Positions 1-32,000 of a DNA stretch of 32,000 nt are shown here, piece by piece. Where the stretch lies: positions 1 through 32,000 of the forward strand of contig JBAZMW010000001.1 in the NCBI GenBank assembly GCA_041649575.1, written 5' to 3'. Position numbers and translations under genes: made by a program. Below the pieces are notes generated by a model. It was not told where the DNA came from. It searched no databases and saw nothing but the letters and a program-made list of their open reading frames with translations. Within the stretch, counting starts at the first letter, position 1. Each line of letters starts with the position of its first letter. Origin of the DNA: Patescibacteria group bacterium. GTDB lineage: Bacteria > Patescibacteriota > Patescibacteriia > 2-01-FULL-39-33.

Positions 1-1
1 T

Positions 2-295
2 GAACTGCTACACTTGGGCTACGACATTTCCGATGACGATGCCACGGCCGAAGCCAAGAAGCGCGGCTATCGTCGGGCCACGCCTCGCGAAGTGCTCACT
101 CTGGGCGCCAAATACCCGGACCTGCAGCGGCAGTTCCCGATTGTCGCGGCTCCCACCGGCGACGGGGTGCTGTGCCTCGACGGGGACGGTGCTTTGCGCG
201 ACCTGTACGTCGGCCACTCCGAGGGCGATTGTTCCCGCATCTGTCGGTTCGCCGTCGTCCGCGAGCCTGACCGAATTGCCGAAGCGCAAGCGTAG
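2..295 (+). CDS. 3'-terminal fragment of a GC-rich hypothetical protein (reading frame open to the left window edge)
   Basis: The frame is open from nt 2 (ELLHLGYDISDDD...REPDRIAEAQA*). It is followed by a strong terminator at 340-382. The DNA is very GC-rich. I recognise no motif. Other long ORFs here overlap on both strands, as expected in GC-rich DNA. Confidence 0.5.
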   Translation, partial: ELLHLGYDISDDDATAEAKKRGYRRATPREVLTLGAKYPDLQRQFPIVAAPTGDGVLCLDGDGALRDLYVGHSEGDCSRICRFAVVREPDRIAEAQA

Positions 296-339
296 GCAAG
301 ACGGGCAGTTGATCCCATAATCCCATGACCTTTGACCCC

Positions 340-382
340 GGTCCGCTCAGCACCTAGTGCCTGAGCGGACCTTTTCTTTTTT
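340..382 (+). terminator. Rho-independent terminator after the GC-rich ORF
   Basis: An 11-bp perfect stem, ggtccgctcag (340-350) / ctgagcggacc (361-371), is followed by ttttctttttt. Confidence 0.8.
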
Positions 383-443
383 CAGAAAATCACGGGCATG
401 CCCGTGGGAATCTACTTTTCTGAATTAAAAAATATGTTATAAT
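381..443 (+). promoter_or_regulatory. Nested palindrome plus an extended -10 element directly upstream of the 450 ORF
   Basis: A perfect 16-bp palindrome, cacgggcatgcccgtg (391-406), is nested in an outer 9-bp inverted repeat, ttcagaaaa (381-389) / ttttctgaa (416-424). TATAAT lies at 438-443, only 6 nt before the ATG at 450, which implies a leaderless or near-leaderless mRNA. Confidence 0.35.
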
Positions 444-449
444 CTCTTT

Positions 450-1553
450 ATGAAATACATCTTTATCTTAGGCAACAATCCCGAATTATCGCAGGCGGAA
501 ATCGAGGCGGTTTTGCCACAATTAAAAATTGTTAAAAATAGCAGTCAGTATCTGGTGGCTGAAACACCAAAATTTGATTGTCAGGAAATGATGGCGCGAC
601 TCGGCGGCACTGTTAAGATCGGAATTTTTTTGGGTGATAAGCCGGAGGTCGGGCCGATTTTGGGTTCGGCTGGTTCGCAGACCGGCCAAGGACGATTTAA
701 TTTTGGTTTAAGTTTTTACGGTCAAAAGCCAAGCAGTTGGGGTATGAAAATCAAGAAGACATTAAAGGAGCAGGGCATCGGTTGTCGACTAGTGACCAGT
801 CGTGAGCCAGCTTTGTCATCGGTGATTGTCACTAAAGAAAAGTGCCATGATTTTTTGATCGGTCCTGATTTTTTCGGATTGACTTGTGCGGTGCAGGATT
901 TCGAGGAATACTCCAACCGCGATTTCGGGCGGCCCAAAAGCGATGCGCTCTCCGGCATGTTGCCGCCGAAATTAGCCAAGATGATGATCAATCTGGCCCA
1001 AGTTAGTGAAGATAAAATTATTCTCGATCCTTTTTGCGGCTCGGGCACGATTTTATCTGAAGCATTGGCTTTGGGTTATCACAATTTAATTGGTAGCGAC
1101 CTTTCTACCAAAGCGGTCAATGATAGCCAAGAGAATTGTGAGTGGCTGATTAAAAATTTTCAGCTAAAGAATTATAGTCTTAAGTTTTTTAATCTGGATG
1201 CTAGAAAGTTATCTCTGAAAATAAAAGAACAGACCATGGACGCGATTGTCACTGAGCCCTATTTGGGTCCGCCGATAAAGGGCAATGAGTCACCAGAGAG
1301 GATTAAAAAAAATTTAGCTGAACTAGAGGTTTTATACTTAGAAACTTTTCAGGAATTAAAAAAGATCCTGCGGTCTAAGGGTAAATTGGTTATAGTCATC
1401 CCCGAGTGGCACCTAGGTGCTAAAATTTTTCAGCTAAATATCTTTGACGGCATTGCCAAATTGGGTTATGAGAGAAAGGACAAAAATAATTTGTTTTACA
1501 GGCGGGAAGATCAAAAAGTTTGGCGACAAATAATAGTTTTAGAAAAAAAGTAA
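450..1553 (+). CDS. SAM-dependent RNA (guanine-N2-type, UPF0020/Trm11-like) methyltransferase
   Basis: The C-terminal half carries the class I methyltransferase motif I, LDPFCGSGTILSEA, and a motif IV-like VTEPYLGPP. The N-terminal ~150 aa look like an RNA-binding module. Confidence 0.7.
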   Translation: MKYIFILGNNPELSQAEIEAVLPQLKIVKNSSQYLVAETPKFDCQEMMARLGGTVKIGIFLGDKPEVGPILGSAGSQTGQGRFNFGLSFYGQKPSSWGMKIKKTLKEQGIGCRLVTSREPALSSVIVTKEKCHDFLIGPDFFGLTCAVQDFEEYSNRDFGRPKSDALSGMLPPKLAKMMINLAQVSEDKIILDPFCGSGTILSEALALGYHNLIGSDLSTKAVNDSQENCEWLIKNFQLKNYSLKFFNLDARKLSLKIKEQTMDAIVTEPYLGPPIKGNESPERIKKNLAELEVLYLETFQELKKILRSKGKLVIVIPEWHLGAKIFQLNIFDGIAKLGYERKDKNNLFYRREDQKVWRQIIVLEKK

Positions 1554-1557
1554 ATTA

Positions 1558-2643
1558 ATGAAAACTGTTATTAAAATTTTTTTAGGGCTGGCGGCGATTC
1601 TGGCGCTGGTTTTTGTTTTTTTGAGCCCCAAGATTTTCAACTCATCGAAGTCGGAAACGCCGAGTCCAGCAGCTAGCCAGCTGCTAGTCGAAGCCGCCAA
1701 AGAGGAGGCGGTCTTGCCGCCGGCATCGGAGCCGGTGGAAGTGAACCTGGTTTTTGGCGGCGACGTAATGCTGTCTCGGGTGGTGGGACAGAAAATGGTT
1801 AAGCACCAGGATTACGCCTGGCCGTTTGTCAAAGTGGCTGATATTTTAAGCCAAGCTGATTTGGCAATAGTAAATTTGGAATCGCCGTTTACCCTAAACA
1901 GCAAAAGTTATTTTGTGCCAACCGGGTCGTTTAGCTTTAATGCCGACCCCAAAAGCGTGGCCGGCTTGCGGTTGGCGGGAATCGATTTGGTGTCTCTGGC
2001 CAACAATCATGCCAAAAATCAAGGCGAAAGAGGATTGGCAGACAGCTTTAAAGTTTTGTCGGACAACGGGATAAAGTATGTTGGCGCTGGTCAGAATTTG
2101 GCCGAAGCGCGGCGGCCACAAGAAGTGGAAATAAAAGGCAGAAAATTTGTTTTTTTGGCTTACGCTTATCCCAATGATTCTTCGGTAGCTGCCGCCAATC
2201 GGGCCGGTATTGCCAGCATGGATTTGACTTTGGCTCAAGCAGAAATAAAGAAATTAAAAAAACAGGCAGCGACTTCCACTGTTATTGTTTTGATGCATGC
2301 TGGCACGGAATATACCAATTTACCAAATTGGCAGCAGCAAGAGTTTGCCAGGGGCGCAATCGACGCCGGCGTGGATTTGGTGGTGGGACATCACCCGCAC
2401 TGGGTGCAGCAGACGGAAAGCTATCAGGGCAAAAAGATCATTTATTCCCTGGGCAATTTGGTTTTTGACCAGATGTGGTCGCCGGAAACCCAACAGGGAG
2501 CGTTGGCCAAGGTTGTTTTTAAAGAAGGGAAAGTAACTGGTTTGGAATTTATCCCGATTCATATTTATGACTACGGCCAGCCGCAAATAGTCAGCGATTT
2601 GTCGGAGAGGCAAGAGATCTTGAAAAGAATGGGAGAAAATTAA
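1558..2643 (+). CDS. CapA-family metallophosphatase-fold protein (PGA_cap), membrane-anchored
   Basis: There is an N-terminal TM helix. CapA-type motifs are present: GGDVMLSR, LANNHAKNQG, MHAGTEY, VVGHHPHW. Confidence 0.85.
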   Translation: MKTVIKIFLGLAAILALVFVFLSPKIFNSSKSETPSPAASQLLVEAAKEEAVLPPASEPVEVNLVFGGDVMLSRVVGQKMVKHQDYAWPFVKVADILSQADLAIVNLESPFTLNSKSYFVPTGSFSFNADPKSVAGLRLAGIDLVSLANNHAKNQGERGLADSFKVLSDNGIKYVGAGQNLAEARRPQEVEIKGRKFVFLAYAYPNDSSVAAANRAGIASMDLTLAQAEIKKLKKQAATSTVIVLMHAGTEYTNLPNWQQQEFARGAIDAGVDLVVGHHPHWVQQTESYQGKKIIYSLGNLVFDQMWSPETQQGALAKVVFKEGKVTGLEFIPIHIYDYGQPQIVSDLSERQEILKRMGEN

Positions 2644-2653
2644 CAATTAATTT

Positions 2654-2794
2654 CTAACCTAACATAATATTAAAATTGTGGCCGATAAAACCTATAATCG
2701 GCTTGACCAGACTTTCCCAGACACCAATAATTACAGCCACCGAGATAATTAAAATGGCGTAGAAGACTATTTTTAATTTTTTATCGTCATCCAT
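2654..2794 (-). CDS. Possible 46-aa single-pass membrane peptide (absent from the ORF track, below its size cutoff)
   Basis: My own translation gives MDDDKKLKIVFYAILIISVAVIIGVWESLVKPIIGFIGHNFNIMLG*. It is co-directional with ychF and 67 nt downstream of it. It has a hydrophobic core but no clear RBS. Confidence 0.3.
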   Translation of the reverse strand: MDDDKKLKIVFYAILIISVAVIIGVWESLVKPIIGFIGHNFNIMLG

Positions 2795-2861
2795 ATAGTT
2801 TTCAAATCATTAAAACACTAGAACATTAAAATAAAAAAACAAACCAGAATTTTTTAATTAT

Positions 2862-3911
2862 TTAGTTACTAAATCGAAAATGGGCCACATCGCCATCGGC
2901 CATGACATAATCTTTGCCTTCCAGGCGAATCAGCCCCTTTTCTCGAGCGGCCGCTTCTCCGCCGCAAGCAACCAAATCTTGCCAGTTGATAATTTCGGCA
3001 CGAATAAAACCCTTTTCAAAGTCGGTATGGATAACACCGGCCGCCTGTGGCGCCTTGGCGCCGCGTTTGATTGTCCAAGCCTTGGTTTCCATTTCGCCGG
3101 AAGTAATAAAAGTGATTAGTTCTAAAAGCTCATAGGATTTTTTGATCAGTTTGTCCAGACCGGAGCCGTCAAGCGACAAGGATTTTAGATATTCCTTGGC
3201 TTCGGCCTCGGGCAGTTCGGCCAGTTCCGCTTCGATTTTGGCCGAGATGGCCAGAAAGTCGGTTTCTTGCAATATTTTGTCTTCATCGACATTAAGCACA
3301 TAAATCATTGGCTTCATGGTCAAAAGACAAAGCTCTCTAATTAAGATTTTTTCTTCCGGATCGGTGATGAGGTCTCGGGCCGGCTGGCCATTTTCCAGGC
3401 CGGTTTTTAATTTTTCTAAAATTGGTTCTAAAATTTTGGCTTCTTTGACATTGCCGTGCAAATCTTTTTGGTTTTTAGCGATTCGTTTTTCGACAGTTTG
3501 CAGGTCGGCAAAAATCAGCTCGAGATTAATGGTTTCCTGGTCGTCTTTGGGGTCGACTTTGCCGTTGACGTGGATGACGTTTTCATCTTTAAATTCTCTA
3601 ATCACTTGGGCGATGGCGTCAACATTTCTGATGTTGGCCAAAAATTGGTTGCCCAGGCCCTCGCCTTTGTGCGCGCCTTTGACCAGGCCGGCGATATCGA
3701 CAAACTCAATGGTGGTGGGGACAATTTTGGCCGAATGGGAAACCCGGGCCAGCTGGTCCAGTCGCTCGTCGGGTACGGCCACCACGCCCACATTAGGGTC
3801 GATGGTGCAAAAAGGGTAATTAGCGGCATCAACCTGTTTTTTGGTCAGGGCTTTAAAGAGGGTGGATTTGCCCACATTGGGCAGGCCGACAATGCCGATG
3901 GAAAAAGACAT
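2862..3911 (-). CDS. ychF: Ribosome-associated ATPase/GTP-binding protein YchF
   Basis: It has the P-loop GIVGLPNVGKSTLFKALT. The C-terminal TGS-like region HTDFEKGFIRAEII and the 349-aa length are typical of YchF. Confidence 0.95.
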   Translation of the reverse strand: MSFSIGIVGLPNVGKSTLFKALTKKQVDAANYPFCTIDPNVGVVAVPDERLDQLARVSHSAKIVPTTIEFVDIAGLVKGAHKGEGLGNQFLANIRNVDAIAQVIREFKDENVIHVNGKVDPKDDQETINLELIFADLQTVEKRIAKNQKDLHGNVKEAKILEPILEKLKTGLENGQPARDLITDPEEKILIRELCLLTMKPMIYVLNVDEDKILQETDFLAISAKIEAELAELPEAEAKEYLKSLSLDGSGLDKLIKKSYELLELITFITSGEMETKAWTIKRGAKAPQAAGVIHTDFEKGFIRAEIINWQDLVACGGEAAAREKGLIRLEGKDYVMADGDVAHFRFSN

Positions 3912-4040
3912 ATTTTAAAACTAAAGAATAAAAGCTAAAAATTTAAAGTTTTTTAAAATTGATAATTTTTAGTATAGTACAAAAAGCTGATATTTTCAAT
4001 ACCCTTGAAAATAACCGCCGGTTGTTTTAAGATGTAAAGC

Positions 4041-4580
4041 ATGCAGGAAAAATACCAAAATTTTTTAGAGACCGTCTTCACGGTTTTTGACGTGGAAACC
4101 TCGGGCTTGGATCCGTTCAAAGACGAGGTCTTGGAAATCGCCGCCCTAAAAACCAAAGGCAAAGAAATTGTCGATCGTTTTGAGGCGCTGATTCAGCCGA
4201 CCAAACCGGTGACTCCGGAAGTCGAAAAAATCCACGGACTTAATGAAATATATTTACTGGTTAATGGCAGGAACGCCAACCAGGTTTTCAGGGATTTTCT
4301 GGATTTTGCCGGAGATTCGATTATTGTCGGGCACAATATCAAAGAGTTTGATTGGTTGTTTGTTTTAAACCAGGCCAGGCGGCTAAATTGGCCCAGCCCT
4401 GGCAACAAACTCATTGATACCCTGGAATTGTCGCGAAAACTTCTGTCTTTGCCAGCCTATAATCTGACCAGCGTGGCCAAGAGTTTGGGCTTTGAACATA
4501 ATAATGCTCATCGCGCCATGCCGGACGTGGAAGTAAATACCAAAATTTTTTGGGAGTTGATGGAGAGGTTGTTTAAGTAA
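4041..4580 (+). CDS. DnaQ/epsilon-like DEDDh 3'-5' exonuclease
   Basis: It has Exo I FDVETSGLDP, Exo II GHNIKEFDWLF and Exo III HRAMPDVE. Confidence 0.85.
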   Translation: MQEKYQNFLETVFTVFDVETSGLDPFKDEVLEIAALKTKGKEIVDRFEALIQPTKPVTPEVEKIHGLNEIYLLVNGRNANQVFRDFLDFAGDSIIVGHNIKEFDWLFVLNQARRLNWPSPGNKLIDTLELSRKLLSLPAYNLTSVAKSLGFEHNNAHRAMPDVEVNTKIFWELMERLFK

Positions 4581-4589
4581 TTTGTTATA

Positions 4590-4637
4590 AAAAAATCGAC
4601 CCCGTACCTATTAGCTTATTCAGCTTTCGGTGCGGGG
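4590..4637 (-). terminator. Weak candidate terminator for the GC-rich 187-aa ORF
   Basis: On the minus strand, ccccgcacc pairs with ggtacgggg (one mismatch, ~20-nt loop), followed by tcgattttttt. Confidence 0.35.
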
Positions 4638-4675
4638 GGACGCTATGTACTGTTGAGTGCCGCGCGCTTCAGCGG

Positions 4676-5239
4676 TCACTCGGGCGGGCGGTTGTTCGCT
4701 CGGACGAAGAAAGTCTTTTGGTCGGTGGCGTTGTAGGTGTTATTGGGGTAGGTGCACGCTTCCACCACCCAGACCATCTCTTTGCCGTCGTCTGCCATCT
4801 TTCTTGTGAATTCTGGCTCGCTCTCCGGTGTTGTGGGTCTGATATCGACGAAGGCGATTCGCTGGTTGGGCAGACTCTCCGCGCTCTCGGCGGGGTTTAG
4901 GCCGAAGGTCAAGTGCCATAGCCCGATGGTTTTGTCGTATTGCGGCTTGCCAGCGACCTCGCGCCAGCCGAGCTCCGTGATTCGCAGGCCTAGGGTCGAG
5001 GTGTCCTCGCTGGTTGTGGAGGCATTGGTGGCCACTGGCGCTATTTTGTTGGCCAACAGGTTTGTCACAAGTACGCCGGCAACCGCCACAATAAGGCTGA
5101 GCCCGACCACTTTCGCAATTCCCCATTCGCGGCGCGGGTCTTCCTGTCTGTTGTCCCTTTCTGCCCCCAGACAGGCGACGCCAATGGAAAGCAACACAGC
5201 GATGAAGTAACCGATCACTAATAAAACATCGTGATCCAT
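4676..5239 (-). CDS. GC-rich orphan membrane protein (two predicted N-terminal TM helices plus a ~110-aa extracytoplasmic domain)
   Basis: It is the longest ORF in the GC-rich block. A good SD precedes the start (aaggagagagaggcATG). The TM segments are VLLVIGYFIAVLLSIGVACLGA and VVGLSLIVAVAGVLVTNLL. I recognise no family. Confidence 0.6.
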   Translation of the reverse strand: MDHDVLLVIGYFIAVLLSIGVACLGAERDNRQEDPRREWGIAKVVGLSLIVAVAGVLVTNLLANKIAPVATNASTTSEDTSTLGLRITELGWREVAGKPQYDKTIGLWHLTFGLNPAESAESLPNQRIAFVDIRPTTPESEPEFTRKMADDGKEMVWVVEACTYPNNTYNATDQKTFFVRANNRPPE

Positions 5240-5321
5240 GCCTCTCTCTCCTTCTAAACGTACACTTGGCGATTCTTTAAGGCGATCGCCGCTAGCCTTC
5301 TGGTCATCAAACCATTATATA

Positions 5322-5350
5322 ATTATATAATATATAGATACTTTTGTCAA
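5322..5350 (-). promoter_or_regulatory. Consensus sigma70-type promoter driving the 4676-5239 ORF
   Basis: The minus strand reads TTGACA (5350-5345), a 17-nt spacer, then TATAAT (5327-5322). It lies in AT-rich DNA just outside the GC-rich block and predicts a ~75-nt leader. Confidence 0.5.
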
Positions 5351-5491
5351 TAAAAAGCATTATTTGGCCATACTAATTTTAATAGAATTATTTAAATTTA
5401 GATAAAAAAACAGCCTTGAATTTTTTAATGCTGCCTTTTTTCTTTTGCGTCAGTTTTTCTTTTTATTAAAAAAAGAAAAGTGACAAGTATT

Positions 5492-6319
5492 TTATTTTCG
5501 AGAAAGTAAAAAAGTATTTTTTAGCAGGCAGGCTACGGTGAGCGGGCCGACGCCGCCGGGAACCGGCGAGACCCAGCCGGCAACCTCAATAACTTTAGGA
5601 TCGACGTCGCCGACAATTTGGCCGTTTTTTCTATTAATACCCACATCAATGACAATAGCGCCCGGTTTGACCATTGATTTTTTGAGCGCCAGTGCTTGGC
5701 CCAGGGCAATAATAATAATATCAAAATTTTGGGAGTCAGTCGGAAGGGTCGTGCTGGTTTTTATTTTTTTGATTTTCAGATTTTTTTTGAGATTTTTTTT
5801 CAGTCCTTGCAAAAAAACATTACTCTTGCCGATGATTAACGTTGATTTGTCGGATAATTTCTCGTTGGTGTTGGAAAGTAATTCTGAAACAGCGGCGACG
5901 GTTGGTGGAATAATTTGAGAATTTTTGTTTTGCGGGTGAAAACCGTCAACGTCCTTGAGAGGCGAGATGGCCTTGATGATTTTTTCAGCCCCGAATTTTT
6001 TTGGCAGTGGCAATTGGATAATGATGCCGTTGGTTTCCGGGTCTTGGTTTAGAAATTTTATCAAACTAATCAGCTCGGCTTCGGAAATATTGGGATAGCA
6101 ATCCTGGTTGCAAAGATACTTATGAAAACTAAGACCCACTTCCAGGCAGGCCTTTTCTTTAAGCTGGATATAGATTTTTGAAGCCGGATCGTCGCCAACC
6201 AAAACTGCCGCCAGGCCGGGCGTCTGGTTGGCGGCAATAATTTTTTTTCTCAAATCCAGTTTGATTTTATCCGCCAGCGCTTTTCCGTCCAGGATAACGG
6301 CGGATTTTTTGGTGGCCAT
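5492..6319 (-). CDS. folD: Bifunctional methylenetetrahydrofolate dehydrogenase/methenyl-THF cyclohydrolase
   Basis: It has VLVGDDPASKIYI and the C-terminal PGGVGPLTVACLL. It abuts glyA directly. Confidence 0.9.
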   Translation of the reverse strand: MATKKSAVILDGKALADKIKLDLRKKIIAANQTPGLAAVLVGDDPASKIYIQLKEKACLEVGLSFHKYLCNQDCYPNISEAELISLIKFLNQDPETNGIIIQLPLPKKFGAEKIIKAISPLKDVDGFHPQNKNSQIIPPTVAAVSELLSNTNEKLSDKSTLIIGKSNVFLQGLKKNLKKNLKIKKIKTSTTLPTDSQNFDIIIIALGQALALKKSMVKPGAIVIDVGINRKNGQIVGDVDPKVIEVAGWVSPVPGGVGPLTVACLLKNTFLLSRK

Positions 6320-7555
6320 TTAATAAATAGGAAAATTTTTAGTCAGCTTTAGAACTTCTTTTTTTATTTTTTTTCTCAAATTCGAGTCGGTGGGTCTCTC
6401 GAGGATAGCGGCGATCCAGGAGGCGATGAGCCTCATCTCTTTTTCCCTCATCCCGCGGGTGGTGAGAGCCGGAGTGCCCAGGCGGATGCCGGAAGGATTG
6501 AGCGGTGTGGCCGGATCGAAAGGGATCAGGTTGGCATTGGTATAAATAAGTGCCTCGGCCAAAAGGTTGGCGCCGTCACGTCCAGAGATTTTCAGCGGCT
6601 GGCAATCGAGCAAAACCAAATGATTTTGAGTGCTGTCGGCTACCAATTTTAGGCCGTTGCTTTTCATGGCCTCGGCCAGGGCTTGAGCGTTTTTGACTGT
6701 TTGTTTCTGATCTTTTTTGAATTTACCGGTCAACGCTTCGGCAAAACAGACAGCTTTGGCGGCGATGACATTTTCTAAAGGTCCACCTTGCAGGCCGGGA
6801 AAAACGGCACGGTCTATGGCTTTGGCTAATTCTTGTTTACAGATAATAATGGCGCTTCTGGGTCCACGCAGGGTTTTGTGAGTGGTGGTGGTGACAATAT
6901 CGGCCCAGGGAAATGGCGAGGGATGCACGCCGCCAATAATTAGTCCGGCAATATGCGCGATGTCGGCCAAAAGCAGCGCCCCGACTTCTTTGGCAATTTG
7001 ATAAAATTTTTGGAAATCAATTTTTTGGGTATAAGCGGTGGCGCCGCAAACAATCATCCTAGGTTTTTCTCTTTTGGCAATTCTATTAATCTCGGCATAA
7101 TTCAGGCGGCAGGTTTTGGGATCAACACCATAATAAGAAAAATCGAAAAGTTTGCCGGAAAAATTAACCGGACTGCCGTGGGTGAGGTGACCGCCAGCGC
7201 CCAAGTCCATGGCCAGAATTTTATCACCTGGTTTTAGGAGTCCGAGATAAACCGCCAAGTTGGCCGAAGAGCCGGAATGCGGCTGGACATTGGCATGCCA
7301 TTTTTGGCCATCAAGGGTGAAGATTTTCAGCGCCAAAGATTTAGCAATATTTTCTATCTCATCAATGGTTTCGTTGCCGGTGTAGTAGCGCCGGCCGGGG
7401 TACCCTTCCGAGTATTTATTGGAAAGCGGCGTGCCCATGGCGCCAAGTACGGCCGCCGAGGCGTAGTTTTCGGAAGGAATCATAACCAGCCCGCGGCGTT
7501 GGCGGTCGGTTTCTTGTTTAATCAAGCTAAAGATTCGTTGGTTTTCGCTGGCCAT
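6320..7555 (-). CDS. glyA: Serine hydroxymethyltransferase
   Basis: It has the PLP-lysine motif TTTTHKTLRGPR, plus SENYAS and GYPGRRYY. Confidence 0.95.
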   Translation of the reverse strand: MASENQRIFSLIKQETDRQRRGLVMIPSENYASAAVLGAMGTPLSNKYSEGYPGRRYYTGNETIDEIENIAKSLALKIFTLDGQKWHANVQPHSGSSANLAVYLGLLKPGDKILAMDLGAGGHLTHGSPVNFSGKLFDFSYYGVDPKTCRLNYAEINRIAKREKPRMIVCGATAYTQKIDFQKFYQIAKEVGALLLADIAHIAGLIIGGVHPSPFPWADIVTTTTHKTLRGPRSAIIICKQELAKAIDRAVFPGLQGGPLENVIAAKAVCFAEALTGKFKKDQKQTVKNAQALAEAMKSNGLKLVADSTQNHLVLLDCQPLKISGRDGANLLAEALIYTNANLIPFDPATPLNPSGIRLGTPALTTRGMREKEMRLIASWIAAILERPTDSNLRKKIKKEVLKLTKNFPIY

Positions 7556-7677
7556 AGTTTGAGTTAATTTTAACTTAATAAGATTTTTTTTTCAATCAAG
7601 TAAGGGTATTTTCTTTTTTAAGAAAGTGTTATAATTAATCAAGATTAAAAACAAAGATTAACTTTTTAAACACTCTT

Positions 7678-9738
7678 ATGAAAAGCAAGAAGACCAATCT
7701 GCCCAGCCCCACTCAAACCAAGGTCAGATTATCGCTGGCGGTTTTTTTCGCGGCCGCCTCCATGATTTTTTCAGTTTTAGCGATCGTGGTTATCAAAAAC
7801 AATCAACCGGTAGGCAAGGTGAAAATGGCTGCCACGCCAGCCACTTACTATGTCGATTGCCGATTGTCGGCCAGTGGCGATGGCAGTCTGGCTGCGCCCT
7901 GGAACAACCTGGCCAGTGTTTCCAGCTTCAGTTTTTCGCCGGGCTCCAGAATAGTTTTTAAACAAGGCACGGTCTGCGCGGGCCAATTAATAATCAATTC
8001 TTCCGGTAATGGCGATGCTGATGCTGCGCGGATAATTTTTGAAGGCGAGGGCACGGGGGCAACAATTCAAGGAGCCAGCTCCAAACCGTCTGGCAGCGGT
8101 TTGAGGTTTATGGTGGTGATGGACGGCAAGCAATACATAACAATCAGAAATCTAAAGATTCAGTTTGCCGAAGATCCGGTTTTAATCAGCAACTCCAGTT
8201 ATATTAATTTAAACAACCTGACCGTCAAAGACAGTATCGGTTTTGGAGGTATTTACGTGGTTTCGCAGAATAATGGCAGTGTTTATCATGATAAAATTTC
8301 CAATTGTAACGTTAGCGGCATCACGGGCAGCGCCGCTTCCTTGGCCACCGACCCGGGCACCAAGCTGGCTTACAGTTATGGGAGAGGCATTTATTTTTAC
8401 GGGACTAATGCAAAATACAACGAAATTTCGGGCAACACCGCGACTAATAACGGCGATGCTGGCATTGTCACGCTTTTTGCTTCTGACAGCATTATAAAAA
8501 ATAATACTGTAAGCAACAACGGATCGGCCGGCATTTGGGTCGGCGGAGTTGATGGCGAGTCGGCCAATAATCTAATCGAGAACAACACGGTTTATAATAA
8601 TTGCCAGAAGATTGACGATGAGTTTGGCATTAATTTGCACCGGGTCGGTAATAACAATATCGTTAGATATAACAAAGTCTACGGGCAATTTTACGACTTA
8701 TCAACCGAGACTTCTTCGCCGACAATTTGTAATGCCGATGGCTATGACACTAACGGTGTCTGTGTGCACAAATATGGTAGTGGCGGCATTCGTTTCGACG
8801 CCGCTTCCAGCCAGATGAGTAAGACCGGCAATAAGGTTTATTACAATTTGATTTACAATGAGTATATCGGTTTTGGCAATATTAATTTTTCCGGTTTGGA
8901 AGTTTACAATAATGTGATCAGCAGCAGCAAAGATTCTGGCCTGAATATCCTGGGCTACAATCAAGAGCAAGCGAATTTAAGCAATAACTCGTTTAAAAAT
9001 AATATTATCTATAATTCCAATAATGTCTTAGTCCGAGTTATTAATGCCAACATCAGCGGCAACGATTTTAATAATAATATTTATTATCCAGACGGCAGTA
9101 CCAAGTTTTGTTCCAGTAATTGGTATGACGGCACCTTGTCTAACGCCTGCGAAAATCCTTATAGTTTTAGCGGCTGGAAGTCGGCTAAAGGCGAGACCAA
9201 TTCCAAAGCCGTTGACCCGCTGTTTGTTAATGCCGTGGCTTATAATTTTGCCCTGCAGGCTGCCTCTCCGGCCAAGAATTCAGGCGTCAACATCGGTTTA
9301 ACGGCTGATTTTTCCGGAGCAACGGTGCCGCAAGGCACGGCGCCAGAAATCGGTGCTTATGAATTAGGAGAAGTCGCTTGCACTTCCGATTGTACCGGCA
9401 AGGTTTGTGGTGACAATGGTTGCGGCGGCAGTTGCGGCAGCTGTCAAACCGGTCAGGTTTGCACTAGTGGCTCCTGTGTGGCTGCTTGCGTTCCCAAAAC
9501 CTGTGCTCAACTTGGCAAAAATTGTGGTAGCCAGTCAGATGGTTGTGGCAATAACTTAAACTGCGGTACCTGTACGGCCGCTCAGACCTGCACTAGCGGT
9601 GTCTGCAAAACAAAAATCTGCTCGGATAACGCTTGTTGCCGGGCCAAATACGGCTCCAGCTATTATTATTTTTCCAGCAAAAAACAATGTTGCAAAAAAA
9701 GTTTCTTGGGCTTGCCGAATTCTTGTAAAGCGTTGTAA
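7678..9738 (+). CDS. Secreted/anchored right-handed parallel beta-helix (PbH1/NosD-like) protein with a C-terminal Cys-rich tandem module
   Basis: There is an N-terminal TM/signal anchor. Repeated N-x-I/V-x-N-N beta-helix rungs are present (NNTVSNNGSAGIWV, NNTVYNN...). The C-terminus has two CG..CG..CG.C..GQ.CTSG.C modules. Confidence 0.8.
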   Translation: MKSKKTNLPSPTQTKVRLSLAVFFAAASMIFSVLAIVVIKNNQPVGKVKMAATPATYYVDCRLSASGDGSLAAPWNNLASVSSFSFSPGSRIVFKQGTVCAGQLIINSSGNGDADAARIIFEGEGTGATIQGASSKPSGSGLRFMVVMDGKQYITIRNLKIQFAEDPVLISNSSYINLNNLTVKDSIGFGGIYVVSQNNGSVYHDKISNCNVSGITGSAASLATDPGTKLAYSYGRGIYFYGTNAKYNEISGNTATNNGDAGIVTLFASDSIIKNNTVSNNGSAGIWVGGVDGESANNLIENNTVYNNCQKIDDEFGINLHRVGNNNIVRYNKVYGQFYDLSTETSSPTICNADGYDTNGVCVHKYGSGGIRFDAASSQMSKTGNKVYYNLIYNEYIGFGNINFSGLEVYNNVISSSKDSGLNILGYNQEQANLSNNSFKNNIIYNSNNVLVRVINANISGNDFNNNIYYPDGSTKFCSSNWYDGTLSNACENPYSFSGWKSAKGETNSKAVDPLFVNAVAYNFALQAASPAKNSGVNIGLTADFSGATVPQGTAPEIGAYELGEVACTSDCTGKVCGDNGCGGSCGSCQTGQVCTSGSCVAACVPKTCAQLGKNCGSQSDGCGNNLNCGTCTAAQTCTSGVCKTKICSDNACCRAKYGSSYYYFSSKKQCCKKSFLGLPNSCKAL

Positions 9739-9760
9739 TTTTAAGTTTAAAAATTAATTA

Positions 9761-9790
9761 AAAATCCCCCCGCTTAAGCGGGGGGATTTT
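9761..9790. terminator. Bidirectional terminator between convergent genes
   Basis: It is a perfect 30-nt palindrome, aaaatccccccgctt/aagcggggggatttt, with A and T tracts on both sides. Confidence 0.75.
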
Positions 9791-9798
9791 AAGCTGGA

Positions 9799-10266
9799 TT
9801 ATTTTTGTTTCAAATATTCTTCAATCACTGGCTTCACATTGGGCGCACAGTCGGCCGGTAGGTTGTTAATATCAAACCATTCCATGGCCAAAACTTCCTT
9901 GCCCCTCACCGGCTCCTCGTCGATGGTAGCCAAATAATGAATCAGCACAATGGCTTCTGGCTTATCGCTGCCGGTTTCCGGCAGCTCGTTCCAAATAATC
10001 ATTGGTTTGAGGGTTTTTATCAAACTTACCTTCACGCCGATTTCCTCTTTGGCTTCGCGAATGGCATTTTCTTCCAGCCCCAAGCCCTTAATGACTTTGC
10101 CGCCGCAGAATTTCCATTTCAACTGCTCCAATGGCTTGTCGCCATGTTTGACCAGTAGGGTTTTTTCGACTCCGTTTTTTTCTTTGATGATGATTACTGG
10201 ACCTGAAGCAATCATGGTTTGGAAAATGCCGATTTCACCGGGGACTGTCTGGTTGATGTTGGTCAT
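9799..10266 (-). CDS. NUDIX hydrolase
   Basis: It has the Nudix box GGKVIKGLGLEENAIREAKEEIGV. Confidence 0.85.
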   Translation of the reverse strand: MTNINQTVPGEIGIFQTMIASGPVIIIKEKNGVEKTLLVKHGDKPLEQLKWKFCGGKVIKGLGLEENAIREAKEEIGVKVSLIKTLKPMIIWNELPETGSDKPEAIVLIHYLATIDEEPVRGKEVLAMEWFDINNLPADCAPNVKPVIEEYLKQK

Positions 10267-10286
10267 ATCATTTGTCTAAAATCTCG

Positions 10287-11930
10287 CTAAATTGATTTTA
10301 ACATATAAGTTCCGGAAAGTGTATAGCCCATTTTTTTGTAGTATTCTCTCACGCCGATGCCGGCAATAACAGCGATTCCTCGGCTGTGCTTGGGACAAGT
10401 TTTTTTCAGCCCTTTCTTGGTAATTTTTTCTGCTTCCAACAGTAATTTTTTGCCCAACCCCAGGTGTTGGACTTCACCCTTTTTGCCCAGTCCGGCGAGC
10501 TGGCCGTAAGTATGCAGCTCGCGGATGAGGGCCGCGGCATGAAGTTCGGGAATGAAATTTTTTTCCGAGTCATTATTTATTCTCAAGCGTAAAAAAGCAT
10601 ATAAAATTTTTTCATCCGGCGACTCGAAAGACAAAAAATATTCTTGGCCACCGCTGGCTCGGTATTTTCTGATTTTTAATTTTGTCTTTTCATCTTTTAG
10701 CCTTAAATTTTTAACATGGCCTACTTCCCGGCAACGAATACACTTACAATTCCAACCATCTTTCTCAGCTTGCTCGTTAATTAATTGCCTCAGATTGGTA
10801 ATTTTGTTGCCAGCGGCAATGCTTTCCTCTGGGATATCGCGAATCAGCCTCGTGATGCGTACCCAGGGAGGCGTGATTTTTTTAATCTTAATTAGTAAGT
10901 CTAAAAGCTGGCGGTCAGAATAGGGTCGGTATTTTTTTGTTTGCCACAACCGGTAAAGCCGAGCGTCTTTATTGACGACACAAGGATAAATTTTTACCAT
11001 ATCCGGCATATAATTGCCGTCAGTGTAAATTTTTTTAAACATAGCCAGGTCTTTGGCTGGTGTTGAGCCGTAGAGATTGGGCATCAGATGCAGGTTGATT
11101 TTAAAACCAGAATTTTTGAGCAGTTTGATAGCCTCAATACTTTGCTTAACGCTGTGGCCACGGCGGTTTAATTTTAAAATTTTATCGTCAGTGTGCTGGA
11201 TGCCAAGTTCCACCCGGGTGCAACCCAAACTTCTCATTTGTACAATCTCTTTTTCATTAATAAAGTCGGGTCGGGTTTCCAGGGTGAGTCCGATACAGCG
11301 GTGCCTGGCCGTTTCGTTTCTTTTTTGCGCTGTCGCCAGATCTTTACTGGTTCGGCCGTTGAGCGCGTCGAAGCAACGTTTAATAAACCAGTTTTGGTAT
11401 TGTCGGGGGTGATAGCTCCAGGTGCCGCCCATGACAATTAGTTCAATTTTGTCGACCGCATGGCCGTTGGCTTGAAGCGCCTTGAGGCGCATCGCCACTT
11501 GGCGATAAGGATTAAAATCGTTTAAGATGGCGCGCATCACCGCCGGCTCGTTGGAGAGATATGACTTGGGCATGCCGCTTTCGGTCGGGCAAAAAAGACA
11601 CCGGCCGGGGCAGGGGTGGGGCTTGGTGAGCACCGAAATCACGGCCACTCCGGAAAGAGTGCGGACGGCGCGTTTGGTCAGGAATTTTTCTAAGTTTCTG
11701 TTTTTTAGTTTCGGTTGCTTTTTGATGATTTTATGATATGCTGAAAGTAGTTTGGACTTTTCCGGTGGTGGCAGTTTTAGCTTGCCGAACTGATGTCGAG
11801 CCAGGTTTAAAAAGTCCTTCTCGGTTTGAGGATTTTTAGTTATTAAACATTTAATTATTTTTTTTATGTCATCGCGAGGGAGCGATAGCGACCGTCCGCC
11901 TAGGCTCGGCGAGACTGGTGGCGATCCCAT
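10287..11930 (-). CDS. elp3: Elp3-type radical-SAM/GNAT tRNA-modification enzyme homolog
   Basis: It has the radical-SAM cluster motif CPGRCLFCP, a central TIM-like radical-SAM core, and a C-terminal GNAT motif (QHLGLGKKLLLEAEKI). The start is uncertain. I chose the ATG at 11930. The track ORF extends to 11966, across the divergent GIY-YIG start. The first ~20 codons are encoded by a repeat element. Confidence 0.85.
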   Translation of the reverse strand: MGSPPVSPSLGGRSLSLPRDDIKKIIKCLITKNPQTEKDFLNLARHQFGKLKLPPPEKSKLLSAYHKIIKKQPKLKNRNLEKFLTKRAVRTLSGVAVISVLTKPHPCPGRCLFCPTESGMPKSYLSNEPAVMRAILNDFNPYRQVAMRLKALQANGHAVDKIELIVMGGTWSYHPRQYQNWFIKRCFDALNGRTSKDLATAQKRNETARHRCIGLTLETRPDFINEKEIVQMRSLGCTRVELGIQHTDDKILKLNRRGHSVKQSIEAIKLLKNSGFKINLHLMPNLYGSTPAKDLAMFKKIYTDGNYMPDMVKIYPCVVNKDARLYRLWQTKKYRPYSDRQLLDLLIKIKKITPPWVRITRLIRDIPEESIAAGNKITNLRQLINEQAEKDGWNCKCIRCREVGHVKNLRLKDEKTKLKIRKYRASGGQEYFLSFESPDEKILYAFLRLRINNDSEKNFIPELHAAALIRELHTYGQLAGLGKKGEVQHLGLGKKLLLEAEKITKKGLKKTCPKHSRGIAVIAGIGVREYYKKMGYTLSGTYMLKSI

Positions 11931-12294
11931 GGAGTTTGAGAGCGATTTGTTTTTATGAATAACCATTATTATCTTTATATTTTAACTAATAAATACAATA
12001 GAGTATTGTATACTGGAGCGACTAGTAACTTATTAAGAAGAGTTTGGGAACACAGGAATAAGTTAAATAAAAATTCTTTTACTGAAAGGTATAATGTTAA
12101 TAAGTTAGTCTATTATGAAGTATATTATTCTGTTACGGACGCCATTTTCAGAGAAAAACAAATCAAAGGAGGCGACAGAACAAGCAAGGAGACACTGATT
12201 AATAAATTTAATCCGGAGCGGAAGGATTTATATGGAGAAATGGTAGAAAATTAAAAACACGGGATTGCTTCGTCGTTTCACTCCTCGCAATGAC
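11868..12294 (+). mobile_element. Putative mini mobile unit: GIY-YIG ORF bracketed by terminal inverted repeats
   Basis: The left end is gtcatcgcgagggagcgatagcgacc...gcgatccc (11868-11928). The right end is gggattgcttcgtcgtttcactcctcgcaatgac (12261-12294). Its reverse complement, gtcattgcgaggagtgaaacgacgaagcaatccc, matches both extremities of the left end. Confidence 0.5.
11955..12254 (+). CDS. GIY-YIG nuclease-family protein (UPF0213-like)
   Basis: It has the N-terminal YYLYILTN...VLYTGATSNLLRRVWEH, the GIY/YIG-type motif with a conserved R and E. It is small (99 aa) and AT-rich. Confidence 0.85.
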   Translation: MNNHYYLYILTNKYNRVLYTGATSNLLRRVWEHRNKLNKNSFTERYNVNKLVYYEVYYSVTDAIFREKQIKGGDRTSKETLINKFNPERKDLYGEMVEN

Positions 12295-13162
12295 ATTTAT
12301 GAAACAACAACGCATTAATAAGATTCTACAACAAACGCGTGATGTTTACAATAAAATAGCGCTGGACTTTTCGGACACTCGCGGTCATTGGTGGAAAGGC
12401 ATGGGCAGTTTTAATAAATATGTCAGACCGGGTGACCGAGTGCTAGATTTGGGTTGCGGTAATGGCCGGATGGCGGAAATTTTTGAGGGTTCGCAAATCG
12501 AATACTTGGGAATTGACAATAGCGAGGAGTTGATAAAAATAGCTCGTGGGAGATTTAAAAATAAATCTTGGGTGAGGTTTAGGGTGGGTGATGTATTGCA
12601 GTTGTCATCCCGAGGAGCCGATGGCGACGTGGGGGTCTCGTCTAATATTGAAGGAGGCGGGATTGCCACCAGTCTCGCCGAGCCTAGGCGGACGGTCGCT
12701 TCACTCCCTCGCAATGACAGTTTATTTGATTTGGTTTTGCTGATAGCGGTTTTGCATCACCTTCCGACCAAGGAGCTGCGACTTAAAGTTTTAGAAAATA
12801 TTTTTCAGAGTTTAAGGCCCGGTGGCCGGCTGGTGATGCTAAACTGGAATTTATGGCAGGTGTTTGGCAGTTTCGATTATAAATTTCGCTATTGGAAATA
12901 CCTTTTTAACTGGTCCGAAAAAATAAAGCGTGGCGTTTGGGGTTTTTCTGACGCTTTTGTACCCTGGAAGATGAGGGCCGGCCAAAAGCTGGCCGAGCAG
13001 GACTGGCAGTTACGCTATGTGCATTCTTTTACCATTAGAGAAACCAAAAAATTATTACGGCAGGCCGGCTTTGTGGTTGAGGGTATTACTTATGAAAAAA
13101 GGGATAAAAGAGTGGGCGTTTTGTCGGGCGACCACTCATTGGCCGTGGCAATAAAAAAATGA
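12290..13162 (+). CDS. Class I SAM-dependent methyltransferase (Methyltransf_11-like) carrying an in-frame repeat-derived insertion
   Basis: Motif I is VLDLGCGNGR, and FDLVLLIAVLHHLP follows later. The more likely start is the ATG at 12299, because 12290 lies inside the repeat. Residues ~106-144 (SSRGADGDVGV...SLPRNDS) are encoded by the 12604-12718 element. Confidence 0.8.
   Translation: MTFMKQQRINKILQQTRDVYNKIALDFSDTRGHWWKGMGSFNKYVRPGDRVLDLGCGNGRMAEIFEGSQIEYLGIDNSEELIKIARGRFKNKSWVRFRVGDVLQLSSRGADGDVGVSSNIEGGGIATSLAEPRRTVASLPRNDSLFDLVLLIAVLHHLPTKELRLKVLENIFQSLRPGGRLVMLNWNLWQVFGSFDYKFRYWKYLFNWSEKIKRGVWGFSDAFVPWKMRAGQKLAEQDWQLRYVHSFTIRETKKLLRQAGFVVEGITYEKRDKRVGVLSGDHSLAVAIKK
12604..12718. repeat. 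115-bp MITE-like palindromic element of the GIY-YIG-associated repeat family, inside the methyltransferase CDS
   Basis: Its termini, gtcatcccgaggagccgatggcgac (12604-) and gtcgcttcactccctcgcaatgac (-12718), are inverted copies of each other. Its right 60 nt (12659-12718) are a near-identical reverse complement of 11868-11928, including a 34-nt perfect match. Confidence 0.6.
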
Positions 13163-13174
13163 TAGAATGAGGAT

Positions 13175-14554
13175 ATGAAAATCAACTCTAATATTTTCAA
13201 AGAATACGATATCCGTGGCAAGTATCCCGGTGAACTGGACGAGCAGACAACTCAAGCTTTGGGTTTGGCTTTTGCCAAAATGATCAAGACCAAAAGAATC
13301 ATTGTCGGCCGCGACGCGCGGCCGGAATCAGAAAAAGTTTTTTGGCCACTCTTGTTTGGTCTGGCCAAAGGCGGCATGCAAATTTATGATTTGGGGGTTT
13401 GCTCGACGCCGGAATTGTTTTTCGCGGTCGGCGACAAAAAGATCGAAAGCGGCGTCATGATCACCGCCTCTCATTCTCCGGCCGGTCAGACCGGTTTCAA
13501 GTTTTGTAATGAGCAGGGTGTTGTTTATGGCCTAAAAACCGGGCTCAAAAAATTAAAATACCTAGCCGATCAAGAAATTAAAAAAATAAATAAACCGGTG
13601 TTGCAGCCGGCCAAAGTCGAAAAAGTCGCTTTGGCGGCGTTGGCCAAAGATTATCAGAAATTCGCTTTTTCTTTTGTGAAGCCGGCGGCGATAGCCGGTT
13701 TTAAAATGGTTATAGACGCTTCCGGCGGCTCGAGCTACAGATTAATAAATCGCCTGGTCCAGAAACTACCGCTGCAGACAATAAAAATAAATTTCAAAGA
13801 AAAAGACAAATATCCAGACCACGACTTGAATCCGCTGCTTTCGGAAAATCAACGAGTGGCTGCCAGAGAAATAAAAAAGCAACAAGCCGATTTGGGCGTG
13901 GTTCTTGACGGCGACGGTGATAGAATAGTTTTTTTGGATGAACGAGGCAGATTTGTCGAGCCTTATTATCTTAACTGCTTGCTGGCGGAAATATTTTTGA
14001 AGCTTAGGCCCAAAATGACAGTGCTGTTTGACGCGCGTTTGAATCTGGCGATCACCGAAGTGATAAAAAACAATGGCGGCCGGCCGCTTAGCCACCGCAG
14101 CGGCTATGCCAACTTCATTGATTTTATGACCAAAAAAAAATTACTGTTCGGCTGCGAAAACTCCGGCCATTTTCTGATTAATTTCGCCCTGAAAAAAAAG
14201 CGGCAATATGTTTACGGCGACACTTTAATAATTTTATTGCTGATTTTGAAATATTTGAAGGAGAAAAATTTAAAATTATCGCAAGCGATTGAGCCGTTTG
14301 AAAAAAAATACGTCATTTCCGGCGAACAGAATTTTAGAGTCAAGGATTTTAAAAAACTGATGCTAAAAATTAAAAAAGAATTCAGGGGAAACCGTCTGGA
14401 GACGATTGATGGTTTGTCTGTCTGGAGCCAAGGCGGGGACTGGTTTTTCAATATCCGGCCTTCGCATACCGAGCCGGTAGTGCGTCTGAACGTTGAAGCC
14501 AAAAATAAAAAAATCATCAATCAGTTGGTCAAAAAAATCAAATTGATAATTTAA
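13175..14554 (+). CDS. Phosphomannomutase/phosphoglucomutase (alpha-D-phosphohexomutase family)
   Basis: The phosphoserine loop is ITASHSPAGQTGFK (S-H-S-P rather than the usual S-H-N-P). The metal loop is LDGDGDRIVFLDE. A sugar-binding GCENSGH is present. Confidence 0.85.
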   Translation: MKINSNIFKEYDIRGKYPGELDEQTTQALGLAFAKMIKTKRIIVGRDARPESEKVFWPLLFGLAKGGMQIYDLGVCSTPELFFAVGDKKIESGVMITASHSPAGQTGFKFCNEQGVVYGLKTGLKKLKYLADQEIKKINKPVLQPAKVEKVALAALAKDYQKFAFSFVKPAAIAGFKMVIDASGGSSYRLINRLVQKLPLQTIKINFKEKDKYPDHDLNPLLSENQRVAAREIKKQQADLGVVLDGDGDRIVFLDERGRFVEPYYLNCLLAEIFLKLRPKMTVLFDARLNLAITEVIKNNGGRPLSHRSGYANFIDFMTKKKLLFGCENSGHFLINFALKKKRQYVYGDTLIILLLILKYLKEKNLKLSQAIEPFEKKYVISGEQNFRVKDFKKLMLKIKKEFRGNRLETIDGLSVWSQGGDWFFNIRPSHTEPVVRLNVEAKNKKIINQLVKKIKLII

Positions 14555-14563
14555 TTTTATATT

Positions 14564-14836
14564 ATGCCTGAAGAAAAAATTTCTGCCGAAGTGGCCAAAA
14601 ATATCGGTGGACAACTAGGCATTGACTGGTCGAAATTCGATGTCGAGCAGTTTAGAAAGGGGATGGAGGTGGAATTGGAGCACGGCAAGAGGAGTGCCGA
14701 AACCAATGTCACCAATAATAACCCATTAATTACTGGCAAGATTGCCCTGGCGCATTTAAATGAGTTCCCCGATTACTATACGCGGCTGGATAAGATGGAA
14801 AAAGAGGCGGATGATTTTTGGGGCAAGAAAAATTAG
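14564..14836 (+). CDS. Small conserved hypothetical protein (DUF5661-like by recollection)
   Basis: It is a 90-aa ORF with the motifs EVELEHG...TNVT and IALAHLNEFPDYYTRL. It starts 10 nt after the upstream gene. The family assignment is from memory only. Confidence 0.55.
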   Translation: MPEEKISAEVAKNIGGQLGIDWSKFDVEQFRKGMEVELEHGKRSAETNVTNNNPLITGKIALAHLNEFPDYYTRLDKMEKEADDFWGKKN

Positions 14837-14849
14837 TTAAAAAATAATT

Positions 14850-14886
14850 AGAGCCGGGGGAAGCGGATGCTCGCTCCCTCGGCTCT
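14850..14886. terminator. Bidirectional terminator shared by convergent genes
   Basis: The stem agagccggggg (14850-14860) / ccctcggctct (14876-14886) has one G-T wobble, plus an inner agcg/cgct stem. T-rich tracts follow on both strands. Confidence 0.65.
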
Positions 14887-14919
14887 TTGTTTGGTTCGAT
14901 GTACGGCTGCGGCTACCCC

Positions 14920-16311
14920 CTACCGGTGAGCTCTGGCCATACGGCCTGGTTTCCGGTTCCGCGGCGGGAACTCGCGATGCAGCAATTCGTCGATTCGGTG
15001 CCGCAACGCCCAGCCCAAGTTGCCCATACGCGAGGCAATCTCTTGGAGATTGAACAGCTCGTCCGGTTCGTAGACCTGGTCGGCCATCCGGGCGCGTTGC
15101 TTGCTGGTCATGACTCGCAGCGGCTTGGTCAGCGAGTCCATTTCCGCGTAGGGATTGAACTGCGACAGAATCTGCCTTACCTCGCGGTCGGCGTGGACGT
15201 ATTTGGCCGCTTGACCACCCCAGGCCAACGAGCGGAAAGACTGGTCCACCACCCGCCAACGTTGAGGCAGTGACAGATCGGTGCGGTCCGGCTTGACGTC
15301 GAGCACGATGGGAATCTCCGGATGCTGGTGAAGCACAAACTTGATCCAGAAGCAGACTTCCCGCAGCGCCGCCAGATCAAGGTCGGGTACGCCGCCGCGT
15401 TGTCGGCCATTGAGGTGGACACAGGCCAGCCGACGCAGATAGGCAGCCAGCGCATAGGCCTTGATGAACAGCTCAAAGGCCATATCCTCGTGGGCCACTT
15501 CCGGGTTGGTCTTGAGAAGCACACACTTGGCGACTCGCGGCGGCAGAAGCCCTTGCATGATCCGCATGAAGAGCAGGGCTTCGGCCGTGGTGGCGATGAC
15601 GATTTCCCGAACCGGCTCAGTCGGCTTGGATTCCTCCGAAAGGACAAGCGGCTGCTCCGGCGTGGCTACTCCCAAATCACTGGCGTACGCGCCGACTTCA
15701 GCCCAATGACCCATGCGCCAAGACCAGGCCAAGTGCGGCGGCTTGAGCTCGGAGTCACCTTCCTCGCCCCCCGGCCAGCCGATGATTTCACGGACGCGGC
15801 TGTAGATCAGCTTAGTCGGCCAAAACGTGTTAGCCGTATTGATAGCCGCGGCCAGTTCGACAAGCTTGAAGCCCTTGACTAGCGCCGCTTGCCGGACAGC
15901 CTGGGCTATGTTGGTGGTGGCTCCGCCGACGAAACAGGGATCGGCGAACAGGTTGCAGGTGACGGCCTCGACGCAGATACCCATAGGCGCGGCAGCCCTA
16001 ACAAACGCCTCACCCGTTTCCACGATTTCCCGCCGTGACGACTTGAGAGAAAGGCTGAGGTCGCTGTCATGGAGCTGTGCAATCCTGATGTTGCGCCTGG
16101 CCATACCTTCCAAGACCCGGCTCACCATCTGTGACGCGAAGGACTTGTTCTGGAAGAGGTTGTGTCCGTCGGTCATCATACTCCAGATGCCCATGCCCCC
16201 GGTTTCACTGGTTTCGTCGTCCAGCACGAAGGGACGATTCTCCAGCTTTATTGCTACTCGCACCAGCCTATCGTCCCTTGAGGCTGGCGGCTTCTTTCCC
16301 GTTTTTTTCAT
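14920..16311 (-). CDS. GC-rich divergent xylose-isomerase-fold (TIM-barrel, metal-dependent sugar isomerase-like) protein
   Basis: By-eye collinear matches to class I xylose isomerase as I remember it: MGIWSM~FGLWTV, LHDSDL~FHDDDL, TCNLFADPCFVGGATTN~TTNLFTHPVFKDGGFTAN, GWPGGEEG~AWGGREG, SEESKPTEP~IEPKPNEP, NPEVAHEDMA~NPEVGHEQMA, HLNGRQ..PDLDL~HIDLNGQ..YDQDL, LDVKPDRT~FDFKPPRT. SD-like aaaggacgagccATG precedes the start. Confidence 0.7.
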   Translation of the reverse strand: MKKTGKKPPASRDDRLVRVAIKLENRPFVLDDETSETGGMGIWSMMTDGHNLFQNKSFASQMVSRVLEGMARRNIRIAQLHDSDLSLSLKSSRREIVETGEAFVRAAAPMGICVEAVTCNLFADPCFVGGATTNIAQAVRQAALVKGFKLVELAAAINTANTFWPTKLIYSRVREIIGWPGGEEGDSELKPPHLAWSWRMGHWAEVGAYASDLGVATPEQPLVLSEESKPTEPVREIVIATTAEALLFMRIMQGLLPPRVAKCVLLKTNPEVAHEDMAFELFIKAYALAAYLRRLACVHLNGRQRGGVPDLDLAALREVCFWIKFVLHQHPEIPIVLDVKPDRTDLSLPQRWRVVDQSFRSLAWGGQAAKYVHADREVRQILSQFNPYAEMDSLTKPLRVMTSKQRARMADQVYEPDELFNLQEIASRMGNLGWALRHRIDELLHREFPPRNRKPGRMARAHR

Positions 16312-16404
16312 GGCTCGTCCTTTCCATTAATTCGCACTTCCCAATGTTGCACAATGTTGTCCAAGGTCCGTCTCGCCAACAAACCAGTTGGTGAGTTTCA
16401 TTAC

Positions 16405-16432
16405 AGTATAGCAAAAAGAATATTTTTGTCAA
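16405..16432 (-). promoter_or_regulatory. Near-consensus sigma70-type promoter for the xylose-isomerase-like gene
   Basis: The minus strand reads TTGACA (16432-16427), a 16-nt spacer, then TATACT (16410-16405). It predicts a ~85-nt leader. Confidence 0.45.
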
Positions 16433-16498
16433 TGCTTATTTAATGTTGTTTTTTAGAAAAAAAGCACATAGAAGAAAATTGCAGTTATAATAATTAGT

Positions 16499-16704
16499 CT
16501 TACTTTCTCTTTCTCTAGGAGAAAGAAAAAGCTAACAAAAAGAAAGAGTCGCGAGCTAAATGAAAATTTAGACAAAACAGGGTTGTTCTCGCTAATTTTA
16601 ATAACTCACAAAAGCCACCAGTAAACTGGTGGCTTTTGCTCAAACAAATTAAAATTTACGCTCGAACCCCGCCTGTTTTGTTGCTAAATTTTCATGCGCT
16701 CGCA
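16499..16704 (+). repeat. Structured repeat, copy A (polypyrimidine/polypurine hairpin plus a long imperfect hairpin)
   Basis: It aligns end to end with 23670-23856. Hairpin 1 is ctttctctttctc-tag-gagaaagaaaaag. The long hairpin has arms 16551-16602 and 16647-16703 (gcgagc...atgaaaatttag...acaaaacagg / cctgttttgt...ctaaattttcat...gctcgc). The apical loop carries an extra hairpin, aaaagccaccag-taaa-ctggtggctttt. Confidence 0.8.
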
Positions 16705-16714
16705 GAATTGGTTT

Positions 16715-17662
16715 TTAGATTAAACCAATAATTTTTTTAATTTCTTTAATATTGGCTTGGGCGATTTGGCTGGCCTTTTCCCGGCCTTCATCAATTATTT
16801 TCCAAACTTGTTTCGGGGTTTTTTTGAGCTGTGATTTTTTCTTTCGAAAATCGGCAAAATAAGCGGCGATACCAGCGGCAATAATTTTTTTGGTATCCGA
16901 CATTTTTTCAGGATTGAACTGGCCCGACATATTAGTCGCAAAAGCATCGTAAATAGCTTTGAGATTTTGCACTCCTGCCGGCGTGGTGACGGCCTTGGCC
17001 AGTTTTTGCGAGATTGTCTCCGGCTCCTCGTCGATGCCCAGCCAATGCTTGTCGCCAAGCGATTTGGACATCTTGCTTTCCGGGGAGATTAAGCTCATTA
17101 TTTTTGGCGTCTCTGTCAGTAGCGGCTTGCTCTCGGGAAAATAGTTAGTTTGGTATTTATTATTAAACCAACGGGCACAGTCGCGAGTGAGCTCGACGTG
17201 CTGGACCTGGTCCTGGCCGACCGGCACCAGCCCGCCCCTGTAGAGCAAGATGTCGGCGGCCTGGAGCACCGGATAATCAAACAGTCCCATGTTGACATTT
17301 TTGGCTTGGCGGCCGGCTTTGTCTTTGTATTGGGTCATGCGCTCCATTTCGGCCACTGGAGTGACCGTGTTGAAAATCCAGGCCAGCTCGGTGCACTCCG
17401 GCACTTGCGATTGAACAAAAAGAGTTGATTTGTCTGGGTCTAGCCCGGCGGCCAGATAGTCGCAGACAAGATTGAAAACCTGTTCGCGCTTGTCGGCCGG
17501 CGAGTAATTTTCGGTGATTGAGTGGTAGTCGGCGATAAAGAAAAAACAGTGATACCGGGCGCTATTTTGGATGTCGACCCAGTTTTTTAAGGCGCCTAAA
17601 TAATTGCCCAAATGAAGCGGGCCGCTGGGTTGTGTGCCGGAAACGACGACTGGTTTGGTCAT
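16715..17662 (-). CDS. trpS: Tryptophan--tRNA ligase
   Basis: It has the HIGH-type PSGPLHLGNYLGA and the KMSKS motif (SKMSKSLG). The 315-aa length is typical. Confidence 0.95.
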   Translation of the reverse strand: MTKPVVVSGTQPSGPLHLGNYLGALKNWVDIQNSARYHCFFFIADYHSITENYSPADKREQVFNLVCDYLAAGLDPDKSTLFVQSQVPECTELAWIFNTVTPVAEMERMTQYKDKAGRQAKNVNMGLFDYPVLQAADILLYRGGLVPVGQDQVQHVELTRDCARWFNNKYQTNYFPESKPLLTETPKIMSLISPESKMSKSLGDKHWLGIDEEPETISQKLAKAVTTPAGVQNLKAIYDAFATNMSGQFNPEKMSDTKKIIAAGIAAYFADFRKKKSQLKKTPKQVWKIIDEGREKASQIAQANIKEIKKIIGLI

Positions 17663-17718
17663 AAAAATTTGAATAATTTTATGATTTTATTTTAACAAGA
17701 CAATTCTAAAAGATCAAT

Positions 17719-19629
17719 TTACACCTCTATGATCACCGGCAGAATCATCGGCCGCTTCTCGGTCTTTTGGTATAAGAATTTGCCGATCTCGTTTCGGATT
17801 TTGTCTTTCAGATACTGGTCGTCGGGCGCGGTTTTGGCATTTTCGTCTTTGATTATCTTCTTGACTTTGGCTCTAGTCATTTCAATCAGCTTCTTGTTTT
17901 CTTTCAGGTAGACGAAGCCGCGAGAAATCAAGTCGGGATTGTGAATCAAGTTGCCGGTCTTGGCGTCAATCGTGGCGATAACTACCAGCATGCCGTCGGC
18001 GGCCATCATTTGTCGGTCGCGCAGAACCACATTATTGCTGTCGGTAATGCCCAAACCGTCGACAAAGACATAATCGGTAACCGCTTTGTTTCCGGCGAGC
18101 TTGGCGCCTTTTTTGGAAAATTCCATAATACTGCCATTATCGGGGACAAAAATACGGTTGCTGTCGAAACCTATTTCTTTGGCCAGTTTGGCCGCCTCTT
18201 TGAGCATGTAATGATTGGCGTAAACCGGAATAAAGTAATCCGGCTTGATGGTCTTGAGCATATGGACAATATCCTTTTGGTTGCCATGACCCGAAACGTG
18301 GATATCCATAATATGGCCATGAATGACATTGTCGCATTGGCGATAAAGATTGTCTTTCAGGCGTTGGATAGTCCTTTCGTTTCCGGGAATAATGGAGGAA
18401 GAAAGAATAACAGTGTCGTTTTTTCTTAATTTTAAATAACGGTGGCTGCCATCGATAATTCTGGAAAGAACGGCATTACCCTCGCCTTGCGCGCCAGTAC
18501 AGAGAACAATAACTTTGTTTTCCGGATAGTCGTCAATGCCCTCGATTTTTATCAAAGTGTTTTTGGCGGCCTTGATGTAGCCCAGGCGCTGGGCGATTTC
18601 CACGTTTACTTTCATACTATAGCCGTCGAGAGCCACTTTTTTGCCGAGTTTTTCGGCAATACCTATAATCCAACCGATTCTTTCCGTTTGCGAGGAGAAA
18701 GTGCCAATAACTATCCGGCCGGGGGCTTCGGTAATCAACTTGGTGAGATTCTTTTTCATTTCCTGGCTGGTGGCGCTCTCGCGGACATCAACCGCTCCCA
18801 GCGATTCCAGCATCAAAACCTTGGGTCGGGGCAGTTTGGCTAAAAAAGAATAATCAATTAAAGGCCGGCCGTGTTCGTCTTTTTCCATCGTCCAGTCACC
18901 GGGATGGATGACAGTGGCGACAGGAGTCTTTAGGATAACGCCCATTGCATCCATAATAGAGTGTTCGATTTGGAAAAAGCCAACTCTAAAGGCCCCAAGT
19001 TTTATTTGCTCCCGAATGTTTTTGATGGTGATGGTTTTCAGTTTTTTGCCGCTGTCTTTTTGGTAATCCTCTTGGCGGTGGCGGACCATGGCCAAGGTGA
19101 GATCGCGTCCGATAATTGGCGGATTGCCCAATTTTTCCAAAAGAATCGGAGCGGCGCCGATGTGATCCAGGTGGCCGTGAGAGAAAATCACGCCACGAAT
19201 GTTTTTTTCCTTGCCCTTGAGATAATTAATATTGGGAATAATGTAATCGATGCCTGGCATATCCTCTTCGGGGAACTGGGTGCCCATATCGAGAATAATA
19301 ATGTCCTGGCCATATTCGAAAACTGTCATATTCCGACCCACCTCTTCGCAACCGCCAATGGGAATAATTTTTAAAACCGTTTGACGGTTGTCCAGGGCAA
19401 CTTTGGGAGTAAATTTTTTTCGGGAATCGGCTTTGGCCACTTGTCCGGCTGGCCGGTTTGAGAATAACAAAGGATCATGGCCAGCAAGAAGACCGCCAGC
19501 TTGGTTTTTTCTGCCCTCCAAGCCAACCATCTTTTTGTTTCTGAAGTTGTTTTGTCTGCGATTAGTGTTTGGTCGGTAATTTTTTCTTTTATTGCCCGCC
19601 GACCGACGAGCGTAGCTGTCTTTTTCCAT
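17719..19629 (-). CDS. rnj: Ribonuclease J (metallo-beta-lactamase/beta-CASP) with a basic N-terminal extension
   Basis: It has LKIIPIGGCEEVGRNM and the metal motif FSHGHLDHIGA, with beta-CASP and C-terminal domains. About 85 Arg/Lys/Asn-rich residues precede the catalytic core. Confidence 0.9.
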   Translation of the reverse strand: MEKDSYARRSAGNKRKNYRPNTNRRQNNFRNKKMVGLEGRKNQAGGLLAGHDPLLFSNRPAGQVAKADSRKKFTPKVALDNRQTVLKIIPIGGCEEVGRNMTVFEYGQDIIILDMGTQFPEEDMPGIDYIIPNINYLKGKEKNIRGVIFSHGHLDHIGAAPILLEKLGNPPIIGRDLTLAMVRHRQEDYQKDSGKKLKTITIKNIREQIKLGAFRVGFFQIEHSIMDAMGVILKTPVATVIHPGDWTMEKDEHGRPLIDYSFLAKLPRPKVLMLESLGAVDVRESATSQEMKKNLTKLITEAPGRIVIGTFSSQTERIGWIIGIAEKLGKKVALDGYSMKVNVEIAQRLGYIKAAKNTLIKIEGIDDYPENKVIVLCTGAQGEGNAVLSRIIDGSHRYLKLRKNDTVILSSSIIPGNERTIQRLKDNLYRQCDNVIHGHIMDIHVSGHGNQKDIVHMLKTIKPDYFIPVYANHYMLKEAAKLAKEIGFDSNRIFVPDNGSIMEFSKKGAKLAGNKAVTDYVFVDGLGITDSNNVVLRDRQMMAADGMLVVIATIDAKTGNLIHNPDLISRGFVYLKENKKLIEMTRAKVKKIIKDENAKTAPDDQYLKDKIRNEIGKFLYQKTEKRPMILPVIIEV

Positions 19630-19689
19630 GTAAGTTAAATTAATTTAATAAAGGTTTTCGGCCAGTTGGGCCAAAGGAGAAAGAAATTG

Positions 19690-19773
19690 TGCCGACGGAG
19701 AGATTTGAACTCTCACGACCTTGCGGCCACACGGCTCTGAACCGTGCGTGTCTACCAGTTCCACCACGTCGGC
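19690..19773 (-). tRNA. tRNA-Leu (anticodon CAG), class II with a long variable arm
   Basis: A hand-folded cloverleaf fits. The acceptor stem is GCCGACG/CGTCGGC. The anticodon stem is CACGG/CCGTG with loop TTCAGAG. The T arm is GAGAG-TTCAAAT-CTCTC. No CCA is encoded. Confidence 0.9.
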
Positions 19774-19855
19774 TAACTAATAATTTTTTGTAATTTGGCT
19801 GCGTTAGTTCCTGATTATGAAGTCTACTAGTTCTCCGCCTCGGCGTTTGAAATTT

Positions 19856-21685
19856 TTATTTCCAAACTCTTTTGGTATTTAGATACCACTTGTCGAGATT
19901 GGCAAAACGGTCAGCCGGAACGGCAATGCTTAAAGTGTCAAAACCTTTGATTTTTTGAGTTTGGGGATAATTGTAAGTGGGGTTATAAAGAAAGATGGCC
20001 GGTAGCTGTTCGGCAATGATTTTCTGGAATTTTAAGTAGTCGTTTTTTCTTTTTTCCCAGTCATTGGTTTTTCGAGCTTCCTCCAGTAGTTTGTCGGCTT
20101 CTTTGTTGGAAAAAATGGCCAAGTTCAAGCCGGGGTATTCGCTTTGTGAAGAGTGCCAGAAAGGGAAAGGATCGGGATCGGAGCCGAGATTTTCACCAAA
20201 AAGAAGAGCTTCATAGTCTCGCGGCTTGATCACGTCTTGCAGGATTTTAGCTTTGTCAACGATTTTTAGGTTGACCTTTACGCCCAGTTGTTCCCAAGAG
20301 CTTTTAATGATCTCGGCGATTTTGATGTTTTCCGGTTGGTCGACGGTGGTGAGGGACACTTCCAAATAATAATCTTTTTTCTTTCTGACCTGGTTGGTCA
20401 GCCCTTCGGGTGTGGTGGTAGCGGCCAAGCTCCAGCCATTTTTTTCCAATAGATTTGCCGCGGCTTGAGGATCATAGTCGTATTTTTTAATGTCGGTGTT
20501 GCTTTCGATGCCGGGCAGCGTCGGACCGTCGATGATTTTGCCCTCCTGGGCGAAAGCCTCCTGGATAATTTTTTGTTTGTTAGTACCCAGAGCCAGAGCT
20601 TGTCTCAAGTAATCAGCCTTGAGTAATTCATTTTTTCTTTGGTTGAAAAAAATGGCGGTATACTGCGGCTGTTCCAGTTCATGATGGTTCAGATTTTTGT
20701 ATTTTTCCAGTTCGTTTTGATATTCCTTGGGCAAGTAGGCAAGGGCCATCACTTCTTTGTTTTTTAAGGCTTCGACGCCGGAAACATAATCGCCGTAAAA
20801 TTTAAAAATTATTTTATCCAGATAGGGCCGATCGCCATAGTAGTTCTGGTTTTTGGCTAGAGTATAGGATTTAATGACGCCAGCCTTATCTTTTTTGAAG
20901 CTATTAAATTCCCAAGGACCGGTGCCGATTGGTTTTTTGTTTAACTCATTTAAATCAGCATTGGCCGGCAAAATACTATACCACAAGTGTTCAGGCAGGA
21001 TGCCAAAAGTCAAGAGTCCCAAAAAAGGCGCAAAAGGTTCTGCCAGGGTTATTTTTACCGTAAAGTCGTTGATTTTTTCGGCGCGGACGCCGCGAAAACT
21101 GCGGGAGAGCGGGCTTTTAAAAGCAGGGTCTTGAATCGAGGCTATGGTAAAAATCACGTCGTCGGCGGTAAAAGGACTGTCATCGTGCCACTTAACGCCC
21201 TCTTTCAAATAGAAAGTATAAGTCAATTGATCTTCGGAGACTTCGTAGCTTTTGGCCAGATCGGTGACCAGCTGGCGATTTCGGTCGTATTTGAGCAATC
21301 CGGAAAAAATCAGGCGGGACAAATCGCGGTCAACATCGGACTGGGTAAGAATGGGATTGACGAAAATCGGCGAACCGATCAAGCCTTCGGTATATTCGCC
21401 GCCAGCTCTGGCCACGGTCGTGGTCGCTAGGTAATAAGTTTTAAAGATTAGAATCAACAAACAAATTACAATGACACTCAAGAGGAGTTTGGCCAGTTTT
21501 TTTTCTTTGGCGTTAATAATTTTGGGTAAATGTTTGATTTGTCGCCAGCGCGGCAATTTTGATTTATTCAAAGAGCTCACCAGGTTTTTGTCCAATTGGT
21601 GTTGTTGTCGAAATTTTTTTATTTTTTTGGTTTGCTGAGAAAAAAGTCCAGCGAGGGCTTTTCCCCAGGAAGATAAAAAACTCAC
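19856..21685 (-). CDS. ABC transporter substrate-binding protein, family 5 (peptide/nickel type), membrane-anchored
   Basis: The size and sequence style match OppA/DppA-family SBPs (e.g. GTGPWEF). An N-terminal extension with a TM helix replaces a lipobox. Confidence 0.8.
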   Translation of the reverse strand: MSFLSSWGKALAGLFSQQTKKIKKFRQQHQLDKNLVSSLNKSKLPRWRQIKHLPKIINAKEKKLAKLLLSVIVICLLILIFKTYYLATTTVARAGGEYTEGLIGSPIFVNPILTQSDVDRDLSRLIFSGLLKYDRNRQLVTDLAKSYEVSEDQLTYTFYLKEGVKWHDDSPFTADDVIFTIASIQDPAFKSPLSRSFRGVRAEKINDFTVKITLAEPFAPFLGLLTFGILPEHLWYSILPANADLNELNKKPIGTGPWEFNSFKKDKAGVIKSYTLAKNQNYYGDRPYLDKIIFKFYGDYVSGVEALKNKEVMALAYLPKEYQNELEKYKNLNHHELEQPQYTAIFFNQRKNELLKADYLRQALALGTNKQKIIQEAFAQEGKIIDGPTLPGIESNTDIKKYDYDPQAAANLLEKNGWSLAATTTPEGLTNQVRKKKDYYLEVSLTTVDQPENIKIAEIIKSSWEQLGVKVNLKIVDKAKILQDVIKPRDYEALLFGENLGSDPDPFPFWHSSQSEYPGLNLAIFSNKEADKLLEEARKTNDWEKRKNDYLKFQKIIAEQLPAIFLYNPTYNYPQTQKIKGFDTLSIAVPADRFANLDKWYLNTKRVWK

Positions 21686-21700
21686 AGGAGTGATTGCCGA

Positions 21701-21910
21701 TTAATATAGTATATTAATGAAAGCAGTGATGAAAAAGATGATAGCCAGGACAATGGTGGCCTGAAAAAGGACTTTTTCGAAGCTGCGGCGAGCGCGGTAA
21801 ACATTGCCTTCTCCGCCGAAAGCGGCACCCAGGCCAGAGCCTCGGTTTTGCAGAAGAATGGTAATCATTAAAATAACCGCGGAAACGATTTGAATAATAT
21901 CGATAATCAT
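21701..21910 (-). CDS. secG: Preprotein translocase subunit SecG
   Basis: It is a 69-aa two-TM protein with the characteristic LLQNRGSGLGAAFGG loop. Confidence 0.8.
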   Translation of the reverse strand: MIIDIIQIVSAVILMITILLQNRGSGLGAAFGGEGNVYRARRSFEKVLFQATIVLAIIFFITAFINILY

Positions 21911-22075
21911 AAAGATATAAGAGAATTAAGCCTTGGATTTATTTTATCATACTCCAGAGATTTAGTCAATGGCATTACTGGGTTAACTGTGTTATAATTT
22001 AAAATAAGCGTAATTTTTAAGCCCGCGCGGGTTTTATTTGACCGGGTTTGGCGATTAATCTATAAATTCGAATTA

Positions 22076-22822
22076 ATGGATAATAATAATTATCGGAATT
22101 CTTATCCAGTTCCGTCTCCAGCTTGGTATCGAAAAAAATGGGGCCGGATTGTTATTTTATTTTTACTGGTATTTTTGATATTGATTATCTTGGCCAGCCT
22201 TCTTTTTTCCAGTTTATTCAAACAATCAAAAAAGGATCAGTTGGCGACTTTGGGGGAAGAAATTTTTCAGGAAGAGACCAAAAGTCCCGAAAGGTTATTG
22301 GCAGAAAAAGCGGAGGCCCCTTTCTGGGGCAATCAGCAAGCCGGACTGGTGATTGTGGAGTTTGCCGATTTTCAATGCCCCTATTGCCGAGATGAATTTC
22401 CGATTATCAGGGAGGTTTCGCTAAAATACAAAAATGATATCTTATATATCTACCGCCAGTTTCCGGTTTTTGAAAATTCCCTGCTATTGTCGCAGTCTAC
22501 TTTGTGCGCCAACGAGCAGGGAAAATTCTGGCAGCTTCATGACAAGTTTTTTTTATATAAGTGGCAGGAAGTGACCGGAGATGTTATCAAAAATCTGGCT
22601 CGGCAAGCGGGGCTTGATTTACAAAAATTTGATGAATGTATAAAATCAGAGAAGTATCGCGAGGCGGTTTTACAAGACGCCAGCGACGCCCAGAAATTGG
22701 GCGTTAGCGGCACGCCGACTTTTTTCATCAACGGCCACCTGCTAGCGGGAGTGATTACCAAGGAACAATGGGAGAAGATTATCGGCGAATATAAAAGATT
22801 GACAGAAAAAACAGTTGATTAA
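22076..22822 (+). CDS. DsbA-family thiol:disulfide oxidoreductase, membrane-anchored
   Basis: It has an N-terminal TM helix, the thioredoxin-fold active site FADFQCPYC, and GTPTFFING. Confidence 0.8.
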   Translation: MDNNNYRNSYPVPSPAWYRKKWGRIVILFLLVFLILIILASLLFSSLFKQSKKDQLATLGEEIFQEETKSPERLLAEKAEAPFWGNQQAGLVIVEFADFQCPYCRDEFPIIREVSLKYKNDILYIYRQFPVFENSLLLSQSTLCANEQGKFWQLHDKFFLYKWQEVTGDVIKNLARQAGLDLQKFDECIKSEKYREAVLQDASDAQKLGVSGTPTFFINGHLLAGVITKEQWEKIIGEYKRLTEKTVD

Positions 22823-22836
22823 AATTGTTAAGATTT

Positions 22837-23379
22837 ATGATAGAAACGCGCATTCACGGCCGCGGCGGCCAAGGCTCGGTGACGCTGGCCGAACTGCTGG
22901 CGGTAGCCGCCTTTAATAGCGGAAAATTTGCCCAGGCTTTTCCTAATTTTGGCGTTGAGCGTCGCGGGGCGCCGGTGGAGGCCTATGTGCGATTTGATGA
23001 TAAATTTATCCGTTTGCGCAGCCAGGTGTACTCTCCCGATTATGTGATCATTCAAGACCCGACCCTCTTGACCAACGAAAATTTGTTGGCCAATTTGAAG
23101 CCGGGCGCGGTGGTTTTGTTAAATAGTAAAGATGACGCTTCCGGCTTGAGGTTGCCCCCGGGCGTAAAAGTCAGGACCATCTACGCCACGGAGTTAGCTT
23201 TAAAAATTATTGGCAAGCCGATAATTAATACGATTTTGCTGGGCGCTTTTGCTGGGCTGACAAAATTAATAAAAATGTCGGCGATTGAAAGGGCGATTAA
23301 AGAAAGATTTGAGGGAGAAGTGGCAGAAAAAAATATTCTAGCGGCCAAAAAAGGGTTCGAAGTAATAAATAGTATTTAA
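22837..23379 (+). CDS. porG: Pyruvate/2-oxoacid:ferredoxin oxidoreductase, gamma subunit
   Basis: It has IHGRGGQG near the N-terminus. I prefer the ATG at 22837 over the TTG at 22825. Confidence 0.9.
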   Translation: MIETRIHGRGGQGSVTLAELLAVAAFNSGKFAQAFPNFGVERRGAPVEAYVRFDDKFIRLRSQVYSPDYVIIQDPTLLTNENLLANLKPGAVVLLNSKDDASGLRLPPGVKVRTIYATELALKIIGKPIINTILLGAFAGLTKLIKMSAIERAIKERFEGEVAEKNILAAKKGFEVINSI

Positions 23380-23387
23380 CAGGGTAA

Positions 23388-23663
23388 ATGAAAATAGTTT
23401 TAGCTGCAAAACCAGGTACGACAATTCAAGTCAAAACCGGCAGTTGGCGCGAGCGTCACTGGCCGGAGATTGATCATGAGAAATGCATTGGTTGCGCTCT
23501 GTGTGAAAAAGTTTGTCCCGAGGGCATTTGTTTTTCTACTGGCGAAAAAAACAAAGCCGACAAGATTTTTTTTGAAAAAGATTTGGACTATTGCAAGGGT
23601 TGCGGTCTGTGCGCCGAGGTCTGCCCGGTGAAGGCGATTAGGATGAGGGAGGAGGGGAAGTAG
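23388..23663 (+). CDS. porD: Pyruvate/2-oxoacid:ferredoxin oxidoreductase, delta (2x[4Fe-4S] ferredoxin) subunit
   Basis: It has two cluster motifs, CIGCALCEKVCP and CKGCGLCAEVCP. Confidence 0.9.
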   Translation: MKIVLAAKPGTTIQVKTGSWRERHWPEIDHEKCIGCALCEKVCPEGICFSTGEKNKADKIFFEKDLDYCKGCGLCAEVCPVKAIRMREEGK

Positions 23664-23669
23664 ATTGGC

Positions 23670-23856
23670 TTTACTTTTTCTTTTCTAGAAAAGAAAAAGC
23701 TAACAAAAAGAAAAGTCGCGAGCTAACATGAAAATTTAGACAAAACAGGGTCGTTCTCGCTAATTTTAATAACTCGCTCACTAACGTTCGCTCAAACAAA
23801 TTAAAATTAACGCTCGAATTCCGCCCGTTTTGTTGCTAAGTTTTCATAGGCTCGCA
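23670..23856 (+). repeat. Structured repeat, copy B
   Basis: It is collinear with 16499-16704. Hairpin 1 is ctttttctttt-ctag-aaaagaaaaag (perfect). The long-hairpin arms are conserved and the apical region is shorter and different. It starts 7 nt after the porD stop. Confidence 0.8.
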
Positions 23857-23869
23857 AAAAAGTAAAAAT

Positions 23870-24220
23870 ATGAAAGGAATATGGGAAGAATTTATAAAGC
23901 ATAATTTAGAGACATACCATAAAGGTACTATAGTAAAAATGAAAGATATAGGCAGAAAAGGTAAATTAATTTTTAAGTTAGTTAAGGATAGATTTTATTG
24001 CAGACAGTCTAATCTACCGCAAAAAGTTTTTTTTATTGATAAGCTAAAAAAGTTAAAACCAGAAGGGAGGATAGCTTATAGAAAGTTTTGGCACAATGGT
24101 GATATTGAATATCGTTTGGGTTATTATGTAATCAGTCAGTATGGTAAACGAAAAGGGCATTGGATGTTTGGTCAGTATAATCCGATTATGCCGCTAAGAG
24201 ATTTGGAAAAAATTTTGTAA
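23870..24220 (+). CDS. AT-rich basic orphan protein (116 aa) inserted between porD and porA
   Basis: A 116-codon open frame in roughly 25-30% GC DNA is unlikely by chance because stop codons are AT-rich. The product is Lys/Arg-rich. I see no RBS and recognise no family. Confidence 0.55.
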   Translation: MKGIWEEFIKHNLETYHKGTIVKMKDIGRKGKLIFKLVKDRFYCRQSNLPQKVFFIDKLKKLKPEGRIAYRKFWHNGDIEYRLGYYVISQYGKRKGHWMFGQYNPIMPLRDLEKIL

Positions 24221-24295
24221 GAGGCAAAAAATAAAGGAATCATAGATAAAAATTTTAAAATTGTTTGAAAATTGAAAATTTTTAAATTAAAAATT

Positions 24296-25459
24296 ATGTC
24301 TAAAATACTCGAAGGCTCCCGCGCAATTGCGGAGACAATTAAAAATATCAATGTGGGTGTAGTTTCGGCTTACCCGATTACGCCGCAGACGCATATCGTC
24401 GAAGAATTGGCCAAGCTGAAAGCCGATGGCCAAGCGGATTTTGAATATGTCAAAGCCGAGAGCGAGTTCGCGGCCATTTCCATACTGGTTGGCGCTTCGG
24501 CTGCGGGAGTACGCACTTATACTGCCACTTCGGCTCAAGGATTGTTGTTGATGACCGAGGTGCTCTATAATGTGGCCGGTATGCGACTGCCAATAGTGAT
24601 GACCGATGCCAATCGGGCCGTCTCGGCGCCGATAAATATTTGGAATGACCAGCAAGACGCCGTCACCATGCGCGATGCCGGCTGGATTATGATGTTTGGC
24701 GAGGACATTCAGGAAGTTTGCGATTTGCACGTCTTGGCTTATAAAATAGCGGAAAAATGTCTGCTTCCGGTGATGGTAAATTTGGACGGTTTTGTGCTGA
24801 CTCATGTGGTGGAGCCGGTGACAGTGCCGGAAATGGCAGAAATTAAGAAATATTTGCCGGATTTCAAGCTAGCAGAAAAATTGGATGTCAAAAATCCTTT
24901 GACTCTCGGCGCCTTCGCCACGCCAGCGCATTATATGGAAATCAGGCAGGAGTTGCACGACGATTTGGTCGCTTCAAAAAATATTATGGCCAAGGAAATG
25001 AAGGAGTTTAAAAAAGTTTTTGGCCGGTTGCTCACTCTGGTTGAATACTATGGCGATCAAAGTGCCGAGACAGTGATTATAGCTATGGGTTCGGTCTTGG
25101 GAACTATTAAGGAGACAGTCGATGAAATAAATAATTCTACAGGAGGGGCACACCATGGCGTGCCCGTACAAAAAGTCGGAGTTTTAAAGATTAGTTGTTT
25201 ACGGCCGTTTCCAGTTGAGGAAATTTTAAAATTAATCGGCGACAAGAAAAATATTGTGGTGATTGATAAATCTGTTTCTCTAGGCGAGGAAGGAACTTTG
25301 GCTGGTGAAATTCGTCGCGTTTTTTATGGCCGGTCCAAAGCCAACATCACCAGCGTGATTATGGGTTTGGGCGGCAGAGATATTACCAAGGAGACGATTC
25401 TGCAGGCAATTAATCTGGCTAAAAACAGAAACGATAAAGCAGTTTTTATTGGAAAATAA
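24296..25459 (+). CDS. porA: Pyruvate/2-oxoacid:ferredoxin oxidoreductase, alpha subunit
   Basis: The N-terminus EGSRAIAE...AYPITPQT is typical of PorA/VorA. I prefer the ATG at 24296 over the TTG at 24272. Confidence 0.9.
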   Translation: MSKILEGSRAIAETIKNINVGVVSAYPITPQTHIVEELAKLKADGQADFEYVKAESEFAAISILVGASAAGVRTYTATSAQGLLLMTEVLYNVAGMRLPIVMTDANRAVSAPINIWNDQQDAVTMRDAGWIMMFGEDIQEVCDLHVLAYKIAEKCLLPVMVNLDGFVLTHVVEPVTVPEMAEIKKYLPDFKLAEKLDVKNPLTLGAFATPAHYMEIRQELHDDLVASKNIMAKEMKEFKKVFGRLLTLVEYYGDQSAETVIIAMGSVLGTIKETVDEINNSTGGAHHGVPVQKVGVLKISCLRPFPVEEILKLIGDKKNIVVIDKSVSLGEEGTLAGEIRRVFYGRSKANITSVIMGLGGRDITKETILQAINLAKNRNDKAVFIGK

Positions 25460-25460
25460 T

Positions 25461-26363
25461 ATGGAAAAGAAATATAAAGCACCGTTATCACATTTACTTA
25501 ACCCCGGCCACAGCGCTTGCGCTGGTTGCGGCATGATTATTGCTTATCGTTTGGTTTTGGACGCGGCTGGCCAAAACACCATTGTCACCAACGCCACCGG
25601 TTGTAGCGAAGTGACCACCACTCAATACCCGATGACGGCTTTTAAAGTGCCCTGGATTCATTCGTTGTTCGAAAATTCGTCTTCCCTGGCTTCGGGCATT
25701 TGGGCGGCTTTGAAATACCAGAAGAAAGATAAGGATATAAATATTATCGCGGTGGGCGGTGACGGCGCCACCTTTGACATTGGCTTCGCGCACATTTCCG
25801 GCATGTGGGAAAGGGGCGATAATGTTTTGTATGTCTGTTTTGACAATGAGGCTTACCAAAATACCGGTTATCAATATTCTAGCGCCACCCCACTGGACGC
25901 CAACACCTCCACCACGCCGCCGGGCAAGCGGTCACTGGGCAACCAGAGCTACAAAAAAGACATGATCAAAATAGCTCTGGCCCACAACCTGCCTTATGTG
26001 GCCACCGCTACCACCGGCTATCCGCTGGACATCGGCGTCAAAGTTAAAAAGGCGCTGGCTATAAAAGGGCCGAAATATTTACAGCTCCACACTCCTTGTG
26101 TGCCTGGCTGGGGTATTGAGCCCAAAGACACCATAAACGTGGCCAAGCTGGCGGTGCAATCCGGATTTTATCCTATTGTCGAGTACACAAATGGCGAATT
26201 GACTGGCAAGATAAAGATTACCAAAAAAGTACCAGTGGAAGAATTTTTAAAATTACAAAAAAGGTTTAAACATCTGTTTAGCTCGGAAGCAGGCAAGCTG
26301 GAGGTTGCTAAAATTCAAAAATTGGCGGACGAAAATATCAAAAAATTCGATTTAATTCAATAA
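25461..26363 (+). CDS. porB: Pyruvate/2-oxoacid:ferredoxin oxidoreductase, beta (TPP-binding) subunit
   Basis: It has GHSACAGCG and ATGCSE, plus the TPP motif GGDGATFDIG...NEAYQNTG. The ATG at 25461 comes immediately after the porA stop. Confidence 0.9.
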   Translation: MEKKYKAPLSHLLNPGHSACAGCGMIIAYRLVLDAAGQNTIVTNATGCSEVTTTQYPMTAFKVPWIHSLFENSSSLASGIWAALKYQKKDKDINIIAVGGDGATFDIGFAHISGMWERGDNVLYVCFDNEAYQNTGYQYSSATPLDANTSTTPPGKRSLGNQSYKKDMIKIALAHNLPYVATATTGYPLDIGVKVKKALAIKGPKYLQLHTPCVPGWGIEPKDTINVAKLAVQSGFYPIVEYTNGELTGKIKITKKVPVEEFLKLQKRFKHLFSSEAGKLEVAKIQKLADENIKKFDLIQ

Positions 26364-26392
26364 TTAAACAAACTTTAGAGAGGAGGTGAAAA

Positions 26393-26824
26393 ATGTTATT
26401 AAGCTTAATGCAAATCCAGGCCAATATTAATATTGACCCGGAAAAGATGAAGCAACTGCAAGATCAGATAAATCAGCTATCGAACGCAGCCAACAGTCCG
26501 GCGGCCAAACAGGCGGTGAGCGGTTTGGCGATATTTGCCGGCTGGATGCTGGGTCTGGTGGTGGTACTGGGCATCATTATGTTAGTCATTACCATTATCA
26601 GCTTGATCGATATTTATCATTGGGGCATAACCGATAAAGCGCTTTTCGAGAAAGCCAAAGAAGAAAAAAAGAAATGGTTCATTAATTTGATTTTGATTCC
26701 CTTTATCGCCGGTGTAGTAATGATCATTCCTTTTGTCGGCTGGGTGATCGGCGGGGTGATGTATATTTATTGGTTGGTAATGGTTTTGGTATATTTTTTC
26801 GGGGTGCGCAAGAAACTGGTTTAA
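26393..26824 (+). CDS. Hypothetical multi-pass membrane protein
   Basis: A strong SD precedes the start (gagaggaggtgaaaaATG). There are three hydrophobic segments. No family is recognised. Confidence 0.6.
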   Translation: MLLSLMQIQANINIDPEKMKQLQDQINQLSNAANSPAAKQAVSGLAIFAGWMLGLVVVLGIIMLVITIISLIDIYHWGITDKALFEKAKEEKKKWFINLILIPFIAGVVMIIPFVGWVIGGVMYIYWLVMVLVYFFGVRKKLV

Positions 26825-26840
26825 TAAAAAAGTTTATTAA

Positions 26841-26866
26841 AATTCCCCCGATTAATCGGGGGAATT
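26841..26866. terminator. Terminator hairpin (perfect palindrome)
   Basis: The palindrome is aattcccccgatt/aatcgggggaatt, flanked by A and T tracts. Confidence 0.7.
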
Positions 26867-26930
26867 TTAATATTGACAAAGGCAAATCTTTTTAGTAAAA
26901 CCGACATCCCTAGTTTTTTCCTATAATCTT

Positions 26931-26959
26931 TTGACACCCTTGACTTTTTCCTGTATAAT
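26931..26959 (+). promoter_or_regulatory. Consensus sigma70-type promoter upstream of uvrA
   Basis: TTGACA (26931-26936), a 17-nt spacer, then TATAAT (26954-26959), 46 nt before the uvrA ATG. Confidence 0.55.
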
Positions 26960-27005
26960 AAACGTTAATTTAAAAACTTAAAAATATTGTTTTAAGCGAC
27001 AGGCC

Positions 27006-29879
27006 ATGAAAGATAAGATTTCTATCCACGGAGCGCGAGTCAATAATTTGAAGAATATTGATATTGATTTGCCCAAAAATAAATTAGTGGTGATCACCGG
27101 GCTCTCCGGCTCGGGCAAATCGTCTTTGGCTTTTGATACCGTTTATGCCGAAGGGCAGAGGCGTTATGCCGAGAGTTTATCCGCTTACGCCAAGCAATTT
27201 CTGGATTTGATGGACAAGCCGGACGTCGACAGCATTGAAGGCATGTCGCCAACCGTTGCCATTGATCAAAAATCGTCTTCCGCCAATCCGCGTTCCACGG
27301 TGGGGACAATCACGGAAATCTATGATTATTTGAGGTTGCTTTATGCCAAAGTGGGAGTTGTCCATTGCCATTTGTGCGGCCAGGAGGTGAAAAAACAAAC
27401 CCCCGATCAGATTTTGGAACAGCTTCTAAAATTACCGGCTGATTCAAGGGTTCAGATTTTGGCGCCGGTGGTCTTTAATAAGAAAGGCACGCACACCAAA
27501 CAAATCGAAGCCATCGCCAAAGCCAATTACGAATTGTTGCGTATTGATGGTCATTTTTACAATATTGACGAGGCCAAGCAATTGAACTTGGACAAAAATT
27601 TCAGTCATACCATCGAAGTTTTGATCGACAGTTTAAGTTTGACCAGCGGTATCAGCAGTCGCGACAAAGAAGACGTTGACTGGCAGCGTCTAAATAAAGC
27701 CATCATGCTGGCCCTGGATTATGGCAACGGTTTTATCAATGTTCATCTGCCGGAAAGCGACAAAGACTTGCCTTTCAATTTGTATTATGTTTGCCATCGT
27801 TGCGGCATTAGCATTGCCGAAGTGGAGCCGCGGAGTTTTTCTTTTAATTCGCCTTTTGGCGCCTGCCCGGCTTGCCGGGGGCTGGGTATAAAATTGGTGC
27901 CGGACAGGGATTTGATCATTCCCAACAAAAGACTGACTTTGGCCGAAGGCGCCATTAAGCCCTGGTCCAGAAATTTCGCCTCGCAAAATTCCAATTTTAA
28001 GTTGTTGGAAAAAGTAGCCCAGAAAAATAATTTCAGCCTGAATTCTCCGGTAGCGGAATTACCCGACAGGGCGCTGGAGATTATTTTTAACGGCAGCGGT
28101 GACGAGGTCTATGAAGTCGACGGTCTGTCGAAGACCGAGGCGAGAAGAAAAATGGTTTTTGAAGGCGTGATAAAGTTTTTGGACAATAAATACAGTGAAA
28201 CTAAATCGGAATATCTGCAAAAAACACTGGAAGACTACATGAGAATTTCCACTTGCCCGGTTTGTCATGGTACCAGATTAAAACCAGAAAGCCTGGCAGT
28301 CAAAGTGGTGGACAAAAACATCGCTCAAGTCAGCGGCTTGGATGTTGATCGGTTGTTAGAATTTTTTAATGACCTGGAAAAGAAGTGGAAAGCGACTTCG
28401 CGCGAAGGAAAAATTTCCAAGCAGATTTTTAGGGAAATCACCAAAAAGTTGGGTTTTTTGAAAAACGTCGGACTAGACTATTTGACTTTAAGCCGCAGCG
28501 CTACCACCTTGGCCGGCGGCGAAGCCCAGCGCATAAAGCTGGCGACGCAAATCGGCTCGGGTTTGGAGGGAGTGGTTTATATTCTCGATGAGCCGTCAAT
28601 TGGCCTGCACGCCAGGGACAATGGAAAATTAATCGACACTCTGAAGAAGTTGCGCGACAAAGGCAATTCGGTGATTGTGGTGGAACACGACGAGCAGATG
28701 ATGCGGGCCGCGGATTATCTTATCGATATCGGACCGGGCGCGGGAATTTATGGCGGAGAGATTGTGGCCGAGGGTACTTTTGACCAAGTCAAAAAAAATA
28801 AAAAATCCATTACCGGCCAGTACTTGTCGGGAGTCAAAAGAGTGGAAATCAAAAAAGAATTGCATCAGGGCAATGGCAAAGCCATCAAAATTATCGGCGC
28901 CAGTGAGTTTAATCTGAAAAATATTGACGTCGAGATTCCGCTGGGCAAGCTGGTTTGCATCACCGGCGTCTCCGGCAGCGGCAAGTCGACTTTAATGACA
29001 GAAATTTTAGCCAAAGCTCTGGCTAATCGTTTTTACCGCACCAAGGATTTGCCGGGCAAACACAAGGAAATCAGAGGTTTGGATAATCTAGACAAGGTGA
29101 TAGACATTGATCAGTCACCCATTGGCCGCACGCCACGCAGTAATCCAGCCACGTACACGGGGGTGTTTACTTACGTCCGTGATTTGTACGCTAATTTACC
29201 GGAGAGCAAGGTGCGCGGCTTCAAGCAAGGCCATTTCAGTTTTAACGTTAAGGGCGGCGGTCGTTGCGAGACCTGTGCTGGTGACGGCTTGGTGAAAATC
29301 GAGATGCAATTTTTGCCAGATGTCTATGTGGAATGCGAGGAATGTCATGGCAAGAGATATAACAAGCAGGCGCTGGAAATCCATTATCGGGGCCAGGACA
29401 TCTCCGATGTTTTGCAAATGTCGGTGGCCGAAGCCAAAAAGTTTTTTACCCTTAATCAACAGATAGTCGACAAGCTGAATATCCTGGAAGAAGTTGGTTT
29501 GGGTTATTTAAAGCTGGGGCAAAGCGCCACCACACTCTCGGGCGGCGAAGCGCAAAGAGTGAAATTGGCTACCGAATTATCACGTCGTCCCACTGGCAGA
29601 ACTTTATATATTCTCGACGAGCCGACCACCGGTTTGCATTTTGATGATATAAAGAGATTATTGCAGGTGTTAAATTGCCTGGTGGAAAAAGGCAATTCGG
29701 TGTTGATCATAGAGCATAATTTAGATGTGATCAAATCCGCCGACTGGATTATTGATTTGGGGCCGGAAGGCGGCAACCATGGCGGCGAAGTGGTGGCCGA
29801 GGGCACGCCCCAGGCGGTGGCCAAAATAAAAAATAGTTATACCGGCCAGTATTTGAAAAAAATTTTAAAACAAGCTTAA
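27006..29879 (+). CDS. uvrA: Excinuclease ABC subunit A
   Basis: It has two ABC ATPase modules ([32 protein letters not shown] twice) and zinc-finger Cys pairs. Length is 957 aa. Confidence 0.97.
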
Positions 29880-29882
29880 ATT

Positions 29883-29910
29883 AAAAAAATCCGCTCAACG
29901 CGGATTTTTT
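29883..29910. terminator. Bidirectional terminator between uvrA and the convergent gene
   Basis: The hairpin is aaaaaaatccgc-tcaac-gcggatttttt. Confidence 0.7.
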
Positions 29911-29924
29911 GAAAATCAATAGAT

Positions 29925-30932
29925 TTAGATTACACCGCAGGCGATAACCGCTTCTCCCGGCAGGGCAACCGCCGAATCAGCATGGCCCAAAATCACGCAA
30001 TCATTAGTGGCGAATAAAGTTTCCTTTAGTTCGCCAAAAACATTATAAACCCTTGCCAAGACCTGCTTCTTTTTTACCACTTGCCCCGGCTTGACTATAA
30101 AACGGATAATGCCGGAAGTAGAGACAACCGGCTGGTGGGAGTATTTTAAAATTTTATTTCTTAATTTTGGCGGTATGGAGAAGCCAAGGTTGTTGTCGGA
30201 TTCCTTGCTCATACCCAATTCTTTTAGTAATTTGAAAATAGACTTAACTCCCTCGGCGACGATTTTTTCGTCAATAGTGTAGGCGCCACCCAGCTCAATA
30301 GTCAGGGCCGGTATATTTTCTCTAATCAAGCTTCCAGAGAGAGTTTTTTTTAAAATTTTGTCTTCTTCCGGATCTTTGCCCTCATCAATAACCAAAAAAC
30401 CAGTATGCAAGCTTAATTTTTTTGTTTTTTCGTAAGCTTCTCTATACTTATTCCCCGGGTAGGGATCGATGATGGTGTAAGGGATCGACTGAAGCCAGTC
30501 GTTGTGCAGATCCAAAACCAAGTTGGGCTTGGTTTTTAAAATAGTGGTAAAAATTTTGTCGGTAATCCTTTCAACCAGAGAGCCATTTTTATCGCCGGGA
30601 AAAGAGCGGTTCAAGTCTTCTTGCACCACTCCCAGATTGCGAGAAACCATTTCAAAGCCCACCGGGTTCATTAAAGGAAAAGCAAAAAGAGATCCCCTGA
30701 GCAGCGGTCTGTTTTTTATTTTTTTGAAAACTTCCTGAATAACAGCGATGCCGCCCACTTCGTCTCCATGAATGCAACCGGTAAGCCAGACAACCGGTCC
30801 GGGATTTTTGCTTTTGGCCGACATTAAAGCCAGGCGCCTGTAAGATAAATCGGAGCCAGTTAGTATTTTAATAAAAGAATGGTTTATTTTTTGCTTAGTT
30901 TTTTTCATAAGATTTGTCTTTAATAGTAGCAT
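29925..30932 (-). CDS. Succinylglutamate desuccinylase/aspartoacylase (AstE/AspA, M14-like zinc hydrolase) family protein
   Basis: It has the zinc-ligand motif [10 protein letters not shown] and a later DLHN motif. The start may instead be the internal ATG at 30908. Confidence 0.75.
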
Positions 30933-31020
30933 TTTTTGCTATTTTTGTCCAGAACTTCAGCTAAAGTTGAAAAAAACAAATTTTTATGGTAATTTTAAAA
31001 ACATAACGGTTAATTTTACT

Positions 31021-32000
31021 ATGTCTACTTATAAAGAGTTTTTAGATGGTGACGGTGAAAAGAAGTGGCAAGACTATTGGGAGCAAAAAAAATTATTTGC
31101 GGCCAATGATTTTGACGACCGGCCCAAGTATTATGCCTTGATAGAATTTCCTTATCCTTCGGCCGAGGGTTTGCACGTAGGTCATCCGCGCAGTTATACC
31201 GCGCTTGATATTGTGGCTAGAAAAAGACGGATGCAGGGTTTTAATGTGCTATACCCAATTGGTTTTGACGCTTTTGGACTACCGGCAGAAAATTTTGCTA
31301 TCAAAACCGGGACCCATCCGAAAATTCAAACCGATAAGAATATCGACAATTACCGTCGACAACTCAAATCGATCGGTTTTTCTTTTGATTGGGACAGGGA
31401 AGTCAATACGACCGATCCCAAGTATTACAAATGGACGCAGTGGATTTTTTTACAGCTGTTCAAACACGGCTTGGCTTACAAAGCGGAAGTGCCGATTAAT
31501 TTTTGTACCTCTTGCAAGGTAGGTTTAGCAAATGAGGAAGTGGTGGGTGGTAATTGCGAACGTTGTGGCGGTGAGGTGGTCAAAAAGATTAAAAGCCAGT
31601 GGATGCTAAAAATCACCGACTATGCCCAGCGGTTGGACAAAGATTTAGACCAGGTAGATTTTTTGGAAAAAATAAAAATTCAGCAACGGAATTGGATTGG
31701 CAAGAGCGAAGGAGCGGAAGTTGATTTTGCAATTAGTGGTAGTGAGGAAAAAATAAAAGTCTATACTACTCGGCCGGACACTTTGTTTGGCGCGACCTAC
31801 ATGGTGCTTTCTCCAGAGCACGAGCTGGTACAAAAATTAAAGGATAAAATTAGCAATTTTCAGGAGGTCGAAAATTATCTTAGTGAGGCGGCCAAGAAAT
31901 CTGATTTGGAACGCACTGAACTCAACAAAGAAAAAACCGGCGTGGAGTTAAAAGGAATTAAGGCGATAAACCCAGTTAATAATGAAGAGATTCCGATTTG
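31021..32000 (+). CDS. leuS: Leucine--tRNA ligase, 5' part (runs off the right window edge)
   Basis: It is absent from the ORF track because it has no stop in the window. My translation gives [26 protein letters not shown]...[21 protein letters not shown] (HIGH motif), [11 protein letters not shown], and a CxxC...CxxC zinc module. Confidence 0.95.

What the first reader, a model, noticed from the sequence alone, without database searches (positions are those of the whole stretch)
1..16440. Three high-GC, single-gene cassettes embedded in a low-GC housekeeping backbone
Three blocks (about 1-335, 4640-5290 and 14890-16400) are visibly foreign in composition.
- Hand counts of single 60-nt lines give 43/60 G+C (121-180), 39/60 (4921-4980) and 35/60 (15001-15060).
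- The backbone gives 28/60 (6601-6660, glyA), 29/60 (23461-23520, porD) and 11/60 (14221-14280).

Each block holds exactly one convincing ORF and sits between conserved housekeeping genes. The two complete blocks are stand-alone transcription units.
- Promoters: TTGACA-17-TATAAT (5350-5322) and TTGACA-16-TATACT (16432-16405). Both lie in AT-rich DNA just outside the GC-rich block and are followed by 75-85-nt leaders with SD sites.
- Downstream hairpins: 340-382, 4590-4637 (weak) and 14850-14886.

I see no integrase, transposase, flanking direct repeat or tRNA-adjacent attachment site, so the acquisition route is unexplained.

Inference: these are repeated horizontal acquisitions from a high-GC donor that have been wired to host-type promoters. 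If the organism is an episymbiont, its host is an obvious candidate donor. The products are one divergent sugar-isomerase-fold enzyme and two orphans, which is not typical mobile-element cargo.
Basis: partly seen in the sequence, partly recalled or inferred. Interest (0 to 1): 0.7.

Follow-up and report, generated by a model that had tools for sequence, protein, structure and literature searches.

The report
GC-rich accessory genes in a Patescibacterium
Three unusually GC-rich single genes really are embedded among housekeeping genes of a tiny-genome (Patescibacteria) bacterium, but they are a mixed bag of horizontally acquired accessory genes, one of them a hypervariable retroelement-target protein, which is a known kind of genome variability.

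Summary
Blocks 1-372, 4628-5314 and 14853-16396 have 64%, 57.5% and 60% G+C against 43.7% elsewhere. Each exceeds every equal-sized backbone window, and their ORFs have GC3 of 0.71-0.76 against a backbone maximum of 0.585.

Chimeric assembly is unlikely for blocks 2 and 3: an ENA contig and, for block 3, a Logan contig are 100% identical across their junctions.

The single-donor reading is only partly supported, because the blocks differ in kind.
- **Block 1** is not an orphan. It is the C-terminal part of a diversity-generating-retroelement (DGR) variable protein. Its family shows adenine-only TR/VR mismatches next to a reverse transcriptase. An 80% paralogue ends another contig of the same MAG, which probably explains the assembly break at position 1.
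- **Block 3** is a rare, divergent class-I xylose-isomerase homologue that keeps 9 of 10 catalytic residues.
- **Block 2** is a true orphan with two predicted membrane helices.

Relatives keep the backbone synteny but fill the same or neighbouring slots differently, with other GC-elevated and also GC-poor single genes. The best reading is a flux of single-gene accessory units with host-type promoters and terminators. No donor was identified. This is a new member of a known kind, of moderate interest.

The parts
2..295 (+). Block 1 ORF. This is the 3' part (97 codons plus stop) of a DGR-type variable protein with a C-type-lectin-like domain. It is truncated by the contig start and corresponds to NCBI WC518_00005.
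   Evidence: GC 0.653, GC3 0.755. An 80% paralogue, WC518_03285, sits at the end of another contig. The family has 1164 representatives. The model of relative P0017 has pLDDT 85, and its top fold hits are C-type lectins.
157..241 (+). Putative variable region (VR) of block 1.
   Evidence: It is in register with the VRs of L029 and L028, whose mismatches to their TR are all at TR adenines. Against homologues in L018 and L025, differences over 143-238 fall mostly at codon positions 1 and 2 (19 of 30, 26 of 35). Upstream (2-142) they fall mostly at position 3 (19 of 27, 24 of 33). The stretch has only 9 A in 85 nt. The paralogue P0015 differs mainly here.
242..265 (+). Conserved 3' end of the VR (TGTCGGTTCGCCGTCGTCCGCGAG, encoding CRFAVVRE).
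   Evidence: It is invariant or nearly so across family members and lies at the 3' end of the TR/VR repeats in L027 and L029.
340..383 (+). Intrinsic terminator of block 1 (14-bp stem plus T run). The GC change-point falls at 372.
   Evidence: -25.6 kcal/mol, z -6.75. Change-point.
4676..5239 (-). Block 2 ORF of 187 aa. It is an orphan with two predicted N-terminal transmembrane helices and a beta-rich C-terminal part.
   Evidence: GC 0.574, GC3 0.713. Only itself was found among 5.8 billion proteins. There was no significant hit in Pfam, PHROGs, NCBIfam or PADLOC. AF2 gave pLDDT 50, with helices 3-29 and 37-70.
5240..5350 (-). Block 2 promoter (TTGACA-17-TATAAT, 5350-5322) and a leader of about 75 nt with a Shine-Dalgarno site. 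The GC change-point falls at 5314.
   Evidence: 12 of 12 match, the best in 17 kb. Sequence. Change-point.
4588..4641 (-). Weak terminator hairpin plus T run downstream of block 2. The GC change-point falls at 4628.
   Evidence: -19.2 kcal/mol, z -2.4. Change-point.
14920..16311 (-). Block 3 ORF of 463 aa, a divergent class-I xylose-isomerase-like metalloenzyme (NCBI WC518_00085).
   Evidence: GC 0.603, GC3 0.739. PDB xylose isomerases match at E 4e-13 over residues 40-397. H54, D57, E181, K183, E217, H220, D255, D257 and D287 are conserved, and D245 is replaced by His. TIGR02631 scores 72 bits against a cut-off of 447. Only two close homologues exist, at 43-44% identity.
16312..16432 (-). Block 3 promoter (TTGACA-16-TGcTATACT, 16432-16405) and a leader of about 86 nt. 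The GC change-point falls at 16396.
   Evidence: 11 of 12 with an extended -10, the second best in 17 kb. Sequence. Change-point.
14838..14886 (-). Intrinsic terminator of block 3 (stem 14850-14886 plus T run). The GC change-point falls at 14853.
   Evidence: -25.1 kcal/mol, z -5.6. Change-point.

Best explanation
The three blocks are genuine accessory genes of foreign composition. Each sits as a single transcription unit in a variable intergenic slot of an otherwise conserved Patescibacteria (Buchananbacteria-like) backbone. They are of three different kinds, not three samples of one donor.

- Block 1 is the C-terminal C-type-lectin-like domain of a DGR variable protein, including its variable region. 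The family is endemic in Patescibacteria and their phages. A reverse transcriptase copies a template repeat with adenine-specific errors and overwrites the VR. The genome holds at least two copies that share an identical stretch of 47 aa (141 nt of coding sequence), which probably explains why assemblies break at window position 1.
- Block 3 is a rare, divergent class-I xylose-isomerase-type enzyme. Its metal and catalytic residues are almost intact, with one Asp-to-His ligand change, so it is probably an active sugar isomerase or epimerase of unknown specificity.
- Block 2 is an orphan small membrane-anchored protein.

Inferred mechanism of acquisition: DNA from GC-richer genomes is taken up and recombined into intergenic slots without a dedicated integrase. 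This plausibly occurs by natural transformation and recombination, as in Neisseria minimal mobile elements. The genes are then expressed from near-consensus sigma-70 promoters and closed by intrinsic terminators.

What is shown: the composition, the transcription-unit anatomy, the independent assemblies, presence or absence in relatives, and the DGR nature of the block-1 family. What is inferred: the route of integration, the donors, and current DGR activity on this particular copy.
For: - Composition and codon usage.
- Amino-acid bias (GARP up, FYMINK down), which argues for long residence in a GC-richer genome.
- Promoters and terminators.
- Independent assemblies: an ENA contig is 100% identical over window 4920-26311, and a Logan contig over 12671-16579.
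- Relatives L005 and L007 keep rSAM-MT11-PGM...trpS-RNaseJ and exo...folD-glyA synteny without blocks 2 and 3.
- Relative L025/L026 (75-82% aa identity) has different single-gene inserts in neighbouring slots: P0166 GC 0.55, o209 0.54, o390 0.57, o242 0.56, and a PF05635 gene at 0.31.
- Block-1 family: 1164 representatives.
- L027: VR/TR with 22 of 22 mismatches at TR adenines, next to a reverse transcriptase at 1e-111.
- L029/L028: 13 of 13, 14 of 14 and 13 of 13 mismatches at TR adenines. Differences between samples occur only in the VR, at codon positions 1 and 2.
- Block 1 itself shows an excess of position-1 and -2 differences in 143-238.
- Fold: C-type lectin hits.
- Literature: CPR DGR targets typically lack recognisable domains (PMC8144416). 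Individually transferred genes and islands make up to 13% of Patescibacteria genomes (PMC12455944). Natural competence has been shown in Saccharibacteria (PMC10633639). ComEC is encoded in relative L018.
- Block 3 homology and residues. Its homologue P0002 lies in a ~52% GC sugar-metabolism cluster.
Against: - No TR or reverse transcriptase lies within the 32-kb window, so DGR targeting of this particular copy is inferred from family membership and the variation pattern.
- One related target (P0166) has an identical VR across contigs from several samples, and one more contig differs by a single base. Not all copies are active.
- No donor was identified for any block.
- The integration route is untested. 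No empty site at nucleotide resolution is available, because the relatives are too divergent.
- The block-1 family is GC-elevated in every CPR genome examined (0.53-0.65 against 0.38-0.45). This fits a resident family with its own compositional bias as well as it fits repeated import.
- All assemblies may derive from related read sets, so raw-read support was not checked.
Confidence: 0.6

Rival explanations
1. One reading: all three cassettes are repeated acquisitions from one high-GC donor, possibly the episymbiont's host, later wired to host-type promoters.
For: The three ORFs share codon usage, and each is better predicted by the other two than by the backbone. Their GC3 values are similar, 0.71-0.76. 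The best PDB matches for block 3 are xylose isomerases, and the best NCBIfam model is xylA_Arthro; these are the actinobacterial type by my own knowledge.
Against: The block-1 family is a Patescibacteria and phage DGR-target family. Its close relatives lie in related CPR genomes, not in a host lineage. Block 3 is only 24-29% identical to genuine xylose isomerases, and its two close relatives are unnamed metagenomic proteins. Block 2 has no homologue at all. Relatives also carry GC-poor cassettes in the same slots.
Confidence: 0.15
2. An endogenous compositional process rather than import. The cassettes are resident fast-evolving genes whose GC was raised locally, for example by GC-biased gene conversion among paralogues, or by adenine avoidance and A-to-G-biased mutagenesis in DGR targets.
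For: The block-1 family is GC-elevated in all six genomes examined. The VR is A-poor (9 of 85) and is the most GC-rich part of block 1, at 0.69. TR-to-VR changes are mostly A>G. The paralogues share an identical stretch of 47 aa.
Against: Block-1 GC is already 0.63 upstream of the VR. Blocks 2 and 3 are single-copy and have no link to a DGR. Amino-acid composition is shifted, not only GC3. Block 3's homologues sit in GC-richer contexts elsewhere.
Confidence: 0.1
3. Assembly artefact: GC-rich fragments of another organism were joined to a Patescibacteria contig.
For: Block 1 lies at the extreme contig end. The ENA contig also starts there, 15 nt before window position 1. The L001 GC-rich segment of more than 11 kb could itself be a chimeric join.
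Against: Blocks 2 and 3 are internal. They are bounded within a few nucleotides by a host-type promoter and terminator, and they are identical in an independent ENA assembly and, for block 3, a Logan assembly. Block 1's terminator and the downstream AT-rich DNA are continuous with the next gene. Its family shows the same cassette layout in relatives from several samples.
Confidence: 0.03
4. RNA-mediated origin: the cassettes are retro-copies of foreign transcripts, which would explain why GC-rich DNA runs from about the transcription start to the terminator.
For: The change-points at 5314 and 16396 lie 8-9 nt downstream of the -10 hexamers, and 372, 4628 and 14853 lie at terminator stems. Reverse transcriptases (DGRs) are common in this phylum.
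Against: Promoters and T runs are AT-rich in any genome, so the coincidence is expected. Related cassettes (P0166) have AT-rich leaders, so the rule does not generalise. No reverse transcriptase lies in the window. No poly-A or target-site duplication was seen among the repeat families displayed.
Confidence: 0.03

Closest known systems
DGR variable (target) proteins with a C-type-lectin fold (Bordetella phage Mtd, Treponema TvpA, the CPR 'clade 2' targets of Roux et al. 2021, PMC8144416)
   Same: Block 1 belongs to a family with the VR at the extreme C-terminus of a CLec-like domain, a TR a few hundred nt downstream, adenine-only TR/VR mismatches, and an adjacent reverse transcriptase in L027. 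Multiple or tandem targets per TR occur (L029). No other recognisable domain is present, as reported for CPR targets.
   Different: The window copy has no TR or reverse transcriptase within 32 kb, so it is a remote or orphan target. Its gene is markedly GC-richer than its genome. The fold match to solved CLec structures is weak (E 0.03-0.3).
Individually transferred genes and genomic islands of Patescibacteria (PMC12455944)
   Same: Foreign-composition genes sit in streamlined CPR genomes, mostly without recognisable mobility genes. Donors are often unrecovered.
   Different: Here each unit is a single gene with its own near-consensus promoter and terminator. The units sit in slots whose content differs between relatives, and two of the three have essentially no homologues.
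Neisseria minimal mobile elements and Correia repeats (my own knowledge; PMC2649163 was retrieved but not read)
   Same: Different cassettes lie between the same conserved flanking genes in different genomes, with no integrase or transposase. The phylum is naturally competent (shown for Saccharibacteria). A palindromic intergenic repeat lies beside two of the slots.
   Different: Exchange by flanking homology has not been demonstrated here. The relatives available are 50-82% identical, not strains of one species. No DNA-uptake sequence is known.
Class I xylose isomerase (Streptomyces, Arthrobacter; TIGR02631)
   Same: Block 3 aligns over about 330 residues and keeps H54, D57, E181, K183, E217, H220, D255, D257 and D287.
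   Different: Identity is only 24-29%, and the score is 72 bits against a cut-off of 447. The metal ligand D245 is His in all three family members. There are an N-terminal extension of about 40 aa and a C-terminal extension of about 65 aa. No xylose-utilisation neighbours are present.
Integron gene cassettes
   Same: Compact single-ORF units of foreign composition, often orphans, inserted one by one.
   Different: There is no integrase and no attC. The cassettes carry their own promoters and terminators and are dispersed, not arrayed.

Membership tests
DGR variable protein (for block 1) | Homology to proteins whose C-terminal VR pairs with a TR that differs only at TR adenines | tested here: met
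   The family profile hits P0018 and P0019 at E 1e-39 to 1e-40. L029 TR against its VRs gives 13 of 13 and 14 of 14 mismatches at A, and against the L028 VR 13 of 13. L027 gives 22 of 22 at A.
DGR variable protein (for block 1) | A cognate TR for this copy's VR | tested here: inconclusive
   No second copy of window 1-300 exists in the 32-kb window. The rest of the 245-kb contig and the other contigs of the MAG could not be read.
DGR variable protein (for block 1) | A DGR reverse transcriptase in the same genome | not testable with these tools
   No reverse transcriptase is among the window's ORFs.
DGR variable protein (for block 1) | Hypervariation confined to the VR, at codon positions 1 and 2 | tested here: met
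   Window against L018 and L025: over 143-238, position 1+2 differences are 19 of 30 and 26 of 35. Over 2-142 they are 8 of 27 and 9 of 33. The paralogue P0015 is identical for 47 aa and then differs in a mosaic pattern.
DGR variable protein (for block 1) | C-type-lectin fold of the VR-bearing domain | tested here: inconclusive
Class I xylose isomerase, TIGR02631 (for block 3) | Score above the curated equivalog cut-off | tested here: not met
   71.9 bits against a cut-off of 447. No Pfam family was reported, even at E 5.
Class I xylose isomerase, TIGR02631 (for block 3) | Catalytic and metal-binding residues (H54, D57, E181, K183, E217, H220, D245, D255, D257, D287) | tested here: inconclusive
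   Nine of ten are conserved and invariant in the three family members. D245 is His299 in all three. This is compatible with a metal-dependent isomerase or epimerase, but not with an orthodox XylA site.
Genomic island or prophage | Integrase or recombinase, tRNA-adjacent attachment site, flanking direct repeats | tested here: not met
   Nothing identified in the window is an integrase or transposase. The only tRNA is at 19689-19773. No flanking direct repeats appeared among the families displayed. There were no PHROG hits and no relatives of blocks 2 or 3 in IMG/VR.
Integron cassette | attC recombination site and a nearby IntI integrase; cassettes without promoters | tested here: not met
   The cassettes carry their own consensus promoters. 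The downstream hairpins are ordinary terminators with T runs. No integrase is present.
Minimal-mobile-element-like variable slot | Conserved flanking genes holding different inserts in related genomes | tested here: met
   PGM|trpS holds DUF5661 plus block 3 here and a PlsX-like gene in L007. exo|folD holds block 2 here and a 1033-aa beta-helix protein in L007. porD|porA holds o116 here and DGR-target P0166 in L025. The slot before UvrA is empty here and holds o390 in L025.
Minimal-mobile-element-like variable slot | Exchange by transformation and homologous recombination of the flanks | not testable with these tools
   Only indirect support exists: ComEC is encoded in relative L018, and competence has been shown in Saccharibacteria (PMC10633639).

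The most novel reading that the evidence does not exclude
This Patescibacteria lineage runs a dedicated, integrase-free system for exchanging single-gene cassettes. Complete transcription units (consensus promoter, leader, GC-rich ORF, terminator) are swapped into intergenic slots marked by a ~215-nt long-hairpin repeat. They are drawn from a GC-rich reservoir, an unsampled mobile element or partner organism, that also carries the DGR target family.
Probability: 0.12. Interest if true: 0.65.

Novelty: new member of a known kind. Interest (0 to 1): 0.38.

Why it matters
The result shows at nucleotide resolution how a streamlined, probably episymbiotic bacterium keeps a conserved housekeeping backbone while changing single accessory genes in fixed intergenic slots.

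It links one of the apparent orphans to the DGR hypervariation machinery that is abundant in this phylum. That link also explains a recurrent assembly break.

The divergent xylose-isomerase-like enzyme, with an Asp-to-His change in its metal site, and the strongly promoted orphan membrane protein are candidates for host-interaction or niche functions. None of this overturns current views, because horizontal transfer and DGRs are both well documented in Patescibacteria.

Tried and rejected
- **Metagenome scans.** Both found nothing, so block 1 could not be extended leftwards and the L001 island could not be walked. The queries were a block-1 DNA pattern and a protein from the end of the L001 island.
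- **Exact look-ups.** Searches for the partial proteins P0014 and P0015 failed, so the paralogue's DNA and context are unknown.
- **Family libraries.** Pfam, PHROGs, NCBIfam and PADLOC gave nothing significant for blocks 1 and 2.
- **Structure of block 2.** Single-sequence AF2 gave low confidence (pLDDT 50), so no fold search was attempted.
- **Phage and plasmid searches.** tblastn of a family member against GenBank phages and PLSDB plasmids gave no match. IMG/VR scans for blocks 2 and 3 gave no relative.
- **RNA families.** Rfam found only the tRNA, so no riboswitch or known RNA lies in the leaders.
- **Block 2 as a DGR target.** Rejected: hhalign probability 0.2%.
- **Shared ends between cassettes.** None beyond generic promoter and terminator features.
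- **GC-rich DNA as exactly the transcript (retro-copy idea).** Judged a by-product of AT-rich promoters and T runs. It does not hold for the P0166 cassette.

Full report
**Source.** The window is the start of a 244,907-bp contig of an NCBI MAG named "Patescibacteria group bacterium", with locus tags WC518_. Block 1 is WC518_00005 (partial), block 2 is WC518_00035 and block 3 is WC518_00085. The closest species-level genomes by a backbone protein are Candidatus Buchananbacteria (L005, 54% PGM identity) and an unclassified MAG (L007, 47%).

**Observation.** Sliding GC shows three peaks.
- Likelihood change-points place the blocks at 1-372, 4628-5314 and 14853-16396.
- Their GC is 0.640, 0.575 and 0.600, against 0.437 outside.
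- Each exceeds the maximum of every equal-length backbone window, with z = 4.1, 3.8 and 7.8.
- ORF GC3 is 0.755, 0.713 and 0.739, against a backbone mean of 0.497, sd 0.071 and maximum 0.585.
- In a leave-one-out synonymous-codon likelihood ratio, only these three of 30 genes score on the block side.
- The proteins are enriched in Gly, Ala, Arg and Pro and depleted in Phe, Tyr, Met, Ile, Asn and Lys. This points to long evolution in a GC-richer genome and not to a recent local mutational bias.

**Transcription units.**
- The three downstream hairpins fold at -25.6, -19.2 and -25.1 kcal/mol, with z of -6.8, -2.4 and -5.6, and are followed by U runs.
- The GC change-points fall 8-9 nt downstream of the -10 hexamers and at the terminator stems.

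**Not a chimera.** An ENA MEGAHIT contig (ERZ27247363) is 100% identical over window 4920-26311. A Logan contig (SRR8542065) is 100% identical over 12671-16579, which spans both block-3 junctions. From its coordinates, the ENA contig begins 15 nt before window position 1. It therefore contains block 2 entirely and also breaks inside block 1.

**Block 3.**
- It has only two close homologues among 5.8 billion proteins, at 43-44% identity. The next hits are PF01261 proteins, some named xylose isomerase by their source, at 24-29%.
- PDB xylose isomerases match at E 4e-13 over residues 40-397.
- The alignment conserves H54, D57, E181, K183, E217, H220, D255, D257 and D287. D245 is His299, which is invariant in the three family members.
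- TIGR02631 scores 72 bits against a cut-off of 447, so block 3 is not a XylA orthologue.
- Homologue P0002 lies in a ~52% GC contig, between an AP_endonuc_2-type TIM-barrel gene and a Gfo/Idh/MocA oxidoreductase. This is a plausible native sugar-metabolism context.
- Homologue P0003 opens a segment of more than 11 kb at 52-67% GC, next to a 34% GC backbone. That is either a second case of import or a chimeric contig.

**Block 2.** It matched only itself and no family library. A low-confidence AF2 model suggests two N-terminal helices and a beta-rich C-terminal part.

**Block 1.**
- *Paralogue.* The 97-aa fragment has an 80%-identical paralogue, P0015 (WC518_03285). It is also partial and lies on a 191,558-bp contig of the same MAG. 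The two are identical for 47 aa and then differ in a mosaic pattern, up to a conserved CRFAVVRE.
- *Family.* A full HMMER scan of 1.84 billion representatives found 1164 relatives. They are typically about 200 aa long, with this domain at the C-terminus and no Pfam match.
- *Fold.* An AF2 model of the close relative P0017 has pLDDT 85. Its top hits in PDB and BFVD are C-type lectin domains, weakly but consistently.
- *L027.* In this IMG/VR contig a family member lies just upstream of a reverse transcriptase (phrog_1423, 1e-111). A 125-nt repeat pair is present in which all 22 mismatches are at adenines of the downstream copy.
- *L029.* For the closer subfamily, L029 carries two tandem targets and a downstream TR. 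Mismatches are 13 of 13 and 14 of 14 at TR adenines.
- *L028.* This contig comes from another sample. It differs from L029 only within the VR and only at codon positions 1 and 2, and its VR differs from the L029 TR at 13 of 13 adenine sites.
- *Block 1 itself.* Against its homologues, differences upstream are mostly at third positions, whereas over 143-238 they are mostly at positions 1 and 2.
- *Conclusion.* Block 1 is the VR-bearing C-terminal domain of a DGR variable protein. This fits published reports that CPR are enriched in DGRs whose targets lack recognisable domains (PMC8144416).
- *Limits.* No TR or reverse transcriptase lies in the window. Targeting of this copy is therefore inferred.

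**Context in relatives.**
- L007 keeps the backbone order. It has a PlsX-like gene where DUF5661 and block 3 lie, and a 1033-aa beta-helix protein where block 2 lies. L005 has no GC peak at all.
- A closer relative (L025/L026, 75-82% aa identity) differs in neighbouring slots:

| Slot | Window | L025/L026 |
|---|---|---|
| porD\|porA | o116, GC 0.30 | DGR-target P0166, GC 0.55 |
| trpS\|RNaseJ | empty | AdoMet_dc plus a second family member, o209, GC 0.54 |
| before UvrA | empty | o390, GC 0.57, GC3 0.71 |
| after UvrA | o335 | o242, GC 0.56 |
| porG\|porD | empty | PF05635 gene, GC 0.31 |

- These cassettes show the same layout: a TTGACA promoter, a leader, the ORF and a GC-rich terminator.
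- The phenomenon is therefore a lineage-wide flux of single-gene accessory units that deviate in GC in both directions. It is not repeated uptake from one high-GC donor.
- Horizontal transfer of individual genes and islands is already documented for Patescibacteria, at up to 13% of genome length (PMC12455944). Natural competence has been shown for Saccharibacteria (PMC10633639). ComEC is encoded in relative L018.

**Verdict.** It is wrong in treating the three blocks as equivalent orphan cargo from one donor. Block 1 is a DGR target from the phylum's own mobile gene pool, block 3 is a rare xylose-isomerase-like enzyme, and block 2 is a true orphan. Donors and the integration route remain unknown.

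Noticed in passing
window 16490-16716 and 23661-23872; L025 8-240: A ~215-nt non-coding repeat is present in two direct copies that are 82% identical over 209 nt. Each folds into a long imperfect hairpin (z -8.8 and -4.0). Copy A lies between the block-3 promoter and the trpS 3' end, with the trpS terminator embedded in its centre. Copy B lies between porD and the low-GC orphan o116. A related copy sits at the contig end of the relative, in the same trpS-side slot. Part of its AT-rich palindrome also matches window 5438-5493, beside block 2. It resembles a MITE or Correia element and could mark the slots or act as a recombination hot spot.
   Followed up: partly
window 11880-11940 and 12650-12712: A ~62-nt GC-rich repeat (42 nt at 98% complementarity) lies on the sense strand of two divergently transcribed genes. 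One copy is in the N-terminal extension of the radical-SAM gene and the other in a ~40-aa insert of the methyltransferase. They are read in different frames and bracket a small low-GC GIY-YIG gene (12006-12254). The pattern was found only in this genome among the fetched loci. It is reminiscent of Rickettsia palindromic elements that insert in frame (my own knowledge).
   Followed up: partly
L001 9500-21455: The block-3 homologue P0003 opens a run of more than 11 kb of same-strand genes at 52-67% GC. The run includes two AP_endonuc_2 TIM-barrel proteins and many small membrane or hypothetical proteins. It is joined to a 34% GC backbone (Fic, PPDK, TopA). There is no tRNA and no excess of promoter-like matches over shuffled sequence. 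It is either a large foreign island or a chimeric metagenome contig.
   Followed up: partly
L025 1-498 and L026 1-446: In the relative, both the JGI and the ENA assemblies end about 450-500 nt beyond the trpS 3' end. This is the slot that holds block 3 in the window, which suggests population heterogeneity or repeats at that slot.
   Followed up: no
L025 8746-9117: A PF05635 (23S rRNA-intervening-sequence protein) gene with GC 0.31 sits between porG and porD, about 500 nt upstream of the DGR-target homologue P0166. By my own knowledge, this four-helix-bundle family includes the DGR accessory protein Avd. No TR or reverse transcriptase was found within 20 kb. The P0166 VR is identical in seven loci drawn from contigs in several samples, and one further contig differs by a single base.
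   Followed up: partly
L002 369-405 and 1993-2027: Two nearly identical 35-nt GC-rich terminator hairpins flank the block-3 homologue P0002 in a ~52% GC contig. One follows the upstream TIM-barrel gene and the other follows P0002 itself. This is a repeated terminator module.
   Followed up: no
window 23870-24220 and 11955-12254: Two small genes are as far below the backbone in GC as the blocks are above it: o116 has GC 0.30 and GC3 0.27, and the GIY-YIG ORF has GC 0.29. The accessory genes here therefore deviate in both directions.
   Followed up: partly
L029 1-1254: A compact DGR array: two tandem target genes whose 3' parts are 92.6% identical over 257 nt, followed by one TR (1157-1254) that matches both VRs. 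The contig ends inside the TR, so the reverse transcriptase is not seen.
   Followed up: yes

What the first reader, a model, noticed from the sequence alone, without database searches (positions are those of the whole stretch)
14887..16440. Divergent xylose-isomerase-fold enzyme with an apparently altered metal site
The 463-aa product is collinear with class I xylose isomerase across the barrel. These are motif pairs matched by eye against the Streptomyces enzyme as I remember it.
- Retained: the catalytic His/Asp (LHDSDL), the Glu/Lys of the E-P-K-P strand (SEESKPTEP), NPEVAHE (Glu plus His ligands), PDLDL (two Asp ligands) and LDVKP (Asp ligand).
- Changed: the position equivalent to the Asp of H-I-D-L-N-G reads H-L-N-G, so one metal-1 carboxylate seems replaced by His or shifted.
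- Changed: W-G-G-R-E-G is W-P-G-G-E-E-G.
- Added: a ~35-residue insertion precedes that motif.
- Unrelated: the first ~40 and last ~110 residues match nothing I recognise.

No sugar kinase, transporter or regulator is adjacent. The gene is monocistronic with its own strong promoter and long leader. An isolated, diverged isomerase-fold gene of foreign composition next to phosphohexomutase in a reduced genome suggests a non-canonical substrate rather than xylose catabolism.
Basis: partly seen in the sequence, partly recalled or inferred. Interest (0 to 1): 0.7.

Follow-up and report, generated by a model that had tools for sequence, protein, structure and literature searches.

The report
Rare acquired xylose-isomerase-like enzyme, altered metal site
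A tiny-genome Patescibacteria bacterium carries a horizontally acquired, very rare relative of xylose isomerase; it keeps the whole sugar-isomerase active site except one metal-binding aspartate, which is a histidine as in rhamnose isomerases, so it is probably an active sugar isomerase whose substrate is unknown.

Summary
The 463-aa ORF (14920-16311, minus strand) is real and is a distant homolog of class I D-xylose isomerase (XI). It scores E 4.8e-20 against TIGR02631 but only 72 bits against a cut-off of 447. PDB XIs match at E~1e-13 and about 24% identity, and Foldseek TM is 0.73. Pfam finds nothing.

Nineteen XI active-site positions map one-to-one. Eighteen keep the XI residue; metal-1 ligand Asp245 is His299. 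All nineteen are invariant in the only two relatives (43-44% identity) found among about 15 billion proteins. Asp245 was Asp in 78/78 canonical XI loci. L-rhamnose isomerases carry His at this position, so metal site 1 is an XI/RhaI hybrid.

The gene is foreign: GC3 is 0.74 against 0.45-0.59 for 21 neighbouring genes. It sits in a variable slot of an otherwise conserved SBP5-RNaseJ-TrpRS-[slot]-PGM-MTase block, and that slot is empty in the closest relative. Three assemblies agree base for base. It has an 11/12 promoter match and a terminator hairpin.

The relatives lie beside other TIM-barrel sugar enzymes and a Gfo/Idh/MocA oxidoreductase. One sits at a GC step on a DPANN-archaeon-like contig.

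Verdict: a new, rare XI-family variant, most likely a two-metal aldose-ketose isomerase. Substrate unproven.

The parts
14920..16311 (-). CDS for a 463-aa divergent class-I-XI-like protein (NCBI: hypothetical protein WC518_00085, Patescibacteria group bacterium)
15415..15417 (-). Codon CAC for His299, at the position of metal-1 ligand Asp245 of Streptomyces XI; invariant in all 3 family members
   Evidence: PMC11485043
16069..16071 (-). Codon for His81 (= XI His54, the ring-opening base), paired with Asp84 (= Asp57)
   Evidence: role of His54 from PMC8070043
15298..15633 (-). Segment encoding the remaining metal ligands and catalytic Lys: E227 and K229 (E181, K183), E271 and H274 (E217, H220), D310 and D312 (D255, D257), D338 and K340 (D287, K289)
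16405..16432 (-). Sigma-70-type promoter-like site TTGACA-16 nt-TATACT with a TG extension (11 of 12), lying in AT-rich host-like DNA
16312..16397 (-). 5' leader of about 87 nt with an SD-like GGAAAGGA at 16325-16318; no Rfam match; fold z -0.9
14838..14886 (-). Intrinsic-terminator-like G+C-rich hairpin (14886-14850) followed by a U-rich tract
   Evidence: z -3.0
14850..16390 (.). High-GC (0.56-0.67) block of foreign composition inserted in the variable TrpRS-PGM slot

Best explanation
The gene encodes an active, metal-dependent aldose-ketose isomerase of the xylose-isomerase family. It was acquired by horizontal transfer into a Patescibacteria genome and is expressed from its own promoter.

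Proposed mechanism, inferred from residue conservation and from established XI and L-RhI chemistry:
- It forms a (beta/alpha)8 barrel with a C-terminal helical arm.
- The His81-Asp84 pair opens the sugar ring.
- Metal 1 is held by Glu227, Glu271, His299 and Asp338 and binds substrate hydroxyls.
- Metal 2 is held by Glu271, His274, Asp310 and Asp312. Together with Lys229 it promotes the C1-C2 hydride shift.
- Trp43, Phe122, Trp179 and Phe53 (the last probably from the neighbouring subunit) form the hydrophobic pocket.

Replacing one M1 carboxylate with an imidazole gives an E-E-H-D site. This is a hybrid of XI (E-E-D-D) and L-rhamnose isomerase (E-D-H-D). It should favour Mn, Co, Zn or Fe over Mg and may change which substrate hydroxyls are chelated.

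The substrate is a C5 or C6 sugar and is not identified.

Shown here: homology, ligand mapping, family-wide conservation, foreign origin and the insertion site. Inferred: catalysis, metal preference and substrate.
For: Homology is specifically to class I XI:
- TIGR02631 E 4.8e-20.
- PDB XIs at E~1e-13 as a single sequence and 1e-17 as a family profile. Class II XIs reach only E 0.13-1.3 and no L-RhI is found.
- AF2 model pLDDT 76.6, pTM 0.78. All top 50 Foldseek PDB hits are class I XI, with target-normalised TM 0.69-0.74.

Active site:
- The 19 mapped XI active-site positions are all among the 121 of 463 columns invariant in the three family members. Eighteen keep the XI residue.
- Position 245 is His in all 3 members and Asp in 78/78 canonical XI loci.
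- PMC11485043 states that SrXI Asp245 corresponds to His281 of P. stutzeri L-RhI, whose M1 ligands are E219, D254, H281 and D327.
- XI ligand sets and the roles of His54 and Lys183 are given in PMC8070043.
- The three insertions fall in alpha-to-beta loops on the non-catalytic face in the model's DSSP.

Foreign origin and real insertion:
- GC3 is 0.74 and K/(K+R) 0.34, both outliers among 22 genes.
- Synteny SBP5-RNaseJ-TrpRS-[slot]-PGM-MTase-rSAM is conserved in relatives. The slot is empty in L003 and holds unrelated ORFs in L004-L006.
- The sequence is identical in the NCBI, ENA and Logan assemblies.

Expression signals: promoter match 11/12, SD-like sequence and terminator hairpin.
Against: - No activity, metal or expression data exist.
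- In the AF2 model the loops carrying M2 ligands (residues 275-280 and 304-312) have pLDDT below 50. The model was built from an alignment dominated by XI sequences, so the Foldseek match to XI is partly circular.
- With only three family members, conservation statistics are thin.
- No partner enzyme for the ketose product (kinase, transporter) lies in the 32-kb window.
- In the other two loci the neighbours are AP_endonuc_2 barrels and a Gfo/Idh/MocA oxidoreductase, a context typical of keto-sugar pathways in which barrel enzymes act as lyases, hydratases or epimerases rather than isomerases.
Confidence: 0.6

Rival explanations
1. It is simply a diverged but functionally ordinary D-xylose/D-glucose isomerase. 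It would let the bacterium feed scavenged xylose or glucose into pentose-phosphate or glycolytic metabolism, and the Asp245His change would be neutral for specificity.
For: All XI substrate-contact and catalytic residues other than Asp245 are kept: W16, F26, H54, D57, T90, F94, W137, E181, K183, E186, N215, E217, H220, N247, D255, D257, D287 and K289. Class I XI is the only significant relative. A second XI-like lineage much closer to XI (P0017, 379 bits to TIGR02631) also has His at 245.
Against: It scores 72 bits against the 447-bit equivalog cut-off. Asp245 contacts O4 of the substrate analogue in XI (PMC8070043). The review states that M1 chelates O2/O4 in XI but O2/O3 in L-RhI, which carries the His. 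No xylB, transporter or regulator lies in the window. Asp245 is invariant in 78/78 canonical XIs.
Confidence: 0.2
2. It uses the XI scaffold for different chemistry on an oxidised or rare sugar, such as epimerisation, dehydration or beta-elimination of a keto-sugar. It would act together with Gfo/Idh/MocA dehydrogenases and AP_endonuc_2 barrels, as in keto-sugar and levoglucosan-type pathways. The Patescibacteria copy would then be an orphan piece of such a pathway.
For: In L002 the gene lies between an AP_endonuc_2 fragment and a Gfo/Idh/MocA oxidoreductase whose best NCBIfam match is levoglucosan dehydrogenase (88.6 bits, far below the 650 cut-off). In L001 it is followed by two AP_endonuc_2 proteins. 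From my own knowledge, a His as the third metal ligand is typical of the single-metal E-D-H-E epimerases of this superfamily.
Against: Both XI metal sites, the His-Asp ring-opening pair and Lys183 are all retained and invariant, which is the isomerase signature. The family has no Pfam AP_endonuc_2 match. No such partners occur in the window.
Confidence: 0.13
3. It is a non-functional passenger: a recently transferred gene that is not used, or an assembly artefact.
For: Composition is unameliorated. There is no functional partner nearby. The slot is a variable region. The family is extremely rare.
Against: The reading frame is intact and full length, with all catalytic residues present. It has a near-consensus promoter, an SD-like sequence and a terminator. 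Both junctions are reproduced base for base in three assemblies made with different assemblers, although probably from the same or overlapping reads.
Confidence: 0.07

Closest known systems
Class I D-xylose (glucose) isomerase, Streptomyces/Arthrobacter/Thermus type (TIGR02631; PDB 8YUD, 4HHM, 1XIB, 1BXB)
   Same: Collinear (beta/alpha)8 barrel plus C-terminal helical arm. It keeps the His54-Asp57 pair, Lys183, Glu186, Lys289 and the full M2 site (E217, H220, D255, D257). It keeps three of the four M1 ligands and the hydrophobic pocket residues W16, F26, F94 and W137.
   Different: Identity is only 23-26%, and the score is 72 bits against the 447-bit cut-off. M1 Asp245 is His, and R140 is not kept. 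It has three conserved insertions in alpha-to-beta loops (13-18, 5 and 8 aa), about 27 extra N-terminal residues and about 45 extra C-terminal residues. It has no xyl operon context.
L-rhamnose isomerase (P. stutzeri type 2HCV/2I56; E. coli RhaA 1D8W)
   Same: Same superfamily and the same two-metal hydride-shift mechanism. M1 contains a His (His281 in PsL-RhI) at the position equivalent to XI Asp245, as in this protein (PMC11485043).
   Different: There is no detectable sequence affinity: TIGR02635 gives 14.7 bits against a cut-off of 531, and no L-RhI chain is found with the family profile. The bridging ligand is Glu as in XI, not Asp as in L-RhI. There are no rhaB or rhaD neighbours.
P0017-type XI-like proteins (metagenomic, 390 aa)
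   Same: An XI-family protein with His at position 245 (motif FDIHLN), scoring below the XylA equivalog cut-off.
   Different: It is much closer to canonical XI (379 bits) and has canonical length with no insertions. His243 and Asp245 look swapped rather than the Asp being lost. Identity to the window protein is only about 25%.
AP_endonuc_2 (PF01261) sugar-phosphate isomerase/epimerase TIM barrels
   Same: Same fold superfamily. Such genes are neighbours of the two other family members.
   Different: The window protein has no PF01261 match even at E<=10. It carries the two-metal XI site, not the single-metal E-D-H-E site (the latter from my own knowledge).

Membership tests
D-xylose isomerase XylA, class I (TIGR02631 equivalog) | Score above the curated equivalog cut-off | tested here: not met
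   71.9 bits against a cut-off of 447; relatives P0002 and P0003 score 38.9 and 46.8 bits
D-xylose isomerase XylA, class I | (beta/alpha)8 barrel with a C-terminal helical extension | tested here: met
   AF2 pTM 0.78; Foldseek top 50 hits are all class I XI, TM 0.69-0.74 over 428-451 columns. Caveat: the model's alignment was XI-rich
D-xylose isomerase XylA, class I | Catalytic His54-Asp57 pair and Lys183 | tested here: met
   H81, D84 and K229, invariant in the family
D-xylose isomerase XylA, class I | Metal site 1 made of four carboxylates: Glu181, Glu217, Asp245, Asp287 | tested here: not met
   E227, E271 and D338 are kept but Asp245 is His299. The position is Asp in 78/78 canonical loci; ligand set from PMC8070043
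D-xylose isomerase XylA, class I | Metal site 2: Glu217, His220, Asp255, Asp257 | tested here: met
   E271, H274, D310 and D312. Model confidence in these loops is low
D-xylose isomerase XylA, class I | Genomic association with xylulokinase or xylose uptake and regulation | tested here: not met
   No such gene in the 32-kb window; the rest of the 245-kb contig was not visible
D-xylose isomerase XylA, class I | Xylose/glucose to xylulose/fructose isomerase activity | not testable with these tools
   Needs an enzyme assay
L-rhamnose isomerase | M1 site Glu-Asp-His-Asp | tested here: inconclusive
   The His is present (H299) but the second ligand is Glu as in XI, so the site is a hybrid
L-rhamnose isomerase | Sequence membership (TIGR02635 or similarity to solved L-RhIs) | tested here: not met
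   14.7 bits against a cut-off of 531; no L-RhI chain at E<=10 with the family profile
Pfam AP_endonuc_2 (xylose isomerase-like TIM barrel) | Match to PF01261 above the gathering score | tested here: not met
   No Pfam family at all at E<=10, although canonical XIs in the same searches carry PF01261

The most novel reading that the evidence does not exclude
This is a third, extremely rare class of xylose-isomerase-fold enzyme with a hybrid XI/rhamnose-isomerase metal site and a new sugar specificity. It would spread as foreign high-GC DNA into ultra-small symbionts of both domains: a Patescibacteria (CPR) bacterium here and a Woesearchaeota-like DPANN archaeon in L001. There it would supply a salvage step for a host-derived sugar.
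Probability: 0.15. Interest if true: 0.7.

Novelty: new variant of a known kind. Interest (0 to 1): 0.45.

Why it matters
XI is one of the best-studied and most widely used industrial enzymes, and its four-carboxylate metal-1 site is treated as invariant. A natural lineage that keeps everything else but carries the rhamnose-isomerase histidine is a ready-made test of how that ligand sets metal preference and sugar specificity. It could also yield a new rare-sugar isomerase.

Biologically, it is a clear and apparently recent gene gain in a reduced Patescibacteria genome. If the DPANN locus is real, the same rare gene has entered two unrelated lineages of ultra-small symbionts. That would point to a shared selective need or a shared donor.

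Tried and rejected
- Pfam gave no hit for the protein at E<=10. This reflects Pfam's sensitivity and does not count against homology.
- PHROGs gave no hit for the protein, and only one marginal match (phrog_21105, unknown function, E 0.0078) among nine L162 proteins scanned. The IMG/VR scan with the family alignment found no relative. A phage origin is therefore not supported.
- Rfam on 14300-17000 gave only two sub-threshold chance matches, and the leader fold has z -0.9. There is no evidence for a riboswitch or leader regulator.
- No flanking direct repeats, target duplications or tRNA mark the insertion. The window, L001 and L002 share no DNA outside the CDS. A shared mobile cassette is not supported.
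- The metagenome scan meant to extend L001 found nothing. The second scan, with the family alignment, returned only canonical XIs at 23-29% identity, so there are no new family members.
- L001 was extended by another 10 kb through P0144, but the end of the high-GC region was not reached.
- The NJ tree places the family as a deep branch outside the sampled class I and class II XIs. It was built from few sequences by a distance method and I do not rely on its topology.
- MAFFT misaligned E. coli RhaA at position 245. I took the XI/L-RhI correspondence from the structural review instead.
- Literature searches for XI in Patescibacteria or Woesearchaeota found nothing relevant.
Full report
**Observation**

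The window holds a 463-aa ORF at 14920..16311 on the minus strand. It lies in a 1.5-kb block of GC 0.56-0.67, against a background of about 0.44. The long ORFs in other frames of the block are by-products of the high GC. Homology fixes the reading frame.

Pfam finds nothing even at E<=10. Other searches give significant matches:
- NCBIfam TIGR02631 (Arthrobacter/Streptomyces-type xylose isomerase) matches residues 70-386 at E 4.8e-20. The score is 71.9 bits against a curated cut-off of 447.
- phmmer against PDB sequences finds 36 distinct class I XI sequences at E 4e-13 to 7e-8, aligned over residues 40-397/412.

**Residue mapping**

The alignment to 8YUD chain A uses Streptomyces rubiginosus numbering: W16, F26, H54, D57, W137, E181, K183, E217, H220, D245, D255, D257, D287 and K289 all fall where expected.

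| XI residue | Window residue |
|---|---|
| W16 | W43 |
| F26 | F53 |
| H54 | H81 |
| D57 | D84 |
| T90 | T118 |
| F94 | F122 |
| W137 | W179 |
| E181 | E227 |
| K183 | K229 |
| E186 | E232 |
| N215 | N269 |
| E217 | E271 |
| H220 | H274 |
| D245 | H299 |
| N247 | N301 |
| D255 | D310 |
| D257 | D312 |
| D287 | D338 |
| K289 | K340 |

MAFFT and tblastn give the same mapping. The only ligand change is Asp245 to His.

XI ligand sets and roles come from PMC8070043:
- M1 is Glu181, Glu217, Asp245 and Asp287.
- M2 is Glu217, His220, Asp255 and Asp257.
- His54 acts in ring opening and Lys183 in isomerisation.
- Asp245 also contacts O4 of xylitol.

- The insertion before W179 is 13-18 residues, not about 35. 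Two further insertions of 5 residues (VATPE, 215-219) and 8 residues (254-261) exist.
- WPGGEEG aligns without a gap to WGGREG.
- The C-terminal part is helical and aligns with XI's C-terminal arm.

**Structure**

The AlphaFold2 model has pLDDT 76.6 and pTM 0.78. It retrieves only class I XIs as its top 50 PDB matches, at E about 3e-14 and target-normalised TM 0.69-0.74 over 428-451 columns.

In the model's secondary structure all three insertions sit in alpha-to-beta loops, on the face opposite the active site. They contain family-invariant motifs (RVR..IGW and VATPE), so they are probably structural or interface elements.

Two caveats apply. The alignment used for modelling was mostly XI sequences. 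The M2-ligand loops have pLDDT below 50.

**How unusual is it**

Only two real relatives exist:
- P0002: 456 aa, 44% identity.
- P0003: 484 aa, 43% identity.

This comes from two searches. One was a word-indexed search of 5.8 billion clusters. The other was an exhaustive phmmer over 1.84 billion representatives of about 15 billion proteins. Everything else is canonical XI at E>=4e-7. A back-translated scan of JGI metagenome contigs with the family alignment returned 79 loci, all canonical XIs at 23-29% identity. IMG/VR gave none.

Across the three members, 121 of 463 positions are invariant, and these include all 19 mapped active-site positions. That is the pattern expected of an enzyme under selection, not a decaying copy.

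Position 245 is His in all three members and Asp in 78 of 78 canonical loci.

One other XI-like representative, P0017, reads FDIHLN instead of FHIDLN. It also has His at 245 while scoring 379 bits to TIGR02631. The substitution is therefore rare but not unique.

**Meaning of the His**

The 2024 review of L-rhamnose isomerases (PMC11485043) makes three relevant statements:
- P. stutzeri L-RhI binds M1 through Glu219, Asp254, His281 and Asp327.
- The only ligand differences from Streptomyces XI are Glu217/Asp254 and Asp245/His281.
- M1 chelates substrate O2/O3 in L-RhI but O2/O4 in XI.

The window protein is therefore an E-E-H-D hybrid: XI-like at 217 and RhaI-like at 245. Its sequence affinity, however, is to class I XI only. 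The family profile gives class I XI at E 1e-17 and class II XI at E 0.13-1.3, and finds no L-RhI. TIGR02635 scores 14.7 bits.

I infer that the enzyme keeps XI's two-metal hydride-shift mechanism. From coordination chemistry, an M1 site with an imidazole ligand should favour Mn, Co, Zn or Fe over Mg and may reposition the substrate. Neither point is shown.

**Genomic setting**

The record is a Patescibacteria MAG on a 245-kb contig. Every other gene in the window is housekeeping:
- methyltransferases, YchF, FolD, SHMT, NUDIX and a radical-SAM protein;
- PGM/PMM, DUF5661, TrpRS and RNase J;
- an SBP_bac_5 protein, DsbA-like protein, PFOR subunits and UvrA.

No sugar kinase or regulator is present. 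The only transport-related gene is the lone SBP_bac_5 solute-binding protein about 3.5 kb away.

The gene is an outlier among the window's 22 genes. Its GC3 is 0.74 against 0.45-0.59, and its K/(K+R) is 0.34 against 0.47-0.92.

In the closest genomes found through TrpRS (67-75% identity), the order SBP5-RNaseJ-TrpRS-[slot]-PGM-MTase-rSAM is conserved. The slot is about 85 nt and empty in L003. It holds unrelated ORFs in L004, L005 and L006. The XI-like gene is thus a lineage-specific insertion into a variable slot, and its adjacency to phosphohexomutase is incidental.

The locus is identical base for base in the NCBI contig, an ENA 116-kb contig and a Logan contig spanning window 12671-16579. 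Assembly chimerism is therefore unlikely, though the reads may be shared between these assemblies.

Expression signals:
- TTGACA-16-TGcTATACT at 16432..16405, an 11/12 match.
- An SD-like GGAAAGGA 6 nt before the ATG.
- A G+C-rich hairpin plus U tract after the stop codon, z -3.0.
- A leader of about 87 nt with no Rfam match and no significant fold.

**Context of the relatives**

In L002 (3.3 kb, GC about 0.53) the gene lies between the C-terminus of an AP_endonuc_2 barrel and a Gfo/Idh/MocA oxidoreductase. That oxidoreductase's best NCBIfam match is levoglucosan dehydrogenase, far below the cut-off.

In L001 the gene is followed by two AP_endonuc_2 proteins. These neighbours suggest sugar or keto-sugar metabolism in the native setting. 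They keep open a rival in which the barrel does chemistry other than simple isomerisation.

L001 is also odd in composition. GC steps from 0.34 to 0.57 in the spacer just upstream of the gene. The low-GC side encodes a topoisomerase I that is 65-67% identical to Candidatus Woesearchaeota/Nanoarchaeota proteins. The high-GC side runs for at least 21 kb of mostly unannotatable ORFs, nearly all on one strand. I cannot tell a true island in a DPANN genome from a chimeric contig.

**Verdict**

This is a real, divergent XI-fold enzyme with a conserved change at M1, acquired horizontally. 'Non-canonical substrate' remains a hypothesis, because the rest of the XI substrate pocket is intact.

It is not a XylA equivalog: both the score and the M1 ligand tests fail. 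It is not an L-RhI. It most likely works like both, as a two-metal aldose-ketose isomerase (confidence about 0.6).

I rate it a new variant of a known kind, of moderate interest. Interest would be higher if the CPR/DPANN pattern and a new specificity were confirmed.

Noticed in passing
window 16500-16707 and 23670-23860: Two copies (81-85% identical) of a roughly 200-nt MITE-like palindromic repeat. Copy 1 lies between the TrpRS stop codon and the XI-like gene's promoter. It folds into one ~155-nt hairpin (dG -76 kcal/mol, z -10.4), and its tip is the TrpRS terminator hairpin at 16609-16638. Copy 2 (z -5.5) lacks that tip. The promoter at 16405-16432 lies outside the repeat. The Logan contig breaks inside copy 1.
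   Followed up: partly
L001 9149-10000 and L162 1-20414 (JGI 3300009373, Ga0118719_1000197): A sharp GC step from 0.34 to 0.57 lies directly upstream of family member P0003. The low-GC side looks like a Woesearchaeota-type DPANN archaeon by TopA (65-67% identity). The high-GC side runs for at least 21 kb of ORFs, nearly all on one strand and almost none with Pfam or PHROG hits, including five tandem ORFs of about 105-112 aa at L162 16333-18108. It could be an island or a chimeric contig.
   Followed up: partly
P0017 / L165 1938-3110: An XI-like protein (379 bits to TIGR02631, below the 447 cut-off) reads FDIHLN instead of FHIDLN, so His243 and Asp245 appear swapped. This is a second natural lineage with His at the M1 position. 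It sits next to a Glu/Gln-tRNA synthetase on a 3.3-kb contig.
   Followed up: partly
L003 2045-2132; L004 6049-6975; L005 5962-6633; L006 6024-7364: The TrpRS-PGM slot holds different content in each related Patescibacteria genome: empty, or ORFs of 308, 223 or 446 aa. L003, L004 and L005 also carry a 405-408-aa gene between PGM and the methyltransferase that the window lacks. This looks like a local hotspot of gene turnover.
   Followed up: partly
window 26835-26872: A perfect 38-nt palindrome (19-nt arms, no spacer; TATTAAAATTCCCCCGATT / AATCGGGGGAATTTTAATA) lies just after the TctB-like ORF.
   Followed up: no
window 12290-13162 and ~12006-12254: The methyltransferase upstream of PGM is 290 aa, against 242-250 aa in relatives. 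It has a Gly/Ser/Asp-rich insert that splits the Pfam methyltransferase match into two stretches. An 82-aa GIY-YIG ORF is called between it and the radical-SAM gene.
   Followed up: no

What the first reader, a model, noticed from the sequence alone, without database searches (positions are those of the whole stretch)
16499..16704. Unclassified ~190-205-nt structured repeat present twice in direct orientation
Segments 16499-16704 and 23670-23856 align along their whole length. Both share one architecture.
1. A polypyrimidine/polypurine hairpin: 12 of 13 bp in copy A and 11 of 11 bp in copy B. The copies differ by changes on both arms that keep the pairing.
2. A conserved linker, gctaacaaaaagaaa.
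3. A long imperfect hairpin of roughly 50 nt per arm: gcgagc / atgaaaatttag / acaaaacagg paired with cctgttttgt / ctaaattttcat / gctcgc.
4. A variable apex. Copy A carries an extra terminator-like stem-loop (aaaagccaccag...ctggtggctttt). Copy B has unrelated sequence.

One arm difference in copy B (t versus c in atgaaaa[t/c]ttag) gives a G-U pair only if the plus strand is the RNA. That is a weak hint of a plus-strand transcript. In copy A a TATAAT (16486-16491) sits just upstream of the repeat start.

The element is asymmetric, so it is not a simple TIR MITE, and it has no coding capacity. Each copy lies directly beside a compositionally anomalous cassette: the GC-rich isomerase-like gene for copy A, and the AT-rich 116-aa ORF for copy B. 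Candidate roles are a structured ncRNA, a recombination or insertion hotspot for cassettes, or a decayed mobile-element end.
Basis: seen in the sequence. Interest (0 to 1): 0.65.

Follow-up and report, generated by a model that had tools for sequence, protein, structure and literature searches.

The report
Triple-helix-forming hairpin repeat family
The two look-alike segments are copies of a roughly 15-copy non-coding repeat in a tiny-genome bacterium; its conserved core is built to fold one strand into a three-stranded helix, a known but poorly understood kind of bacterial repeat, and the same core also occurs many times in unrelated gut Clostridia.

Summary
Segments 16499-16704 and 23670-23856 are about 83% identical and have the described architecture. 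"Present twice" is an undercount: the window holds a third, short copy (5435-5486, minus strand), and the 920-kb genome holds about 15.

The "hairpin plus linker" is a three-part design. A pyrimidine arm (Y) is followed by a purine arm (R), a CTAAC turn, and a second purine tract (R') that is the mirror image of R. All three parts change together across variants. This is the signature of an intrastrand triplex motif: class II on the + strand, class IV on the - strand. This kind is known from the BoxC/PIT/TMECO repeats of E. coli (PMC4666352).

The long hairpin is a fast-evolving add-on that is sometimes deleted.

The exact 24-mer AAAGAAAAAGCTAACAAAAAGAAA is found in 7 of 19 genera of this Patescibacteria family. 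It also occurs at 11-21 copies per genome (one mismatch allowed) in three gut Clostridia MAGs checked, where an extra covarying 4-bp helix clamps the third strand.

I found no Rfam family, transposase, terminal inverted repeats, target duplication, phage or plasmid match, and no strand-specific G-U signal.

Most likely it is a structure-selected DNA repeat sitting at unstable gene junctions. An RNA triple-helix role is not excluded.

The scan met this family before in other windows of this genome (e1-2525818, e1-1334128, e1-2525857).

The parts
16503..16515 (+). Copy A, pyrimidine arm Y (ctttctctttctc)
   Evidence: Pairs 12 of 13 with 16519-16531. Outer pairs 16500-16502 with 16533-16535 leave C16532 bulged.
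16519..16531 (+). Copy A, purine arm R (gagaaagaaaaag)
   Evidence: Watson-Crick partner of Y and mirror partner of R'.
16532..16536 (+). Copy A, turn ctaac
   Evidence: Centre of the mirror symmetry. The same turn occurs in relatives and in Clostridia.
16537..16548 (+). Copy A, third strand R' (aaaaagaaagag), the exact mirror of R
   Evidence: Read backwards, R' equals R (gagaaagaaaaa). In copy B both R and R' are changed in step.
16552..16703 (+). Copy A, long imperfect hairpin closed by GCGAGC (16552-16557) and GCTCGC (16698-16703)
   Evidence: Fold. Covariation in the outer helix. Compensatory closing stems in other genera: GCTTGC/GCAAGC, GCGACC/GGTCGC, GCCACC/GGTGGC.
16610..16637 (.). Copy A, apex insert aaaagccaccag-taaa-ctggtggctttt, a terminator-like hairpin that reads the same way in both directions
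   Evidence: Present only in A and in its 93% twin at C2:160505-160710. Both lie anti-oriented just downstream of aminoacyl-tRNA synthetase genes: trpS, and the gene I read as alaS from its protein sequence.
23674..23684 (+). Copy B, pyrimidine arm Y (ctttttctttt)
   Evidence: Pairs 11 of 11 with 23689-23699, loop ctag. Begins 10 nt after the porD stop codon.
23689..23699 (+). Copy B, purine arm R (aaaagaaaaag)
23700..23715 (+). Copy B, turn ctaac plus third strand R' (aaaaagaaaag), the mirror of R
23718..23855 (+). Copy B, long hairpin (GCGAGC 23718-23723, GCTCGC 23850-23855). The ATG of the 116-aa ORF follows 14 nt later.
5435..5486 (-). Third copy in the window: a solo triplex module (ttgtcac-cttttcttttttt-aat-aaaaagaaaaa-ctgacgc-aaaagaaaaaag) with no long hairpin, starting 5 nt after the stop codon of the gene at 5492-6319 (folD by my reading)
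   Evidence: nhmmer E = 1.4e-8, triplex finder, sequence.
16405..16432 (-). Own promoter (TTGACA-16-TATACT) of the GC-rich xylose-isomerase-like gene. It shows that copy A lies between the end of trpS and a separate transcription unit.
   Evidence: 11 of 12 matches, TG extension.

Best explanation
Copies A and B belong to a dispersed, non-coding, mosaic repeat.

Its constant core is an intrastrand triplex motif. One strand carries a pyrimidine arm Y, a purine arm R that pairs with Y, a 5-7 nt turn, and a second purine tract R' that mirrors R. R' can therefore lie along R in the groove of the Y-R hairpin. On the + strand this gives A*A-T and G*G-C triplets (class II). On the - strand the same DNA reads third strand, Y, R and gives U/T*A-T and C+*G-C triplets (class IV). 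Attached to this core is a long hairpin that evolves fast but stays a hairpin.

Shown: the three-part design, its concerted variation, and its excess over chance.

Inferred: I read it as a structure-selected DNA repeat of the BoxC/PIT/TMECO kind joined to an ERIC/REP-like palindrome, with no transposase of its own. The fold would form when the DNA is single-stranded during replication, repair or transcription. There it hinders polymerases and favours slippage and illegitimate recombination. That would explain why copies sit at gene ends where accessory genes have been inserted, and why copies lose or swap their hairpins.

In mRNA it is mostly a passenger. Copy B is read through inside the por operon (pyruvate:ferredoxin oxidoreductase genes). 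In the opposite orientation, as in copy A after trpS, the hairpin followed by the T-rich third strand, together with the apex hairpin, probably helps end transcription.
For: 1. Excess over chance. A finder for Y, R and mirror-R (9-mers, at most 1 mismatch each) gives 15 hits in the genome against 0-1 in five shuffles. Thirteen of the 15 are this family.

2. Three-way covariation.
- Copy A has R = GAGAAAGAAAAA and R' = AAAAAGAAAGAG. Copy B has GAAAAGAAAAA and AAAAAGAAAAG.
- One class reads GAAAAG-CTGACGC-AAAAG, the other GAAAAAG-CTAAC-AAAAAG.
- Among 167 distinct modules the run lengths agree in all three strands: T5CT3|A3GA5|A5GA3 in 75, T5CT4|A4GA5|A5GA4 in 29. Rarer registers also agree: 4,3; 4,4; 4,5; 6,4; 3,3; 3,2.
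- The outer run of R against that of R' gives a table of 82/1/0/33.
- One Clostridial variant carries an extra G in all three strands.
- No copying process makes mirror images, so selection on the three-strand fold is the simplest reading.

3. Clamp helix. In Clostridia a 4-bp helix closes R-turn-R'. It is Watson-Crick in 81-96 of 109 copies and covaries: GGCG/CGCC, AGCG/CGCT, GGCA/TGCC, GCCC/GGGC.

4. Known kind. Class II Y-R-R' repeats are described as intergenic, multi-copy, free of transposons and linked to locus instability (PMC4666352).

5. A DNA-level reading fits.
- G-U pairs number 31 on the + strand and 30 on the - strand.
- Both orientations occur relative to genes in relatives: 11 copies with both neighbours in the element's sense, 7 with both antisense.
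- Clostridia show the opposite bias, 10 against 28.
- Y1 transposase, TnpB and IS110 are absent from this genome.

6. Instability.
- Two solo copies keep only the last bases of the long hairpin, with different junctions.
- C4:51533 carries a duplicated 3' end.
- Contigs of relatives often break in the repeat.
- porD and porA are 0-34 nt apart in 16 of 27 relatives. Here a 611-nt insert begins with copy B.
- The pheS, secA and tsaD downstream sites (gene names by my reading of the proteins) carry the element in more than one genus.
Against: - No experiment shows the triplex. For TMECO itself, double-stranded DNA showed no stable triplex and in vivo footprinting was negative (PMC4666352).
- A*A-T triplets are weak.
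- The link to compositionally odd neighbours is only a tendency: 5 of 14 copies, p about 0.1.
- In this genome 11 of 14 copies have a co-oriented gene start just downstream. Eight start 1-10 nt after a co-oriented stop codon. That looks more like selection at the transcript level than pure DNA behaviour.
- An exact 24-mer shared by two phyla needs either horizontal spread by an unknown route or a shared binding partner. This explanation names neither.
- No close strain was available to show a filled against an empty site: the best relative's porD is 78% identical.
Confidence: 0.45

Rival explanations
1. The element works as RNA. On - strand transcripts the order is U-rich third strand, turn, U-rich Watson-Crick strand, loop, A-rich strand. 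This can fold into a U*A-U / C+*G-C triple helix like the ENE plus A-tract of MALAT1 or PAN RNA, and could shield mRNA 3' ends from exonucleases. On + strand transcripts the hairpins would act as intercistronic stabilisers or processing sites, as REP elements do.
For: - The pyrimidine motif is the one that RNA can form (PMC4666352).
- The strand order matches that of ENE plus A-tract (my own knowledge of MALAT1).
- In Clostridia the covarying clamp helix closes the two U-rich strands like an ENE stem. The - strand is the sense strand of the neighbouring genes more often: 28 against 10 where both neighbours agree, and 55 against 27 for the gene on the hairpin side.
- In this genome 11 of 14 copies are co-oriented with a gene start 10-40 nt downstream. 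Eight abut a stop codon.
- Peripheral helices vary in sequence while conserved unpaired motifs persist (AACTC, TCAAAC), as in structured RNAs.
Against: - The orientation bias is opposite in the two phyla. In this genome the sense strand usually carries the purine-motif order, which RNA is reported not to form.
- There is no G-U excess on either strand.
- Relatives show no clear bias: 11 against 7.
- No Rfam family matches.
Confidence: 0.25
2. It is a non-autonomous mobile element, MITE- or REPIN-like. An enzyme encoded elsewhere, or now lost, would recognise the folded triplex end. It would have spread horizontally between lineages.
For: - Distribution is patchy: 10 of 34 genomes and 7 of 19 genera in the family, none of 390 genomes from other families of the class, and only the query genome among 201 genomes of the Clostridial order sampled.
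- The 24-mer is identical in two phyla.
- Subfamilies are nearly identical within a genome (A against C2:160710 is 93%; the G016 copies).
- There are 11-21 copies per Clostridial genome (one mismatch allowed).
Against: - No terminal inverted repeats join the two ends and there are no target-site duplications.
- Y1/RAYT, TnpB and IS110 are absent here.
- The presence of Y1 transposase across the family does not track the repeat.
- No gene family recurs next to about 100 Clostridial copies.
- There are no hits in viral contigs, phages or plasmids.
- Three orthologous sites are shared between genera, which suggests old copies.
Confidence: 0.15
3. It is a recombination site that marks gene-cassette boundaries, attC- or Xer-site-like, folded as single-stranded DNA and used to insert accessory genes.
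For: - Its ends are conserved and its centre is variable but palindromic, with a bulged base in hairpin 1, as in attC sites.
- Several copies sit between a core gene and an accessory gene: the xylose-isomerase-like gene, the 116-aa ORF, a DUF4145 gene, and ORFs of about 376, 163 and 187 aa.
- The pheS downstream site holds different accessory genes in different genera.
Against: - Accessory genes are not flanked by two sites.
- Homologues of the 116-aa ORF occur with the element, without it, or with other repeats.
- There is no GTTRRRY-type core at the 3' end.
- The two tyrosine recombinases of the genome are not next to any copy.
- Many copies lie between two housekeeping genes, such as tsaD-tsaE and the site upstream of eno.
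Confidence: 0.08
4. It is a stand-alone small RNA gene family with its own promoter, the first reader's ncRNA idea.
For: - TATAAT-like boxes lie about 8 nt upstream of hairpin 1 in copy A (16486-16491) and in some relatives, for example L017 'tagtataat'.
- The fold is strong.
Against: - No full promoter is found at copy A on the + strand.
- Eight of 14 copies begin 1-10 nt after a stop codon.
- No terminator follows on the + strand.
- There is no strand-specific G-U signal.
Confidence: 0.05

Closest known systems
Intrastrand triplex motif repeats: BoxC / PIT elements / TMECO (Hoyne, Maher and co-workers 2000, as cited in Holder et al. 2015, Nucleic Acids Res, PMC4666352)
   Same: - Three consecutive blocks on one strand: pyrimidine arm, purine arm, then a mirror purine arm (class II), with short loops.
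- The complementary strand gives a pyrimidine-motif class.
- Strictly intergenic, multi-copy, highly conserved, patchy between close relatives, and without a transposon link.
- Associated with variable loci.
   Different: - TMECO is G/C-rich (CCCTCNCCC..GGGNGAGGG..GGGNGAGGG) and proteobacterial. This core is A/T-rich with 2-3 G*G-C levels and 11-13 levels in all.
- It is fused to a 120-155 nt variable hairpin.
- It occurs in Patescibacteria and in gut Clostridia.
- In Clostridia it has an extra clamp helix.
- It usually abuts a stop codon.
ERIC/IRU, REP/BIME, BOX and Correia-type mosaic palindromic intergenic repeats
   Same: - A 100-200 bp imperfect palindrome in intergenic DNA, often inside operons and in both orientations.
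- Built of modules that can be present, absent or swapped.
- No coding capacity.
- Able to act as a terminator or mRNA hairpin depending on orientation.
   Different: - No sequence similarity.
- No RAYT gene (REP) and no terminal inverted repeats or target duplication (Correia, MITEs).
- The conserved part is a three-strand motif, not a simple palindrome.
ENE plus A-rich tract RNA triple helix (MALAT1, MEN-beta, KSHV PAN, transposon RNAs of plants and fungi)
   Same: On the - strand the order is Hoogsteen U-rich strand, Watson-Crick U-rich strand, then A-rich strand. There are about 9-11 U*A-U levels interrupted by C+*G-C, a similar number to MALAT1. In Clostridia a stem closes the two U-rich strands.
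   Different: - A tight GUUAGC turn replaces the ENE upper stem-loop.
- The window's copies have no clamp stem.
- Nothing shows that transcripts end at the A-rich strand.
- A 2026 review of RNA triple helices names only riboswitches and a group II intron as bacterial examples; I saw no ENE-like bacterial element in its prokaryote passages.
- This is a resemblance only.
Integron attC sites
   Same: Imperfect palindromes with conserved ends and a variable centre, thought to act as folded single strands, lying at the borders of accessory genes.
   Different: No integron integrase nearby, no R''/R' core sequence, accessory genes not bracketed by sites, and a triplex module that attC sites lack.
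H-DNA (homopurine/homopyrimidine mirror repeats in duplex DNA)
   Same: R-turn-R' is a 27-29 bp homopurine mirror repeat, the sequence requirement for H-DNA. H-DNA is linked to polymerase stalling and instability (PMC11667243 abstract).
   Different: The additional upstream Y arm on the same strand is not needed for H-DNA. It points to folding of a single strand.

Membership tests
Intrastrand triplex motif repeats (class II; PIT/BoxC/TMECO kind) | Three consecutive blocks on one strand (pyrimidine arm, purine arm, second purine arm) with short loops (about 1-10 nt) | tested here: met
   Copy A: 13 / loop 3 / 13 / turn 5 / 12. Copy B: 11 / loop 4 / 11 / turn 5 / 11.
Intrastrand triplex motif repeats (class II; PIT/BoxC/TMECO kind) | The third block is the mirror (antiparallel identical) of the purine arm, giving A*A-T and G*G-C levels, with a stem of at least 8 | tested here: met
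   Mirror identity in A, B and the third copy. The registers covary in all three strands across 167 modules.
Intrastrand triplex motif repeats (class II; PIT/BoxC/TMECO kind) | More frequent than in scrambled genomes; intergenic; multi-copy; no transposon association | tested here: met
   15 hits against 0-1 in shuffles. All copies are intergenic. No Y1, TnpB or IS110 genes.
Intrastrand triplex motif repeats (class II; PIT/BoxC/TMECO kind) | TMECO consensus proper (G/C-rich CCCTCNCCC N3-6 GGGNGAGGG N3 GGGNGAGGG) | tested here: not met
   The core here is A/T-rich, so it is the same kind but not TMECO itself. TMECO-like G-rich modules do occur elsewhere (G000 C2:78643; L069, L086).
Intrastrand triplex motif repeats (class II; PIT/BoxC/TMECO kind) | Physical formation of the triplex (CD, NMR, melting) | not testable with these tools
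   No tool computes or measures triplex stability.
MITE | Terminal inverted repeats at the two ends and target-site duplications | tested here: not met
   The 5' end (Y arm, TTTAC/GTCAC) and the 3' end (GCTCGCA) are unrelated. The flanks of 12 copies show no duplication.
REP/REPIN with RAYT | A RAYT / Y1 transposase gene (PF01797) in genomes that carry the repeat | tested here: not met
   Absent from G000, G016 (16 copies), G013, G023 and G010. Its presence across 34 genomes does not track the repeat.
Integron attC site | R''-L''...L'-R' organisation with a GTTRRRY core at the 3' end, and an integron integrase | tested here: not met
   The conserved 3' end is GCTCGCA. The two tyrosine recombinases (C2:252, C2:182861) are not adjacent to any copy.
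Any Rfam RNA family | Covariance-model match at or near the gathering score | tested here: not met
   Window at gathering threshold: tRNA only. The element at E up to 10: best 22.8 bits against a 55-bit cut-off. Twelve Clostridial loci: tRNAs only.
ENE-type RNA triple helix | Two U-rich strands held by flanking stems plus an A-rich strand, with the third strand parallel to the purine strand | tested here: inconclusive
   The strand order and polarity fit on the - strand. A clamp stem is present in Clostridia but absent in the window's copies.
ENE-type RNA triple helix | Location at the 3' end of a transcript and a stabilising effect | not testable with these tools
ERIC/BOX-type mosaic palindromic repeat | Intergenic imperfect palindrome of 100-200 bp, modular, in both orientations, without its own mobility gene | tested here: met
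   (solo and composite copies).

The most novel reading that the evidence does not exclude
The repeat encodes a bacterial counterpart of the eukaryotic and viral ENE triple helix. On - strand transcripts two U-rich strands, clamped by a covarying stem in Clostridia, grip the downstream A-rich strand in 9-11 U*A-U / C+*G-C triplets and protect mRNA 3' ends. This would be a dispersed, horizontally shared RNA-stability module in two bacterial phyla.
Probability: 0.15. Interest if true: 0.85.

Novelty: new variant of a known kind. Interest (0 to 1): 0.6.

Why it matters
Whether intrastrand triplexes ever form or matter in living bacteria is unsettled. The best-studied case, TMECO, folds in the test tube but gave no in vivo signal.

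Here natural variation supplies evidence of a different sort. More than 150 distinct copies from two phyla change the pyrimidine arm, the purine arm and the mirror third strand together. In Clostridia a separate covarying helix holds the third strand in place. This argues that the three-strand fold itself is under selection.

The family offers a compact test object of 42-46 nt for biophysics and for reporter assays in laboratory strains.

It also flags junctions in streamlined Patescibacteria genomes where accessory genes accumulate.

For annotation, it explains contig breaks and "orphan hairpins" in these MAGs.

Tried and rejected
- Rfam at gathering and permissive thresholds, on the window and on 12 Clostridial loci: nothing.
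- MITE reading: no terminal inverted repeats or target duplications.
- RAYT/IS200 (PF01797), TnpB (PF07282) and IS110 (PF01548): absent from the genome. Y1 presence in the family does not track the repeat.
- Recurrent neighbouring gene in about 100 Clostridial copies: only housekeeping clusters.
- Viral contigs, phage and plasmid collections: no match.
- Strand test by G-U against A-C: 34 against 47 by arm alignment, 31 against 30 by minimum-energy pairs. No signal. The same holds for the clamp helix.
- Idea that the element supplies a ribosome-binding function because downstream genes lack Shine-Dalgarno sequences: rejected. Only 12% of all genes here have such a core.
- Idea that the element and the 116-aa ORF form one travelling cassette: rejected. 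Homologues of that ORF occur with it, without it, or with other repeats.
- Enrichment of compositionally extreme neighbours: 6 of 28 genes (p = 0.055) and 5 of 14 elements (p = 0.11). Suggestive only.
- Search for a close strain with an empty site: exact-protein look-up gave only the same population. The metagenome scan gave at most 78% identity.
- My first crude gene calls missed two downstream genes whose longest ORFs start inside the element. This was corrected with the ORF listing.
Full report
**1. The observation.**

The two segments are real homologues. 16499-16704 and 23670-23856 align end to end at 82.5-83% identity, E about 3e-53.
- hairpin 1 is 12 of 13 bp in A and 11 of 11 bp in B;
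- the shared gctaacaaaaagaaa is present;
- the long hairpin is closed by GCGAGC/GCTCGC;
- A alone has the apex insert aaaagccaccag..ctggtggctttt;
- TATAAT lies at 16486-16491.

Both strands fold far better than shuffled sequence: z = -9.4 and -12.0. No Rfam family matches.

**2. Copy number and anatomy.**

The host genome is 920 kb in 5 contigs, about 44% G+C and 98% complete. Relatives that carry the element are labelled Candidatus Buchananbacteria.

BLAST, nhmmer and inspection give about 15 copies. One is a third, short copy in the window at 5435-5486 on the - strand.

All copies share hairpin 1 and the following A-rich stretch. The long hairpin falls into three interior subfamilies. It is replaced by other hairpins in the copy upstream of the enolase-like gene. 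In two "solo" copies only its last bases remain, with different junctions. An alignment of eight copies shows double-sided changes in 10 of 30 consensus pairs. The closing stem is replaced in other genera by GCTTGC/GCAAGC, GCGACC/GGTCGC and GCCACC/GGTGGC.

**3. The "linker" is a third strand.**

The purine arm R, the turn and the following purine tract R' form a mirror repeat:
- in B, GAAAAGAAAAA-GCTAAC-AAAAAGAAAAG;
- in A, GAGAAAGAAAAA-GCTAAC-AAAAAGAAAGAG.

A second class reads GAAAAG-CTGACGC-AAAAG. Each copy therefore carries three matched segments on one strand: Y, R complementary to Y, and R' the mirror of R.

A purpose-written finder gives 15 such sites in the genome against 0-1 in shuffles.

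Among 167 distinct modules from this genome, its relatives and Clostridia, the run lengths agree in all three strands. T5CT3|A3GA5|A5GA3 occurs 75 times and T5CT4|A4GA5|A5GA4 29 times. Six rarer registers also agree. The outer runs of R and R' give a table of 82/1/0/33. The copies are related, so this p-value is descriptive only. Variants with an extra G (CTTTTCTCTTT / AAAGAGAAAAG / AAAAGAGAAA) or with a quite different sequence (CTTCTTTTC / AAAGAAG / GAAGAAAA) keep the rule.

A polymerase cannot copy a mirror image, and a dimeric protein does not read one. Selection on a three-strand fold is therefore the simplest explanation.

**4. This is a described kind of element.**

Holder et al. 2015 (PMC4666352), building on Hoyne, Maher and co-workers, define four classes of intrastrand triplex motifs. 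Class II is 5'-pyrimidine arm, purine arm, reverse-Hoogsteen purine arm, which is exactly the + strand order here. The complementary strand is a pyrimidine-motif class with the Hoogsteen strand first (class IV).

They report that such motifs exceed chance in bacterial genomes. The E. coli BoxC/PIT/TMECO repeat is strictly intergenic, has no strand bias and no transposon link, and forms a triplex as an isolated strand. It gave no in vivo footprint. Its loci are more rearranged between strains than control loci. They also state that purine-motif triplexes do not form in RNA, whereas pyrimidine-motif ones do.

The present core is an A/T-rich member of that kind. G-rich, TMECO-like modules also occur in this genome (C2:78643) and in relatives. 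In G016 such a module sits directly upstream of hairpin 1.

**5. Distribution.**

The exact 24-mer AAAGAAAAAGCTAACAAAAAGAAA occurs as follows:
- in 10 of 34 genomes and 7 of 19 genera of the family, with up to two mismatches allowed; G016 has 16 copies;
- in none of 390 genomes from other families of the class;
- in no viral contig, and the element has no phage or plasmid BLAST match.

Unexpectedly, a scan of species-representative genomes found it many times in gut MAGs labelled Oscillospiraceae, Eubacteriales or Clostridia, and once in a MAG labelled Bacteroidota. Three Clostridial MAGs checked carry 11-21 copies each, one mismatch allowed. Among 201 genomes sampled from the order of one carrier, only the carrier itself had it.

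In Clostridia the module is ccGCTTTTTCTTTg - loop ending in GGCGC - 24-mer - CGCC, followed by G+C-rich hairpins. The GGCG/CGCC helix closes R-turn-R'. It is Watson-Crick in 81-96 of 109 copies and covaries. This is what a clamp for the third strand would look like. No Rfam family matches there either.

**6. Context in this genome.**

Gene names below are my own reading of the neighbouring proteins, except where a tool result is cited.
- Eight of 14 copies start 1-10 nt after the stop codon of a co-oriented gene (porD, a glycosyltransferase, a SIMPL-like gene, mraY, an isocitrate-dehydrogenase-like gene, tsaD, folD, secA).
- Eleven of 14 have a co-oriented start codon 10-40 nt after GCTCGC, 193 nt in one case.
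- Three copies are anti-oriented to both neighbours: A, its 93% twin at C2:160505-160710, and C4:51533.
- A and its twin lie just after trpS and alaS and before GC-rich genes. The gene next to A has its own promoter, TTGACA-16-TATACT at 16432-16405. These two copies are the only ones with the terminator-like apex hairpin.
- Read on the - strand, the long hairpin is followed 3 nt later by TTTTCTTTTTGTT, so this orientation probably ends trpS transcription. This is an inference; the simple scanner cannot score such a long stem.
- Copy B lies inside the por operon (pyruvate:ferredoxin oxidoreductase genes), and no terminator-like site follows it.

**7. Junctions and instability.**

In 16 of 27 relatives where both genes were found, porD and porA are 0-34 nt apart. 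Here a 611-nt insert follows the porD stop: copy B, the AT-rich 116-aa ORF and 36 more bases, followed by the native spacer. Ten relatives carry other, unrelated inserts at the same junction.

Homologues of the 116-aa ORF are patchy, in 9 of 34 genomes. They occur with a mini-version of the element (G023), without it (G019), or with other repeats (G046). The ORF and the element are therefore not one unit.

Three orthologous sites carry the element in more than one genus, against about 0.4 expected by my rough estimate:
- downstream of pheS (G000, G010, G023);
- downstream of secA (G000, G011);
- downstream of tsaD (G000, and inverted in G016).

This means either old copies whose triplex core stayed nearly unchanged while the neighbouring proteins diverged to 65-81% identity, or preferred sites.

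Neighbouring genes are compositionally extreme for 5 of 14 copies (p about 0.1). The solo copies, a duplicated 3' end at C4:51747 and frequent contig breaks in the repeat point to slippage and recombination at the palindrome.

**8. DNA or RNA?**

G-U pairs in 25 long hairpins number 31 on the + strand and 30 on the - strand, out of about 1,150 pairs each. The clamp helix gives no signal either.

Orientation relative to neighbouring genes:
- in this genome, 9 copies have both neighbours in the element's sense and 3 have both antisense;
- in relatives, 11 against 7;
- in Clostridia, 10 against 28.

No single transcript-level model fits all three. The usual sense strand here carries the order that RNA is said not to fold into a triplex.

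No transposase is present: Y1, TnpB and IS110 are absent, and the only two tyrosine recombinases are not adjacent to any copy. No gene family recurs beside the Clostridial copies.

I therefore favour a structure-selected DNA repeat that acts when the DNA is single-stranded, with orientation-dependent side effects in transcripts (confidence 0.45). Within that figure:
- that the core is a selected three-strand motif I hold at about 0.8;
- the instability mechanism I hold at about 0.35-0.4.

The main rival is an RNA role (0.25). On the - strand the order Hoogsteen U-strand, Watson-Crick U-strand, A-strand, with about 9-11 U*A-U levels and 2-3 C+*G-C levels, resembles the ENE plus A-tract triple helix of MALAT1. 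The Clostridial clamp and orientation bias fit this. In its prokaryote passages a 2026 review names only riboswitches and a group II intron as bacterial examples, so this reading would be new.

**9. Verdict.**

The element is a new, A/T-rich, hairpin-fused variant of the known intrastrand-triplex repeat kind, shared by two phyla.

Its value lies in the three-way covariation, which is evolutionary evidence that the three-strand fold is selected.

The family was already met by this scan in other windows of the same genome (e1-2525818, e1-1334128, e1-2525857). The short notes I saw compared it to ERIC/BOX/REP-type repeats and did not mention a triplex.

Noticed in passing
window 5322-5350 (- strand): Perfect TTGACA-N17-TATAAT promoter, followed by a GAAGGAGAGAGAGG ribosome-binding region and a GC-rich (57%) 187-aa gene with no Pfam match (4676-5239, - strand). 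It sits directly after the solo triplex module and a weak hairpin plus T7 run. It looks like a self-contained accessory transcription unit.
   Followed up: partly
window 23663-24272; loci L080-L109: The porD-porA junction is a hot spot. Sixteen of 27 relatives have 0-34 nt between the genes. Ten carry unrelated inserts of 179-1058 nt, several starting with a lipoprotein-like gene. In G013 the insert starts with a G-rich triplex-type motif (ttctccctcccttt-acga-aagggaggg-tt-gggg).
   Followed up: partly
G000 C2:78643-78677; L069, L086 (two sites): G-rich Y-R-mirror-R motifs, for example ccctcccctt-acg-aaggggaggg-tta-gggagggg. They closely resemble the E. coli BoxC/TMECO consensus, including its TTA second loop. 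In G016 such a module sits about 25 nt upstream of hairpin 1 in most copies.
   Followed up: partly
L016, L033, L055, L063, L072, L077 (relatives), upstream of hairpin 1: Another palindromic repeat, gtcattcccgc-N-gcgggaatccag, which fits ATTCCC-N8-GGGAAT. From memory this is the pattern of the neisserial dRS3 repeat. It often abuts the element, so the repeats form mosaics.
   Followed up: no
G000 C4:51711-51762: Two different 3' ends of the long hairpin stand in tandem (ttttcaagcGCTCGCA, then 20 nt later ttttcatggGCTCGCA). The second is of another subfamily, a trace of recombination or nested insertion between copies.
   Followed up: no
G000 C2:170648-173330: A degenerate copy with a different triplex sequence (170648-170914) and a full copy (173139-173330) bracket pheS and a low-GC isocitrate-dehydrogenase-like gene. 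In G010 and G023 the element directly follows pheS. In G019 a homologue of the 116-aa ORF follows pheS without the element.
   Followed up: partly
G000 C1:165786-166880 (between mraY and murD): An AT-rich gene of about 376 aa with no Pfam match sits between mraY and murD, two genes that are normally adjacent (gene names by my reading). It is directly preceded by an element copy.
   Followed up: no
L123, L124, L141, L145, L165 (record CAZEKG01): This MAG is titled 'uncultured Gammaproteobacteria bacterium', but it is handle G016, which is placed in the window's Patescibacteria family and carries 16 copies. The record label looks wrong.
   Followed up: no
Clostridial loci L131, L134, L181, L195, L235: Several Clostridial copies lie in what look like replication-origin gene neighbourhoods (dnaN, recF, gyrB, parB, jag-like proteins, judged from the N-terminal sequences of the clusters).
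   Followed up: no
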